Shown: positions 1 through 64,000 of the stretch, piece after piece
Layout: each line of letters begins with the position of its first letter
Position numbering within the stretch: the first letter of the stretch is position 1
Assembly: GCA_002269645.1 (NCBI GenBank)
Contig: NIVC01000347.1
Coordinates: 1-64,000 of the forward strand
Source of the DNA: Macrostomum lignano
Lineage: Eukaryota
Direction of reading: 5' to 3'
Length of the DNA stretch: 64,000 bases
The notes under the pieces: generated by a model
What the model was told of the DNA's origin: nothing
The model's database searches: none
What the model saw: the letters and a program-made list of their open reading frames with translations, nothing else
Made by a program: the position numbers and the translations under genes

Positions 1-796
1 ATTCTTTGCTTAAACTTTCTATGCCATACTGAATGCAGCTTAACTAATCTATTATTTTATTATACAGATTTATAAGTAGAATTTGCGTGAAACTTCGTTT
101 TTTCAGGACGCACGCCGCCCATAAATTTTACATTGATGACTCATTCTAAAGCCTGAAAAGTGTTGCAATTCAAAATGCGCGGCCGAGACAAATAGACAAA
201 GCTTATGGGAAGCCAACTCGACTTAATTGAAGGAGAAATTCATTGTATAGAGGAAACCGGCGATTCTGTTTCTGTCAATAATTCACAAGTCCCGGGAAAG
301 CGGAGGGTATAGTTCCTGCATTACGATAAGTCTTCCTAACTCATGAAATTGGCATCGCTGAATGGCTATTGAAGAGACCACTTTTTCATCAACTTTCTCG
401 CTGAAGTGGCCGCCGCGGAGAGGACGCTGGAAGGAGAAATCCAACGGTAAATTCTTTGTAGAGTCAACAAAGGCGAAATTCACATGTAGATATTTGAGCC
501 TGTCATGTCAGTAGAAGCAGATACTTCCCGAGAAAATTCGATTTCCTGTTAGAAAACAACGTCATCAGAAGTAGTATTATCTGAGAGCAAACACGGGAAA
601 TACAGTGAAATCAAGTGTGAGTTTGTTAGGCCGATTCCGTAACCATGCCAACATGACGAACAGCCAATAGAATTGTCGCTACATTCCCCCTCCCATACCA
701 CATGTAAGGGGAAGCTCAGTGCCAATAAAATATGATGGGGCTAAGGCGGACTCTCAGTCCATCGCGTCAATATTCTGTTTCAACCCTTGTTAGAAA

Positions 797-2900
797 ATGC
801 ATCGCTACCCACGAATTACAAAGCTATGTCTACCGATTGCCATGCTAATGACATGCTGGTGCCGGCTGTCTTCTGCTCTCGGCTTCCAAACGGACAGTCT
901 GACATTCCAACGCACTTCGCTCTGCCCCACCGACGCTGCAGTGATTGCGGCGTCCAACGTTGGAAGCAACGCTGAGTGCTCGGTGCACTGCAGCCTGCAG
1001 CCGCTTTGTGACGCCTTTTACTTTGATCGGGCACTCGGCTGTGCTACACTGGCGACTCCTGCTCGACAGTGGAACAATGGACGTCTGGAAGCTGCGACAC
1101 TTATCAGCATACGGGTGCTTCTAGTAAGTGGCTAGCACGAATGAATCTGCCAAGGAACACTATTTTCTCTGCAAAAAAGCGACACTGACTCTTGCAGTTT
1201 GGTCCAATCAATATTCTTGATTCACACAAAACTTCAAGACAAGGTTGTTTCAGCAAGCCAACTTGTGTGAAAAGATGCTCAGAAACTCGTTTATCCGTTG
1301 TTTGTGTGTCAATTTAAACATGGAGAAGACTAAAGTTATACAAGATTTGATGTGGGCAGGGCAGTGTCGCTTCTTGGTCAGCGAAAGAAACCCAGACGAT
1401 ACTCTGACTCTACACTTCTCCCACGTTAAGGATAGAGTCATTGTCGTAACGTACCTTGCCTATTTTTCAGAAAACGCTGGTCTACTGAGCCAGCTGCAGA
1501 TGAAAATGTTTTACCGATTCACGCACAGCGGCTTACTGAACGAGGTGAATCCAAGGCAGTATTGCCTCACCGCTCGCAACGTGAACCTTGGGACCGACGG
1601 TGCCCAGCTGATGGGGCACAATGATTCCTATCTGATTGCTAAGACGCCTGGCCTTGAGCACGATTTGGACTTTAATAGAAATTATTCATTCTACATGCTA
1701 GCTAGGCATAACATGACGAGCGGGTGAGACAATATTTCAACACTTTCTTGACAATCTTTAATTGGCTAGAGATCAATTAGGATACAGATAAAGTGTATAG
1801 ATAAGTGGAGAAGAGAATAAGGATCTGGAGGACTGAGGCAGGGAGTGAGGGGGGGGCTGGTGCAGAGAGTGAGGAGGGGGCTGGGCAGGGAGTGGGGAGG
1901 GGGACTGGGGCAGGGAGTGAGGAGGGGGCTGGGCAGGGAGTGAGGAGGGGGACTGGGGCAGGGAGTGAGGAGGGGGCTGGGCAGGGAGTGAGAGGGGGAC
2001 TGGGGCAGGGGAGTGAGGAGGGGGACTGGGGCAGGGGAGTGAGGAGGGGGACTAGGACATGAAGTAGAGTGGGGTACTGGGGCAGGGAGGGAGGTACATG
2101 TAGGGGACTGGGGCAGGGAGGTAGGGGACTGGGACAGGGAGTGAGGAGGGGAATGTGGTAGGGAGTGAGGTTGGGGGCTGGGGGAGGGAGTGAGGTGGGG
2201 CTGGTGTAGAGAGTGAGGTGGGGCTGGGCAGGGAGTGAGGAGGGGACTGGAGCAAGAAGTGAGGTTGGGGACTAGGACAAGAAGTAGGGTGTGGTACTGG
2301 GGCAGGGAGGGAGGAAGGGGACTAGGGCAAGAGGTGAGTTGGGGACTGGGGCAGAGTGACATGGGGGCTGGGGCAGGGAGGGATAAGATAGGGGACTTAG
2401 GGCAGAGAGTGAGGAGGGGTTATGGTGTAACAATTGTTCATAGAAAAAATCTGACGAGTGACTAAACTTTCAGCTACAATTTCTACCACCGGATTCAACA
2501 ATGCGACGGAACCCAATCGGCTAGTACTTGGGCAAAATATAGCCGTTCATTGTACGCCTATTTTCATTGGATGAACGGATATTTCCAGTATCAACGTTGG
2601 TCAGCTTACAACCTGTTTACTAACGATGACTCAACCAGTTTAATCTCAGTTGGCTATTCGTTCGCCGCCAACGCCGAAAGTGTGAAATTTTATTTTAACG
2701 GAAGCATCACGTACGCGGAGCCAACGCAAAATGGAAGCATTGGGAGCGCTGCTGCGAGTCGCTTCGGGTGTCTGCGACTAGGCTATAGCCTGGAAGATGA
2801 TAGGAGTTTCAAGGGCACAATCCGCTGCTACGGTATGAGCAGTCGTAGCCTCACCGGACTGGAGTTCCAGCAGCTGCAGGACTACTGCTCGATGGGCTAA
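797..2900 (+). CDS. Secreted PAN/apple-domain + concanavalin A-like (LamG/pentraxin-like) protein, 3 exons, ~370 aa
   Basis: Exons 797-1123, ~1365-1723 (alternative acceptor 1254) and 2474-2900. GT-AG junctions are phase-consistent (0, then 2). Features: hydrophobic N-terminus (LCLPIAMLMTCWCRLSSA); PAN pattern C..HC...P.CDAFYF....C; C-terminal FYFNG...LG......FKGTI....SRSL...E.QQL..YC typical of the LamG/pentraxin fold. Confidence 0.7.
1822..2420 (+). repeat. G-rich degenerate minisatellite in intron 2 of the PAN gene
   Basis: Repeated GGGG(A/G)CTGGG(G)CAGGGAGTGAGGA units. ORFs 1766..2362 and 1805..2062 are its shadows. Confidence 0.9.
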
Positions 2901-5900
2901 GCCAAGGACACCTAATTGATCAAGATTAAGAGTTCGAAACATACAGAAACCAGTGGAATAAATTAAAGGAATAGACATGGGTGATACTACTAGGGCTGTT
3001 CCAAAAGTAGTAGTGTTACTTTTCATTATAACTCTTGTGCTAATGATCCAAATAACATCATTTCGCAAAATTTTATAGCGGCAACTCGATCTTCGTGGTT
3101 ATAACTTTAACATCTTCAAAAACAAACAATGGAAATAAAAGTTATGAACTAAAATGTAGCAAGAGTCCGACTATATAGACTTACAGTAAGTAAACAATCT
3201 AGCGGAACGTAGCAAAAGTACTTTTGATTGAATGCACTCAATGCACTCAAACTTCTTTGTTAGGCTGCTGTAACACAGAGATATCTATGGAAAAAACTCG
3301 AAGAAACATACAACGTTTAAGGCAGTGGAATATTTCCCATTGGGCTTCAGCTTCACTGCTTTTTGTTCCCTTCTTTTGTTGCGCCAAAAATCATGGATGT
3401 GCATTCAAGTGTTGCTTTGAGGAGTGTGGTTTACATCCTATAGGATGATGGGGCACAGTGCAGCCGAGATTCATGCTCAACTTTCATCGGCTCATTGGTT
3501 TAGTGCAGTCATTTACCGCAGTCATGCATTTTATAGCATTTACTTCAGCCAGTTACCTTTTTTGTCAGCTACTACTTCGAAATGTTGACTCACCGTACAA
3601 TAAATGTAGCTCCTGCTACATTTTTGTTCATAATTTTTGTTTTCATTGTTTTTTTAAGATTTCAAGTTATTATCTAGAAAATAGAAATGCCGCTCTAAAT
3701 TTGTGCAAAACGATGTTTTTTGGATCATTAGAACGAGAGATATAATCAAAGTAACACTACCTTTGGAGGAGACCTCGTACAAGGGGCAGGTAGCTAGCTA
3801 TACTGTTTGAAATACATGTAAAATTGCTATCTATGGGATATTGAGTCGATTAAAATAAATTAGATACGTAGTTTTTATTGAATCGATTTCAATTGCACAA
3901 TATAACTTAGACACTGGACGAGCTAGATAAAATAGATTCACAATTGCATCAAGTATATCGAAGTCGCTTTGAGTCGAATAGCTTAAGAATTGAAGTCGAG
4001 TAGTATAGAATAGATAAAAAGCTCGTATTTAATTTTAGTAGTAGTTATTACTGATGAACAGATTTAAAATAACATTCGAGTACATATTGAACAGATGGAT
4101 ATTAAATGAATCAAAATCGTCCAGGATTATCGAATGCAGCAAGATCAATTAACTTTTTGAAATACTTCTCTTTACGCTAAAATGGTTCATAGTCGGCATC
4201 TTTCTATAAAGTTTTTAGACTAAGTGTCCAAAAACGTGTCAATTTATTAATTTTTTCGGATGTTGTAATTCCCGGACTATTATTTTTGATTTAGTCGTCG
4301 AAGTCATGTTTATTTTTTACCTTATACTATCAGTGGCAGGTGTTGCAGCATACTTCAGATATGGCTTTTTTCTCTCACTTCCTGAAGTCACTTTTGAATA
4401 TTGATTGTGCCTTAAGGACAGTTTAATTCAGTTGGAAAATAAAAAGCTAACCAAATGCGCACATCATGTTTATATAGTGAGATGAAAAGCGTGCATATCG
4501 CACTTATTTTACAAGCCCTATTCTTCGAAAATTGTAGAATTCGACTTATCCTGTGGTAGTTTTAGTTTTTTCTTTAGCTCATTCTTAATTAATATTAAAT
4601 TAACATATTATAATATACATAGCTATAATACGATAATCCAAAACTTTTATCAGCTGACAATTTACTTTTTCTCTAAATTTTAGTTTAAAACATTGTCGAA
4701 AAGTATATTGAAGTATCCTTTGCTTAATGGTTTTTACATTTTTGCCTTTAAAATTATCAAGAAACAACCAAATTCTCCGGCTTCTTCTATCTTGGCTAAA
4801 AACGTTTAAATTTGTCCAAGTTTTTTTTTACTGTTTTTAGGCGAAATTGTGCATCATCGCTGATACTGTTTATTGTATTCATCAATTGATAACTTTTAAT
4901 AACTCTCGAGTATGAAAAGTTTGTTTTGCGAAATGTCACGTTTTCTCGTAACTTTATTAGTGAGCTGATCAAAGATATTTCCAATACACGATTTCTTGCA
5001 TACCAATGCCGGATATTCACTACTCATAAATAAATAAATGAAATAACTGACTATTTAACTATCTAACAAATGATATCTGTTAAAAATATATCATCTTACT
5101 TTGAAATTCTTTTTTAAAATGAAAGCAGGAAAAGCGTAAGTTAAAAGCCGATTAGCTACTTTTTCTAACGTACGCCCGTATTTTATGGGGGGTTTCTGAT
5201 ATGCCAATTATTACTCATGACGGGATTGCTGAAATGCTGTGGCTTATGAAAAAGGCGGAGGGTTGCTGAGATACCAAAGGTCAATTGAAAGTTGTTGGTA
5301 TGTCAAGCCAAAGGTACATGCACATGTCAGATCAAAGTGAGATCTTAGTGCTAAGGCCATACATATAAAACCCATACGTAAGCGTTTTGTATGTTTCGAC
5401 AAAACTATTTTAAACAAATTGCTTTTCTGATGCAATTTTATACTACTGCATTACTGCATTATTACGTAATAACATTTAGATCATTCTTCGCCCAGAGGCT
5501 CGAATTTACCAGCCGCCAATTTACCGCTCGACCTGCAACTGCATAGAAATAAAGAAACAAAAGCTATCATAAGAACAAGTCTCCGTTTTTCGGGCAACAG
5601 CACCGGTCGCACGTGACCGTGAGGTGCAAATCAAAGCGAACGGCGGCGCTCATTTTCAAAAACAACATTCTCGTAGACGCTGAAACTTTATCAGTGATCT
5701 GTCTAGAATGACTAGAAGACACTGTGACAAGTAGCACATACGGCACACACACGACACGCAATAAGATATGACTGTGTCATTTTCAAATAGAAGGAGCCTG
5801 CTACTTTGTAAAAAAGTAAATACGTAGTTTTGGCTATCTAATTTAGGAAAAACCTAAAAAAAGACAGAGGGGCAAGCAGTTTAATAGTAAATAAAAGTAA

Positions 5901-6944
5901 TCTATTTTATTGCCTATAAAAAGAACCAATGAAGCGTTTTAACGCACCCATTAAATTGGTGAGGAAGAAAAAGAAAAAATAAAATTTGAAGAAAAACAAA
6001 TTGATTCTCGTTTTTTTGTAATTAAAAAGGCAGAAAGAAAAATTCATACAGTTAAAAATAAAAAAACACGACTTTGGATTCGAAAAGTAGATTCGCAGTT
6101 TTCTTAAATACAAAGGTTTTAACAAAAAAACCGTGGCTTACGTGAATCAGAAAAAAACAAACTGAAACTTCCAAATTGAGCAGAGCAAGAATCATTGACG
6201 GACTTCAACGGGAGACTATGGGGAGATTTTTGGGTAAAAAAGAAACAGCCTATTTATAAGAAGTTGCTTGGAAACCGTTTTAAGAGAGGGCTTGATAACG
6301 ATTCTAAAAAATAGATTGGTTGGTGACCCAAAGAACGGCCTATAAAAGATTTCAGGGCTGAGGAACAATTCTAAGAAACGGGCTTGGTAACGATTCTAAG
6401 AAACTGATTATCGCTTCTGAGTAACTGATACTCCATTCTGGGAAACTGATTCTCCCATTGAAAAGGGGTTTAATATATTTCGGGGGGGGGGGTAATTAAC
6501 TAATAGCCTAAAGGTTGATTAACGTAAATATAGGTAAATAAACGTTACTTGACGTGACTTTACTTTACGGACGGTAAATTTACGTTAATTTGCAAGTTTG
6601 TTAACGTACAAAGTGTTCACGTTAATCAACGTGAACTCGCTCTTTCGAAAGTTAAACTATGGTAAATTAACGAACCAAAAGTTACTTTTCGTTTATTCAC
6701 TTTCAAGATTAACCCTTATTTTTAACGGGCTAAATTCTAAGAAACTGATTCTCGATTTCGAGAACGGCTTGACAAAGATTCAAGGACAGGGATTATTAAT
6801 GATTCCAAGAAGCCTGTTGATACGATTTTAAGACACCTCTTGGTGGCAAATCCCAAGTACACATCTTGGGAAAGATTCTAAGACAAAGCTGAACTAAATC
6901 AAGTATGCTATTGTTAGCGTGAGCATCCCAAACTGACTCAATAT

Positions 6945-9900
6945 TCAACGCGCGTTAGGGAAGGCTCGACGAAAGCGCGCTTTGTACTCGAATGCCACCT
7001 GTTTGAAGGCGCAGACCACCGGATCGTCGGATCAGCGGCCAGCTGAGTCAGCAAATTCGCCACGGCCCTGCAGGCCAGTGAGAAGTCTTTGAGCAAGTCG
7101 AATAAGTCGCCCTCCCGAATTCCATTATCGCGAACAATCGAAGCCCGACTGCAGTGAGTGAAAAAGTCCAAAGCGTAAGCGTTTAACAGTCGCTTCGTAG
7201 GCAGCAGCGGAATCAAATTGGCATCGGTGACGATCTCCAATGGCAGCAGGCGACGCAACTGTTCCGAGCTGTTATTACCGCTGTTCAATAGCACGCGACG
7301 AAGTGCTTCGTTAGAGTCAGGAGTGGTGGGACCCCAGGATAGCCGAGCCAGAGGAGCCACCGCTGACACTTGGAGCTGGCGATCGCTGCTAGGCACAATG
7401 GGAGCGGATTGGCTGAACGGCAGAGCGGTAGAGAATTTCAGCAGGCCAGAATCGGCAGTGCAGCGCAGGTAGTTGGTGTAAGTCACAGCTGTGGCCGAGT
7501 TGTAGTCACGGACTGCCGATTCAATATCGTTTGGCAGCGGCTTCAGAAGCACCTTGGAGTTCTCGGTTGGCCTAGAAATCAGTAGAGATGGTAGTGTACT
7601 CAGGCACGCACTCACACACACGCTCACATAGGGTGTACAGCGGCAAGCGGCCTTGGGGGGACTAGTCCTCATGGGTGTGAATCGCTCGTCAACCCCAAGG
7701 CTAATTTTCGAGAACAAGCCCTAAAATCAATGTTTGAGTATGGAAATGAGCCAGAGGTCGTAGCGCGGGGCGAGAGTAGGTGAAATAGATGTTTAAGATA
7801 AAGTTCCTAACAGTATCATTACTTTTTTGTCAGTGGTTTGCCAATCAGAACCTATGATTTTAGCGCAAAACTGCAGGATTTTTACCGGACATAATGCAGA
7901 GTTCCATCAGCCGTCCTTTTAACCAGATACCGGGGCAAGTCCACCTTAGTGAACAGGTGGCAGAGGATTCGAACCAATTTTCTCAACGTTTTGTCGGAGA
8001 ATTGCACTCGCAACGGCGGCAATTGAAGCTCAAAATCGTTGGCCGTGTGCTGCTGCCGGCCCCGGTTGTGGTTAGGGCGGCCGGAGTAGCAGCTGGCGCA
8101 CAGGCTGTAGTCAGACCAGCACTTGGTGCACTTGAATCTCTGACCAACTATCGGTTCATCAGTCTGACAGCCGACGCAATATAATTCGTAGTGAATTGGC
8201 GGCAGCTGATTGCTGGCTGGCTCGCACAGCTGGCGCAGAGCGGGAGTTCGTAGCAGATAGGTGAGCACGAAGTTGCCAGGCTGCAGGTAGCCCATGTGGC
8301 ACACTAGGCCGGCCAGGTCCTGGAGAATGGCCGAATGGTATACCCGTTTAAAATGTTGCCGTGACAAGAATCGCTAGTCATTGCAAACAACTCTTTAGTG
8401 ACTCTAGCGACTTGTGATTTTTTAAAGACTCAAACGACTGTAATGCTACGGAGAGGCGACTGCTGAGTTACGAAAGTCATCCAAGAGTCGTGATAGCGCT
8501 TAACTTTCTATTTAAGTAGACTAAACAGAACTGTAAATTCTAAATGCGATTCTAATTGATACATGCAAATTGACGCAGATTCCTTTTGACGGAACTCAGT
8601 GGTTCTAAAGTGACTCTAGCGCACAAACCTTAAGAATTGCAATAATTGCATATATTATTCATACTTCAAATAAAACGGTATGCAACTTGAAAAAAAGCTG
8701 GGTGGCCATTCGTACAACACTAGTAACACTATGAAACTCACCAGCGGAGCGCCCAACTCATTAATAAGATCCTGCCTGTACAGAAACTCCGCACTAAACA
8801 GAAAGAATAATCGTAATTGCTGCATCATATCCGGCCTCTGATGCGCAGCAAACGGATGCTCCAAAACCGTAGCCGCTTGATTGTGGGCCACCTCGGGATC
8901 TGTGGCATTCCCAGTCAGAAGCAACAGTCTGAGAACGAAAGCGCAGGTAAGCGGAAAGCCGCCCTTCAGTTCTGGCAGGTCGGCTTGGATCAGGTGAGCA
9001 ATCTTGGAGGCGGGCACGCCGTAGAACACAATGTTACCGATGTTGTCGAAGCCGCGTCGACCAGACCGACCGGCCATCTGGTGATAGTTGAGCGCATCCA
9101 AAAACTTGTCGTCGCTAGCGAATACGACAGTTTTACAGGGCATGTGAACGCCCAGAGCCAGGGTGGCGGTTGCTGTGACCACCTGCACGGGGCGGTGAGA
9201 CTCTTAAGTGAATCACTGGCTGCACGAAATAAAAGATGACACCAAGATTATTTTTGATTGGCCGACCGAATCGGGTAAAGAAACTTTCAGCGATCTGCTC
9301 TATTGAGTTTTAAAAAAGATCAAAAAGTTATTCCGTAAAAACCTCAAAGCTGAAATTCCTGTTGTCTTTCGCACCGAAAAGATCGCTAAGTTTAGATCAA
9401 ATCAGAAATCCAGTGTGCCCCGACCTCTCGCTGCAGGTTTTGTTTACAAATTTAATTGCTCTGATGACCAGAGCATTTCCTATATAGGAAAGACCAAACG
9501 ACACATGTACACGAGGATTAGAGAACATTGACTAAAAAACTCTGTCATTAATGAACATTTGCTCACCTGCAAGAGCTGCTGTGACACTGAACCACACGAA
9601 ATGATTGACTATAGAATTTTGTAAGAACGATAACAAACTTAGCTTATTAGACGCTATGCACATTAAGGCCTAATAACCTACTCTGAACAATCAGCTTGCC
9701 ATGTGGGGTGTTAGCCGTCAACTTTAACTTTTTTAGCTCGCTCAATAACCGGACAGGACAGCTGTTTTGATATGTTCCACGCCTTTCACCCAAACTTGTG
9801 TACCCAGTTTTGTACTTCATTTTTACTCCTCTGTCAAATATTACAATTGTTCAAGTGTTCAAGACACTCTCTCCATGTCAGACCAGCCATGACAAGGTTT

Positions 9901-12900
9901 ATCAGCTTGACGAAAGTCGCCGGGGCATTTCTTAGACCGAAACTCACAAATCGCAAGTTGATATTTTGGATCTAGCGGGCACTGGTGATAGCCTGAAGCC
10001 AAGTCTAGAGTTGAAAAAATAGCATTTCCTGCAAGCGCCTCTAAAGTTTCATCCATTCGCGGCGGTGGAAATGGGTCAAGACTGTTTACTTTATTTAGTC
10101 GGCGATAATCCAGGCACAGCATGATGGATCCGTCCTTCTTCCGTACAGGCATGACTGAGCTGACCCACGAGGATTGACACTCCTACCGAAATCTATTAGC
10201 CTGTCGATTTCTTCATCGATTTCTGGCCTAATGTGCGGCGGGATGCGGCGTGGTGGTTCTCTAGTTGGCCTGGCGTCCCCGGGGTCTATGGTATGCATTG
10301 CCTGGTCAGTTGAACCCAGCTCGCTATAGTCCTTGGCAAAGACGTCTCTGTTCTGACGGTTCAACTTTATGAACGACACCTGCTGGTCCTCGGACAAGTC
10401 CGGCGAGTCACAACTGCCCAGATGCTCTACAGGATCCCAGTCTGTCGAGAGAGAACTGCTTAACTTGTGCCTTGGGTTCTTCATCAAGATTTGGTTGGCT
10501 GTCATGGATGGGCGAGAACCAGCTAATCTGCTTTCCTTTTGTCAGGACTACAGGTTCTACCGACACATTGGTGATCTTGAGAGGGACGGAACCGTCAGCA
10601 GAGGGCACAACTGACCTAGCTAGCATCACGTGGCCTTCAGTCTGGGAGTGGGTCTCTGCTATTCCTAAAAACCGAAATTCCTTCACTCCTCTCCGACTCA
10701 GCTTAGCTCGAATGATTTGAGACCGATTTGCAGGAACTGGTTCCGATTTTGAAATGACTATCCGGCAGAGAAGGGGTCACTCAGAAGACATACAAAAAGA
10801 AAAAGTTCCTTTCGAAGTGACGATCTGATAGTTAGCAAAATCTAACGTGGCTGATTGGGATCGGAAAAAATCTGCATTAAGGATGCAACGGTGCAGTATG
10901 TGTGAGACGACGACGAAGGTGTTGACGAAATCTATGCGAGCCAATGGAAAATTCCCCAACGCACTCCCCCAGCACATCTTTGACATCGCCATTTGCAACT
11001 TGAATACTCTTTCCTATGTAGCTTGGCTTCAACCGGCTCGGTTCGAGTTCCTCTTCCACGCGGCTTCACTTAGCAGGGAGATACTTCAGCCGGAATCTAG
11101 CAAGCATGCAATACTACTTGTTCTGCTTTCAAATATCACATCGACAAAACAAGTTCTGTACCTTGTGCGGGTTGGCTCGGTGCGCTGGGTTGGGCCTCTA
11201 CTGCTAATTCGGGTGGGTGCCTGGATGGCCCTGCCTCCAGGTCACCTGACCGTTTCCCGTCTGCTGCTGGTCTCTTTGCAGTTTGAAACACCTGGCCTGT
11301 TTGTGACCGGGCCGGTTGCAGTAATTGCAAACTATAGAGTTTCTGCATTGCTGGGTCGTGTGGGTGATCTCGAAACATGCAACGACCACACTGGACAGTT
11401 CTCTGAGCTGGTGCTGCAGCCAGCTCAGAGTCACGGCACGGCACGAGTGTTGTGATATAGGCCAGATCGCAACTCTAGTTATCTCAACGGACGAGCCCAG
11501 AGATGGCGTCAGTCAACTGGCCGGACTGACTTCGGACTCTGAGCGTGGGATCGCGCCAGGAGACTTGATCAGCTTGTCCCTACCGCACAAATTAAACCAA
11601 ACCAGTCCTTCGAATGAGAAAGACACGCGAGTCACTCTCTTTATCTTCACACGCAACAGCGATGGCGGCGGTAGGGGTGGCTTCTCTCAACTTCTGGCGA
11701 AAGTTCTGAGTAAAGACTGGCTTCTGAGTAAGTTCGGTTTTGGTTGTAATAGAGCTTGTAGCTGCGTCTAGATCGACACGAAAGGATGGCCTCCCCTACC
11801 GCCGCTCCTGCATACATTTATATTTACGCTAGCTGGTTAAGCCCTGGGGTATCGTATCGCTACCCTGGGGTATCGTATCGCTACCCTGGGGTATCGTATC
11901 GCTACCCTGGGGTATCGTATCGCTACCCTGGGGTATCGTATCGCTACCCTGGGGTATCGTATCGCTACCCTGGGGTATCGTATCGCTACCCCAGGCCCAG
12001 CTAGCCAAAATTACGAGTCTTAAAAGTTACAAAGCCCGCCGGGGTCGCGATTGGAAGGGGAGAGTACACAAACCGATTGGCTGGGCCGCCAGCCAATCGC
12101 AGGGCGAGCGAGGGGGCGCACTGGGGCGCAGCCAGCTAAAATCTGTTGGCTTATACAGACAGTGGGGTCGGTGCAACTGGGAGGGGGGTTTGACGCAGAC
12201 AGAATGGGGGTGTTGACGCCGACACGCGGCTGGGAGGGTTAGGAGTGCATTGCCGGGCACACTTGATCGAGAGTCAGAGATTGTCATGCTTCTTTTTTGG
12301 TCGATCCAACGCTTCGTAAGTTTTTATGCGTTTTATGTCTACTAATTAAAACTAAAAATTCAAGTGGAATGATATTTTGTCAACACGGCCACGTAAAAAC
12401 AGCTTAGTTTTTTTACACCGCATCGATTGAGTAATCAAATCAAAAGGCTAAATGTGCAGATCGAAGCAAAAATTATTATTCTAATTCTGGGCTCCCGAAT
12501 TATTTTTGATTTGATTTACGTCTAGATTTTTTAGTTAAGCTACCTCTATATGTTGACACTATAAAGCTAAACTTACATACATGTACAGTGCTAGCTTGCA
12601 CTCAGAGCCATGGATCAATCAAGCTGAAAAAATAAGCAAACAGCCTAAACTAACCTGCAAATGACCGTTGCGGAACAGCATCTCAACAGCTTGTCGGTGC
12701 TTTGCAGAACAACCGGCATGGTGATAGCAAACGCCAAATTCTATCATATTCGTCACATTCTCATTTAACGGCTTCAGTACTTCCTTAAGAAAAGATTCTT
12801 GTACGGCCTGCGGTTTAAAATAGGCGCAGGCCTGAATTTTGCTGCGCAGTTCTAGCCGATGTCTGTAGTAGGATTCCCGTTCGGCGGCATCGACCGGATT

Positions 12901-15900
12901 TTCATCGTCCGAATCATCTTTGTCACGATTGCGCTTGTGGGCGATGGCCATCGCTTTGCGAGCTTTCTCCATGCGCTCTAGCAGATTCGGATCGACAGCT
13001 TGCTTAATCCTTTCATTAGCTCGATCAACAAGCGACGCAGCAAGCTTTTCAATGCCTTTACGATCGTTCATAAAAACCAAAGCTGGTAAGCGACCCTGGG
13101 AATGAAGCCGATCAATTAGATCGGGAAATGCGCTAATAATATCAACGTCGGATAGAAACTCAAATTGTTGAGTTACATTCTGCTGGTCATCATTCAGCTG
13201 AATTGTAGTAAGTAGCTGGGTAGACTTTGCCTGCGAACTCTGACGAAGCAGCTCAGAGACAGTCCTTTTTAGGTCGACTTCCAATTCCCGAAATTGCGTC
13301 CTGTTTTAAAATCAAAGCGATTTAGCAGATGAGAAATATTTTAAAATTGACAACGCCCTAAATTCTAGGTCAAAATAACGTTAAATTTATCATTAAATGG
13401 AGTAGAAATGGCGAATTCTTACAAGTACGACATAAGGTCATTGAATTATCAGAAGCACTTAAACATTGTCTTATACTCCAGTAATACAAAAGTCTGCTTT
13501 TGATATGTTTGTGTTAAGTCCGACATAGTCTAATAGGCCCTCACAGGCGGTCGCGAAGGCGCACACCGCCCACTATACGCCCCACTTAGTTGTCCTACTG
13601 GGTGGTAGACTCAAGGCAAAAACGTTCTTGCTCATGAATTATTACCTAGTAATAGGCTTGTTGCCAAAAAACGATTCCGGTTTAAATTTCTGAAGAGCTT
13701 TAACAGCAGCTGGATCGTCGGCGAAGCATTTCAAAGCGGCTGACCACACCTCCGTAGATTCCTTCGGTGACAGCTTCAAATTCCGAGGAAATCCGTTAAT
13801 TCGCAATAGTTTGTCGCTCAGAAAAGCGCACGGATTAACTTCAGCTACACAGCCACTCTTGGGCAGATAAACAGAAGTGCGGATGTCTGAATAGCGCTCA
13901 GAGTAGGTCACCAGATTCACTTTGTAACCTTCTACAGCAACAAGAGCGACACCTTTCTGTCGCTGCTGTTTCTTATGCTTAGGCTGCATCGGCTGCGATT
14001 GCTTCAGAAGAGTCGAGTCTTGAACCTGAACAAACTGCTTTATGGTCTGCAGCCAGTCGTGAAAATAGTCTTTGTTAGAGATAGTCGCCGATAGGGCAAG
14101 AAACGGACACCGGATTAGGCAGAGCAAGTATTCCCAGACAATACCCCCAATCCCGGTGCCGATGCAGTGAACTTCGTCGAAGATCACATAGCGAATGCGG
14201 CTAGCCCAGCCTTGACGCCTGGGACTCAGCAGTAGCAGTTCAAGGCACTGCGGCACTGTCACCAAAATCTGACAGCTAGTTGCTTTGTGATTATAGTCTC
14301 GAGTAAATACTCCGCATAGCTCCATGCCGGGAGTCAGATTTGGCTTAGAAAACTTGGCACTAATGGAAGCCTGAACCTGATTCACTAAAGCTTTGGTTGG
14401 CGCTACATAAACAGCGACAGCCTCGTCGCTCATCTCCAGAACCTTTTTCATGCAGTAGTAAGAGCAGAACGTTTTACCGGACGATGTTGGAGCAACAATA
14501 ACGGCCGACTCGCGCCTGTCAACCACGTCTAGCAGTTCTCTTTGCCAGGTGTCGGGAATGAATCCCTTCACCCTGGGATCGGGATCGAATCGAACATTTC
14601 TCTGCATCAGATGGCCCATGTGCTGCATTTGAAAGTCACGATAGTTTAATGGACAGATGCATTCTTTTTCAACTTGCACATTCTTCAAGCGCTCCGCGTC
14701 TACACTAGAAACAGCGGCAGCCTCTTTGAATCCAACCATGATAAATAATTCGGCAATCTTGACGCGCAATTCAGAACTAATTATGCTATCCAACGGCTCA
14801 GTTGTGTACTTGTGCAGGGTTTGCACTAGATCTGCCAAGGCGCTGAATGACCTACCGCTGCATCCACTACTAGCACAGCTGGTCTTCCACAATGTGTACT
14901 GCTCTCGCATTACGAAAAGTACCGGCTCTTCGAAAATTCGATCCTGCACTGTGCAGGACTCGGCCATACGTGTGGCCTTAGCGATAGCCTGAGTCGGTTC
15001 CAATTTTTTAACGCTAAGCAACAGATTTTTCCACTGCTCCTTTAGCTTCTTCATATCTTTGTCGGCTTTGGCGCGCAAATTCTCTTCCTTGATGACGTCA
15101 GCTTTAGAAACAGGCTTCGACTTGCCTTTCGGTTGCTTCTGCTTCTGTTGGTTAGGCTTCTCGCCACCACTAGCCGATGCAGCGGACGCACCGCCAGAAC
15201 TGGTTGACAGTACGATAGTTTCGCTAGTCTCACCATGCAGCGATTTGCCGTACATGCTAATGTGATTCTGTAACTGTTGAATTTTCTTTAACTGTATCTT
15301 TCTAAGAATAGGATTGGAAGACAGCTCAGGCTCGTCTTGCTCTTCTAAATCGTCGCGAAGCTCCCGATTAACGTGCCAATGCCAGCGCTCGTCGAATAGC
15401 ATCGCTGAGTTCTGTCCAGCCTCGTTAGTTAATGATATGCAACCAGATGAACCGAGTTTGTCAAGAATTTCGCCGGCAAATTCTTTTAACAGACGATTGT
15501 CGATACGCTGAAGCGGTGCTGTTTCAACCGCCTGTTCATTGATGGGCTCCTGTGAGAGCGCCTGCTTAGAAATTGACAGCGGCAATAAAGGCAAGGCGTT
15601 CAAATGATGGGCACTGTTCAGTTTTTGCAGCTCGATAGAGATCTTAGAGGCGTAGCTTTCGTATCTAAAGAGGCGAAAAACGAATCAATTTTTTTGAATG
15701 AACTTGACGTAAACAAGATACAGTTAGAAAACTAATGATATTCACGTCAGATACTTTATTAATGGTGCTGTTGTTTTTTTAGCCATGACTATTATATGGC
15801 TTTTGCTTTTGTCATGCTCAGCCTATGGATCTCAGCCACCATTTGTTAGCTGGCTTTTCGAGACACTTTTCTGTGTTGGGTCATAGAAAGCTTGAAGAGT

Positions 15901-18254
15901 CATGCTAAAGGAAAACTTAATGGAAAAAGTAGCATCATGAATGAAATAATAACATGGATTGTTCGTCTGCCGAGCGTCTAGGAGGACTAGGACTATGGTC
16001 AAAGTTCTGGAATTTACCCCCGTACTAAAGCTATTGGCTGATGAAGTCTATTCAGTCTCTACTTACGACTTACAAGTTTGACTTCCTTTGGCACTTGCTT
16101 AGGGAATTCCTAGATGCCGTAATTTTGTCAAAAGGGAAATCCGAGAGTTCAAACGTTCATGGTTTTTTATCTTCAGCAGCCAGTCTACTTCATAGGGAGG
16201 GGCTACTTACAGACTTCATCAGCCAATAGCATTTGTATGGGACCAAATCCTAGAATGCTGACCATAGACGCATGGCAGATGAGCAATCCTTGTTATTCCT
16301 TCATCTATGAGTAGCATAGTCAAAGAAGGAATATGGATTCTTGGGCCATCCCATTACCATTGTCCCATCAATATGAACACATTTCAGTTTTTCATGGAAT
16401 TCCATTTGTGGAAATTTGAACCCTTTGCACGGACCCAACTGTATGTGATGGATTGAACCTTGTTTTTGTACTTTTATTGCAATATTTGTTATTGGACTTA
16501 AAACTCAAAGCAGCTTCAAGAAAAATGGCTATGCTTACATACACCTATGTAAGCATAGATAGTCTTGAAGAAAGAAAAATAAAGCTGAGGTCTTTAGTGG
16601 CGCTTCATTACCTGCATTTCTTGATTAATTGACTTTGAAAAAAACTTTCCTAATAAAATAAATAAGTTATTGAATGGACTGGCTGGTTTAAAGCCTCTGG
16701 AAAAGATAAACTATTATAGAACCGGTTAATTTATACTTACACCTAATCATATTTTTGTATGATACTGTATCAAAAAGTTTTGGAAAAAAATAATTGCAGT
16801 TGGCGCACAAGCGCACAAGCTGAGGTTGGAATAGGACATGTAGTGATAAGAAAGCAAAATGGATACTTTTTGCAAACTAGCTGAAAAATATCCTAAAATT
16901 TTACATGATGCAGTAGAAGACTGAATCCTAAACGTACCTAGCCAAAATAGATCTTGCTCGCGGGTGCCAGCCAGGCAGTTGGTTAATCATGACCTGACCA
17001 AATTGGCGATAGACGCAAACATCGATGAGATCAGCGATAGACTCTGGATCGGCGAATTCGCTAAGATCTTTCATTGGCAAGAGCTCAATCAGTAGGAATT
17101 CTGCCAACTCATTTAAGGAAGAGAGCCAATTCTGTGTCTTTATCTTGTCGTCTGTAGCAGCGGCTTCGTCGGCGCTTTTAGTAGCAGAAACAAGCTGGAG
17201 CCGGTCGTTTAACGTCATAGTTGACATGCAGGCAAAAAAGAGGCACCAACGGCTCACTTTTTCAATAACTTCGTCGTTGCTTTTGATGTTAGCACACTTA
17301 ACTAGAAGTCGGAGAGCAACTTTAACAGCGAGGTGGTCCTTCAAGCGGCTGCCTGGTTCTGAACAAAAAGAGAATAAAAAAGTTATTAGCTACCAGCTAA
17401 AATTAACAAACTTAAGCAATTAATCAACAAATAGAAATTTAAAACGTACGAATTGACTTAAAAGTGCCGTCAGCAACAGCTTCAGTGTTTAAATCTTCGA
17501 CACTTTTTTTAGCTGTGCCCTTGGATTCGAAAGATTTGTCAATATCAATAGCTTCATCATCAGTTTCATCGACCTTTGACAATTGAACATCTTTATGTGA
17601 TTGCTTCTTAAATAATCTGTCATCCAATGACATCCATTGTACACAAGAGGCATGTAGTTTCATGTCATTCTGGCGCAGGCTGCTAATATAAGCAACTGGC
17701 ACCCTGCAAGCCAGGCTAGACAAAGCCAAAAGCCTTTGTTTGGTGGATTTGCCATAGCCAACACCGTCGTGAAGCATAAAGAAGAGAGGCTTCTCTTCCT
17801 TCAAATAGTTAAGCCAGGCTGGGTCGAAGCAAGACTTGGCCAATTCGGTGTGCACAGGCACTGAACAGTTGATGTCAAGGTGCAACTGCATAGCGCGCCT
17901 AAACAGATCCATCAGTGGATCATTAAAAAAACTATTAAAATAAACAACTTGACAGTCACCGCCGTGATCTTTGAGTAGTTTCAGAATCGATTCGGCTAAA
18001 TAAAACAAATGCAACTGCTGACCATATTGCCACCCAACAGTGGCCGCAGCCTCCATCAGTAAAGATTCACCATCAAGCACATAGAATTCGCCATCAACTC
18101 GATCTTGGAAAAGTGGCATCAGTTTGGCAGAGAGTGCAAAACTAGCCAATTTTGACTTGCACATTGACCCAGGCTTCTTCTTTGGTTCAAACTGGCATTC
18201 TGTTTGCAGCCTTAGCTGCTCTAAATCTTTGCCTAGATTTTTGCCTTGTTTGTC
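6945..18254 (-). CDS. DDX60: DDX60-like Ski2/DExH RNA helicase, 7 exons, ~1800 aa, with inserted ZZ zinc finger
   Basis: Exons (minus) 18254-17450, 17358-16938, 15664-13646, 13300-12655, 9182-8742, 8319-7886 and 7571-6945, all with phase-compatible GT-AG sites. Motifs: N-terminal EFYVLDGESLL...QQLHLFYLAE; PDTWQRELLDVVD..ESAVIVAPTSSGKT (motif I); DEVH (II); LALSATI (III); GVCYHHAG; ATATLALGVHMPCK; QMAGRSGRRGFD (VI); C-terminal LNAYALDF.H....DN...EGD...LLKDF. These match DDX60 as I recall it. Confidence 0.93.
9262..9720 (+). mobile_element. Penelope-like element remnant (GIY-YIG endonuclease) in DDX60 intron 4
   Basis: Broken translation KIKKLFRKNLKAEIPVVFRTEKI...GFVYKFNCSDDQSISYIGKTKRHMYTRIREH*...NSVINEHL...LLDAMHIK...PTLNNQ, the PLE GIY-YIG signature, with stops. 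Confidence 0.8.
9860..11450 (-). mobile_element. Decayed Ty3/Gypsy gag-pol fragment in DDX60 intron 4
   Basis: CCHC knuckle CNYCNRPGHKQARC (~11270-11330). Protease-region VANG...LG fragment. RT motifs PPRRIPPHIRPEIDEEI, VRKKDGSIMLCLDYRRLN, FSTLDLASGYHQ and NAPATF..L, spread over several frames. Confidence 0.9.
11451..12290 (-). mobile_element. LTR-like segment
   Basis: Ends ...TATCACA on the minus strand at 11451. Minus-strand TATAAAT at 11817-11823 and CCAAT/ATTGG boxes at ~12076-12096. Outer boundary and partner LTR not identified. Confidence 0.45.
11842..11988. repeat. 7 x 21-bp perfect tandem repeat CCCTGGGGTATCGTATCGCTA
   Basis: Direct reading. Flanked by imperfect inverted repeats GCTAGCTGG...CCTGGGG (11828-11849) and CCCCAGGCCCAGCTAGC (11989-12005). 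Confidence 0.97.
15941..16304. mobile_element. Foldback/MITE-like palindromic element in DDX60 intron 2
   Basis: Nested inverted repeats: GCTATTGGCTGATGAAGTCT (~16030-16049) vs AGACTTCATCAGCCAATAGC (16211-16230), with outer arms at 15941-15985 and 16262-16304. Confidence 0.6.
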
Positions 18255-19904
18255 CTGAAGTATAAAAAACAATTTTGATACAATGATATTGGGCCAATGG
18301 ATAGGAACTAAGTAGATTTAAATTGCATATAAACTGTGCCCCCAAAACATTCCACAGCAGTTAGCAAAAGGTCTGGTCAACTAAATGATATGTAAGTATA
18401 AATTACAACCCTACAATTGCCAAGTTTATTAATTTGTAAGTCCTTGTGGAGAACTGATAAAAAATGCAATTTTTGCCCATGTTCACTTTGCCAATGTTGC
18501 CACTCTGGGCAACTGCATTCAGGACATGTTTCATAAAGTCTGTACAAGACCAGACTTCACTGGTTGACAAAAATTACAAAAAATTACAATACTTGAAACT
18601 TCTTATTTAAATGTAAAAATATTGCAGTAATTATAATTTTTCATACAATGATGATTGTAATAATTATCAGCAAATTTTAAGTCCTTGAATGGCTACTAAA
18701 TTGTGGTCAGGGAGTTAGTAAAAAAATGTCATATTTTTCATTAGCTCTTTTATTTATTTGACAAAGTATATCAAAACTTTTGATTAACTAAAATCTTTTA
18801 ATATTTCCCTTGTAATTAATTGTAGTAATTCTTATGTTAGCTTTAAACAATTGCAAACATTTCGAAATTTCAATCAATGATTAAAATGTGCACAGCCTTT
18901 TGAAAAAACAGTATTAATTGTATCTAACTCTTTGTCTACCTTAGGGCCTATTTGAAAAAAGGTATTGCTTGGATAATGTTTTTGTTTTAATGAAAAGCAA
19001 CTTTTTTCAGACCAAAGTAATGTAAATTATTTGATCTCTGATTTGCTCTCCCTACCTACCCCTTGCTCTCCCTAGCTACCCCCTACTCTCCCTAGCTACC
19101 CTTGCTCCTTAGCTACCCCCTGCTCTCCCTAGATTCTCATTGGTCCCTTCAATTACTCAACCTCCCCTTGCCTTCTCTAGCCATCTTGTCTTCTATCTAC
19201 CCAGTGCTGACCCTAGAAAGTAGCTATCCCATAGCTTTTTTATCACTTTTTTCTGAATTGGTTTTGATTTTAGTAGTGTTGACAGTTAATTATTCTTGAT
19301 TTGCATATTTTTGTTAACTATTATTTTTTAACATTAATTTTTTAAGTTAACATTAAGCACATATAGCAAAGGCAAGAGTTTTCTATTCTTCTGATTACTT
19401 TTGTTGCCTGCACTATAGTCTTTTACCATTCTCAGATCTCAGTTGTCTGACTTTTGTAGAAAATGTCATTATATTACTTATATATTGACCAACTGCTCTA
19501 CAATAGCTGCATGGCCACACACCAAGATGGCCACAGCTGGGGTGGGGGTCACGGAAAATGACAGCTGGTTTATTATTGGATAGCTTCGGGTGGGGAGATG
19601 TGGGGTTGCAATGGGGGGGGGTTTAGACAGGCAGTCAAAATTTTATTAGCATATTGCAGGGCTAAAGACAAAAATGGTCACGAGTCTTAATTTCCTACTT
19701 ATAGTGGGCCCTAAGAGGTATAAATGTATTTTCCATTAAACAAATCTCTTCTTCATATAAAATCTGGTGTAGCTTTTTTCCATTTCTCTTATTGGTCGAG
19801 ACTAATTTATTTGTTTAAAGGGATAAAAACTGGGTAAATTTCATGCCCTGTTCAAAATTCATCTGTCTCATTCACTGACAGCAGTCTAAGCACTTAGATA
19901 CAAA

Positions 19905-20628
19905 ATGGCAGGCGCATATCCATGTGTGGTCTGTCTGCAGCCAGTTTGCGATGGACAAGAAGCAATTGAGTGTTCTCAATGCTTGAATTGGCAGCACCAT
20001 GCATGTGATAGTCGCGTCACAGTCGATCAGTATTCTGCAATGAGAAATGTCGGTGAGTTTTTCTGGCTTTGCAATCAATGCAATAGACGGGCTCCTGCAG
20101 GTAACATAGCAGTGTCTCAAGCTGCAGATGCTGCAGTGGTACATGTACAAGCCCCGAATTCTGGACCAGCGGCTGTTCCTCTGCCTGCTGAAAATCCAGA
20201 ACCAGTGCATTTGATTCCGGCACAAGCAGAAAATTTTCTACACCAGTATCCAGATTTCAATGACCCTGATCCAGCTCTGGAAGAATCCATTCAAATTTCT
20301 CCAGCAGAGCTTGCACCGCCCCGCAGCCCACCTCCCCAGCCCTTTGAGATTCTTACAGGTGCAGGATGCAGTCATGGAAAAGACCTTCTAGTGCAGTATG
20401 CCCAACGAGACCTTGGCCATCTGATGGATGCAAAAACGCGGCGAAATGGCAATACGTACTATTGCTGCACTAAGCGTTTATCACTGCACTGTCATGGCTC
20501 CGCAGTCCGCCGTGCTGATGGAACCATAGAAGCCCTTGCTCCGCACATGTGCAATCCAGTTGATTGGCCAGCTCAGAAAAGAAAAGTAGCAAAGGAGGTA
20601 AAGGAGGGAGCAAAGCGCATGTTGTTTC
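19905..20628 (+). pseudogene. PHD finger + FLYWCH-like protein (Mutator/MULE-transposase-like N-terminus), interrupted by an LTR retrotransposon
   Basis: C4HC3 pattern CVVC...C..GQEAIECSQCLNWQHHAC...WLCNQC; FLYWCH-like GKDLLV...NGNTYYCCTKR..LHCHGS...H.C. The last ~28 codons of ORF 19905..20714 are LTR sequence. Confidence 0.7.
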
Positions 20629-21686
20629 TGAAGTACTGGTGTCTTGCTGCTTCCCAATCAGTTGCGAGAGCTGCCTACCTTGAGCTCCTCTGGGAAGTCT
20701 CCAGGTTGATCTAGTAGCGTCGGTAGTGCTGCCACCAGCTTCGCAGAGTCGCAGCCTTCGGTGAGGTGCTGAGCTCGTAGAAGCAAATAATTAAGACGAG
20801 AGAAAGAGACTCGCACTCCGTGCAGATTTAGCAGTTCTCGCGCAGAGGTGCCCACCGTCAGCAGTCCCTGCCGGGCTAGTGCGGGGTGAGAGCGAAAGTG
20901 CTAGCTTCGGGCGGTCTGAGCTGGCCTGCTAGCTGATAGCAGGAACAATCAGAGGCAGTCACGCGCAAAGTCGGGAGTTTGGAGTTCACTTGAAGCGCAA
21001 ACTGGGCACACAAACTTAGAGTTCGCTAGAAACGAAAACGGGACGCGGAAAACGCTAGAAACGGTAGGAACGGAAGGAACGAAAGGAAACGCAAGGAAAA
21101 CGCGCTTGCCTGAGCCAAGCCATGAGAGGGGCCGCATTTATAGGGAGGATCGATTGCACCATAGCACGAAAGGCCCCCGCTGAGAGTCATAAGTGACTCT
21201 GTTGCTATTTTTAGCAACAAACAAGCGGGCCCTGCCTCAGAGGAGGCAAAGGGGGGGTCCGGGCGCACGTGATCTCCCCATAAACACGAGCCCAGCGTAC
21301 AATGATGAAATCATTGCACTTTGGACTAAAGAAGGAAGAGGGCCTTGTCATGTGACTGACTCACATGACAAGGGGAAAAGGCCCACAAGTGAAGGCACTC
21401 GTGACCGTGGGACCGGAAAACAGAAAGGCATTCCAAATTTGGAGATGCCAAACAGGGAACGAAACAGAGGCAGGCCAGACCAAGCTGTCTGGGCACTGCA
21501 AAAAAGGGAAAACGAGACAAAAGGGGGCAAACGAGGACAAACAGACAGACAGACAAACGGGCAGAGGACAGGCCAGGGGACAGGCGGGAGGGACAGGCAA
21601 CTGCCCAGCGGCAGACAGAAACCTGGGAGAAGGCGAGGGCAACAGCTGACTAGTGCGGCGCCTAACTAAACTAGCGACTCACTACA
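20629..21686 (-). repeat. 3' LTR
   Basis: Near-identical to 29496-30552. Differences seen: one A/G substitution and one 1-bp indel in an A run. Confidence 0.97.
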
Positions 21687-21694
21687 CTCTCCCC
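21687..21694 (-). other. Polypurine tract
   Basis: GGGGAGAG on the minus strand, directly abutting the 3' LTR start TGTAGTG. Confidence 0.8.
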
Positions 21695-22049
21695 GTTCAA
21701 ATAAAGAGGCGGAGTGAAGCGGCGCGCGCTTTATTTAAAACAAGATGAACATGCATTTACTGACCAAAGAGAAACAACTTAAACATGAACGGCAAAATTT
21801 CTGTCTTTAACTGCTTGGCTGGGCAGGCCAAAAAGGTTGTTGCCCGCTACCGCAGGGGCGCCGGCCTGCTATTAGCAAGGCGCCTAAATACGAAGTGGGG
21901 GCGCCAGCCCACCAGAAAAAAGAAAACAGGGGGGCGCCTAAGCACGCGTGGAGACATCTCCATCCCTAACTGGGAGAGAGTTGCGGGTTGGCGAGATCAC
22001 CTCATCCTGAATACCATAGTTAAATTGCAGCTTCTTCGTCACAATTGTT

Positions 22050-25000
22050 TCAGAAATACTGCATCGACGGCCGGGCCAGGGCCGCCGGCAGCTCTGCCTC
22101 GCTGCCGCCGAGATGCCGGGCGATCTCGATTGCGGCCAGGTGTACAGCGAATGGGCGGCTCGGTTGCTGCAGGTCTGGACCGCCCAGACGAACGGCTTCT
22201 TCGAGCAGCGCCGCGCGCTCTTCCATTGTCGTCCAGCGCAGGCTGCTCCAGACAGGTCCAGCGAACACCTGGGGCCAATGACCGTGTCGAGCCGCGGCGA
22301 CCAGGAGGTTGCGCGCCAGACCAGCACCGGCCATCAACAGAGCCGCCCGCGCTTCGTCGGTGGGCGAAGCTGGCTCCGGGTCGGCCGTTTGCGTGCTGGC
22401 ATTCGCCATCGTTGGCGGATTCTCTGGCGTTGACGGTGGCGCACGTGGTAACTCGCGGCTCAGTGCGGCCGTCAGGCCGTCCCACAGACCGGCCGGCTCA
22501 GCCGATTCCTCTTGGCCGGCTCTCGGCGACGGGGCGCCTTCGACCAAGGACATGGGGGACCCGGGCTGCGGGGGGTCCCTTGGGCCTCCGGCGACGGCCT
22601 CGCTAAGATCATTTCGGTGCGCCTCCAGGTGGCCGGGCTCCGGGTCGGGATCTGGAAAGGTGGCTCGTATCTGGCGGCGGACCGCGCGTAACCCGCGGCT
22701 CACCTCCTGCTCTAGTTGAGCATAGGCAAGGGCAGCTGCCAGCCGCTGAGCCGTGAGCCGGCGAACCGGGGCATCGCCCGGTGGCGAGTCACCCGTGAGG
22801 TCAATGACCTCGGGGAGTTCCACGCGGACCGTTCCTCGGGCTCGGTGGCTAGGTCGGCTCCGTCGCATCTCGGGTGATGGGGAGTCGTTGCGACTCTCTC
22901 GCTCCCTCCCACGCCGGGGTGGGCGCACCGGGTGCTCCTGACCATCGGGCTGCAGCAATTGCCGCGACGCTAAAGGTCGGCGCGGGATACCCATGACCTC
23001 CGGGGAGGACGGGGTTCCCTGCCTGTGGCGGCTCCGGCTAGGCCGACCCTGCTCATCCTCAGAGGACGCGCTTGAGTTCGCCTGATAAGGACGCTTGTGC
23101 ATTGCTGCGCTGAAATGTTTTAATTTGTGCACACGCATGCGGGCGGTGCGACTGACGTACGTTTTGGCCCTAGGATCGGTAATCAGAAGCCTCTCCGGCG
23201 GCCTCCGATCCCTAACTGGCCTACCTACCACTACTGGTATGGGAGACGCTTCCACCTGAGTGGTGCAAGAAGGTGGCGCAGGAGACTGCACCGCCGAAAA
23301 AGGTTCGGGAAGGGGGAACGCATGGACAGGTGAAAAAGAAGCAGCAGGTGCAGACGCATTCAAACCAGGCACACCATCATGGCGATCACCATACGGCAGT
23401 GGCTCACGCCGAAATGCACTTGCCTGGTTCGCTGGTGTCGTGACCGGTCCACCTCCTGGCCGCACATCCGGGATCGCCAACGGCCGGAAGTGCCACCGGA
23501 AGGCCGGCCATGCGTCATCGTCATCATCATCATCGTCGGGATCGTCCTCCGGGATCGGTGTCAGGGTCGCGGGTCCTGCACCGTCCGGGACATCAGTCGA
23601 CCTGCGGTGCTTCTTGGCCTTGTCGACTTCTGGATCTGAAGTCAGCTGGTAGTCGGCATCAGGTACGAGTAGCAGATTCCGGCGATGGACTACTAGCTCG
23701 TCGCGCCTGGCCCGCGGGTTTGGCACTCTACGGCGAATCTTGTAGACGACCTCGCCCTTGGGTTCGACTACCTCGTACAGCGCTTTGCGAGGTCGATGGA
23801 ACTTCGCCGCTTCATCCGGTTCGAGCACCGGGTTGTTGAGGAAAACCAGGTCACCAGGTTGGAGCTTCTTGGCGGCGGGCAGGTTCGAATAGTGCTCGTC
23901 GCGCAGTTGCTGATGCAGATGCAGGCGTTCTTTAGCTAGCTCAGTCGCTTCGTCTAAACGGCGCTGGAAGTCCTTGACATAGTCAGGCAGATTGGCATAC
24001 TCCGGCAGCTTCTTGATCGCGTTGTCGATTGGTAGTCGAAAGTCTCGACCAAACACCAGGTAGTGAGGCGTGAAACCTGTCACCGGGTGTACACTAGAGC
24101 GGAGCGCCATCAAGCAGGCTGGGAGGAAGGTGTCCCAGTCGTTATGGTTGCGCTCGAGGAGGCAGGTGAGGACACTCTTCAGCTGCTTGTTGAGGTTCTC
24201 GACTTGCCCATTTGAAGCTGGATTGTACGGTGTTGTCGTCGTATGCCGGATGCCAAACAGGTCGCAGAACTTCTTGAAAGCTGAGCCAGTGAAATTGGTT
24301 CCTTGATCAGTGTGTATCCAGCATGGTACACCAAAGTCAGGGATCAAGCGCTCCTGCAGGATCTTGATGACCGTCTTGGCTTTCTGGTTCCTCATCGGAT
24401 AGGCGAACGGGTACTTCGACGTCGCGTCGCATAGCGTCAAGATGTAGCGGTTCCCGCTCTTGCTCTTCTGGGCAATTGGGCCTACTACGTCGCAATGTAC
24501 TCTTCCCAGGACTTCGCACACAGGGAAGCTCTGTACAGGTACTCGGTCTCGTCTTCGGGATTTACTTTCAAGACAGGCGCGGCACTTACTGATAAAGTTC
24601 TCGGTGACACGGGCTAATCCGGGCCTCCAGAATCGTTCACGTAGCCGCTTCAATGTCTTCGTCTGGCCGAGGTGTCCACACAGTGGCGAACTGTGAAGCT
24701 CCTGGAGCACCTGGGCATCTAGAGCTTCGGGCAGGACAACCTTCGGGGGCTGCTGGCCATCAGTCAGATCGATCATCAGCAGGCCGTTGTCTTCTCGCAG
24801 ATTATCATAATATCCGAGCAGATTCCGCTGCTCCTTCGTCAGTCGCAACCGGGCGTCGAACTCAGGCTTCGGGACTTTGTTCTCGACCAAGTTGAGTACG
24901 TAGCTGATTGCTCGGTCGGCGCGCTGCGCGTCGACAAACTGTTGCCGCGTCATCGGCAACCTCAGAAAATCAGTGAGCACGGCGCGGCATGGCTGAGGGT

Positions 25001-28000
25001 TCCGGATTTCCTCAGTCTCCGCTTCTGTGGCTCGCAGTTGATCACGCGACTCCGTCTTGTCGGCGTCAGGATTAGGTCGCTCCGAGGGACTTTGTCTCAC
25101 CACGTCGGCGTACGATCGCTGATCTCGTTTCGAAGTTCTCATCGTCGCTCTCTTGACAGGAATTTCCGCAGCTGGAGCAGTGCACTTGCCTCCACTGCAC
25201 AGCCCAGGCGACTCTTGGCTGTAGGGCGAGACGCAACACGTGAAGCACGCCTCGTCGCAGGCAGCCGTAGCCGTCGGCTCGATCATCGTCGTCATTGGGT
25301 GAGTCTTCTCCAGCACTGGGCGGTGTCGCAAAGGGGGACTCGACTTTCCGCACAGGCGATGAGCAGCTGTCTGTCGGCTCGGGGGACAGAGCGTTGACCT
25401 TGCAGCCGTCGCGAGAGTCTGGCCTCTGTCAACACGGCGAGAACTCTCAGCGCAAAACTCCGGGGAGTTGAACTTACATTGCTGGTCTGGATTCGCGTTG
25501 TAGGCTGTCATCAGGAGGGCTGCTTGTTCAGTGGCCTCTGAGTCGTGGTCCATGGGCGTCTCCAGATTCCGAGACCCGCAGTCTTGGACATCATCAAGGA
25601 GGTCCACGTCAGCAGTGGCCTCCGAGGCTTTGTCCGGGCGAATCTCCAAGGAACGGCAGTTGGCGTGGGCGTCGCTGTGGAGGGCTGAGGGGTCAGTGGC
25701 CTCCGGGTTGGTGTCCAAACCGGTCTCCAGGCGTTGACTGCAGCGATGGTCGTCGTGCTGAAGGGCTGCTGGCGCAGTGGCCTCCAGGTCTTCGGCCAGG
25801 GCAGTTTCGGCCTCCTTGTTGCGAGTGTGGACCTTCTTCGTGCGGGCTGCTCTCGCAGTGGCCCCACGTGTGGTGTCCAAGTCCGGCTCCAGGCTGGTGT
25901 CATCACCGGGTCGGGCTGCAGAACCGGGGTGCTCCAGCAGTCGGCCATGTTCGAAGTCAACCGGTGGTGTCTCCGGGCGTCTTGACAGGGCGTCAGCGTT
26001 GGCGTGGTCCTTGCCTTTGCGATGGTGAAGCTGGAAGCGGAACTCGCTTAATCGCTCAATCCAACGGCCCAAGATGCCTGTGACCTGAGTCTGGTTCAGC
26101 AGCCATAGCAAGGCCCGATGGTCAGAACGAACTTCAAACTTCTTGCCGATTAAATAATGACGGAAATGTCGCATCGCGTCCACGATTGCAAGCAGCTCTT
26201 TCTTCGTGACCGTGTAGCGCTTCTCAGGATCACGAAGTTTCCGGCTAAAGAATGCAATTGGGCGCTCGACGCCGTCGGATTGCCGTTGTCCAAGACAAGC
26301 GCCTATGCGAATGTCTGAGGCATCAGTGTCTAGGACAAACTTCACACCAGGATCTGAGTTAAATTCAGGCAGAGCGAGAACTTCAGTCGAACACAACTTC
26401 TTCTTCAACGTGTCGAACGCTACCTGGTGCTCATCAGTCCAACGCTGCCGCAGGCTGCCGATGTCCTTTCGAGTCAGGGCATGCAGCGGCGCAGCAAATC
26501 CAGCGTAGCCGTTGACAAACTTGTGGTAGTAATTGGCGAGGCCTAGGAATTGTCTCAGTTGAGTAACGGACTGTGGCACGGGCCAATCACGGATCTGCGC
26601 AATCTTGTCCTCACAGGTCTTCAGGCCGTCGGGAGTCACGACGTGTCCTAGATAATGCAGCTCCTTGAGGAACAAATGGCACTTCTTCGGCTTGACCTTG
26701 AGGTTGGCTGCGATAATCCGCTGGAGTACAGTCCGCAGGTTGTCCAGCTGCTCCTCGAAGGTCACTGAGTGCACCACGATGTCATCCATGTAGCCGAGCG
26801 CAGTCTTTGGCGTCAGGCCGTCCAGGAGCTTATTGATGCAACGCTGAAAGCTGCCTGGACTATCGTGGAGACCCATCGGTAGAACATTGAAACAGAATTG
26901 TCCGCGGTCAATCACAGAGAACGCCGTCAGGTGCTGATCGCAGTCGCGCAGCGGGATCTGCCAGAATCCTTGCGCGAGATCCAAGCTAGAGTACCACTGG
27001 GCACCACGCAGCTTCGCGAAGGTCTCCTGAATGTGCGGCAGCGGGTACGGGTGGTACACACACTTGTCGTTGAGAGCTCTGAAGTCATGCACCAGCCTGA
27101 TGTTGCCGTCCTTTTTGGGCACTATCAGCATTGGCGAGTTGTAGCTAGAATAAGCCGGGCGAATGATGTGCTTCGCCAGCATCTCGTCTAGCAGGGCGTC
27201 TAGCTTGTCCTTCAGATGAGGCGGGATCCTGCGCGGTGGTAGTGCAACTGGTGTCCGATCCTTCAGGATGATCTCGTGGGTCACCAGGTGTGTCAGGCCA
27301 GCGTCTAGCAGGTGCTTCGAGAAGGCTGCTTGACACTCAACTAGTAGATCTCGCACTCTCTGTCGTTGATCTTCGGACAGCTCGCTGTTGATCTCGACTT
27401 CCTCTAGCCAAGCTGTGCTGGACTCTTCAGGGCTCCTTGGCAAATGTCGCACTTCAGGTTCCGGCGTCTCTTCCAGGTACATCAGGTCGGCAGTTCTAAG
27501 TGGTGTCGCAACACCAACGCGGATGCCCGACTGCAGGAACACCTCGCAGTCAGCAGTGTTGACAACCTCGATGTAGCCTCGACCTTCAGGCATCGTCATC
27601 AGAGCTGGAGCTGCTTCCAGAGTGTTGCAGCTGGGGTGCAGTCTCGACTTCACCAGCTCGACGATTGATGGCGATCCTCGGTTCTCGGGGTGGCCGACAT
27701 CCAACTGGACGGCCAACAGCGCTGAACTTCTCGGCGGCAGAGTGCACTTCTCGGAGGTGTACACCCGGCATGATTGAAGCTCACGGCGCGAATAGCGAAC
27801 GGGAATGCACGCGCCATTGTTGAACTTTAGCATTCCTTGAGCAAAGTCCAAGTTCTGGCAGTGCTCGCGCATGAAATTAATACCAAGCAAATTTTCACAA
27901 TCGGTGACCGTGACCAGGAATTCGGTGTCCGCGACGACATCACCGAACTCCACCGGGATGATCACCTTACACGCAAGGGGTAGCTGCGTACCGTCGTACA

Positions 28001-28391
28001 TGGTCACGCAATCCGGGATAGCATGCGATATAATACAACGAGGCATCCGACGTCTAACATTGGCCCAGGTCGACGCTCCAAGAAAGTTTTTCCGACTGCC
28101 GCTGTCTAGTAGGAAAGGGACTTCTCGGCCCGCCAATCGGCCGGTGACGTACGGATCAGCCTCACGCGCATGGATTTTTTGATCATTGGAGGTGTCCACG
28201 AAACCTCCGCACTCAGCCTCACTTACTGATGAGCGACTGTCGGACTGGGCATTGGCGCCTGCGCAGCCGACATCCTCTTCTTCTGGTGAGCGTTCGGAGT
28301 CTGCCAAGTAGCCGGGGCTTGGGCTTTTCGGAGGGCGTTGCCGTGGGCGCTCTCCGTCTCGCCGTTTCCCTGGTTCTGGCGTAACGGGCAC
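22050..28391 (-). CDS. pol: Pol polyprotein (protease, RT, RNase H, integrase, long C-terminal extension), reached by -1 frameshift
   Basis: LLDSGS (protease); LDLAQGFWQI and YMDD (RT); LDTDASD...ELLAI...DALSR (RNase H); H..GH...C..C, VHCDVVGP, HTDQGTNF and NGQVENLN (integrase). 2113 open codons. Confidence 0.97.
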   Translation of the reverse strand: MPVTPEPGKRRDGERPRQRPPKSPSPGYLADSERSPEEEDVGCAGANAQSDSRSSVSEAECGGFVDTSNDQKIHAREADPYVTGRLAGREVPFLLDSGSRKNFLGASTWANVRRRMPRCIISHAIPDCVTMYDGTQLPLACKVIIPVEFGDVVADTEFLVTVTDCENLLGINFMREHCQNLDFAQGMLKFNNGACIPVRYSRRELQSCRVYTSEKCTLPPRSSALLAVQLDVGHPENRGSPSIVELVKSRLHPSCNTLEAAPALMTMPEGRGYIEVVNTADCEVFLQSGIRVGVATPLRTADLMYLEETPEPEVRHLPRSPEESSTAWLEEVEINSELSEDQRQRVRDLLVECQAAFSKHLLDAGLTHLVTHEIILKDRTPVALPPRRIPPHLKDKLDALLDEMLAKHIIRPAYSSYNSPMLIVPKKDGNIRLVHDFRALNDKCVYHPYPLPHIQETFAKLRGAQWYSSLDLAQGFWQIPLRDCDQHLTAFSVIDRGQFCFNVLPMGLHDSPGSFQRCINKLLDGLTPKTALGYMDDIVVHSVTFEEQLDNLRTVLQRIIAANLKVKPKKCHLFLKELHYLGHVVTPDGLKTCEDKIAQIRDWPVPQSVTQLRQFLGLANYYHKFVNGYAGFAAPLHALTRKDIGSLRQRWTDEHQVAFDTLKKKLCSTEVLALPEFNSDPGVKFVLDTDASDIRIGACLGQRQSDGVERPIAFFSRKLRDPEKRYTVTKKELLAIVDAMRHFRHYLIGKKFEVRSDHRALLWLLNQTQVTGILGRWIERLSEFRFQLHHRKGKDHANADALSRRPETPPVDFEHGRLLEHPGSAARPGDDTSLEPDLDTTRGATARAARTKKVHTRNKEAETALAEDLEATAPAALQHDDHRCSQRLETGLDTNPEATDPSALHSDAHANCRSLEIRPDKASEATADVDLLDDVQDCGSRNLETPMDHDSEATEQAALLMTAYNANPDQQCKFNSPEFCAESSRRVDRGQTLATAARSTLCPPSRQTAAHRLCGKSSPPLRHRPVLEKTHPMTTMIEPTATAACDEACFTCCVSPYSQESPGLCSGGKCTAPAAEIPVKRATMRTSKRDQRSYADVVRQSPSERPNPDADKTESRDQLRATEAETEEIRNPQPCRAVLTDFLRLPMTRQQFVDAQRADRAISYVLNLVENKVPKPEFDARLRLTKEQRNLLGYYDNLREDNGLLMIDLTDGQQPPKVVLPEALDAQVLQELHSSPLCGHLGQTKTLKRLRERFWRPGLARVTENFISKCRACLESKSRRRDRVPVQSFPVCEVLGRVHCDVVGPIAQKSKSGNRYILTLCDATSKYPFAYPMRNQKAKTVIKILQERLIPDFGVPCWIHTDQGTNFTGSAFKKFCDLFGIRHTTTTPYNPASNGQVENLNKQLKSVLTCLLERNHNDWDTFLPACLMALRSSVHPVTGFTPHYLVFGRDFRLPIDNAIKKLPEYANLPDYVKDFQRRLDEATELAKERLHLHQQLRDEHYSNLPAAKKLQPGDLVFLNNPVLEPDEAAKFHRPRKALYEVVEPKGEVVYKIRRRVPNPRARRDELVVHRRNLLLVPDADYQLTSDPEVDKAKKHRRSTDVPDGAGPATLTPIPEDDPDDDDDDDDAWPAFRWHFRPLAIPDVRPGGGPVTTPANQASAFRREPLPYGDRHDGVPGLNASAPAASFSPVHAFPLPEPFSAVQSPAPPSCTTQVEASPIPVVVGRPVRDRRPPERLLITDPRAKTYVSRTARMRVHKLKHFSAAMHKRPYQANSSASSEDEQGRPSRSRHRQGTPSSPEVMGIPRRPLASRQLLQPDGQEHPVRPPRRGRERESRNDSPSPEMRRSRPSHRARGTVRVELPEVIDLTGDSPPGDAPVRRLTAQRLAAALAYAQLEQEVSRGLRAVRRQIRATFPDPDPEPGHLEAHRNDLSEAVAGGPRDPPQPGSPMSLVEGAPSPRAGQEESAEPAGLWDGLTAALSRELPRAPPSTPENPPTMANASTQTADPEPASPTDEARAALLMAGAGLARNLLVAAARHGHWPQVFAGPVWSSLRWTTMEERAALLEEAVRLGGPDLQQPSRPFAVHLAAIEIARHLGGSEAELPAALARPSMQYF

Positions 28392-29392
28392 TGTGCATTG
28401 CGATGACCAGGCTGACCGCAGCCATAGCAGATCATGGCTTTCGAAGGCGGACTCGTCTTCTGCTGCTGGTCACGCTGCACCAGGTTGTCTAGCAGTCGTT
28501 GTTGTTTCTCTAGCAGATCAGTCAGAGCTAGGAGAGCTTGAGCGGTGGCGTCGGGCGTCGGGTCACCGTCGCGCTCCCCGTTCAGCATGCGAACCGGGGG
28601 TTGAGCAGAGCGCTGCGCCAGTTCTTTAGCGCCTTCCAGACGATGGAGTTCTCGAATAGCGGCCAGCAGATTGTTCGGGCGGACCCAATAGAGCCGCTCG
28701 CGCAGATCTGGTGTCGTCCTGATGCCAGCTAGGAACTGATCAGCCAGCTCCCGCTCTCGATCGTCAGGGTGCATTCGAGGGTACGCTCGCTCTCCCAAGG
28801 TGCGCAGGGCATCAGCGTACTCTTCTGCTGACTCGTTCTTGCCTTGCTGACGGCGCCTCAGCAGCTCTCGATATTCATCCGCGCCACCGTGGCGGGCGAA
28901 TCTCTCGATCAGTCGCTGCCTGACCTCCTCGTAGCCAGCATAGCGTGGGAGGTGCATACTGAGCAGAGCCGGGTAAGCAGTAGCCAGATCTAGACTCGCA
29001 ACGAGGTGCTGCTTCATCTCGATCGGGTCTTCAATACGCTCCATCTCGCAGCGTTGCTCGAACGCGGCGAGCCAGACATGGATGTCCTGGCTGGGCGTGT
29101 ACTTTACAATCTTAACAGACTTGCTTACCGGCCGCTCCATCTGCTGCTGCAGAGCTGCCATCATCGTTCTCACATCCTGGGGCCTGATGTTCTGGCCGAG
29201 GTCGTCCAAACCTGGCAGAAGCTCGTCTGGCGGGTCTTCGGACACTTCGCTTCTCGCACTTCGCCGCGGCATCTGCTGACCAAGGTCGTTGACCGCTGCT
29301 GCTGCGGCAGCCGATGCTGCTGCAGGTCTCGAACTGCTGATGTGCTGATCCAGCCGGCTGCTGCACCGGCTCTCTTCCCTCTCGTTAAACAT
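28223..29392 (-). CDS. gag: Gag (389 aa)
   Basis: Capsid-like region (WLAAFE...RRQQGKNESAEEYADALR.L..RAYP) and CCHC knuckle CYGCGQPGHRNAQC. Confidence 0.95.
   Translation of the reverse strand: MFNEREESRCSSRLDQHISSSRPAAASAAAAAAVNDLGQQMPRRSARSEVSEDPPDELLPGLDDLGQNIRPQDVRTMMAALQQQMERPVSKSVKIVKYTPSQDIHVWLAAFEQRCEMERIEDPIEMKQHLVASLDLATAYPALLSMHLPRYAGYEEVRQRLIERFARHGGADEYRELLRRRQQGKNESAEEYADALRTLGERAYPRMHPDDRERELADQFLAGIRTTPDLRERLYWVRPNNLLAAIRELHRLEGAKELAQRSAQPPVRMLNGERDGDPTPDATAQALLALTDLLEKQQRLLDNLVQRDQQQKTSPPSKAMICYGCGQPGHRNAQCPLRQNQGNGETESAHGNALRKAQAPATWQTPNAHQKKRMSAAQAPMPSPTVAHQ
28326..28370 (-). promoter_or_regulatory. -1 programmed ribosomal frameshift signal
   Basis: Slippery heptamer G GGA AAC (28370-28364) in the gag frame, with pol in the -1 frame. 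About 7 nt downstream is a stem-loop CGGAG-A-GCG / CGC-C-CUCCG. Confidence 0.8.
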
Positions 29393-29469
29393 TTCAAATT
29401 AGTAGAATAGCCGAATTCTTACTCGAAAGAGCGGTTGTCTTGGGTGTAGTAGTAGTCGAATCTTGACTT

Positions 29470-29494
29470 GTCGAATCCCACCGCTGAGTCACCA
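29470..29494 (-). other. Primer binding site, tRNA-Leu-like
   Basis: TGGTGACTCAGCGGTGGGATTCGA, 1 nt after the 5' LTR. Complementary to the tRNA-Leu 3' end (..TCGAATCCCACCGCTG..ACCA) apart from a 2-nt excess. Confidence 0.7.
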
Positions 29495-29495
29495 A

Positions 29496-30552
29496 TGAAG
29501 TACTGGTGTCTTGCTGCTTCCCAATCAGTTGCGAGAGCTGCCTACCTTGAGCTCCTCTGGGAAGTCTCCAGGTTGATCTAGTAGCGTCGGTAGTGCTGCC
29601 ACCAGCTTCGCAGAGTCGCAGCCTTCGGTGAGGTGCTGAGCTCGTAGAAGCAAATAATTAAGACGAGAGAAAGAGACTCGCACTCCGTGCAGATTTAGCA
29701 GTTCTCGCGCAGAGGTGCCCACCGTCAGCAGTCCCTGCCGGGCTAGTGCGGGGTGAGAGCGAAAGTGCTAGCTTCGGGCGGTCTGAGCTGGCCTGCTAGC
29801 TGATAGCAGGAACAATCAGAGGCAGTCACGCGCAAAGTCGGGAGTTTGGAGTTCACTTGAAGCGCAAGCTGGGCACACAAACTTAGAGTTCGCTAGAAAC
29901 GAAAACGGGACGCGGAAAACGCTAGAAACGGTAGGAACGGAAGGAACGAAAGGAAACGCAAGGAAAACGCGCTTGCCTGAGCCAAGCCATGAGAGGGGCC
30001 GCATTTATAGGGAGGATCGATTGCACCATAGCACGAAAGGCCCCCGCTGAGAGTCATAAGTGACTCTGTTGCTATTTTTAGCAACAAACAAGCGGGCCCT
30101 GCCTCAGAGGAGGCAAGGGGGGGTCCGGGCGCACGTGATCTCCCCATAAACACGAGCCCAGCGTACAATGATGAAATCATTGCACTTTGGACTAAAGAAG
30201 GAAGAGGGCCTTGTCATGTGACTGACTCACATGACAAGGGGAAAAGGCCCACAAGTGAAGGCACTCGTGACCGTGGGACCGGAAAACAGAAAGGCATTCC
30301 AAATTTGGAGATGCCAAACAGGGAACGAAACAGAGGCAGGCCAGACCAAGCTGTCTGGGCACTGCAAAAAAGGGAAAACGAGACAAAAGGGGGCAAACGA
30401 GGACAAACAGACAGACAGACAAACGGGCAGAGGACAGGCCAGGGGACAGGCGGGAGGGACAGGCAACTGCCCAGCGGCAGACAGAAACCTGGGAGAAGGC
30501 GAGGGCAACAGCTGACTAGTGCGGCGCCTAACTAAACTAGCGACTCACTACA
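29496..30552 (-). repeat. 5' LTR
   Basis: TG...CA termini; minus-strand TATAAAT at 30003-30009. Confidence 0.97.
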
Positions 30553-31389
30553 TTTCATGTCATCTATCTATGCCACCCGTACCTTATTGCCATTTCAGAT
30601 CATAACGAGTTAAAAAAAGCCAAAAAATCTGCACTTACTTAGTTGCTGCACCCAATATAGCCCTGGAGCATATTTAAGAATCACCGTGCACATTTCTTGC
30701 CAGATATTACACTTTGTTTTACGCTCAAATTTGGGATAGGGGGTTCATTGCGTCGCACTTACAGAGCAAGCAGCCTTTACTTGGGCTAGTCACTGCATGT
30801 ATGTGTGACTCAGTGCACTTCTGCCTCCGTAATTCATCATCATCCCATCATCCCCATCATTATGCATGAGATTATATGAGCTACGTATATGAGCTATTAA
30901 AATGCAGATATGAGATACCTTTTGCACCCACGTTTGCAAAACAGGCCTGATGAAAGATTTCATAGAAAAACAATTTATTCATTGCTACAAACTACTGTCA
31001 ATCCTTTGGTATCTAGAAATAATATGAAACATCGTGACTGGGTGGCAACTGATGCAGTTTTTTATTTTTGATTTCCACTTGTATTGAGTTCACATACAAG
31101 CCGTATTCTGTTGTTTGAGTTGAATACAAAAGGTAGGCGGGGTTGCTGTCAATTCAAGCTTGAATGAGCAGAGTTAATTTATGGTCAAACAGTCCTCACA
31201 CTGCTCCTCTAGTGGTGGTGATGCCTCACGGATTGTTACACTCAAGCCAACCCTAGAGCACTGCGGCAAATTTGCACAGATATGAGATGCATGTATTTTT
31301 CAGCAAGTACTGATACCCAAGAAACGCAAGGCTTCAATCAAAGTCTGACAATTCTGAAATCTCGTCAAAATAAGCCGAACCTCTAAATA

Positions 31390-33940
31390 CATGTACAGAT
31401 ACAAGTCTGATACAAACAGAAGAGAGAAGAGATCAGATAGGAGAGATGAAAGAGGAGAAAGGAGAGATGAGAAAGCAGAGACGAGAAATGCGACAGTAGA
31501 GCTAGAACAGAGGAGAGAGGAGAGGGAAGAGATTATAGAGACGAGTGGAGAGAGAAGAGAAATATGTGAGAGCAGACATGAGAGACAATGGAAGAGAAGT
31601 GGAGTGAAGGAGAAAGGAGAATAAAGGGGGAGAATTGAGAGGACAGGAAGAGAGGGGAAGGGAGAGAAGAGAGATAAGAGGAAAAAGAAGAATGGAGAAG
31701 GGAGAAAGTAGAAAGGAGAAGAGATATGGGAGAGCAGGAGAGATGAGAGATGAGAGGGAGGAGAGAGTAGAGAGGGGAGGTGAAAGAGTAAAGGGGAGAA
31801 AGTTGAGAGAAGAGTTGGGAGAGTTGGGAAAAAAGAGGAGAGATGTTAAAGGAGAGTACAGATGAGAGATGAGAGAGAGGAGATAAGACAGGAAATAAAT
31901 AATAGGAGAGAGGGTCGAGATGATAGAGGAGATAGAATAGAGAATTTCACACTGACCTACGAGGTGCGAATAAATACGAGAAATCAAACTGAAATGTGCT
32001 AATTTTAACAGTCCCAGACTTCCATTGTTCCTACAAAATTTTAAACAGCGGGGCAGGACCTCTTGCGGGGTAGACCCATAGAAATTTTTCCGGTTTCCAA
32101 GATATTATTGACTTATAGGGAACAAACATATACCGTACGAGCTCAAATTTGAGTTCAAAGTTTGAGCTCAAATCCTAAATATTTAAACATCGCCACATGA
32201 GCACGGAGTCATAACATAGTTTGAATATAATGGAAAGTGCACGTAAATAAGTGAAAAGCGGTATCCAATGGGGCAACACGAGCAAACTTTCAATACGCTA
32301 ATTGGGAGGGGATTAAGCAATCACGGGCTGACTACCATTCTGCCACTCAGCGGGGGTCGAACGGAAGACTAACTCCTAATAAATAAATTTCTCAGTCCTA
32401 TAATCTTTAATGGCATGACACGGCCTTCACACATGGGGGCTCCAAGGCCTCCACACTCCTTCCAGTGATTTTTTTAGAATAGTCTTTGGCTCTTAGCAAA
32501 GACAGCGCACTGCTCCCATCCACCAGAAGGTGGGTGGGCACATTCTTGATTGGATACTCTACAACAATATCTCTCCCGCGTTGCCTTCTAGCTGGCCTCA
32601 GCTGGTACAAGTCGGGACTTTTTCAAACATAGGCTTCTTTCCTATCTATCTTTCCTATCTTTCCTTCTTTCCTAAGGGGAGAGAGTGGAGACCAGAGATA
32701 AATGAGAAGAGAGAGCAAAGATGAAAGAGAAGAGAGGTGAGGGAAGATCGACGAGAGAAGATGGGAGAGAGGAGATAGGAAAGAAGAGAAGAGAAGAGAG
32801 AGAGAGAGAAGAGAGAGAGAGGAAACAAAAGAGAAGATAGAAGTTTCAAAGGATCCGAGGGACATAGAGAGAGACAGCAGGCCAAAGATTTTGCCAATAC
32901 ATGTTTTCGAAAGACAAGTTTTTGTTTGAGTAAGACTTCAGATTTTAGAACTAGATATAAGCTGAGCTGAGAGAGAAGATGAAAGTAGAAGCTGAGAGTA
33001 GAGAGAGGCTGAGAGCAGAGAGGGGCTGAGAGCAGAGAGGGGCTGAGAGTAGAGAGGGGCTGAGAGCAGAGAGGGGCTGAGAGTAGAGAGAGGCTGAGAG
33101 CAGAGAGGGGCTGAAAGCAGAGAGGGGCTGAGAGTAGAGAGGGGCTGGGGATAGAGGTTGAGAGTGGATAGAGGCTGAGAGTAGAGAGGCTGAGAGTGGA
33201 GAGGCTGAGAATAGAGGTTGAGAGTAGATAGAGGCTGAGAGTAGAGAGGTTGAGAGTAGAGAGGCTAGTTCACGTTGTTCTCAATCCCATTCCACTATAC
33301 ATGTAGTTTTTTATCTTATGTGACTAAGCCAGGTGCTTTTAGTGCAGGGGTTGGCAAACTTTTTACCTCGATTGAGAACCCAGCTCATGACTGCCCTTCT
33401 AGTCCGCTTCGTTGGCCCCCAAAGCAAAGCGAGGAGTCCTGATGACAGAGCGGGCCAGAGATGAGGAGAGAGGGTAAGGAATAGAGAAGAGAAATACAAG
33501 CATAGGATAAAGGAGAGGTGAAGGAATAAAGGAGAAGAGAGTTGATGAGAGGAGAGAATAAATACGAGTGGAGAGAGAGGAGAAGGGAGATTATTGAAGA
33601 GGAGAAAGGAGGAAAGGGAGAAGAGAATGAAGAGGAAAAGGAAGATGAGAGCAAAGAGGTGAGGAGAGAGGAGAGGAGAGAGGAGAGGAGAGAGGTGGGG
33701 AGAGGAGAGAAGAGAGGGCAGAGATGAGAGAGAAAAGATGAGAGGAGAGGGCAGACATGAGAGAGAAAAGATGAGAGAAGAGGGCAGACATGAGAGAGAG
33801 AATAGATGAGAGAGGAGAGGGCAAGAGATGAGAGAGGAGAGGGCAAAGATGACAGAGAAAAGATAAGAGACAAGAGTGCAGAGATAAGAGAAAAGATGAG
33901 AGACAAGAGGGCACTCCCATTTTTGCTTACTTCTATCATA
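31390..33940. repeat. Older purine-rich (AG) low-complexity elements and a 17-bp minisatellite
   Basis: AG-rich blocks at 31400-31980, 32640-32960 and 33440-33910. 32820-32950 is homologous to the 3' part of the Helitron-like copies. (GAGAGCAGAGAGGGGCT)n at ~33000-33270. hAT/Charlie-like start CAGGGGTTGGCAAACTTTTT at 33345. Confidence 0.7.
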
Positions 33941-34803
33941 ACTAATACCTTTACCCTCTACCTTTAACTTTTAACATATACAAACAACACGTCAGTTTTA
34001 GTATATTGAGATAAGTTTGAAACTATTATCCATGATACAAAAATCAAATGTCTTGTGCTAGTAGTGATATTAGCTTTAGTAGGTGGTAATACCTGCTGTA
34101 AAGGGAAGTGTTTTTTGTTTTACTTAGTCTAATTTCACCAACGAAATCTGTTTTTTCCGAGACTTGAAACTATATTATACCCCATCCCAATCACAGCCAA
34201 TAGGAAATGAGGAAATATATAGACCTATTCCTATCCAAGCAGCCATTCAGAGCTGTGGCCATCTCAGAGCTGTGGCATCTATCATAAGCAGTATGCCTGG
34301 CAATTCTACAAAGATATTATCTAGCCCTTCTTCCTTAAACTTCGCTCCTATTTATACTAATTTTGACAAGTATATTTAAACAAAAGGCTATTATTTGGGA
34401 ATATTTAGAATAGTAAAACAACATAAATTTTTACGCATACATTTGAATTAAAACTTTTCTAGGAAACCCTACCACAAAATATTGTTTAAAAGGCACTTTA
34501 TTTCTATAAATTACACTGTAAATGATCAAGTAAGCCATTTAAAGTCAATAAAATTAGCTAAATAACTAAAAATTTAGATAGATAACCCTCAATAAGGCTA
34601 TTTTGACTAAGTGACAAGGACGACTTAAGTAGAAGGACGGGAAACCTCGTTTCTTAGAAAATTTTTGAAGGCACTTTTTCCCGAAAAAATACACTACGGA
34701 GATAGGAAATTTTCATTTTTTCAGCACAAAAATTGCTATTACTTTTGATAGGAGGCAGATCCAGTGCTCATCTTTTGATATGTTTTGCCTTTTTTATTGC
34801 TCT

Positions 34804-35123
34804 ATCGATATTTATAAAGCTTTTCGTTCAGAAAATTAGGATTCTATGTAAATTTTTTATTCTCCGTATATTTTCACGCGTCTTGTGATTGAAATACATT
34901 AGAATGCCACGGCTCGGCTCTTTGGTTTTAGAAGTCTATCTTATCATTCTTAACTGACTGTTTAGCAAATATTCGTAACAGAGATGATAAAACAGGTTCA
35001 TAAAAGCAAATATTGGAGCTGTGTCATGCATTTTTGTGACTTTTAAATACAGGAAATGTACGTAGAATAAAAAATTGACATAGAATTCTAATTTTCTGAA
35101 CGAAAAGCTTTATAAATATCGAT
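34804..35123. mobile_element. MITE/foldback with ~60-bp inverted repeats
   Basis: 34804-34863 is the reverse complement of 35064-35123 with 2 mismatches (ATCGATATTTATAAAGCTTTTCGTTCAGAAAATTAG...). Confidence 0.75.
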
Positions 35124-35776
35124 GCAGTTATTCATCCAGGATTCCAGTTACTAGATAAATAGCCATGTTGCACTTCTCATCTAGTTAATACTGAATGAAT
35201 AGGTATTTTGGTATTTGTCCAGGTAAATTTAAAAAAATCAGTTGTTATATTTATTTTACACTGGATATTTCTAGACTAGACTTTAAAGAAGAGTTACTTG
35301 AATCTTAATTATTATGTTGTAAAACTTCTAGTATACATATATCTTATACTGCAGTTAGTTTTTCACAAAAAAACTTTTGACAAGAATGAAAGAAAATTTT
35401 TAATTAATTAATGTAGGTCTAATTGCTACAAAGTGCATACATATGAAGTTTACTTAAACTAGGCCTAGTATATAGAGGTCAGACGGGATCCCAAGGAAAA
35501 TTGGATTCCCATGGGATCAGGATCCTAACCCTAAAAAACAAGAATTGGAAACATCTTTTAGTTTAAAATTTGAATAATTGATGATTGCTTCAATGCATTT
35601 TGTTTTAATTGTACTCCTTACATTATTATCAGTTATCAGTAGCAACTTTAATAGCTAATATTTTTCATCTAGGATATATTGTATATCTTTTCTTTTTACT
35701 TCTATATGAACATACAAATTTATAAACTATGGTATATTTTAAAGACCTGATCCCAATCCCATTTGACCTCTACTAA

Positions 35777-37682
35777 TCTCTACCTATAAAAATCAAAACT
35801 CTGTGTGTGTGTGTGTCTGTCTGTGTGTGGACAATTTTGATCGCTATGGACTCCTAAACTGCTCAACCAAATTACACCAAACTTTACACCCACCCTAAAC
35901 TTACTACAGAGAATGTCTTAGGCTACCTTTAAATTTCCTAGACTCAAGTCTTCCTACCTAAAAGTACAAAAAACTGCTCAAAATGTGCGATTATTTTACT
36001 TAATCCTCCATTGCGCCACTCCACTTCTACTGATTCTTTTCAAATTTAACACAGATAATCTTAAACTATTTTGGCACAATAATGTAAAATTTAAAGTATC
36101 AAAATTAATCCTGAAAGCCGCTGTGCACTTTTAAAGTTAGGCTGTTTTTTTCAATGTAGCAACCACCCCAACCTCCTCCCACCTGCCTCTCTTTCCCAAT
36201 ACCAATCTGGCCCAGATGTGTAAAAGGGTTTCAAAATTGACTAACTTTCAGCTGCCATAAGTTTGCTCCAAGTAAAGCAATTGACTTCAAACTTGATACA
36301 ATTCTTTATTGACTTATTCTTTGTCTAAATGTAAAGTTTCAACTCTCTAACTCAATCAGAACAGAAACTGTAAGCATGTGAAGTTTGTCTGCTTTTTCTG
36401 TTGTTTGTGCCACTCACTCACTCATTCCCCCAGAGCCAGACGATGGGTCAGGCAATAGAGCTCAATGTACATAGCAAATGTACAGTGTTTTGGAATAACT
36501 TTATTTATAACCTTCTCTGCACCCCGAGAGTGGAGAGGCTAGGTTTAGCCATAACAGTTTAGTGACAAATCTGTATTGGCAAACTCTGCAGCAGTTTAAC
36601 AGTAGATGGCAATTGGCAAATCGAGGGAATCCAGCATGGTTTGTAAAAGCGAGAGATTTATGAAAAGGCGATGCGATGCAGTGCAATACAACCCTACTAA
36701 ATTAGGCACACCATGGAAATTTTAGGGTTCTTTTAAAGGTACTGTGTAAATATTAAATGGCCTCCTAAGAAATGCGTATTTCCATGGTTGTTAGACTGAT
36801 GCAGACTGCAGTGGAGCTGGAGATATACAAATTCCTTTCAGGGCTACAAATTGGCAAGAAAGATGACGTGATCAAAGCATGAGAACAACCATGAGAGTAC
36901 TACATCCCACAAACTGGCTTTCCAAGCAGGTATGGGTAGACTTTTACCTCAAAGGCCAGATAAAGAATCTAGCTCATAGCTGAGGGGCAGATGAAAGTGG
37001 AAAGAAGAAGGAATAGACGATTCGAAGAGAGGAGAGGCGACAGAGGGGATAAAAGAAAAGATAAAAGATAATAGGAGAGATGAGGGGGTGAGGACGATGA
37101 GAGAGAGGGGAGAAGAGGGGAGAGAGGAAAAGCGAGAGGAGAGAGTAGAGATGAGAGAGCAGAGAGGAGACAGCAGAGAGGAGAGCAGAGAGGAAACAGG
37201 TGAAAGAAGAGATGAGAGAGTAAAGGGAAGAGAGAAGAGATAAAGATACATCTCTACATCTCTAAGGTTGTAAAGATGAGATAGGTGGAAGGAGAGATGA
37301 GAAATGAGAGATGAGAGATAACGGAGAGAGGAGAGTGGAGTGAGAGAAGAGAGGGAGACAGAGTATAGAAAAGGGAAGAGAAGAGAAAAGAAGAAGGGAG
37401 AAAGGAAAGTGAGGAGTCAAAAGAGGGGAAAGAAAAGAGTACAGAGGAGAGAGGTGAGAGAACATATAAAACAGAGATGCCAGATTAAAGAGGGGGATGA
37501 GAGAGCAGAGATGAGAGTGAACAGATAAAAGATGGGAGAGTAGAGAGAACAGAGGAGAGGTTACAGAGACAAGAGGAGAGAGGAGAGACAAAGGTAGAGA
37601 AGTGAGTGAGGAGAGAGGAGAGGAAAGAGGAGAATGGAGAGGGGAGAGAGTAGAAAGAGGAGGAGAGATAAGAGAGAAAGAC

Positions 37683-37761
<79 letters not shown>

Positions 37762-38593
37762 GGGAGTAGAGAGAAATGAGAAGAGATAAGAGAGAAAAGA
37801 TAAAAGAAGAGAAAGGAAAGATGAGAGAGCAAAGACGAGAGAGAAAAGAGGTGAGGGAATAGACGAGAGAAGAGAGGAGAGATGAGAGAGTAGAGGAGAG
37901 AGTTAAGAGAAAAGAGAAATGAATAGAAAGGAGAATGGAGATCAGAGAGAAGAGGGGGTGAGAGGAGAGATGAGAGAGTAGAGGAGAGAGTTAAGAGAAA
38001 AGAGAAATGAATAGAAAGGAGAATGAAGATCAGAGAGAAGAGGGGGTGAGAGGAGAGAGGAGAGAGGAGAGGAAAAAGAAAACGAAAAAGTAGAGAGGAG
38101 AGGGGAGAGGAGAGAGAAAAGAAGAGACAAGAGATGAGATAAGAGAGATGAAAGAGAAGAGAGATGAGGGAAGATACAAGAGAAGAGGGGAGAGAGGAAA
38201 GACGAGGGACAAGAGAGATGAGAGGAAACAAAGAGATGATAGAAATTTTAAAGGATCCAAGGGATGTAGGGAGAGTCAGGGAGAGACCAGAGTTTAGCAA
38301 TATATGTTTTAGAGTCAGACAGACATTGCCTGACATTCTGCGTAGTACCTCAGCCAACAATGTCTCAAACCCTAATTTTACACAAATGTGCTCCATTTTA
38401 TTTCCACCTCTTTCTTTACAAGTTTGAACAAGTTTAACAAACAATATTTAACAAGATCCAACAATATTTAACAAGTTTTAACAAGATTAACAAGTTTTTG
38501 TTTGTGTATGGCCTTAGATTTCAGAATACATGCAAAAGTAGTTCTGGGTATTAGAATTCCACGGGTTCAAAATCCGCGGGTTTCAACAGCTTG
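35777..38593 (+). mobile_element. Non-autonomous Helitron-like composite element, copy 1
   Basis: A|TC 5' end followed by TATAAAAATCAAAACTCTG(TG)n(TCTG)n, a Lep1-like layout. 3' GC-rich CCACGGG...CCGCGGG then CAGCTTG|T. Homologous end to end with 41424-44128. Confidence 0.7.
37688..37758 (+). repeat. (GA)n microsatellite, ~35 units
   Basis: Direct reading. Confidence 0.98.
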
Positions 38594-39302
38594 TTCTCAC
38601 ATAAGGATAAGCACAAAGAAACAGACTCAATGTCAACATTCAGCTTATCAAAATACAATTATGTTGCACATATGGTTGTTGCCTAGCACTTGAGCTTGAT
38701 GAGGCACCCAAATAACCAATAGGTACAACTTCCTCAATGCTAGCATTGAACAAATCTGATTCTGATGTTGTGGCAAGGATGGACTTGGCAGATGATAAAA
38801 CTGCTTGTCAGCACTGCTTGTTACAAGTAGACATTGCAGTTGATAAGGCTGATTGGCTGAACTTGTAATTAGAAGCAAATTCATTTAATAATTGAGTGAA
38901 ATGATGACTTGCTTAAAAAACTATAGAACAAGAAAAAAATTATCTAACTTGAATTTGAAGTACATTATACCTAAAATAAACAGACAACTAATAGCTAAAA
39001 TTTGAATTAATTTGAAAGCTTATATATAAGGGTTCTTACATATTCTATTGGCTTGTGAATTATTACTCAGATATGCTCCTATCTATATTTACAAAAATGT
39101 TAAATTGTTGTTTAAAAAGAAAAAAGAAAAACAGTATTTAAGAGTTTTTTGACTTACAGTGTGCTGATATACACAAAGCAAGTCTATTTAAGGAACCAAA
39201 CAAAACTGCACTACATGACATAAAAACAGCAAACTCAGTATGAAATTAAAAAAAACAGTAATACAAGTAGCAATACAATAGTACTATTTTAATTTCTTTA
39301 TA

Positions 39303-39305
<3 letters not shown>

Positions 39306-39334
<29 letters not shown>

Positions 39335-39562
39335 GTTACGCCCCATGCTAGCCACAGGAGTAGCCAAAAGGGGGGAGTGTCAAATCACGCATTTCAGAGC
39401 TAGGTCTCTAATGTGCTTCACACCGGCTGCCTGGCTAGGTGCTTGCGCATCTTCAAAAAGGTGGTCAATGTAGCGGGCTGATTGTCCCTGGCCTTGCCTG
39501 CGCGGTCCCTGTGGTGTCCACAGCAAGACATCCTGCAGCGGTCTTAACAGAGGACTTAACAA
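39306..39562 (-). mobile_element. 5'-truncated RTE/RTEX-like LINE 3' end
   Basis: DVLLWTPQGPRRQGQGQSARYIDHLFED matches the RTE-type C-terminal LLW.P..G.R..GRP..TYID pattern. It is followed by an (ATT)n tail. Confidence 0.75.
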
Positions 39563-40211
39563 TTCTATTTTATATTAGTCACATGATGCATAATGCATAA
39601 CTATATATTATATACATATACAAGCTAAGTATAATATTCTTTATTAGGATATTTATACTATAATATAACCTATCAGCTACAAATAAAAAAGGATAAAAGA
39701 ATAATGCCTATATTTAAACAAAAAAGCATTCAGTAAAATTGTTTAGTGAATATAATGATATAAAGCAAAAGCAAAAATTAAGTGCAAAAATCAACATTTA
39801 AATGAAAACACCAGCTGTCACTTAAAATGGCGCATACTTCTAAGCTCAAACCTTAATCTGATTCCTCAAAAGCATTGGCCGCAACACTAGCTAGCCCTTT
39901 TGTCCTTTTGCCATTTTGTAGTTGCTATATTCATTTGTCATTCAGTACCCTTAGAATGTAGTTGGCTTGCAGCAGGCATTTGCTTTAGTGCATCACCAAG
40001 AGTGTCATTTACAACTTTAAAGTACTTTGGTTTGTCAAATGTCCTGCCTTTGGCCTCAGCAAGTGCACCAAGGATAATATTTTTAGCCTATTTAGATAGT
40101 GCGCTTTTTGCCATGCTGTCCAAGTTTGTTATAGTTAGACCAAACACTAGAAGTGGCAATGCTTGTCAGGACTATGCTATTATTAAGAAGGTGAGCACTA
40201 TCATTTTTTAT

Positions 40212-40247
40212 GCAACATGTTTCGCCTCGCGTCAGGCATCTTCAGGC
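40212..40247 (-). ncRNA. Minimal type I hammerhead ribozyme motif (inverted copy)
   Basis: Minus strand GC-CTGAAGA-T-GCCT(GACGCG)AGGC-GAAAC-AT-GTT|GC, with a GUU triplet. Confidence 0.65.
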
Positions 40248-40390
40248 TCTTAAAATAGTCTTATCAGAATAAATCTTATCGGACTGTACAATATACTGTT
40301 AATTTATATACATTTCTGATTTTTATCGACCCATTCTTACTCTTAATTGTTAAATATAAATGAACAAATAAATCGTTACTAATTTTAAGA

Positions 40391-40426
40391 GCCTGAAGAT
40401 GCCTGACGCGAGGTGAAACATGTCGC
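40391..40426 (+). ncRNA. Minimal type I hammerhead ribozyme motif (PLE type)
   Basis: GC-CTGAAGA-T-GCCT(GACGCG)AGGT-GAAAC-AT-GTC|GC: core CUGANGA and GAAA, stem II, palindromic ACAUGU stem III, GUC cleavage triplet. Confidence 0.7.
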
Positions 40427-41423
40427 ATAAAAAATGATAGCGCTCACCTTCTTAATTCTACTTTTTCTCAGACGCACAACTTTACCACTATGCTATTATT
40501 CAATTATCTTTAGAAACTCTTGAATAAAAGGCCAGATGGTTTACTAGCCTTTTTGAAGGAATGGTTGAGTCTACTAGCAAGGCATGGAGATCTTTATCAG
40601 ATGTCACAGGCAGTTTTAGTACTGTCTCATAGTCTTGTTCTGGTAGCTCAGGATTGATACTTGCTTAGAAAGTAGCTCTAGAATTCTCTGTTGATTAGAC
40701 TCAATTCTAGACAATAAAATGAACAACTCTGACAATTGATGCTCAGTTAGTAAGAGTCCTTTTTAGTTTTTAGCAATACTAGGAGTAAATTGGGTAGTTA
40801 ATGTAGCTTGCTGACTATTAGCACTCTAAGTTGCATTGCTTATAGGACTAGAAAACTGTTCATAGACCTACCCATTTGTTGTAGATTTAGCTAGTGTGTA
40901 TGGTTCTTCATTAGATTCTTCATGATCTGTTAGAATAGTGATTGGACTAGACAATCTTGGTGGTAGACGAAATACTTCCTTTCTTTGCTAATTTTTACTT
41001 AGATTGCTTAGTCTTAGTCTTTGCCAAAGTGCTATTTTCAATTTCATCATCAATACCAAATCTATGGTTTTTGATTCTTTGGTGAGGGGCACTTTTATCA
41101 TAAGTTGTTAATGAGCTTCTAGCTTCAAACTTAGATGCCTTAGCTCTAAGAAGTTGAAGACAATTATTTTTTTTAGCTAAAAAAGTTACAATAAATGATT
41201 GCCAATATGACTTTGAAGGCAGTTTATTTGCAAGAAAGCTTTGGATATGATGGTAGTCTTTTTTTTTGGGGGGGGGGGAAGCAACCATAATTACAGAATC
41301 AACAGATGGTCTTTCATTACTAGAGTCGTGCGTCTCTATCCAAGATTTGCGAATTGTATCTACTTCTCTAGAAAAGAATTGGACTAGTAGATAAGCCAGA
41401 AAAATTATATATTTTTAATTTTA

Positions 41424-44128
<2,705 letters not shown>

Positions 44129-44639
44129 TTAGTTATATAGAATTGATTGATTTTAAATATGCCTAGTTAGACCCCTAGCTAGGCCTATTTTGCTAACAAA
44201 ATAAAACATAAAACTGTAGCATAGGCCTACTTAAATTAAAAAAAGATATTCTATATGATTTATAGGCCTACTTAGGCTTAGGCCTATGCCTACTGTATTG
44301 TGTATAAAATGAAAAATAATAATATAGACATATAATATAGACCCAGGCCAGGGCCAGGCTTTGAAAATAAGAAAATTAATTTATATATACATTAAACAAA
44401 TACACCTGGTCTAATTGAGGATTTTGTGCTTAGAAATAATGATAGGCAGAAAAAGGGACACACAGCATAATAGGCCTTACAATTATATTCAAACAATTTT
44501 GCAAGGGAAACATATTTCCCTGGCCAATTCTGAGCACAGGCCCCAGCATGAGCGGACTGTTCCGGGGTGCAGAGGGGGCAGTGCAGGCGCAGCCAGTAGC
44601 AGCGCAGCAGCTGTTGTCATCAGGCCAAACCTATTGACA

Positions 44640-44712
44640 TCCAAGCTGCAGTGCAAGATTGGAGATGCAGACGTCACGGCACTGATTGACTCTGACAGCC
44701 AGTTCAGCTAGA
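44640..44712 (+). mobile_element. Retropepsin (LTR-retrotransposon protease) remnant
   Basis: LQCKIGDADVTALIDSDSQFS* resembles the V.ALIDSGS active-site motif. Isolated fragment. Confidence 0.5.
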
Positions 44713-45758
44713 GAGCATGCACCTGGAGCTGCCGGCAGTCAACCTTGACCTGGTGTTAAGGTTGACTTCCTGTATTATAAGCCTTTAGTGTATGCCTCTA
44801 GTATAGAAAAAGTCTAAGTGACTTTGATAGTTTAGACATTAGTCTATGAATGTAAATCAGGTGCCATAAAATTTGATAGTCCTTATAACACCATTCCAAA
44901 AATAAATATGGTTATAAAGAGAACAATTAGAATATATCAAGGTATTTTCTTGACTAGTAATATACTTAATACTTATAGCATTCTTATTATGCTTATTAAT
45001 TATTTTATATAAGTGGTTTTTACCTTTATTTTATTAGCCTCAAGTTTTCATGTATATTTCTTAAAAAAATATTTTACTTGTTCAAGTAATAAAGTTAAAA
45101 ATTATCTTTGTCCTTAGGTATTAGCAACCAAGATAAGAGAATTTTAGTTGTTATAAAAAATTATATTTAATAATATTGATAAAAAGAGTATGATTTTTTG
45201 GATGTATTTTGTTTCACTTTAATTTGCTTTTCAATATGCTATTTATCAGTGGTATACAGTATTTTTTTCCACTTATAATTGAAACAATAACAGCCTTGAA
45301 TGTAATCGCAATCTTTTTTAAAATATTTAATTATCTTTATTATATAAGTTATGTTACAAACAATGGAAAGTAAGCTTCAAAAAAATATATTTAAGAAAAG
45401 AGGATTCTATTAAACTATTTAAAACATTGCCATTTATCATTATAATAGTATTTTCACTTTAATTGCAACAGTTTAATTGCATTATATTGTTGTTAGTATT
45501 AGTACTATAAGTCAAAAAGGCAGTTATTTTGTAGGAAAGAAATGATTTGCATTTGCCTGGCTAACAGTAGTCTAAGGTATGCTAAGCAAGGTCTACTATC
45601 GTGGACCTTAATGCTAAGCTTATTTAAATACCATAAGAAAATTTTTGCTCCTATTATTTTTAGAATTTTGATGCTAATTTAGATATAACCAAACTGAAAA
45701 TGCATGGCTATATAATTGCTCATATTTTATTTATATATTTGCATGTGCCCGGGCCAGA

Positions 45759-48700
45759 ATGAGTGACAAAAATTTGCATGAGCCACTGCTGAAAGACTCG
45801 CAAGATCTGCAACAGCATCCCAGCGCTATAACATCAAATGATTATGATGATGTCTTGATAGGCTACTATAAATTTAGCAGCACTGCTCACGCTGCCCTGG
45901 AACGTTTCTCTAATTGCTTCAAACAGCTGTGCATTGATGATATTGCTAAACTGGATTTTGTTCTTGAGAAGCAGCTGTTGGATCAGTCTGCTTTTGCTAG
46001 CATTGACGAGTTTCTCTTCCGGATTTTTGAAAGTAGTCAGGTAGGTATATATTGTAGTATTTGCTGAAAGAATGAAATTAGGAGTGAATGAGGCAGTCAG
46101 CTTATCAGGATGGGATGAATGGGGCAGTCAGTCCCTCAGGATGGGGTGAATGGGGCAGTCAGTCCCTCAGGATGGGGTGAATGGGGCAGCCAGTCCCTCA
46201 GGATGGGGTGAATGGGGCAGCCAGTCCCTCAGGATGGGGTGAATGGGGCAGCCAGTCCCTCAGGATGGGGTGAATGGGGCAGCCAGTCCCTCAGGATGGG
46301 GTGAATGGGGCAGCCAGTCCCTCAGGATGGGGTGAATAGTGTGGAGTCTAGCTCCAAATGAATAAGAATAAGATTGTGCACGAGTGTGTGTGAGCCTCGT
46401 AGGCCAGCTCGATCTTGGTTCGTAGCTTCCTACAGAGGCGCCAGGCCTCGGGCTTCTTTATTTATCTCTCTCTGCTTCCCAGCTTGGGGGAAGACAACCT
46501 CGTCCAGTGGCCTGGCCTCGTCCAGTGGAAACTGCAGGTAGCATTCCGACAGGTCCAGCTTGGAGAAGATCTTGCCGCCGCCAACCGCGTCGTAGAGCTC
46601 CTCTGGCGTCGGCATAGGGTAGTGGTCGATCTTCAGCTGCGGGTTCAGCGTGACCTTGTAGTCACCGCACAGTCTGATGGTCCCGTTTGGCTTGCTTACG
46701 GGCACGACCGGAGTCGCCCAGTCGCTATGCCGAACGGGCTCTATCACCCCTACTTCCTGCATCCGCTGCAACTCCGCGTCGATCTTGGACTTCAGGGCGT
46801 ACGGCACGGGTCGGGCCTTGCAGAACTTGGGCAGCGCGTCCTCTTGCAGCCGCAGCTTCACATTGTGCTGGGTGAAGTTGCCCAGGCCCGGCTCGAACAC
46901 GTCCGCAAACTTCTGCAGCAGGCCGTCCAACTCTGGTGGCGCTGTTGGCGTAGCTGAGATCTCCGGTGGAACTGGATCGCTGATGGCGAAGATCTCCTTC
47001 CAGTTCAGCCGAATGTTCCTTAGCCAGTCCCGGCCCATTAACGGGCTTGCCTTCTCTAGGCTGGTGACTATCAGGGGCAGCTCGCAAGTCTGCGTGCCGT
47101 ACTGCACTTCCACATTCGCAGACCCCAGCACTGGGATGCTCTCGCCTGTCCAGGTGCGCAGTTGAACCTCGGCGTTCTGTAGTCGCGGCCGACCCAGCTG
47201 CTTCCAGTGGTGCTTAGATACGAGGCTGGCGCAAGCTCCGGTGTCCACCTGCATCCTCAGCGGTCGCCCGTTGATGTGTAGCTGAGCACTCAGGTGCCTT
47301 TCCTTACCGCTGCAGACCTGGGAGATCCACGTCACCTCTGCCGAGTCGTCGCTTTCCCCGCCGCGGTGCTCCTCGCTCTCGTCTGGGTGAACGGCCCTGA
47401 TGGACTTTCTGTTCTTGTGGCCACTGAATTTCAAGCCGCTTTGCTGACTGCTAGGAGCCCCTCCGGCGCAGGTCTTTTGGCTCGATAGACAGACGGCCTT
47501 CAAGTGGCCCAGCTTGCCACAGGCGTGACACTTGGTGTTCCGGTGCTGGCACTCCGCCGACAGGTGCTGCCTGGAGCCACAGCGCATGCACGGCCGTCGT
47601 GGTGACGCGGCTTTACCGACCAAATTGACCTCCGGCTTGGCGCGCCAGCTGTTGGCCTCCGCTTCCGCGATTTCTGCTGCTTGAGCGATTTCCTTTGCCT
47701 TCTCGAGCGTCAAGGTGCTGACAGTCAACAACCGCTTTTGCACTTGCGGCTCCTGGAGTCCACAGACGAAGCAGTCCCGCAACGTGTCTTCCAGAAAAGT
47801 TCCGAAGTCGCAGGTCTCCGCCAGACTGCGGAGGGTGGCCAAAAACTGTGCAGCCGACTCTCCGTCCTTCTGAACTCGCTTGTAGAAGCGAAACCGCTCA
47901 GCAATGACCGGCTTCTTTGGCTGGAAGTGGTCCTTGAGTAGCTTTACCAGCTCTTCGTAGGACAGATCAGAAGGCTTCCCTGGCGAGCACAGATTTCATA
48001 GGGTTGCATAGCATTGGCGGCCGATCAATGTTAGAAAAACCGCCTTCTTTTGGCTTTCGTCCTTAATTCTGTTTGCGCTCATATAGAGGGCTACACGTTC
48101 CTCGTAGGCGCACCAGTCTTTTCCCTCCTCGAAGGGCTCGACTGTGCCGATAGCGGACATCCTCGTCGCCACTGTGGAGTCTAGCTCCAAATGAATAAGA
48201 ATAAGATTGTGCACGAGTGTGTGTGAGCCTCGTAGGCCAGCTCGATCTTGGTTCGTAGCTTCTTACAGAGGCGCCAGGCCTCGGGCTTCTTTATTTATCT
48301 CTCTCTGCTTCCCAGCTTGGGGGAAGACAACCGGCAGGCCTGTTATTGGGGGTGCGGGGTGCAGACAGACAGACTTGTGCATAGGACTTGTGCGTGCATT
48401 GGCCGTACAGTGATGACTGTAACGGCTAGACAAAGACCGGTGCCTGGTGGGACTGAGGAGTGCGAGTACGAGCTAACCGATAGACAGACACTACAAATAG
48501 GGCAGCCAGTCCCTCAGGATGGGGTGAATGGGGCAGCCAGTCCCTCAGGATGGGGTGAATGGGGCAGCCAGTCCCTCAGGATGGGGTGAATGGGGCAGCC
48601 AGTCCCTCAGGATGGGGTGAATGGGGCAGCCAGTCCCTCAGGATGGGGTGAATGGGGCAGCCAGTCCCTCATGAATATCTGTTGCTGAAAGCAGGGCTGC

Positions 48701-51700
48701 TGAACCCTCCTCTCCAACAGGTGACCGTGAGCAGGCTCATGACCACAATGGCTGAGGATGATCGCTACCGTGAGTTGCGACAGAGCATCACAGACTTGTT
48801 CCGGGTGACTCGCAGCGACAGCCTTCGGCGCTACCTGCAGCCGGGGAGCTTCGTAACAGCCCAGACGCTGACGAGAGACCTGCACTGCAGCCTGCTGCTG
48901 TCCAACTTTGACCTGTTCAACTCGGACACGTTCCAGCCTCGCCGACATCTGGTTGAGGGCTACATCGAAAAAATGGGGGATGCTGACCGGGGCAACGTCA
49001 TCAGGGGTTACTCTGGTCTGCTGCAGCTCGCGGGGCTGACCCAGCTGGACCAGTATAGGACTACAGTGAGTCTGCAACCCTCCCAGATCGGCAGCTATCC
49101 ACAAATGCACAGTGACACACCAGACACAAAAAAGCATAGAGTGACACACCAGACACAAAAAGCATAGAGTGACACACCAGACACAAAAAGCATAGAGTGA
49201 CACACCAGATAAAAATAAGCATAGAGTGACACACCAGACACAAATAGCATAGAGTGACACAACAGACACAAATAAGCATAGAGTGACACACCAGACACAA
49301 AAAAGCATAGAGTGACACACCAGATACAAAAAGCATAGAGTGACACACCAGACACAAAAAGCATAGAGTGACACACCAGACACAAATAAGCATAGAGTGA
49401 CACACCAGACACAAAAAGCATATAGTGACACACCAGACACAAAAAGCATAGAGTGACACACCAGAGAGTGACACACCAGACACAAAAAGCATAGAGTGAC
49501 ACACCAGATACAAATAAGCATAGAGTGACACACCAGAAACAAATAGGCATAGAGTGACACACCAGACACAAAAAAGCACAAAGTGACACACCAGACACAA
49601 ATGCAATGAGACACACCAGACACATGCATAGAGACACACCAGACACAAATGCATAGAGACACTAGACACATGCATAGAGTGACACACCAGACACATTGCA
49701 TAGAGACACACCAGACACATGCATAGAGACACACCAGACACATGCATAGAGACACATCAGACACATGCATAGACACACCAGACACATGCATAGACACACC
49801 AGACACAAATGCATAGAGACACACCAGACACAAATCCAATGAGACACACCAGGCACAAATGCATAGAGACACACCAGACACATGCATAGAGACGCACCAG
49901 ACACATGCATAGACACACCAGACACATGCATAGACACACCAGACACAAATCCAATGAGACACACCAGGCACAAATGCATAGAGACACACCAGACACATGC
50001 ATAGAGACGCACCAGACACATGCATAGACACACCAGACACAAATGCATAGAGACACACCAGACACATGCATAGAGACACACCAGACACATGCATAGAGAC
50101 ACACCAGACACATGCATAGAGACACACCAGACACATGCATAGACACACCAGACACAAATGCATAGAGACACACCAGACACAAATGCATAGAGACACACCA
50201 GACACAAATGCATAGAGACACACCAGACACATGCATAGACACACCAGAAACAAATGCATAGAGACACACCAGACACAAATGCAATGAGACACACCAGACA
50301 CAAATGCAATGAGACACACCAGACACAAATGCATAGAGACACATCAGACACATGCATAGAGACACACCAGACACATGCATAGAGACACACCAGACACATG
50401 CATAGAGACACACCAGACACATGCATAGAGACACACCAGACACAAATGCATAGAGACACACCAGACACATGCATAGACACACCAGACACAAATGCATAGA
50501 GACACCAGACACATGCATAGAGACACACCAGACACATGCATAGAGACACACCAGACACAAATGCATAGAGACACACCAGACACATGCATAGACACACCAG
50601 ACACAAATTCACTCTGTCCCCCACCTCTGCTCCACCCGCAGTCGGAGATTCTCCGCACCGCCCTGGATCGAGTCAGGGACCGCAGAATTGAGGAGGTCCT
50701 GCGCTCGATTCTGGAGCCTCGCGACGGCTTCCAGCTGCTTCGCCTTGGCCAGCTCATCGCATTCTGCTTGGGCCAGCCGGCCCTGACAGTGGAGCCCAGC
50801 CCGCCCGGCTTCATCCGCAGCTTCCTCCGCGGCCTCATCCAGCAGTGCAACCCGGCCAATAATGCCCGAATGACTGGCGTCGGTCCCAGCTCTGTTGCTA
50901 TGCAATTCGTGCTCAGACTGCGCTCCTCTGTGCTGGTTGTTGACGAATACCCGGGCGGTCAGCCGAGCACCAACTTGAGCCGCCTCATCTGCATGTTTCA
51001 GCAGGACCGCGCCGAGGCCGTCAACCTGGCCGATTACCAGGTGTACGTGGCACCCTACTGCGCTGACGAGTGCACCAGGGCTCAGCATTTTGGCAGCGAC
51101 GAGAATCTAATGACACTGTTTGCCAATGAGCAGCTCAATAATGTGAGCTGATCTGACATTTATTGACACCTGACAGTCATTTGACGCATCTGACACCCAC
51201 CTGACACCTACCTAAACTCACCTGACACTTACCTAAACTCACCTGACACCTACCTAAACTCACCTGACACCTACCTAAACTCACCTGACACCTACCTAAA
51301 CTCACCTGACGCCTACCTAAACTCACCTGACACCTACCTAAACTCACCTGACACCTACCTAAACTCACCTGACACCTACCTAAACTCACCTGACACCTAC
51401 CTAAACTCACCTGACACCTACCTAAACTCACCTGACACCTACCTAAACTCACCTGACACCTACCTAAACTCACCTGACACCTACCTAAACTCACCTGACA
51501 CCTACCTAAACTCACCTGACGCCTACCTAAACTCACCTGACTCCTACCTAAACTCACCTGAAACCTACTGAAACTCACCTGACTCCTACCTAAACTCACC
51601 TGAAACCTACTAAAACTCACCTGACTCCTACCTAAACTCACCTGAAACCTACTGAAACTCACCTGACACCTACCTGAACTCACCTGACACCTACATAACC

Positions 51701-52112
51701 TCACCTGACGCCTACCTAAACTCACCTGACACCTACATAACCTCACCTGACGCCCACTGAAATCCCACAGCCCTCAGTCCGAGCCGTGGTATTTTTCATT
51801 GGCGCAGACATGGCTGCCAAATTGGACCAGTCAAGCAGTCTGGAGAGCCGCATGCTGAAGGCCTGTTTCGGTCAGCCACGCTGCGAAGTGCTCATGCTCA
51901 TGGACGAAGGCGTGGACCTGTCCGAAAAGGCCCAGTCGCGAGTGAACTGGCAACAAGCCAACCGGTTCGTGCTGTCTGTTCCTGACGATGAAATTGAATG
52001 GCGCAACTTCCTGGTACGACTGGCCAACCTGCCTGGGCCGCCGCTGCCTCCGCAAACGCCAATGTTTGACCAGCCGGAGTCTGTCAACAGCGTCTCCGTT
52101 GTTGCAGTGTAG
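45759..52112 (+). CDS. 489-aa protein, putative death-fold (CARD-like) N-terminus + TIR/SEFIR-like C-terminus, 4 exons
   Basis: Exons 45759-46040, 48721-49065, 50642-51142 and 51771-52112 with canonical GT-AG sites, all phase 0, giving an open frame. The gene model is strong. Domain identity is inferred only from secondary-structure-like patterning. Confidence 0.75.
46340..48495 (-). mobile_element. Internally deleted Mag-type Ty3/Gypsy LTR retrotransposon (2156 bp)
   Basis: Full 5' LTR 48173-48495 (TG..CA); truncated 3' LTR 46340-46499; 5-bp TSD AATAG (46335-46339 / 48496-48500). Single gag-pro-RT frame from ATG 48160 with one TGA at 47996-47998, two Cys/His knuckles, MQVDTGA protease, and RT ending at LDLSECYLQFPLDE. 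Confidence 0.95.
48158..48171 (-). other. Primer binding site, tRNA-Ser(GCU)-like
   Basis: TGGCGACGAGGATG is complementary to the tRNA-Ser 3' end CATCCTCGTCGCCA. The gag ATG lies inside it. Confidence 0.8.
49107..50610 (+). repeat. ~22-29-bp minisatellite (GACACACCAGACACA[A/T]..GCATAGA) filling intron 2
   Basis: Two sub-arrays: ..AAAAAGCATAGAGTGACAC.. and then ..ATGCATAGAGACAC... Source of the CVWCVS/CLVCL ORFs. Confidence 0.97.
51180..51755 (+). repeat. 21-bp minisatellite CACCTGACACCTACCTAAACT filling intron 3
   Basis: ~27 units; the shadow ORF repeats SLGRCQV. Confidence 0.97.
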
Positions 52113-54625
52113 AATTTCTACTACTCAACTGGAATTTTTTCTCAACCATTAATTTGAAAATCGAATTATTTGAGTTTCTCATGTATCAAACAAGTGTCAA
52201 TCAGTTGTTTGATAATCCTTTTGATGATTCAATACTCATTTGAAAGCGCCAAAGGTTTTTAGAACACATTATAAAACCGCTCTGTGTGTTTTCGGTTTGT
52301 TTTGTTGTTATTCCAGACTATAATTGTAGCTTTTTTAAAGAGAATTTTCATTCTCTAAAACCGTTTCCATTGTAAATGAAAAAAACCATCGTCAGCTCTA
52401 TTAATTACATTGTTGTTTTCTGTGTTTAAAATTTTAAGCTATTAGCGACACACTGGTTAAAAAGACAGTTTAAAGCTTGGAGTTGTGCACTTCTATTTTG
52501 ACACGTTTGATTGTCCTGTTTTGATATTGATATTTTGCTAAGCGTTATTTAAATATCAGTTTCTTCCCGTGTTGTTTGTCTATTCCAGGTTTTTTTATTA
52601 ATTATCATTCGCGTTTCTCTGCAGCTTTTATTGTTGTCCTTTTTTTTAACGGGCTAGCTTCCGTGTTAATATAAACATTGTAAAGTAACATGACTTAATA
52701 AGTACGAAATAAGTACGAAGGGTACTTTGTTTACTGTGAGCGACGGGAATGTCCGAAGCCATGCCAAGAATGATTTGACATCCTGAGTAAATGGCATTAC
52801 TGCCCATTCCGCCGACTCCCCTGAGCAGGCACACAAGCGCACGGATACGTACGCAGTTATACGCACATGACCTAACTTTATCTGTCATTTTCAAGGCATG
52901 TACACTTCACTGTGCCTTGTGGGGTTGGCTCTCAACACCGTTAATTGCACGAGCAGAGCCAAGCCGAGATTCCAATTTAGCCCCTAATTAATGGAATCGA
53001 GCCTGGAGTTTAAAAGTATTATCAAGTTTTTACTACTTAAAATGTCAAATTGTTTTGTAGTTTTACCATTTAGCTGAGCAAATGTGCAAGGAATTTTGGC
53101 TGAAATTTCAGCTTATTTGGACTTTCCTGTCGTTCACAGTAAACGCAGGTCAGAATACCTGCAAACTCACCCTCTCGTTTGCTATATACACCCTTACTTT
53201 AATGAACTTCATTAATTTCAAGCGTAGCTCTTTGAGTTTTTTTATTTTTTATAATTGTTCTTTGTAGTGCATTAGGTACTTCGGGTGTGTCATAAGTAAT
53301 GTCGCTGATGTGAAAACAGACGAACTTGCAATCGCAGATAAACAAAACTGTACCACTCAACAATATAGAGTCCCCCAATATCAATCACCCTCTGGCAGTG
53401 CTCATATAGCTTGTCCACCTCAGCCTGCAGGTGTTTTTAATCCAACAGCCATAACCAGTGCAACGCGGCCTGTTTAACCTCTTCATGATTTGCGAAACTC
53501 CTCTTGGAAAAGTCAGCCTTTAGTCATTGGAACAGAAATCTGTCGCACAAGTTGAGGTCCGGGCTATAGGGACTCTGTCAGAGCAGATTCACTCGCCGTG
53601 CAGGTAGAAAATCCGAAACAGGCTTACAGGTGTGCGACCGTGCGGTGTCCACCTGCCACAGAACCTCGTCCAGGAGACATGGAATTTGACCGAAGAGTGC
53701 GCCAAAGGACCCCAGTGTGCCGGGAAAAAGCGGATAAAAACTACTGACAATCGAACTTGACGTTTAACCCTCGATGAGACATCTTTGTTTGGCGTAAAGG
53801 CCACCAGCAGCATGGTCTTCTTGTCCGAGACGGACCTCGTGGTCACGGTCGGCAGCAGACCCCAGCTCCCAACCAGCAGCGATTGTCTGCCTTGCTGCCC
53901 TTGCCATCCAGGTGGAGCCAGCTTTCATCCTCAGCAACCAGGCAGTTTAGGATGTCATTCAAGCCCCGGCTGCTAAACACCTTGCGGATCTGCTTGGTGC
54001 AGGCGTCTTGTCGAGATTCATGGTTATTTTTGTTCGCTGCATAGACGATTTTTCATCGCGTTGCACTTGCTAAATCTGCTTGGCGTATTCTTGCGATAGC
54101 TTGGGCCATAAACAACCTATGCACGTCTCAAATGCACTGCTATTGCTTCACTAAGTATACTTTGCAGCTACACTACCCACAAATCCATGTGCCTACATAT
54201 TTTAGACAGAGGCCTGCAGTGACATTACTTATGACACACCCGAAGTATAAAGTAAGTTTTTTAGGGAAATTGTGAAAGTAACGTCAATACGAGCGTAGTA
54301 TGAGCGATTAAGGAATTAACGAAATCTTATGTATGTTTGTTTAAAAAACTACGAGCACTTAAAAATAAACAACGATTATGTTCTTGAAAGCAAGGAAACA
54401 ATTCTGCTTCGATCTATGCTTAAACTGCTTCTACAGAAGAAGAAAATTACAGCGCTGTGGAAATCTCCGAAAAACCAAGGATAGCATTGCATTGTATTTG
54501 TCGTCAGCTTTTATACTAAAAATTTTCTCTGACAGGTAGGCTTTGGATAGTGCCAATGATTCTTCTAGAAACACAATGTAATTGTTCAGATTCGAGTGGT
54601 TTGTGGCAATAAAATCCGTAAAGTC

Positions 54626-55095
54626 GTGCTGAAGGAGGCGAAGGAGGTCCTCGATCGGTCGCTGGCAGTTCGACAATTAGAGGATCGGGTCGAGGAACAT
54701 GCAAGGGACCATGGATGTTCAGGGATGAATCATGCATAGCAGATTTCAAGGACTCATTCGTCCATGATTCTGGGTCTAGGGCTCATATTCTCACGCGTTT
54801 GGCTAATTGAAGAAGCAGCTTGGACGTTGCGACTATATATTAAGCAGTTTATCGAGCTGGGTTTGGATAGAGTGGAAGGCATTCAAGCTCGAGTCGCTGA
54901 TGAAGCTACTTACGGAAAACAAGCAGAGATGCTGCATCGCTTGAAATTATGTAAAGTTCTTGTTCTGAATTCTTTCTAGTGAGGACAGCTGGTTTGACCA
55001 CTTCCCTGGTGAACAGCGAGAAACACTTGACTGTCGTGGTTCCATGCAGTGAAGGAGGTCGATCAGCAGCTGTGCTGTGATTGGTCGGGAGGCAG
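54626..55095 (+). pseudogene. Decayed inverted paralogous fragment of the IFIT-like gene 3' region
   Basis: GTGCTGAAGGAGGCGAAGGAGGTCCTCGATCGGTCGCTGGCAGTTCG, GAAGGCATTCAAGCTCGAGTCGCTGATGAAGCT and GTGAGGACAGCTGG match the minus strand of 57245-56790, with indels. Confidence 0.9.
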
Positions 55096-55759
55096 ACGTG
55101 TAAACGCCCGAACTCTCACTTCCAGACCGCAAGTCTGCAAGGGAACAATTTATTTCTCATTTACTGTTGCTGCAGGCTCCTCTTATAGTAGTTCCAGTGC
55201 GCGTAGTTCTCTTCTTCGAATCTGGAATTACATGTAGCCGTACACGAGTGCAGATTTTCTTTGCGAAAATTATTCAGTCTAACACAGTGATGCGCCCTAA
55301 TAATCAATTTACTATCGGCAATCAGGTCCACCAGAAAGTTCCCGTCTTCTTTCAGCTAATCATGATTTATCTCTTGTGTCATACATAGCAACATCATCAT
55401 GCTTTTATAAATTTACTGGGTGTGTACTCTACTTATAGTAGGGATTTATGAATGGTCTAACTCTACAGGCCGGAGTCGGAGCTGATGAGGCCACTCCGAG
55501 TTGCCAGGTAAAGTGGCACTCAAAGTCTTTCAATATCAAAATTCGGGAACATTATGTGATGTTTAACGCTCGTATTGTGCATGACAGAAGTAGGTTTTCT
55601 GGAACGTTAATCCCAGCGATCATCGAACTAGGTTATAACCATTTTTACACTGCCTTTTATCGATGGAGATGGATTAAAACTGTTTCAGTGCTTGTTTCCA
55701 CCAAGTATTGCAAGAAAATCGCCTGCTGAATTTTTTAAATGTATCAATAGTGATATTAT

Positions 55760-55945
55760 CCTTGGCTTTGGGTGGGGGAATTATCATATGGATAGGGGGG
55801 GGGCATTATCTTTGGGTAGGGGAATTATCATATGGGTAGGGGGGGCGTTATCTTTGGGTAGGTATATTATCCTTGAGTAAGGATATACACTATTCCTTTC
55901 AGGTAAGGTTATTACCCTTTTAGGGGTGTTATCTTTGGGTAGCAA
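55760..55945. repeat. Short degenerate tandem repeat (ATTATC...GGGTAGGGG)
   Basis: Repeated TTATCTTTGGGTAG / TTATCATATGG(A/G)TAGGGGGG units. Confidence 0.6.
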
Positions 55946-56627
55946 AAATATTATCCCTTTTTTGTTGCCTCTCCTATGGGGGCCGAAGGTTGCTAGTCTA
56001 ACTTCTCAAATTCTCCCTGCTTGTCAAGGCCCTCTTCTCTTAGCAAAGCAAGTAAGGTTTATACGACCTGGAAGTAAATTATCTTTGCCGTTTTGTAGAA
56101 TCTTCAAAATTGAAAGCAATAAGCGACGAACTTTATATTTTGTTCAAATAGCAATCAAGAGTGCGCTAAACAAGGTGTCGCTACCCAGGAAACATCGAAA
56201 TATTTAAAGTTTGTAAATTTACGGTTATGGACTGATGTAATATCAATAGATACACCGTACTTATGAGTAACCTGTTTTAAAACTCTTACATAAAACTCAT
56301 GACTACAAAAACGAGTATAAAAAAACTCTTGATTCGTTGCTGTGCGACTTAAACCTCTCAGCAAAGTTACAGGAGAAACGCTTGCAACCAGACAAAAATT
56401 TGAGTTATCTTGAGAATTGTGGATTGGCATATTGAGTTTGACTCAATAATAGTTTCGTATGCAAAAAATAGAATAAAAAACTTAAACTCTAAAAAATAAA
56501 GTAATCGAATTCAATCAACTTACATGCAATACCGAATCTACGAGTAGCTATAGCGATTAAAAAACACTTTCAGTAGAACGGAGAAAATATCACTCTTACT
56601 TGCGATGAGACGCATGTAAGCTTAATG

Positions 56628-59256
56628 TTAAGCCTCTCGTTGCAACTCAGACTTATTCTTCTGGTTCTGAGCACCAGAAGCAGATAAACTTGAGACGCCA
56701 ACTCCATCGGAGAAGACGGCCCACGTCTCCTCAGCGAACTCTGCTGCCAGATGCGCCACGTCGTAGGCCGCCCTTCGACACTCTCCGCCTCCCGACCAAT
56801 CAGATTTGAGCTGCTGATTGAGCCCCTTGACTGCAATCTCAGTCGAGTGCTTCTCGCTGTTTACTGGGTAGACCCAGCGGACAATCCAGCTGTCCTCACT
56901 TGACAGAATTCTGTGCTCACGACTCACCATGAAGTTAAAGACGTCTCTGGTGTCTCTCGATTGGTGAAAGTTGGGATCAATTCGCTTCAATTCTTCTAGC
57001 AGGCATTTTCGCACCTTTTCAAGCGATGCAGCATCTTTGTTTTCTTTGAGCAGCTTCATCAGCGACTCGAGCTCGAATGCCTTCCGCTCTGTCTCCGAAC
57101 TCAGCTGTTTGAACTGCTTTTTATAGTCATCTCCAAGCTGCTTCTTTAACTGGCCAAACGCGTGAGGGTATGAAAACTCTCGACCCGATCCCTTAAGCCG
57201 AACTGCCAGCGACCGATCGAGGACTTCCTTTGCCTCCTTCAGCACCGAGACGATCATGTTGTTCATTTCTTGAAGTCCTATGTCAGTCTCTTTTATCTGC
57301 AGCTTCGTCATGAGAAATCGATTCGATCTCATGAGGTTTCCGCGATCGCCAGCGCCTTCAGCTGACCGAGTCGAGCCCGCCTTGCTCGTTAGCAGATTGA
57401 GCTCCAAGAACTCAAGCAATTCTGAGCTTTACAGACTTCTTGAAATCGTCCGAATCCAATTCAGTTTCAATAAAGAAGCTGCTGGAATCGTCCAGAGTGA
57501 GTTCGATCTTGGCGCACAGGTCGTACAATTCTCGGCGGAAGAACAGCGGGTCTTTTCCAGCTTGAGATGATGTTGACGCATCCGCCATCACCCTTTCGGC
57601 AGTTTTCTGTTCGGACTTTCGACGCTCGAGAATGTCGAAAATTCGAGGAGCCGCATCGCGACATCCGCACTCGAGACACTCCATCAACTTCGTCAAATCT
57701 GAGGCGGGGTCTCTGAGTAGCGACTCAGCTATCAGTGCTTGCTTGTTCTCGTAATCACTGGACAATTTTCTAAAACTTGCAGCGGCCTTAGAAAATTCAC
57801 CATTCTTCATAAAATGGCGACCCAGATGCTCCAGAGCGAAATCGTTTTTGTCGTCTCGCCCCAGAGCCGTCCTGTAGAGGCCTTCGACGTCGAGCTGAAC
57901 TTTGAATGTCCCGATGTTTTCGGCGTACCAAGCCAGGTACTCTTCAAACCCTTCCTGATTCTGGTTCAGCAGTCGAAGAAAGTTTTCCTTCTGGTTGGGC
58001 CATATTTGGTCCAAGGTTTTCTCAGCGTCAAAGGCAGCAACGCACGATTCTACAGCCTCCTTTGTTTCTCCAATTTTCATTAGGTACATGGCCTTGTAAA
58101 ACTCGACTGTGGCGACATTTTTGTTGTAGACCCTAAAGGTTTCTCGCAGAGAGTCGTACGCGTCTACAGCTGTGTCTTTTCCCCATTGTTCTCGCTGAAG
58201 CTCTATAATTTTCAACTCAATCCAGATGTGACCCGGCTCACCTGCTTATTCCTGGCCCTCTTCAAGCAGCTGGACCGCCTCCTCTCTATGGCCGGAGCTT
58301 AGAGCTTCTTTGGAAAGCTCAAGGAAGAATCCAGGATCGTCAGATACGCTTGCCACTTCTTTAGCATCCTCAAACAGCCGATTTCTAATGGCCTTTAAAT
58401 TGTTTGAGTTTGACTTTCTTAAAAGATACCGAAACACTTTCAGGCAAATTATGTACACGACTTGTGACTGCTCTTTCTGCTCTTTATCCATTCCTAGTAG
58501 AAGATTTGCAGCCTTTTCGGCCAAGCCTTGGCACAGACTGGAATACCGGTAGTTGTGCAGAATGGCTTCAGCATAGTTCGCGTAGAATGTAGCCGTCGTG
58601 AGACCTTTCTTCTCACCGACGTCTTTTGCCCTTCTCCATAGGTCCAACTGAACTCTGTCAGCGTGTTTATTAGCCGTCTGCCTATCGCAACGAGCTCTTA
58701 AGTAGGCTTCGCCATAGAGCCAGTAGAAGTTGCACGCCTTGCTGTGGTCCAATAGGATCCTTGACGCCTCGGCGAAGGCACTGGCGCCAATGGCGTATTT
58801 CATTGGACCAAAGCAGTCGAAAGCGACTCCCTTCGCTGCAAACGCTCGAGCCTTGCTGTTTGGGTCGAGTTCGTTCAGTCTCTGCATGTCTGTTTCGAGT
58901 TCTTCAGGTCTTAGTGGCCTGCCTTTTCCTCTGCTCAGCTGCTTGAGGTGCAGCATGTCGGCCCTGATAACCAACTCGCTTGACACCATGCAGTCTTCCT
59001 GACTGTCTTGCTGTATTTGTGCATCAATTTCCAACGCTTCATCGAGATGTTTCTTGGCCAAGTCGAACTTTTTGACGCGTCTGCGAGTGTACAGGTATGC
59101 TATGGTTGCCAGGTATGCGGCCTTTTTGTGAGGCTCGCGCGTTATCTTTTTCTTCGTCTTTTCGATCACTTCATCGATGTTTGAGTTTGTGCAGTTATCA
59201 TCTGGTTTCCAGGTGAAATGGCACTCCAGCTGGTCTAGCGACTGCAGGCTAGTCAT
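56628..59256 (-). pseudogene. IFIT-like TPR protein with extra C-terminal domain (~875 codons, intronless); one in-frame TAA and one frameshift
   Basis: N-terminus SLDQLECHFTW...LATIAYL...ELVIRAD...AKGVAFDCFGPMKYAIGASAFAEA parallels IFIT SLEQLRCHFTW...NLLAYV...LVTWGN...[23 protein letters not shown] (recalled). ORFs 58246..59256 and 57412..58215 are in one frame separated only by TAA 58246-58248. ORF 56628..57419 continues after a +1 shift near 57420-57435. Confidence 0.82.
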
Positions 59257-59296
59257 GGATATTTGGAAGTTTTAGTTCCTTGTTGGCTCGTGAAAC

Positions 59297-59303
59297 ATTT
59301 ATA
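59297..59303 (-). promoter_or_regulatory. Candidate TATA box of the IFIT-like gene
   Basis: TATAAAT 41 nt upstream of the ATG at 59256. Confidence 0.45.
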
Positions 59304-60259
59304 GCATTTATGTGCCCTTAAGAGCAAGCATATATGCATTATATGCCAGCTTCAAGTACTGTCTACTGCTTAAAATGAGACTTGTGCGCTCCCATTATGT
59401 TCAGCTGTGATTGTAGAAGGTATGAATGTACGTAATAGTAGACGTTTATTTCTCTTACCCAATTTTCATTGCACTTCAACGTACAGCTTTAACTGTTCAA
59501 AAGGCTATATACAATATTTTAGTACCTTGTATGCCCAGAATGCGCATTTATTCGTGCAAGCATTATATACAAGTTGAAAGTACTGTCAGCAGCCAAAATG
59601 AGACGAATCCACTTTCAAAATGCTCTTTAATGGCCGGTGGGTATGAATGTTTGCAGCAGAAAGTTCTGTTTGCCTTACTGAAATCTGCACTTTACGAAAT
59701 TATTATTCTAAGGACTGTTTAAGACAGTTGCATTTGCAGTGGAGCAGCCAAAAGGGGAGATGGGGGAGACGAAATCCGTTCTCCAAAGTGGTAGGTGGCG
59801 CTACACCCTCCGCTTGTCATCCAGCATGAATGTAAAGTATAGAAAGACGCAAAATTTTTCCTAACCCACTTAACGAACTTTCACTGTCCAGTCCAGAGCG
59901 CCGTACAGCTGATCTGTGTACGCTATACAAGACAGACCACTGTACAGACAATAAATGAAATTTAATGGAAATTTTTCCGGAAAGAAGGTTTTTTCAAGCC
60001 ATAAGAAATCATTTCTACTGCATTTAGATTTTTACATGTATATCTTTTTACATGTGTTTCTGGCAATGTTTTTTGCGGAATATTCGTACACATTTGCCAA
60101 TACGAGTAAAAAGCCAAGACGATGTAAAAATTGTATTCAGTTCAGAGTCATTCTTATGCTTAGATCCATAATTTTATTCTCTTGCTCCAACCTCAACATT
60201 GTTACCCCTCCTTTGTGGGAAGAAATGGGATGCTCCGAGGGCACGGATAGCGGCTGCTG

Positions 60260-62830
60260 CTACTACATATCGCGCCAAAAGTGGTTGATTTTCAGATGTT
60301 TTGACGCAAAAAACGCAAATTATACTACTATCTGAAAATGAAGTAAGTTCTGATTCAGGATTCAGGATTCAGTGCATCTAAAAGAGGCTGTTGGGAGCTT
60401 CAGAACTGAGAATAACGTTTAAAATAGCATCAATGGCATGATTTAGTAATCGAAATCAATCGAACACTGAAAACTTTAAGTTTAATAGCAGACTGTGTTT
60501 TTAGCCCCAATTTTTACAGTGTCTATACAATATTTCCCCAGCTTCTTGGGCAATATACATGCCTATTTGAATGATTAAACAGCATTTGTGATGATTTATT
60601 AGCTAACATTATTATCTCTATTGATAAAATGACAGATTTCGATCCATAAAGTAAGCATTTTAACGTTAAAAATCGAAAAAATGAGGAAAACTCGTGTTTT
60701 TCATGAAAAAGTTTGCATTTCTAATAATTTAGCCTCTATTAACCATTTCTTAGGCTGGGCTGGCTTGTGGACTTCCGTGTGGGATCATTCTTGCTTCGAA
60801 GCCGTCTCAAGTAAAGTTGAAACGGCATTTGGGCAAATTAGCTGTTGAAATTATGGTTTCCAGTGATGAAATTACTGATTTTGATCAACAAAGTCTAACT
60901 TTTAATGTTAAAATTAAAGAAACAGGAGAAAATTCGCCTTTTATGAAATGACGGAATTCCAACTTGGAGAGGTCCGTGGGTATTTCATTCCTGCTTCGAG
61001 CGATCGAACTTTCATAGAGTCTGAAAGCTTTTAGTGAGAGGGTAGTGGAAGCGATAGAATTGGCATAGCAGCACGTTTTTGGGCGGGTGGACTTCACTAC
61101 TTCTAGTATACCGCATTGGTTATAGTGCCAAAGTATTTCTTTGACAAAACACATCTATAGAATTCAGTCTCGGAATTGTATGCAGAGGAGACACTGATTC
61201 ATAGGCTGTGTACATTGACAGATGCAGGGGTATTGGGTCGATGCAGTTGGAGGTTGACTCGGATTTGCTCAGATTCGTGGGGTTGATGTGTGCATTGAAA
61301 GTTAGTTTCTTGCTAACTGGGGCGGCATGGATGACGTAATTGGAGAAGAGGGGTTTTGCTGAATGAGGTTTAATATAGGGTCCGTGCTGTGAAAAGATCT
61401 GTTTGTACACTGAAAATGGAGAGAGGGGTCGAAATTCCTTGGCATTTAGAAGGGTGCAGAGAGAAACAGGGACGAGTGGTTCAATTCGATTTGCTATATA
61501 GGGGTCTGCTGAGGGGTGGATGTTTTCGAACAAGTCTTGGGGTTGAATTTTGAATATGGCCGGAGATAAAGGGTGATTCAACATGCAACATAATTAATTC
61601 CATAGTGTACACCAGCGTCAGTGGCATATTTTGCGGATAAAGTGCGACAAGGGTCTTGTATCATCCGCACTGTGATACGAAACATATAAAACATTGCTTT
61701 CACAGTCTTGAATTTAGAGACCGACTAAATAAATCGTATACGTATCATATATATACGTCTTTTGAAAACTTTTTTGACTCGGGGAGAGGGGTTGGGAATG
61801 ACGTAATTGTCTCGGAGTGGCGACGAGGGCTGAATTCTAGAGGGATGAAGTATAAAAGGAGTGGATATAACAGTGTGGACAGCAATTTTTGGCTAACTCA
61901 TGCCTCCTCCGCCAATTTTGGGGATGGGCGGCGGTTTCTGCGTACACTGTTTGCTTTTTGAGGGTCAGCGGAATATGAAGAGTTAATTCTTGGATGTGCG
62001 GCCGCTTTGCAAATTTTGGGTATAATTTGGGTGGGTGGGCGCTTCTGCATGCTCTCTGTTTCAACTATTGAAAATTGAAAATATTGAAAATATTTTGAAA
62101 ATATTTTGAAATACTATTGAAAATAGTTGAAAATAAACATGATATCAGCTTTTTCAATATAAAAATGTAAAATTATGAATGTAATCTTTTTCAGTAAGAA
62201 TCTCGACTTGTAAACTCTACTAATGGTAGTATGGCGTAATCAGTTACATTTGGTTTTGAGTAATTCACATATAAATATGCATATATGACGTGTTCTGTAA
62301 AACTTGGATGTTAGTTGACTCATTTGGTAGTAGGTGAGATTGTACAGTTGGCGCGCACACACCGACCCACCTCTGCGCATATACTGTGCTGTACACGTAA
62401 CAATTAGTGTTTCGAGTTGTACATATAATCTTGTGGGGTTGACGATTCAAATACGCAGAGCGGGGGCCGTCGTGTAGATTGGGGATTAATGTACATAATG
62501 TACTGTACATATAAAAATTGTCATAGAAGTAGATTAATGCGCAAGTGTACATATAGAAGGATTGTACAAGTTGACAATACACATGTAGAATTGGGATAGA
62601 CATGGAAGTAGACAATGTACATTTACAATTTGAGATAGATAGGGATTAATGCAGTACATGGGATTAATGTACATATATGAGCACATGGATTATTACGACT
62701 ACATATTGCCATATCACGCTTAGGATAGCGTTGTTGTATACTACTTACTTCATTTTCAGATAGTAGTATAATTTGCGTTTTTTGCGTCAAAACATCTGAA
62801 AATCAACCACTTTTGGTGCGATATGTAGTG
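60260..62830. mobile_element. CACTA/EnSpm-like non-autonomous DNA transposon (2.57 kb)
   Basis: 88-bp TIRs at 60261-60348 and 62743-62830. Right end reads CACTACATATCGC; left end reads C(T)ACTACATATCGC. 3-bp direct repeat CTG on both flanks. Subterminal repeats GGGATTAATG at ~62482, 62642 and 62660. Confidence 0.75.
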
Positions 62831-62833
62831 CTG

Positions 62834-63695
62834 CTCTCTCTCTCTCTCTCTCTCTTCACTCCGACCTGCGGCCGCCCGCGGGAGGCCGGGTCGGGGCTGC
62901 TCTGCCACCTGGATCGTCTATAGGCGGTTTTTGGCGGCCCACCCTCCGCAGGTAATCACAGAGGAGGCTGCCCTCGCCCCCCAGCACGGTATTCCAATCA
63001 ACGCTGATGCCGGGATGCGAGCCTGGTGGTAGCCTGGGCAGGTTAGGAGCAGATGCTCGACCGAGTCCGACTCTCCACGGGTAATGTATCGGTCGTCAGT
63101 AGTGAGGCCGAATCGGTGGAGTGTGTCGCGCGTGAGCGGGGATTTGCGCGTTCTCAGCTGGCAAAGGGTGACCTGGCCCCATCTCGGGAAATCGTCGTGG
63201 CCAGGCGTCGGGCTCGGATACGGGTGCATGTGGTCTCGCGTTTTTCGCCAACCTCGGATAACATGATTGATGGCAGTCCTAGCGGCGATAGGGGTGACGG
63301 AATTAGGCTGTTGTTGAGTCTCGGTAGCTCTCCCGGCCAACTCATCAGCCGCTTCGTTCCCAGGGAGGTTAGCGTGACCCGGCACCGATTGCAAGTGAAT
63401 TTTGCAGCCACTCGGCAGGGCAGCGATATTAGCCCAGACGCATCGGGTGACATCGTCCGCCGCAACGGTCGGGCCGCGCAGAATCGTTTGGAGGCCGGCA
63501 CGGGAATCCGTGCACAGCCTGACAGTAATGGCCGGGCTGCCGCCACTACGGAGGAGCTCAGCCAGGCGGGCAAGTGCCGCTTCGATCGCAACGAGCAAAT
63601 CGCCAATTGTTCCGGCCACACTCACCCGAGTAGCAGATTACAGTCACCCATGGCCCGTCCTACCGGCCAGCGCCTGCTGCTGCTGCTGCTGCTCG
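62834..63695 (-). mobile_element. 5'-truncated RNase H-bearing non-LTR retrotransposon (I/R1/Loa-type) 3' end with (GA)n tail
   Basis: RNase H motifs LCTDSRAGL...LQSVPGHANLPGNEAADELA; QLRT...degenerate knuckle GESDSVEHLLLTCP; (TC)11 at 62834-62855 on the plus strand. Confidence 0.88.
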
Positions 63696-64000
63696 TGAGC
63701 ACCAAGCGCATAAGTAAACTAGAAAAATGTTGGCAATGATTAACTATCAGAAAATACTAGAAGACGAGATTTCAGGGCTTACATCAGCAGAGATATCATT
63801 TGTGTTTAGTGACGACATGCCTTCTGGGGAGTTTCATCAAACACCGGTTTAACTGTGGAGCAGACCTTGAATCTAGATGCTTTCGACAAGTGGCTCCATG
63901 ACAGTTACGGCATACAAAATCTAGCTCAATTGACCGCTGATCAACATCAAGAAATCAAGGACATGGAGGCAACAGCGGTGGTGAAATCTACCGAGGCTCA

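Follow-up and report, generated by a model that had tools for sequence, protein, structure and literature searches.

DDX60 and DDX60L are interferon-stimulated Ski2-like helicases of vertebrates, and kDDX60 of kinetoplastids (PDB 7ase), by far the closest solved relative of the helicase described here, belongs to a translation initiation complex and is not an antiviral factor. To our knowledge, the flatworm Macrostomum lignano has no interferon. Vertebrate IFITs, TPR proteins of about 470–490 aa, were found in jawed vertebrates only in a published survey, which cautioned that invertebrate TPR matches are not IFITs (PMC3688568). In the M. lignano assembly, blocks sharing 95% identity or more add up to 180 Mb, and Ty3/gypsy-type LTR retrotransposons account for about 21% of the genome (PMC5730564).

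The window analysed here comprises 64,000 nucleotides, bases 1–64000 of contig NIVC01000347.1 of the M. lignano DV1 assembly, to which all coordinates refer. The original prediction had described a 52-kb span of this window as a candidate antiviral gene neighbourhood consisting of a DDX60-like helicase gene, a putative death-fold/TIR-SEFIR adaptor gene, and an IFIT-like gene. All three genes are real and lie in the strand order −, +, −. The DDX60-like and middle genes are about 27 kb apart, with an LTR element of 9.9 kb and repeats totalling 15 kb in between, and the middle and TPR genes are convergent with 4.5 kb between them. Three LTR retroelements and tandem repeats are interspersed with the host genes, and retroelements together with tandem or low-complexity repeats make up more than 40% of the 52-kb span. 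We consider it probable that these are three unrelated host genes that are neighbours by chance in ordinary repeat-rich M. lignano DNA, forming no coordinated defence unit.

The DDX60-like gene (6938–18317, minus strand) looks intact, with seven open coding segments: segment 1 with the PIN-like domain (18317–17442), segment 2 (17389–16931), segment 3 with DEAD/RecA1 (15684–13645), segments 4 and 5 with the start (13305–12622) and remainder (9203–8658) of RecA2, segment 6 with the ZZ finger (8373–7885), and segment 7 with the C-terminus and stop codon (7720–6938). An in-frame GT-AG join is available at each junction, with exact exon ends approximate, and the join from 12655 to 9182 restores helicase motif V. 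Pfam analysis identified PIN-like_DDX60 (E 4.4e-30), DEAD (E 5.5e-22), ZZ (E 9e-6), and a weak Helicase_C match. Among solved structures, kDDX60 was the top match (E 9.3e-54), with Brr2, Mtr4, and Ski2 at about 1e-15, and segment 4 matched the Ski2-like RecA2 domain at E 7.9e-7. The PIN-like_DDX60 and kDDX60 matches bear out the helicase call of the original prediction, and judged by its sequence the gene is firmly placed in the ancient DDX60 family of Ski2-like helicases, of which it is a full-length representative. Its product would act as an ATP-driven RNA helicase, and given that kDDX60 is bound to a translation initiation complex, housekeeping and antiviral roles on RNA are equally likely.

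The intron dividing RecA2 holds an LTR-type retroelement remnant (9860–11520, minus strand) with a gag zinc knuckle, protease, and the start of a reverse transcriptase, in pieces that change frame at least four times and are distributed over three reading frames; RNase H and integrase are lacking. In the reverse-transcriptase region it is 40–44% identical at the amino acid level to the other two elements of the window and thus represents a different family. A weak PHD-type zinc finger (Pfam PHD 0.0034, below cut-off) occurs in an open frame (19905–20714, plus strand) that lies outside the proposed trio and whose 3' end enters the left LTR (from 20629) of the largest retroelement. This is a complete, young Ty3/gypsy-type element of 9924 bp (20629–30552, minus strand) with 1058-bp LTRs (20629–21686 and 29496–30552; 99.8% identical), gag with a zinc knuckle (28223–29392), and pol with RT, RNase H, and integrase domains (22050–28391), both frames being open with no breaks seen. 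Its arrangement, LTR-gag-pol(PR-RT-RNaseH-IN)-LTR with TG..CA ends and a short (4-bp) target duplication, is that of Ty3/gypsy-type elements, but its pol runs about 700 residues past the integrase without a recognised domain. Composition skew, tandem repeats, and self-alignment define the following region (30553–45700) as purine/pyrimidine-rich low-complexity and tandem-repeat DNA, including a tandem segmental duplication (35814–38411 and 41449–44008; 91–93% identity in self-alignment), and no credible coding sequence was found in it. The LTR elements are passengers that lie outside the proposed trio.

A gene does lie between the DDX60-like and IFIT-like genes, as originally described, on the plus strand at 45759–52112. 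Its splice model has four exons (45759–46040, 48721–49065, 50642–51142, and 51771–52112, the last including the stop codon) separated by phase 0 GT-AG introns, and the 489-aa product equals GenBank PAA85098.1 (BOX15_Mlig014298g1) except for three additional N-terminal residues in that partial record. Intron 1 contains an internally deleted LTR retroelement (46340–48332, minus strand) that interrupts a tandem array of 31-nt units (46084–46337 and 48496–48671) and is bounded by direct repeats of 160 nt with 99% identity. Its one open frame (46430–47842) covers the gag knuckle, protease, and first part of the reverse transcriptase, the rest of pol having been lost by one large deletion, and the element is missing from the other two copies of the locus. 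Tandem Repeats Finder showed that intron 2 is filled by a 23–28-nt tandem repeat (49111–50605) and intron 3 by 26 copies of a 21-nt repeat (51198–51751); the former generates long but spurious reading frames in both orientations.

The middle protein is 99% identical to UniRef A0A1I8G9I5, and no homologue beyond M. lignano was found among 1.84 billion representative proteins, so by this sequence search the gene is an M. lignano-specific orphan. Compared with its copy at a second locus, L004, it shows 18 synonymous and five non-synonymous differences (ratio 0.08), a pattern by which it is under purifying selection. Models of TIR, CARD, Death, DED, and Pyrin domains in Pfam, NCBIfam, and PADLOC gave no match at E ≤ 10, and neither the sequence search of solved structures nor Foldseek returned any. 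With all of these searches empty and no TIR or death-fold signal in any library or model, the reading of this gene as a CARD/TIR-SEFIR adaptor is unsupported. The sole pointer to TIR is the automatic UniProt name 'TIR domain-containing protein' on two old models of the gene. In the structural model, the N-terminal two thirds is predicted to be helical and the C-terminal third is probably alpha/beta. The gene encodes a transcribed, constrained, lineage-restricted protein.

The third gene (56628–59256, minus strand) has a single-exon coding sequence that is broken in the present copy, and a degraded inverted partial copy of its 3' part lies at 54626–55093 on the plus strand (tblastn of the C-terminal segment, four collinear pieces with a best identity of 59% over 54 aa; blastn, 81% over 166 nt). 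Its only relatives form two paralogue clusters, both from M. lignano (P0009 and P0010), and it belongs to a small family confined to Macrostomum, with proteins of 877–1062 aa that combine a TPR part with a conserved C-terminal domain. The N-terminus, SLDQLECHFTW, carries the IFIT signature when aligned to the corresponding stretch of human IFIT1, which is the top solved-structure match of the gene. In the AlphaFold model of P0009, residues ~160–530 are wholly helical (pLDDT 72–95). The encoded protein may be pictured as a TPR solenoid of about 600 aa that starts with an IFIT-type N-terminal module and is fused to the C-terminal domain; its TPR part would clamp a ligand, RNA ends being one possibility by analogy with IFITs. 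The IFIT-like call of the original prediction thus stands for the N-terminal motif and the IFIT5 profile match described below, and falls short in that the protein is nearly twice the length of an IFIT, ends in an unrelated conserved domain, has an intronless coding sequence, and is encoded here by a broken copy. The family is noteworthy in its own right.

That the likeness to IFITs reflects something other than homology, with the family consisting of generic long TPR proteins whose N-terminal motif arose by convergence or chance, is a possibility we take seriously while leaning away from it. Identity to IFITs is 13–18% in total, the single-sequence match to IFIT1 reaches E 0.027, the proteins are long and carry an additional domain, and the survey cited above found IFITs in jawed vertebrates only (PMC3688568). 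Foldseek with the TPR model ranked IFIT5 (E 1.4e-7) and IFIT1 among the top matches level with the TPR domains of Ctr9, O-GlcNAc transferase, and SKI3, with TM-scores of 0.44 at best and rmsd of 10–13 Å. However, among the Foldseek targets aligned over their full length IFIT5 and IFIT1 have the lowest rmsd, and the LECHFTW motif occupies the same N-terminal position as in IFITs and does not vary among three paralogues with 50–59% identity elsewhere. In addition, the family profile matched IFIT5 (E 7.3e-5) collinearly over ~170 residues from the motif onwards, the only natural-protein match in the N-terminal region. As for the breaks, compared with the intact 877-aa copy at L004 (99.28% identical) the frame in the window is interrupted by one premature in-frame stop and a single frameshift, and both paralogues read through the two positions. 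Assembly errors in a gene intact in the window haplotype would be an unlikely but conceivable cause: the window copy carries just a single frameshifting indel, the remaining frame is open with a non-synonymous/synonymous ratio of 0.22 against L004, and the third copy, L005, differs from the L004 copy by one substitution and five frameshifting indels, a pattern typical of indel errors left uncorrected in long-read data. Against this, the premature stop arose by base substitution and not by an indel, among 19 substitutions on a 360-kb contig, and the transcript-based GenBank annotation at 56628–59256 covers only the first 336 codons. We read the window copy as truncated by a premature stop, with a near-identical intact copy elsewhere.

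The proposed conserved, co-regulated antiviral island, in which a DDX60-like sensor/helicase, a death-fold/TIR adaptor relaying the signal, and an IFIT-like effector binding foreign RNA would act together, is improbable in our judgement. It is favoured by the firm DDX60 assignment, the real IFIT-type module, the UniProt TIR name, the presence of the middle-TPR pair in three copies, and the inclusion of M. lignano in a list of species with RIG-I-like receptors (PMC8476169). Three genes within 52 kb that each recall a component of vertebrate RNA-virus defence are suggestive; the pair persists in the other copies, and part of the helicase gene is also near the middle gene at L004. Yet the strands alternate, so the three genes cannot be one transcription unit, and motif scans with vertebrate consensus sequences, which may not suit a flatworm, found no ISRE-like or NF-kB-like motif common to the genes: ISRE-like motifs numbered seven against five expected, with none in the middle or TPR gene promoters, and NF-kB consensus sites were absent. 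The middle gene lacks a TIR or death-fold signal and has no homologue elsewhere, which excludes an ancient origin for the linked trio and means that its conservation outside M. lignano cannot be demonstrated. Neither a DDX60-like nor a middle-like gene lies within 10 kb on either side of the older intact paralogues P0009 and P0010. Middle-TPR adjacency is kept in three of three copies seen, but the other copies are duplicate blocks with 99% identity within this one redundant assembly and are thus uninformative on selection for linkage. The TPR copy is broken in the window, and the helicase is truncated at L004, where the counterpart of 13245–44500, including the PIN-like and DEAD exons, is absent. 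As only proximity links the three genes, the functional antiviral neighbourhood of the original prediction is unsupported. It is very improbable that the helicase and TPR protein are instead partners of the Ski2-Ski3 type, a helicase on a long TPR scaffold, with adjacency reflecting that partnership and not IFIT-type RNA binding. DDX60 is a Ski2-like helicase and the top Foldseek matches include SKI3/TTC37 chains, but these superpose at rmsd 20–34 Å with TM-scores of 0.11–0.25 (query- or target-length normalised), which fits general TPR similarity; the family profile search gave no SKI3 match at the sequence level, and neither P0009 nor P0010 adjoins a helicase gene (10 kb each side). Chance proximity remains our preferred reading.

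Compared with known systems, the DDX60-like gene shares with DDX60/DDX60L and kDDX60 the N-terminal PIN-like_DDX60 domain, the Ski2-type DEAD/RecA1 and RecA2 core, and a total length of about 1,800 codons, and differs from them in its ZZ zinc finger near the C-terminus. The middle protein resembles TIR-domain adaptors of the MyD88 and SARM1 type in that its last ~180 residues alternate strand and helix in a low-confidence model; it is otherwise like these and the death-fold (CARD, DD) adaptors in UniProt name only, and unlike them it lacks homologues outside M. lignano. The TPR family shares with vertebrate IFITs the L-x-x-L-E-C-H-F-T-W module at an equal position, with IFIT5 a profile match that runs collinearly through the N-terminal ~170 residues, as well as a further stretch of TPRs, and with both IFIT5 and IFIT1 a predicted all-helical TPR solenoid over which the Foldseek alignment spans their whole length. 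It differs from vertebrate IFITs in its length, its lack of an intron in the coding sequence, and its additional conserved C-terminal domain of ~220 aa without known relatives, and in the family-profile alignment the IFIT5 positions past the motif are not conserved in the flatworm proteins.

The original prediction joined a DDX60-like helicase gene (6938–18317, − strand), a middle gene read as a CARD/TIR-SEFIR-like adaptor (45759–52112, + strand) and an IFIT-like TPR gene (56628–59256, − strand) into an antiviral neighbourhood. Our analysis bore this out in part: the likeness of the two outer genes to DDX60 and IFIT was recovered, while neither the adaptor nor the neighbourhood gained support. 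The window corresponds to positions 1–64000 of contig NIVC01000347.1 in the M. lignano DV1 assembly GCA_002269645.1 (Mlig_3_7), and the database record agrees at every base with window 48246–64000.

Pfam analysis of the DDX60-like gene revealed the DDX60-specific PIN-like domain (PF23002) at 17439–18272 (E 4.4e-30; 105 bits, where the cut-off is 27), together with a DEAD/RecA1 domain (E 5.5e-22) and a ZZ zinc finger (E 9e-6); Helicase_C scored below its own cut-off. When compared to solved structures, the large exon was closest to kDDX60 (PDB 7ase; 9.3e-54), far above Brr2, Mtr4 and Ski2 (~1e-15), and the start of RecA2 was matched at 7.9e-7; no relative of the C-terminal helicase segment (6941–7720) was found among these structures. 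The gene comprises seven open segments, with RecA2 in two halves. Every junction allows an in-frame GT-AG join, with several GT-AG pairs possible at some junctions, and the join over a 3.4-kb intron restores helicase motif V. The domains, the kDDX60 match, the in-frame joins and motif V together indicate, at the level of sequence, that the gene is a member of the DDX60 family of Ski2-like DExD/H helicases and looks intact. This family is ancient, and an antiviral role is not its only one; its nearest solved member, kDDX60, is a component of a translation initiation complex. Vertebrate DDX60 is defined functionally by induction by virus or interferon-like signalling; upstream of the window gene, a single ISRE-like site was present at ~1.5 kb, a frequency equal to chance.

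Our model of the middle gene has four exons, with canonical GT-AG introns all in phase 0, and encodes a 489-aa protein, to which the GenBank model (PAA85098.1) adds three further N-terminal residues. Its introns hold a truncated LTR element in a 31-nt array, a 23–28-nt tandem repeat and a 21-nt tandem repeat, and because of these repeats many spurious long open frames run across the gene on both strands. Comparison with the copy in L004 (NIVC01000900.1), one of two other loci in the assembly that carry the middle gene and TPR gene as a block, revealed 18 synonymous and 5 non-synonymous differences; the resulting ratio of 0.08 points to a gene under constraint. A word-indexed search with the middle gene returned one cluster only, from M. 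lignano. With P0001, an old 565-aa UniProt model of the gene, HMMER was run exhaustively against 1.84 billion representative proteins and matched nothing except the P0001 tail (residues 488–559), which is repeat-derived sequence and not part of the gene. Judged by these searches, the middle gene is an orphan, with no relative beyond M. lignano in the databases searched. The source sequence of the P0001 tail lies at 53883–54044 (+) in the window and recurs at the end of no fewer than seven further predicted M. lignano proteins (six 95–96% identical, and P0002 85%); the tail is probably a repeat mistakenly joined as a final exon.

The adaptor reading of this gene has a counterpart in UniProt, where two old models of it are named "TIR domain-containing protein", a name probably derived from a PROSITE profile. 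We could not reproduce it: with the middle protein, its halves and P0001, scans of Pfam, NCBIfam and PADLOC yielded no family at E ≤ 10, TIR and death folds included, and a sequence search of solved structures with the protein gave one noise match and otherwise nothing. TIR domains have a flavodoxin-like alpha/beta fold with five strands, and death-fold domains (CARD, DD, DED, PYD) are six-helix bundles. AlphaFold prediction without an alignment gave a mean pLDDT of 37, with the N-terminal 290 residues predicted helical (pLDDT 30–40) and only residues 380–446, which show strand-helix alternation, reaching pLDDT 53–63. Foldseek with this low-confidence model returned nothing below E 0.07, and neither a TIR nor a death fold; at that mean pLDDT, its matches carry no meaning. 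As no family or credible solved-structure match was obtained, the reading of the middle protein as a CARD/TIR-SEFIR adaptor lacks support.

The grouping of the three genes fared no better. They lie on alternating strands (−, +, −), so no shared transcript is possible, despite the polycistronic precursors that M. lignano makes (PMC5730564). The helicase and middle genes stand head to head at a distance of 27 kb; repeats take up 15 kb of this interval and an LTR element 9.9 kb, and a PHD-like open frame lies there as well. The middle and TPR genes stand tail to tail, 4.5 kb apart. With vertebrate consensus motifs, which may not suit a flatworm, the ISRE-like GAAANNGAAA occurred 7 times in the window against 5 expected, and neither the middle nor the TPR gene had one in its promoter; the NF-kB consensus GGGRNWYYCC occurred 0 times; promoter motifs thus do not tie the genes together. 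Nor was conserved linkage found. At L001 and L002, the loci of older IFIT-like paralogues, no helicase-like or middle-gene-like sequence was present within 10 kb. Of the three copies of the middle gene in the assembly, those in L004 and L005 are followed by the TPR gene as in the window, in blocks 98.9% identical to it. These near-identical duplicates reflect the known redundancy of the assembly and not conserved synteny: 180 Mb of it consists of duplicated non-repetitive blocks with identity of at least 95% (PMC5730564), and later work has termed M. lignano neopolyploid (PMC10733133). Window positions 13245–44500, which include the helicase exons for the PIN-like and DEAD domains, have no counterpart in L004; all that L004 shows of the helicase is a portion of exon 4 at the locus edge, at a distance of 9.4 kb from the middle gene. 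Since the middle gene has no relatives, the linkage of all three genes is untraceable beyond Macrostomum. LTR retrotransposons make up 21% of the M. lignano genome and simple and tandem repeats 15% (PMC5730564); in a genome so repeat-rich and recently duplicated, genes with immune-sounding likenesses can be neighbours by chance, and apparent synteny among the contigs of a single redundant assembly does not count as evidence for selection.

Comparison between the window and L004 revealed further differences. Between L004 1–9800 and window 12619–45545, ~31 kb of the window is uncovered (helicase exons 1–3, the PHD-like frame, the LTR element and repeats); in its place, L004 carries unrelated DNA (5 kb) together with a mariner-like transposase frame (7944–8435). 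The difference reflects structural variation or else a misassembly. Divergence shifts sharply between 45759–51500 and 51531–60348: synonymous sites of the middle gene differ by 5% and its introns are 87–89% identical, against a difference of 0.27% in the downstream intergenic DNA, and the block is 98.9% identical from about 51.5 kb on. This shift suggests a recombination or gene-conversion boundary within the middle gene. A 1.76-kb segment at 61071–62829 is 99.8% identical to L004 and L005 in opposite orientation and adjoins the RNase H frame of a non-LTR-type element (62918–63625); a mobile element or a small inversion probably accounts for it.

The retroelements of the window, Elements 1–3, belong to different families, with 32–44% identity across the reverse-transcriptase region. 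Element 1 (20629–30552) is a complete and very young LTR retrotransposon with 1058-bp LTRs that are 99.8% identical, TG..CA ends and a 4-bp target duplication. Its gag and pol frames are open, with no breaks seen, and pol continues for ~700 residues past the integrase without a recognised domain. Transcription of LTR elements in M. lignano is reportedly induced by heat, according to a 2025 paper. An open frame at 19905–20714 (+), in which a weak PHD-type zinc finger and another cysteine/histidine-rich stretch occur, is truncated by the left LTR of Element 1. Element 2 (46340–48332) sits in the first intron of the middle gene and has lost most of pol through a single large internal deletion, and its remaining frame is open; it is absent from L004 (10317–11242) and L005, where the 31-nt array is uninterrupted, and its presence is an insertion difference between near-identical duplicates. 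Element 3 (about 9860–11520) is a remnant within a helicase intron, with at least four frame changes and without an RNase H or integrase part; a perfect 21-nt tandem repeat of 7 copies also lies within the helicase intron (11842–11991). Elsewhere, a tandem segmental duplication (35814–38411 and 41449–44008; 91–93% identical) within a purine-rich low-complexity tract yields long meaningless serine/leucine-rich open frames, and a G-rich 23–25-nt minisatellite occupies 1830–2419, near the window start.

GenBank annotation of the assembly is transcript-based (PMC5730564), and for the IFIT-like gene in the window it covers the first 336 codons only (58246–59256). An intact counterpart, a single exon of 877 codons in L004, is 99.28% identical to the window copy, which differs from it by 19 substitutions, two indels (one in frame, one frameshifting) and one premature stop; the paralogue proteins P0009 and P0010 have an amino acid at the position of the stop. 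A 136-nt GT-AG intron between open segments 2 and 3 was considered and rejected: the paralogues and the intact copy are coding throughout, so the break is a frameshift. The copy in L005 (18300–21300) shows one substitution and five frameshifting indels relative to the intact copy, a pattern that looks like long-read indel error, and the frameshift in the window may therefore be an artefact. As a substitution, the premature stop has the better chance of being genuine. More generally, the L005 copy warns that small contigs of the assembly carry uncorrected indel errors. Non-synonymous to synonymous ratios between the IFIT-like gene and that of P0009 were 0.26 (57412–58215) and 0.32 (56628–57419), with synonymous sites saturated in the first segment (58246–59256); this divergence is evidence of past purifying selection on the gene. 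The 3′ third (56700–57682) shares 91% DNA identity with the P0009 gene (L001 11563–12550), and the TPR family is a mosaic, probably produced by gene conversion of the C-terminal domain.

The resemblance of this family to IFITs lies at its N-terminus. The first open segment begins SLDQLECHFTW, which HMMER placed against the N-terminal end of human IFIT1. The top four matches of the segment among solved structures were IFIT1 chains, although weak for this single sequence (E 0.027); a homologue search with the 336-aa segment returned nothing at E 1e-3. A read-through query, with X in place of the premature stop, identified two relatives only among the matches listed, the M. lignano hypothetical proteins P0009 (921 aa, 59% identical) and P0010 (1062 aa, 50% identical), and no named IFIT relative was among the matches listed in the homologue searches. 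Three-way alignment of the window copy, P0009 and P0010 showed the LECHFTW motif to be invariant in 3/3 members, and the C-H-F-T-W module of the family aligns with IFIT1 and IFIT5 at the matching N-terminal position. Among solved structures, a profile of the three members matched IFIT5 at E 7.3e-5 (domain values 0.012 and 10), and the match is collinear, pairing profile positions 7–182 with IFIT5 residues 13–182 and including a second stretch further along.

The remaining profile matches were designed consensus TPR proteins, fusions with such a designed domain, or LapB. The AlphaFold model of P0009 was confident at residues ~160–530 only (pLDDT 72–95), where it is all helical, and Foldseek with this model ranked IFIT5 between third and sixth at E 1.4e-7, with a TM-score by target of 0.44 and an rmsd of 10.8 Å over 548 columns; IFIT1 came lower, and Ctr9, O-GlcNAc transferase and SKI3 ranked beside these IFITs. 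The family ends in a domain of ~220 residues that is strongly conserved and for which none of the libraries searched gave a relative. With the CHFTW module and the IFIT5 profile match on one side and the protein length and the non-TPR C-terminal domain on the other, the IFIT-like identity stands in part, and homology of the Macrostomum TPR family to IFITs is plausible but not proven. We regard this family, with its IFIT-type N-terminus, as the part of the original prediction worth keeping. A bolder reading, in which the family is a true but very distant IFIT relative that kept CHFTW and gained its C-terminal domain, and its constant pairing with the constrained orphan, labelled TIR by the UniProt profile, marks a flatworm-specific RNA-defence pair, strikes us as improbable. 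If it were true, the IFIT module would have originated in early bilaterians and not in jawed vertebrates. Should the homology hold, the family would raise the questions of where the module came from and what it does without interferon, and the worm would serve as a tractable transgenic model for work on it.

According to a published survey, IFITs arose in jawed vertebrates, together with interferon, and both the gene structure and the tandem clusters of vertebrate IFITs are conserved (PMC3688568); our literature search found nothing relevant on IFIT or DDX60 in flatworms or other invertebrates, or on the Mlig gene identifiers. The Macrostomum TPR family has its coding sequence in one exon (L004 18517–21150; L001 10001–12766) and is loosely clustered, with a second member (P0009, at L001) 80 kb off on NIVC01000347.1 and an inverted fragment 1.5 kb from the window gene. 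This fragment (54626–55093, +), past the 3′ end of the gene, is a degraded partial copy of the C-terminal domain. In functional terms, IFITs are characterised by binding to 5′-triphosphate or cap-0 RNA and by induction upon infection. The IFIT-type fold consists of three TPR subdomains that form an RNA-binding channel, and IFITs are TPR-only proteins of about 450–500 aa, whereas the intact Macrostomum copies reach 877, 921 and 1062 aa and carry a conserved non-TPR C-terminal domain; the family thus combines an N-terminal module of IFIT type with a total length close to double that of an IFIT.

What the first reader, a model, noticed from the sequence alone, without database searches (positions are those of the whole stretch)
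45759..52112. Unannotated 489-aa putative death-fold + TIR/SEFIR signalling adaptor hidden among repeats
The ORF track breaks this gene into pieces fused to repeat-derived junk, but four exons splice cleanly. Residues ~40-125 show a CARD-like pattern (LDFVLEKQLLDQSAFASI...FLFRIFESSQ..VSRLMTTMAEDDRYRELRQSI). The C-terminal ~200 aa alternate beta and alpha like TIR/SEFIR (SVLVVDE / NLSRLICMFQQ / VYVAP / LFANEQLN / AVVFFIG / EVLMLMD / RFVL / EWRNFLVRLAN). That architecture would be a MyD88/Act1-like adaptor.
Basis: inference. Interest (0 to 1): 0.7.

Follow-up and report, generated by a model that had tools for sequence, protein, structure and literature searches.

The report
Annotated flatworm orphan gene, fold unresolved
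The four-exon gene is real and under selection. It is already in GenBank as a hypothetical protein of the flatworm Macrostomum lignano, and neither a death fold nor a TIR/SEFIR domain could be demonstrated in it.

Summary
The window is the first 64 kb of contig NIVC01000347.1 of Macrostomum lignano. That protein is identical to residues 4-492 of GenBank PAA85098.1 (Mlig014298g1, "hypothetical protein"), so the gene is not unannotated. Two other genomic copies keep the same junctions. They differ from the window copy by 18 synonymous and 5 non-synonymous changes (dN/dS 0.08), so the gene is functional.

No homologue exists outside M. lignano in any library searched. Pfam, NCBIfam, PADLOC and PDB sequence searches found nothing. 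AlphaFold without an alignment gave poor models (pLDDT 37 and 47). They suggest a helical N-terminal ~290 residues and a C-terminal five-unit beta-alpha domain (~304-461).

Tests for TIR were weak and contradictory. A six-seed TIR HMM scored 5 bits, and the signal vanished when any one seed was dropped. hhalign was at chance for TIR and slightly favoured a receiver-like match. Foldseek mixed TIR, receiver, flavodoxin and GTPase hits. Death-fold tests were at chance. UniProt names two older models "TIR domain-containing protein", but no search here reproduced that. Verdict: a real, ordinary orphan gene, with the adaptor reading unproven.

The parts
45709..45737 (+). Two TATATA motifs, 41 and 18 nt upstream of the annotated 5' end (45750), in a 25% G+C stretch; candidate core promoter
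   Evidence: Regex and G+C counts; gene range 45750-52112. Promoter function is inferred, not tested.
45759..46040 (+). Exon 1, codons 1-94, ATG at 45759, donor GTAGGT
   Evidence: 98.2% identical to copies g2/g3
46041..48720 (+). Intron 1: a 31-bp minisatellite (46084-46337 and 48496-48671) interrupted by a retroelement fragment
   Evidence: the intron is 1015 and 1022 nt in the other two copies, where the array is uninterrupted
46338..48495 (-). Retroelement fragment inside intron 1: 160-nt direct repeats (46340-46499, 48173-48332) and a minus-strand ORF 46430-47842 with a zinc-knuckle region and a gag-type aspartyl protease; not part of the gene product
   Evidence: (PF13975, E 3.4e-10)
48721..49065 (+). 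Exon 2, codons 95-209, acceptor CAG, donor GTGAGT
49066..50641 (+). Intron 2, almost entirely 28-bp and 23-bp tandem repeats (49111-50605)
50642..51142 (+). Exon 3, codons 210-376: end of the helical region and the first two predicted beta-alpha units of the C-terminal domain
51143..51770 (+). Intron 3, a 21-bp tandem repeat (51198-51751)
51771..52112 (+). Exon 4, codons 377-489 plus TAG: the last three predicted beta-alpha units and a proline-rich tail

Best explanation
This is Mlig014298.g1, a real and already annotated protein-coding gene of the flatworm Macrostomum lignano. It has four exons separated by minisatellite-filled introns. It encodes a soluble, acidic 55-kDa protein with no detectable relative outside this species. 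The product most likely has a helical N-terminal two-thirds (about residues 27-290) and a C-terminal domain of five beta-alpha units of the flavodoxin-like type (about 304-461), followed by a proline-rich tail. My inferred mechanism is that the C-terminal domain is the working module. It would be a small parallel-sheet domain of the class that includes TIR and receiver domains, acting by self-association or by binding a nucleotide-type ligand. The helical part would regulate it or dock partners. Shown here: gene structure, identity with a transcript-based annotation, purifying selection, and absence of detectable homologues. Inferred from weak models: the domain layout. Not resolved: which flavodoxin-like superfamily the domain belongs to. 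TIR is the leading candidate, at roughly one chance in three.
For: Splicing and frame. Identity to PAA85098.1, and window = NIVC01000347.1:1-64000. The GenBank annotation of this assembly derives from an RNA-seq-guided transcriptome (PMC5730564). Copies g2 and g3 keep all GT-AG junctions, with 18 synonymous and 5 non-synonymous differences, dN/dS 0.08. Exons are 98-99% identical between copies, against 86-92% for intron-1 flanks that also vary in length. GC3 is 0.68, against 0.25-0.36 G+C in the flanks. There is no transmembrane-grade hydrophobic stretch, and pI is 5.1. The five-unit beta-alpha topology appears in both AlphaFold runs. Foldseek hits on the C-terminal model are all three-layer alpha/beta domains, including TIRAP (rank 2, E 2.2e-3), MilB (best TM-scores, 0.50/0.58), a receiver domain, flavodoxin-type domains and SARM1 TIR. 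A TIR six-seed HMM scores 5.0 bits on residues 286-469, reached by 1 of 3000 shuffles, with no signal in the N-terminal or middle segments. UniProt's own name for two older models is 'TIR domain-containing protein'.
Against: Both structure models are of low confidence (mean pLDDT 37.0 and 46.9), so the domain layout could be wrong. No Foldseek match reaches E<=0.001. The TIR HMM signal vanishes on leaving out any one seed, with 5-31% of shuffles then scoring as high. hhalign against the TIR seeds is at chance, with 51% of shuffles scoring as high. A receiver-domain alignment scores marginally better, with 3.7% of shuffles as high. Pfam, NCBIfam and PADLOC give nothing at E<=10. No expression or phenotype data were found for this gene.
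Confidence: 0.6

Rival explanations
1. One reading: a MyD88/Act1-like adaptor with an N-terminal death-fold (CARD-like) domain at residues ~40-125 and a C-terminal TIR or SEFIR domain, signalling by homotypic assembly.
For: The N-terminal region is predicted helical, at low confidence. The C-terminal region alternates beta and alpha. UniProt names two older models TIR. Flatworms lack Toll-like receptors but keep TIR-domain proteins (PMC8609888; PMC7958881).
Against: No Death, CARD, DED, PYRIN, TIR or SEFIR Pfam hit at E<=10, on the whole protein or on three pieces. CARD and death-domain seed HMMs score within the shuffle range, with 6-36% of shuffles as high. The predicted helices run unbroken from about residue 27 to 290, not as a discrete 90-residue six-helix bundle. 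TIR evidence is fragile.
Confidence: 0.07
2. A highly divergent TIR-domain protein: a TIR at the C-terminus joined to a lineage-specific helical region with no death fold. It would act as an oligomerising adaptor or as an NAD+-cleaving enzyme.
For: UniProt name. Six-seed TIR HMM at 5.0 bits, placed in the right register (profile beta-C to box 3 against residues 380-455), reached by 1 of 3000 shuffles, while receiver and GTPase control HMMs give nothing. TIRAP, SARM1 and a plant TIR are among the Foldseek hits. A DEYPG motif at 310-314 resembles the BB-loop RDxxPG.
Against: The leave-one-out test abolishes the HMM signal. hhalign is at chance. The two methods place the TIR in registers one beta-alpha unit apart. 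There is no FW box and no Glu at the aligned catalytic column. No Pfam TIR family hit appears, even on the UniProt models themselves.
Confidence: 0.3
3. The C-terminal domain is a degenerate receiver-like (CheY-type) or other flavodoxin-like module unrelated to TIR, used only as a structural or binding unit.
For: hhalign against six receiver seeds aligns residues 302-461 colinearly with profile columns 2-123. The score is 17.6, reached by 3.7% of 600 shuffles. VLVVDE at the end of strand 1 and LSVP at the end of strand 5 echo the receiver motifs. A receiver domain and flavodoxin-type domains are among the Foldseek hits.
Against: hhalign probability is only 1.1%. The receiver seed HMM gives nothing in hmmsearch, with 53% of shuffles as high. 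The sensitive Pfam Response_reg model gives no hit. The conserved Thr/Ser of strand 4 and Lys of strand 5 are absent.
Confidence: 0.15
4. The reading frame is a chance or decaying ORF (pseudogene or transcribed repeat-associated sequence) with no protein function.
For: There are no homologues outside the species and no domain hits. The gene sits among repeats and retroelements.
Against: dN/dS is 0.08 between copies that differ at 5.4% of synonymous sites. The 489-codon frame is intact and all six splice sites are canonical in all three copies. The annotation is transcript-based. GC3 is 0.68.
Confidence: 0.03

Closest known systems
GenBank PAA85098.1 (BOX15_Mlig014298g1) and its copies PAA48281.1 (g2) and PAA75148.1 (g3); UniProt A0A1I8G9I5 and A0A1I8FWE7, named 'TIR domain-containing protein'
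   Same: PAA85098.1 is the same gene at the same coordinates. Its residues 4-492 are 100% identical to the spliced product. g2 and g3 differ at 5 residues.
   Different: GenBank marks the model 5'-partial because three codons of leader (RAR) are translated ahead of the ATG. The UniProt models, from the older assembly, splice past the stop codon into an unrelated 77-residue tail. One of them (A0A1I8H7C7) is fused to an antisense translation of the gene's own exons.
TIR domains (MyD88, TIRAP, TLR2, SARM1, plant L6 and RPS4)
   Same: Similar size (~160 aa) and a predicted five-unit beta-alpha layout. There is a weak profile match over beta-C to box 3, and TIRAP and SARM1 appear among the Foldseek hits.
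   Different: No significant profile match, no box 1 or FW box 3, no catalytic Glu in the aligned column, and a signal that is not robust to seed choice.
Receiver (CheY-like) domains
   Same: Colinear hhalign match over all five beta-alpha units, with an acidic pair after strand 1.
   Different: The match is marginal, with 3.7% of shuffles as high. The conserved Thr/Ser and Lys are missing, and neither Pfam nor the seed HMM gives a hit.
Death-fold domains (CARD, death domain)
   Same: Only that the N-terminal region is predicted helical.
   Different: No profile signal beyond chance, and no discrete six-helix unit in the model.

Membership tests
TIR domain (Pfam PF01582/PF13676; PROSITE TIR profile) | Significant match to a TIR sequence profile | tested here: not met
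   No Pfam family at E<=10 for the whole protein, three overlapping pieces, or the three UniProt models. Nothing in PADLOC or NCBIfam. The PROSITE profile that probably underlies the UniProt name could not be run here.
TIR domain | Weak but specific and robust similarity to a profile of diverse TIRs | tested here: inconclusive
   The six seeds were validated against PDB chains. hmmsearch gives 5.0 bits on residues 286-469, reached by 1 of 3000 shuffles, and nothing on the N-terminal or middle segments. Every leave-one-out profile loses the signal, with 5-31% of shuffles as high. hhalign scores 11.7 against a shuffle mean of 12.1.
TIR domain | Five-stranded parallel sheet with five helices (flavodoxin-like), about 125-200 residues | tested here: inconclusive
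   The AlphaFold single-sequence model of residues 284-467 shows five beta-alpha units, but mean pLDDT is 46.9. Foldseek places TIRAP at rank 2 (E 2.2e-3) and SARM1 at ranks 16 and 46, mixed with NMNAT, MilB, flavodoxin, receiver and GTPase hits. None reaches E<=0.001.
TIR domain | Box 1, BB-loop (RDxxPG), box 3 (FW), and a catalytic Glu in helix C for the NADase class | tested here: not met
   Only a DEYPG motif at 310-314 resembles the BB loop. There is no FW. In the HMM alignment the catalytic column aligns to Arg, not Glu.
TIR domain | Self-association or NAD+ cleavage | not testable with these tools
   Needs recombinant protein.
SEFIR domain (PF08357) | Match to the SEFIR profile | tested here: not met
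   No Pfam hit at E<=10. No separate seed profile was built.
Death-fold superfamily (CARD, DD, DED, PYD) | Match to a death-fold profile | tested here: not met
   No Pfam hit at E<=10. CARD (4 seeds) and DD (3 seeds) HMMs, with seeds validated against PDB, give best scores of 1.6 and 0.3 bits, reached by 6-14% of shuffles on residues 1-140 and 30-130.
Death-fold superfamily | Discrete six-helix bundle of about 90 residues | tested here: inconclusive
   The model is helical from about residue 27 to 290, but pLDDT is 30-41 throughout, so no fold can be read from it.
MyD88/Act1-like adaptor | Death-fold or equivalent module plus a TIR/SEFIR module in one chain | tested here: not met
   Neither module could be demonstrated (rows above).
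Receiver (CheY-like) domain | Profile match and the conserved Asp pocket, Thr/Ser and Lys | tested here: not met
   hhalign scores 17.6, probability 1.1%, reached by 3.7% of 600 shuffles. The seed HMM gives -4.0 bits, with 53% of shuffles as high. Pfam Response_reg is absent. Lys of strand 5 and Thr of strand 4 are not conserved.
P-loop NTPase | Walker A motif [AG]xxxxGK[ST] | tested here: not met
   No such motif and no GK dipeptide in the protein. The GTPase seed HMM gives -3.8 bits.

The most novel reading that the evidence does not exclude
The C-terminal domain is a real but extremely divergent TIR, fused to a Macrostomum-specific helical module. That would be a lineage-specific TIR signalling or NAD+-consuming protein in a phylum that has lost Toll-like receptors. 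It would add a TIR architecture not seen elsewhere and a handle on how flatworm TIR proteins signal without receptors.
Probability: 0.25. Interest if true: 0.45.

Novelty: already known. Interest (0 to 1): 0.2.

Why it matters
The finding matters little as it stands. The gene model is already public and carries an automatic TIR label in UniProt. This work adds three things: the model is sound and under purifying selection, the TIR label cannot be reproduced with Pfam-type profiles, and the death-fold idea has no support. Should the domain prove to be a TIR, the gene would be a candidate for receptor-independent TIR signalling in flatworms, which lack Toll-like receptors but keep some twenty TIR proteins in planarians (PMC7958881). 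M. lignano is transgenic-tractable, so the question is testable.

Tried and rejected
1. Homologue hunting found only the M. lignano cluster itself. This covered the word-indexed search, an exhaustive phmmer of 1.84 billion representatives, a C-terminal-domain-only search at E<=10, a metagenome contig scan and tblastn of the window for paralogues. No alignment could therefore be built for structure prediction.

2. PDB sequence searches of the whole protein and of the two halves at E<=10 gave only a spurious MraZ hit at E 0.18.

3. I suspected an N-terminal TIR because YDDVLIGYY (29-37) looks like box 1. The TIR seed HMM gives -1.9 bits there, with 18% of shuffles as high, so I rejected it.

4. 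The hhalign and BLAST register that puts DEYPG on the BB loop and YCADEC on the WC..E motif looked attractive by eye. It scores at chance against shuffles, so I rejected it as evidence.

5. Foldseek on the full-length pLDDT-37 model gave only generic vWA and Rossmann-like hits at E>0.07, which is uninformative.

6. The MyD88 TIR search of the protein database returned only vertebrate MyD88, too narrow for a profile. I used PDB-validated seeds instead.

7. A literature and supplement search for Mlig014298 found nothing.
Full report
**Source of the window.** The locus returned for GenBank protein PAA85098.1 is contig NIVC01000347.1 of the Macrostomum lignano Mlig_3_7 assembly (GCA_002269645.1). 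Positions 35750-62112 of that record are base-for-base identical to window 35750-62112. The window is therefore the first 64 kb of that contig. The organism is a free-living flatworm.

**The observation.** Reading the region and locating the junctions gives four exons: 45759-46040, 48721-49065, 50642-51142 and 51771-52112. Each intron starts with GT and ends with AG, and every exon starts in phase 0. The joined 1470 nt translate without interruption to 489 aa plus TAG.
- The mechanical ORF list does show four fragments, each running on into repeat-derived codons.
- Each intron is essentially one minisatellite: 31 bp in intron 1, 28/23 bp in intron 2 and 21 bp in intron 3.
- Exons are 42-61% G+C with GC3 of 0.68, against 25-36% in the flanks. 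Two TATATA motifs lie 18 and 41 nt upstream of the annotated 5' end.

**The gene is already annotated.** The only database cluster hit by the spliced protein contains six M. lignano entries.
- PAA85098.1 (BOX15_Mlig014298g1, "hypothetical protein, partial", 492 aa) equals the spliced product preceded by three translated leader codons. Its gene range in the record is 45750-52112.
- The GenBank annotation of this assembly was derived from a genome-guided transcriptome built from RNA-seq and a de novo assembly (PMC5730564). By inference, then, the junctions rest on transcript evidence. I could not inspect the reads themselves.
- Two UniProt entries from the older assembly (A0A1I8G9I5, A0A1I8FWE7) are named "TIR domain-containing protein". 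They read past the stop into an unrelated tail.
- A third entry (A0A1I8H7C7) is fused to an antisense translation of the gene's own exons and is named for an ankyrin-repeat profile.
- None of the three has any Pfam hit at E<=10. The names probably come from PROSITE profiles, which is my inference.

**The gene is functional.** Copies g2 and g3 lie on other contigs (loci L003 and L002) and keep all four exons and all GT-AG sites. They are identical to each other in coding sequence. They differ from the window copy at 23 positions, 18 synonymous and 5 non-synonymous, giving dS 0.054, dN 0.0045 and dN/dS 0.08. Introns differ much more, at 86-92% identity, and in length: 2680/1576/628 nt here against about 1015-1022/1151-1204/303 nt. 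The extra length of intron 1 comes from a 2.16-kb retroelement fragment (46338-48495). It has a minus-strand gag-type aspartyl protease and 160-nt direct repeats. It is inserted into the 31-bp array only in this copy.

**No relatives.** None of these searches found anything outside the species:
- the word-indexed search of 5.8 billion clusters;
- an exhaustive phmmer against 1.84 billion representatives;
- a search with the C-terminal domain alone;
- a metagenome scan;
- tblastn of the window.

Pfam, NCBIfam and PADLOC return nothing at E<=10, for the whole protein or for pieces. PDB sequence searches return nothing meaningful. At the sequence level the protein is an orphan.

**Fold.** Without an alignment AlphaFold performs poorly. 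The full-length model has mean pLDDT 37.0, and residues 284-467 alone give 46.9 with pTM 0.42. Both runs agree on the secondary-structure layout.
- Helices run from about residue 27 to 290.
- Five beta-alpha units follow: strands 304-310, 341-345, 379-386, 415-421 and 441-446, and a last helix at 450-461.
- Foldseek on the full model is uninformative.
- On the C-terminal model no hit reaches E<=0.001. The top fifty hits are all three-layer alpha/beta domains of several superfamilies: NaMN adenylyltransferase, TIRAP TIR (rank 2, E 2.2e-3), MilB (best TM-scores, 0.50/0.58), flavodiiron flavodoxin domains, a receiver domain, small GTPases, SARM1 TIR and a plant TIR.
- There is no Walker A motif and no membrane-grade hydrophobic segment.

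**Direct tests of the proposed families.** I built small profiles from sequences whose accuracy I first checked against PDB chains. I then compared the real protein with composition-matched shuffles.
- *TIR, six seeds.* The N-terminal and middle segments give nothing. Residues 286-469 score 5.0 bits, reached by 1 of 3000 shuffles, while receiver and GTPase control profiles give nothing. The alignment puts profile beta-C to box 3 on residues 380-455.
- *TIR, robustness.* Every leave-one-out profile loses the signal, with 5-31% of shuffles scoring as high. hhalign against the same seeds scores 11.7 against a shuffle mean of 12.1. It also picks a register one unit away.
- *Receiver seeds in hhalign.* They give a colinear match to residues 302-461 with score 17.6, reached by 3.7% of 600 shuffles. 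Probability is only 1.1%, and the conserved Thr and Lys are absent.
- *CARD and death-domain profiles.* On residues 1-140 and 30-130 they score within the shuffle range, with 6-14% of shuffles as high; residues 120-295 gave 19-36%.

The C-terminal domain is thus probably flavodoxin-like. Its superfamily is undetermined, and the death-fold proposal has no support.

**Interpretation.** The best reading is a lineage-restricted, functional cytosolic protein. Its working part is a small parallel alpha/beta domain, possibly a very divergent TIR, joined to a species-specific helical region. The MyD88/Act1-like architecture is not established. Flatworms lack Toll-like receptors (PMC8609888) but retain TIR-domain proteins (PMC7958881). 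A divergent TIR here would therefore fit, but that is context, not evidence.

**Verdict.** The gene is already public and is ordinary for this repeat-rich genome, so interest is low.

Noticed in passing
window 13645-18272, minus strand: ORFs with a DEAD/DEAH helicase domain (13645-15603, E 5.5e-22) and a PIN-like DDX60 domain (17442-18272, E 4.4e-30). This looks like a DDX60-like helicase gene, a family tied to antiviral innate immunity in vertebrates, lying about 27 kb upstream of the finding.
   Followed up: partly
window 22053-29392, minus strand: A 2113-codon open frame with reverse transcriptase, RNase H and integrase domains, plus an adjacent 389-aa ORF with no Pfam hit. This looks like an intact Ty3/gypsy-type LTR retroelement. 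It was only scanned against Pfam, and not assembled or printed.
   Followed up: partly
window 46338-48495: A retroelement fragment (gag-type aspartyl protease, 160-nt direct repeats) inserted into the 31-bp minisatellite of intron 1 in this copy only. The g2 and g3 copies have an uninterrupted array, so the insertion post-dates the duplication. It has no nucleotide similarity to the element at 22-29 kb.
   Followed up: yes
window 46084-46337, 48496-48671, 49111-50605, 51198-51751; L002 and L003 introns: Each of the three introns is almost wholly one minisatellite, with a different unit in each. The intron-1 array is present in all three gene copies, and all three introns differ in length between copies (the g2/g3 arrays of introns 2 and 3 were not inspected).
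   Followed up: partly
window 50609-51088, minus strand, and protein P0006 (UniProt A0A1I8H7C7): The G+C-rich exons carry long antisense ORFs. One older UniProt model fuses such an antisense translation to the real protein and is named for an ankyrin-repeat profile. This is an annotation artefact.
   Followed up: partly
window 58246-59256, minus strand: A called single-exon gene of 336 aa with no Pfam hit, about 6 kb downstream of the finding.
   Followed up: no
window 1830-2419 and 43124-43821; strong G and A excess at 30-34 kb, 36-38 kb and 42-44 kb: A 25-bp G-rich tandem array and a ~700-bp degenerate (AG)n tract. Several kb-scale purine-skewed stretches suggest further simple repeats.
   Followed up: no

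Follow-up and report, generated by a model that had tools for sequence, protein, structure and literature searches.

A flatworm gene copy, probably disabled recently, and its intact duplicate point to an IFIT-homologous TPR clamp joined to a novel helical module

In the literature, from 2013 through the reviews of 2026, the IFIT family is said to have originated in jawed vertebrates, at the same time as interferon (PMC3688568, PMC13030082). A long coding region with an IFIT-like start, found in a stretch of 64,000 nucleotides of Macrostomum lignano (contig NIVC01000347.1, positions 1 to 64,000; hereafter the window), raises the question whether a flatworm carries a true relative of these proteins and, if so, of what its extra length consists. 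The original prediction, made from the letters alone, proposed an intronless invertebrate IFIT-like protein of nearly twice the vertebrate length that bears on the origin of cap/5′-triphosphate RNA sensing; the host is indeed an invertebrate, and the observation and its interpretation were otherwise each borne out in part. A literature search for invertebrate IFITs returned mostly papers on IFITM. Invertebrate IFIT-like proteins are not wholly new to the databases, as NCBI already names hemichordate proteins 'IFIT1-like'.

The coding region occupies positions 56628-59256 on the minus strand, and its product begins with MTSLQSLDQLECHFTW (ORF list and translation). Its first piece (58249..59256, minus strand, codons 1-336; ORF list and translation, with the ATG at 59256) carries CHFTW at codons 12-16, spans the first two thirds of the IFIT-like module, and gives a product identical to P0068, the 336-aa protein annotated on the window contig. 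It is closed by a premature in-frame TAA at codon 337 (58246..58248, minus strand), where the intact copy has the Lys codon AAA and the window carries an A to T change at 58248. The second piece (57416..58245, minus strand), in the frame of the first and recognized by colinear alignment with intact paralogues, completes the IFIT-like module and begins a C-terminal module (the C-module). After codon 614, one extra T (GCT-T-GAG; 57414..57415, minus strand), missing in both other copies of the gene, causes a +1 frameshift, and the third piece (56628..57413, minus strand; ORF list, translation and paralogue alignment) continues in the shifted frame through the remainder of the C-module and a short tail to the stop codon at 56630-56628. 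A further lesion is a 6-bp in-frame deletion near 58867. Because the frame is broken, public annotation calls only the 336-aa product at this locus. The expected coding length of about 875 codons agrees with the 874 aa obtained after joining across the lesions and with the 877 aa of the intact copy, but the frame in the window itself is interrupted by the TAA and the extra T.

Upstream of the gene, a TATAAAT box (59296..59304, minus strand), read from the sequence about 45 nt before the ATG, is a possible core promoter. The ISRE-like core GAAANNGAAA is absent within about 1 kb upstream, and across the window it matches 7 times, a number not above chance; no interferon is known from flatworms. 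About 1.5 kb past the 3′ end of the gene lies a decayed, inverted C-module fragment of the same family (54608..55101, plus strand), detected by blastn and tblastn against the paralogues.

The intact copy lies on another contig, is 99% identical, and encodes the 877-aa protein P0069 (PAA75149.1, 'hypothetical protein'); high-identity protein matches were found in M. lignano only. The coding sequence of the intact copy is a single uninterrupted ORF of 2634 nt, so that the gene is intronless, as had been proposed; a short intron as explanation of the in-frame stop was ruled out, since the intact copy reads AAA (Lys) at this codon within an uninterrupted ORF. The loci of both copies are syntenic, with identities of 98.9-99.8%, and the 360,038-bp contig of the window carries, besides P0068, the P0001 gene of the same family. 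The window feature would thus represent copy g1 of the M. lignano gene Mlig006963, a very recent duplicate diverged by about 0.7% from the intact copy g3 on contig NIVC01000900.1 and probably disabled by the Lys-to-stop substitution together with the 1-nt insertion.

It might be argued that g1 is in fact intact and functional, the stop and the frameshift being errors of long-read assembly. The frameshift could be such an error, given that it is a single extra T found in the window contig only and that the assembly has consensus indels elsewhere: a third contig of the same assembly, NIVC01004191.1, shows obvious consensus errors in the form of single-base deletions at five variable sites of Mlig006963. 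These deletions, however, fall where g1 and g3 differ, the nonsense site included, as expected if the reads carry both A and T at this position; because the consensus drops a base at exactly that variable site, the A-to-T stop variant is argued to be real. In addition, the nonsense change is a substitution and not an indel, g1 carries the 6-bp in-frame deletion, and its coding sequence differs from that of g3 by 0.72%, the rate of the non-coding flanks (0.7-0.8%). An intact g1 is therefore unlikely, and the more modest practical message for the window locus is that it should be annotated as a recently disabled duplicate.

As to the relationship with IFITs, the L..L.CHFTW motif that caps the first TPR in these proteins is present as residues 7-16 (LDQLECHFTW), aligning with residues 13-27 of IFIT1 and 13-22 of IFIT5, and the predicted CHFTW signature is located at residues 12-16. 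Within the long-form family F14 and W16 are invariant, C12 is nearly invariant, and H13 is retained in most members. A profile made of Macrostomum sequences only matched IFIT5 in PDB with E=5.9e-5 (residues 7-182 against 13-182), and the long-form-only profile A6 gave IFIT5 (E=1.3e-5) as its sole PDB match. With the wide profile A3 of 23 sequences, the PDB matches included IFIT5 (7.3e-28), IFIT1 (1.8e-22), IFIT2 (5.7e-17) and IFIT3 (7e-12); each match was a single colinear run of some 310 residues beginning at the N-terminus. Against 1.84 billion protein representatives, the family profile gave just 66 matches, among them named IFITs (stingray IFIT5-like, hemichordate IFIT1-like) at E=2e-6 to 9e-4. 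A word-indexed search with the N-module profile was swamped by bacterial and generic TPR proteins.

The IFIT-homologous clamp module, residues 1 to about 518 of the window protein (57703..59256, minus strand), was delimited by the PDB profile searches and by AlphaFold with Foldseek. The three TPR subdomains and the pivot of IFITs close up into a clamp, the 'TPR eddy', instead of winding into an open superhelix, and the predicted model has this closed-clamp architecture. The AF2 model (pLDDT 89.6) is an all-helical repeat solenoid, for which the best Foldseek match was IFIT5 (E=1.7e-6, TM 0.61-0.65 on the target, rmsd 6-7 Å). Global superposition was obtained on IFIT5 and IFIT1 chains only (TM 0.56-0.65, rmsd 6-9 Å, about 520-560 columns); other long natural TPR proteins had similar E-values, mostly with TM 0.1-0.25, and none reached 0.56-0.65. 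As to the TPR pattern that had been read from the sequence, Pfam detected no TPR above threshold in the window protein and one TPR_2 match below it.

That the protein is a generic TPR protein, its CHFTW and IFIT matches being due to chance or repeat composition, appears highly improbable on this evidence. The sub-threshold Pfam result would fit such a protein, and so would the single-sequence phmmer search of PDB, in which IFIT1 appeared only at E=0.027, and the strong matches of A3 to designed consensus TPRs, which arise through one canonical TPR pair. Profile A6 nevertheless matches IFIT5 and nothing else in PDB, every IFIT match runs as one colinear stretch from the N-terminal motif, named IFITs stand among only 66 matches in 1.84 billion proteins, and the model superposes globally on IFIT5 and IFIT1 alone. 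By profile, the resemblance is far beyond chance. Two of the checks proposed with the original prediction, profile search and structure prediction, agree in that the N-terminal part of about 520 residues is specifically IFIT-like, and we conclude from sequence profiles and the predicted model that this N-module is a true homologue of vertebrate IFITs, with the CHFTW cap and a closed TPR clamp of the IFIT5/IFIT1 type.

Whether such a clamp would bind RNA was judged from the channel residues. IFITs bind RNA 5′ ends in a positively charged central channel, with a set of residues that in IFIT5 comprises T37, Q41, K150, R186, Y250, R253, Y254, R260 and Q288. The flatworm protein has only part of this set: in the profile alignment, which is less certain beyond residue about 200, R186 and R260 are kept as R189 and R276, T37 and Q41 correspond to K33 and K37, and K150, Y250, R253, Y254 and Q288 are replaced by C148, V266, I269, I270 and E313. 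The equivalents of IFIT5 E33, Y156 and K257 are also conserved in this alignment. K150, Y250, R253, Y254 and Q288 are among the residues of the 5′-triphosphate pocket of IFIT5, which is crippled by Q288E (PMC9677429). Because these pocket residues are lost, RNA 5′-end sensing by the IFIT-like clamp, and with it the proposed link to cap/5′-ppp RNA sensing, is hypothetical. Basic residues at channel positions (K37, K142, R189 and K273) are conserved in the long-form family; K37, R189 and K273 are nearly invariant and align with Q41, R186 and K257, for which roles in the IFIT5 channel have been described (PMC9677429, PMC13197388). Net charge and pI per segment were uninformative, since IFITs themselves are acidic overall.

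In the intact proteins, the clamp would bind an anionic ligand in its central channel, most likely single-stranded RNA, using the basic set K37, K142, R189 and K273, partly unlike the triphosphate pocket of IFIT5. It is also conceivable, if rather doubtful, that the protein has the IFIT fold without being an RNA 5′-end sensor and acts as a scaffold or adaptor between proteins, the C-module being the part that recruits partners. A role of this kind has been suggested for some of the functions of IFIT2 and IFIT3, peptides are common ligands of TPR clamps, and the lost pocket residues would be in agreement with it, as would a C-module that is helical, lacks a catalytic signature, and has invariant residues (E, W, W, A, A, F, E) of structural or interface-like appearance. 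The conservation of the four basic channel residues across the long-form family speaks against a pure scaffold, as does the repeated joining of modules to RNA-binding parts (RRM, CCCH, RGG) among the paralogues. For RNA binding by the clamp, the same four residues provide testable positions for when 5′-end recognition arose.

IFITs are about 430-500 aa in length and consist of TPRs only; the flatworm protein has 877 aa, of which residues about 525-852 form a separate, non-IFIT module. The predicted doubling of IFIT length is thus correct and due to this added C-terminal part, but it had been attributed to more TPRs and a non-TPR tail, and we find instead a discrete, conserved helical module of about 330 residues. 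In the window it extends from ECLECGCRD to WAVFS (56709..57702, minus strand), as delimited by alignment A5, by the predicted model and by a conversion tract with the same bounds. The model is all-helical (pLDDT 85, pTM 0.85), and the conserved motifs in A5 are LFFxRxxYExCA, RxxRLxxTK, LD, YPHA, REHxI..W...W....N..KH and YDVAHxAAEFAE. No consistent or significant match was found in Pfam, PADLOC, PDB (Foldseek) or the viral structures of BFVD (Foldseek), and the word-indexed C-module profile search returned only 3 known M. lignano proteins. Two candidate identities were rejected. An HEPN-type RNase had been considered for the C-terminal 100 or so residues (REH...KH...AH); HEPN nucleases are four-helix bundles with an invariant Rx4-6H motif, and here no conserved R-x4-6-H and no structural match were found. 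Several family members in A5 have other residues in place of the His of REH and that of KH, which argues against an HEPN-like nuclease. DUF1722 (PF08349), the UniRef label on P0001, scored 17-19 bits against a cut-off of 22.5, with 2 of the 19 family members matching. By sequence and predicted model, therefore, the C-module is a discrete, conserved and novel helical module lacking a recognisable relative.

Nucleotide identity to P0001, about 0.6 up to codon ~530, rises there to about 0.95 and drops again at ~850, with a dN/dS of 0.31 for the C-module region. This pattern marks a gene-conversion tract that covers exactly the C-module, which behaves as a separate evolutionary unit and is exchanged between paralogues by gene conversion. 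The family, with at least 10 distinct 50%-identity clusters in M. lignano, includes P0001 (Mlig031348g1), P0002 (Mlig030191g2), P0017, P0072, P0036 and P0076, and, on ENA contigs, P0004-P0016 and others. These intronless ORFs share the two-module plan or the C-module alone, several lie in tandem or on the same contig, and their N-modules are highly diverged (25-57% identity). The C-module is also found without the IFIT part, beside RRM, CCCH zinc-finger or RGG segments. Among the paralogues, the added parts differ: P0017 has Pfam RRM_1 in front (E=5.5e-9), P0076, named a C3H1-type zinc-finger protein, has CCCH fingers with CxFAHG motifs behind, and P0002 and P0036 end in RGG repeats. P0001 has an added repeat tail. 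Tandem paralogues occur as well in relatives outside Macrostomum, the closest of which (ENA contigs of samples ERZ26859043 and ERZ25074608) have only retroelement genes and paralogues as neighbours.

Taken together, we consider it probable that g1 is a disabled recent duplicate of an intronless gene for a two-module protein, an IFIT-homologous, putatively RNA-binding clamp followed by the novel C-module. The C-module would be a shared assembly or effector part of a lineage-expanded, fast-diversifying family, presumably of the defence type. Homology and predicted fold, the bounds of the modules, the lesions and the make-up of the paralogues are shown, whereas RNA binding, the part played in defence and that of the C-module are inferred. 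A wider proposal, which we put forward tentatively, is that IFIT-type RNA clamps may be older than both vertebrates and interferon and that, in flatworms and some relatives, they may form the sensing half of a modular RNA-surveillance family that works independently of interferon, with the C-module, kept uniform by gene conversion, as a new effector or assembly domain common to the RRM-, CCCH- and RGG-bearing paralogues. The C-module is a concrete candidate for the partner of an IFIT-like sensor before interferon signalling.

Compared with the vertebrate IFITs, the flatworm proteins have in common with IFIT5, IFIT1/ISG56, IFIT2 and IFIT3 the N-terminal L..L.CHFTW cap motif, colinear similarity across some 170-310 residues (with the family profile, E as low as 7e-28), a predicted global closed TPR clamp (TM 0.56-0.65 on IFIT5/IFIT1), the equivalents of IFIT5 E33, Y156, R186, K257 and R260, a coding sequence in one exon, and lineage-specific expansion with gene conversion between paralogues. 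They differ in an overall identity of about 14-15%, in a length of 877 aa against about 470 aa owing to the extra C-terminal module of about 330 aa, in the replacement of K150, Y250, R253, Y254 and Q288, and in a host with no known interferon system, with no ISRE seen upstream. The short invertebrate IFIT-like proteins, namely Saccoglossus kowalevskii XP_006812281.1 ('IFIT1-like'), Ptychodera flava XP_070570677.1, Strigamia T1JLK3 and Darwinula A0A7R9FSK1, are of 400-560 aa (two in tandem in Darwinula) and have no C-module. Their similarity to the flatworm proteins comprises the N-terminal motif and roughly the first 200-340 residues, including the blocks KG..F..FG..KY..A and G.AF...R.RR, and they serve as sequence bridges to the vertebrate IFITs. 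Because the flatworm family combines the CHFTW cap with profile similarity specific to IFITs and with the predicted IFIT5/IFIT1 clamp fold, and because relatives of IFIT size occur in hemichordates, in a centipede and in an ostracod, the IFIT scaffold appears to be older than interferon, and proteins of the IFIT type appear to have a longer history and more variety than a restriction to vertebrates would imply.

The window copy of the gene in the free-living flatworm Macrostomum lignano (Mlig006963, hereafter g1) lies on the minus strand, where it starts with an ATG at 59256, encodes the N-terminus MTSLQSLDQLECHFTW... and remains open for 336 codons up to a premature in-frame TAA at 58248-58246. 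The original frame then stays open until an extra T at 57415 (GCT-T-GAG), from which the frame is shifted, and the coding region ends at a stop codon of the shifted frame at 56630-56628. The coding region originally predicted at 56628-59256 is therefore real, but its ORF is broken by the TAA and the frameshift; joined over both lesions, the product is 874 aa long. In GCA_002269645.1, a 360,038-bp contig has an annotated 336-aa product identical with the first ORF piece, and this contig also encodes a 64%-identical paralogue, P0001. Close database relatives are M. lignano "hypothetical proteins" only, and Pfam gave one TPR_2 and one DUF1722 match, both sub-threshold.

An intact copy, g3, was found on NIVC01000900.1 as an uninterrupted 2634-nt ORF encoding an 877-aa protein (P0069; PAA75149.1, Mlig006963g3) of the same cluster as the 336-aa product, which bears out the prediction of an intronless coding region. 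Synteny between the g1 and g3 loci extends for more than 14 kb, with 98.9-99.8% identity, and the two coding sequences differ by 19 substitutions (0.72%, equal to the 0.7-0.8% of the flanks), by an in-frame 6-bp deletion in g1 at codons 131-132 and by the T inserted in g1; among the differences is a nonsense mutation at 58248, where T in place of A turns the Lys codon into TAA. The window locus is a very recent duplicate of a gene that is intact elsewhere in the genome. Upstream of the gene, a 1.76-kb segment is inverted between the two loci (7235-8993 at the intact-copy locus, 61071-62829 in the window), which are otherwise colinear and 99.8% identical.

Whether g1 is truly disabled depends on the reality of its lesions, and a third copy, g2, on NIVC01004191.1 bears on this point. 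It equals g3 apart from 1-base deletions at five sites that vary between g1 and g3, including the nonsense site, the pattern expected of a consensus built from reads carrying both variants; from its sequence g2 looks like a consensus artefact of collapsed near-identical copies, and its deletions leave merely a 393-aa product annotated there. Since the deletions fall on g1/g3-variable sites, the substitution variants of g1 are inferred to be real. The frameshift, found in the window contig alone, may be genuine or may be an error. Taken together, g1 is most probably a disabled copy.

Homology to IFITs was approached by profile searches. The g1 product alone retrieved IFIT1 as its best PDB match (E=0.027), while a profile of three Macrostomum proteins matched IFIT5 with E=5.9e-5 (positions 7-182 against chain 13-182). 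In a HMMER search of 1.84 billion representative proteins, the same profile gave just 66 proteins at E<=1e-3, including a stingray IFIT5-like protein (E=2.4e-6), a Saccoglossus "antiviral innate immune response effector IFIT1-like" (E=2.9e-5), a Ptychodera IFIT1-like (E=8.8e-4) and IFIT-sized proteins of one centipede and one ostracod. IFIT5 was the sole PDB match (E=1.3e-5) of a ten-sequence profile of the long-form, two-module proteins built without bridging sequences, and a 23-sequence profile matched IFIT5 (7.3e-28), IFIT1 (1.8e-22), IFIT2 (5.7e-17) and IFIT3 (7e-12), each in one colinear stretch of about 310 residues from the CHFTW motif on. The rival reading, a mere TPR protein, has in its favour that designed consensus TPRs also match this profile, via one canonical TPR pair only (positions 269-336). 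At the level of sequence, the profile searches settle the question for the N-terminal part as IFIT-like.

The predicted fold points the same way. For the intact protein, AlphaFold2 with a 37-sequence alignment gave a confident, all-helical model (mean pLDDT 89.6, pTM 0.77), whose top Foldseek match in the PDB is IFIT5 with 5'-ppp RNA (4hot_A, E=1.7e-6). Other long proteins (Ctr9, Ski3, IFT-A, OGT and SPINDLY) reached E-values similar to those of IFITs, but with TM mostly 0.1-0.25 and always below 0.5, whereas among long natural proteins only IFIT5/IFIT1 chains superposed globally (target TM 0.56-0.65, rmsd 6-9 A, about 520-560 columns). On this model, the first ~520 residues are therefore predicted to have the IFIT clamp architecture, beyond TPR content alone. 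The original proposal of an IFIT-like N-terminal part is upheld by homology and fold, and we hold the identity of the locus and its IFIT homology with high confidence.

The following module (residues ~525-852) is conserved family-wide, with the motifs ECLxLGNCD, LFFSRxxYExCA, RxxRLxxTK, LD, YPHA, REHxI..AW...W....N..KH and YDVAHxAAEFAE and the invariant residues E, W, W, A, A, F and E. Modelled alone it is predicted with confidence to form about 18 helices (pLDDT 85.1, pTM 0.85); nothing significant was found among PDB structures (best E=0.047, TM <0.3) or predicted viral structures, and Pfam and PADLOC gave no consistent match. A HEPN-type nuclease is unlikely, because even at the conserved His residues the family shows variation. 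Nucleotide identity between g1 and P0001 is about 0.6 up to codon ~530 (dS saturated) and about 0.95 up to ~850 (dN/dS 0.31), after which identity collapses in the tails; this pattern indicates gene conversion with an extent matching the module, which is a discrete evolutionary unit. Among the paralogues, P0017 carries an RRM ahead of the IFIT-like part (Pfam RRM_1 E=5.5e-9), P0076 (UniRef name C3H1-type) lacks the IFIT-like part and has TIS11-like CxFAHG CCCH fingers after the module, and P0002 and P0036 end in RGG-repeat tails. Such repeated joining with RNA-binding parts is the best reason, though an indirect one, to think that RNA is what the family acts on; a role in RNA surveillance is a tentative, rather doubtful reading.

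The original prediction also linked the protein to RNA 5'-end sensing, and here the residues of the IFIT5 pocket, whose roles are known from mutational data (PMC9677429 Table 5; PMC13197388), gave a divided answer. In a profile alignment that is less secure past residue ~200, E33, Y156, R186, K257 and R260 of IFIT5 are kept in the window protein (E29, Y154, R189, K273 and R276), T37 and Q41 are now Lys (K33 and K37), and K150, Y250, R253, Y254 and Q288 are replaced (C148, V266, I269, I270 and E313). The triphosphate pocket as such is thus not conserved, and specificity for 5'-ppp or cap is not supported by the alignment. K37, K142, R189 and K273 are basic and invariant or nearly so throughout the long-form family, and K37, R189 and K273 fall on channel-lining positions of IFIT5; RNA binding by the N-terminal module is plausible but unproven.

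In M. lignano these proteins fall into at least ten distinct clusters at 50% identity. Many more intronless relatives, some of them arranged in tandem, are present on long contigs from two ENA assemblies. The closest relatives outside Macrostomum are intronless ORFs on contigs of samples ERZ25074608 and ERZ26859043 (~85-110x coverage): two paralogues 4 kb apart (L005, 10001-12610 and 16666-18762), and a 610-aa ORF (L004, 10001-11833) followed after 20 nt by a 239-aa ORF (11853-12572) that could belong to the same reading frame as its continuation. Within the window, some 1.5 kb beyond the 3' end of g1, there is a decayed and inverted piece of the C-terminal module (54608-55101, plus strand; matching P0001 residues ~667-747), which presumably is common to both copies, as the 98.9% alignment with the intact-copy locus runs unbroken across it. 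No ISRE-like element was found upstream of g1. About 38 kb away, on the minus strand, is a DDX60-like helicase gene in several ORF pieces (12619-18272), with PIN-like_DDX60 (PF23002, 17439-18272, E=4.4e-30) and a DEAD helicase core (13642-15603, E=5.5e-22); DDX60 of vertebrates is an interferon-stimulated antiviral helicase. Retroelements and satellite arrays separate the two genes: a long Ty3/gypsy-type LTR element (22050-29392, minus strand; 2113-aa pol-like and 389-aa gag-like ORFs), a second retroelement fragment (46430-47842, minus strand) and large low-complexity or satellite arrays (~30000-44000 and 48000-52000) of extreme strand skew (GC up to 0.6, AT up to 0.5). These arrays yield long spurious Ser/Leu- or Cys/Val-rich ORFs, and related arrays (83-92% identity) occupy the syntenic position next to the intact copy. 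An RNase H fragment (PF00075, E=4.9e-6) lies at 62918-63625 on the minus strand.

A 2013 survey placed IFITs in jawed vertebrates only and regarded TPR matches from invertebrates as not IFITs (PMC3688568), and as late as 2026 a review presented it as a family with conservation across vertebrates (PMC13030082). Our literature search found one paper naming both Macrostomum and IFIT, in unrelated places. The newness is limited in that public databases already contain the proteins (all Macrostomum members as "hypothetical"), invertebrate IFIT-likes, such as the hemichordate proteins called IFIT1-like by NCBI automatic names, are already auto-annotated, and the window copy is most probably a pseudogene. 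Nevertheless, the family is relevant to the origin of IFITs before interferon, and one of its domains is unexplored. As judged from sequence and model, the intact gene most probably encodes a clamp homologous to IFITs in fusion with a novel module, and the window locus is its probably disabled duplicate. The intact flatworm protein resembles the IFIT family in motif, profile similarity and predicted fold, but differs from it in RNA-pocket residues and in size.
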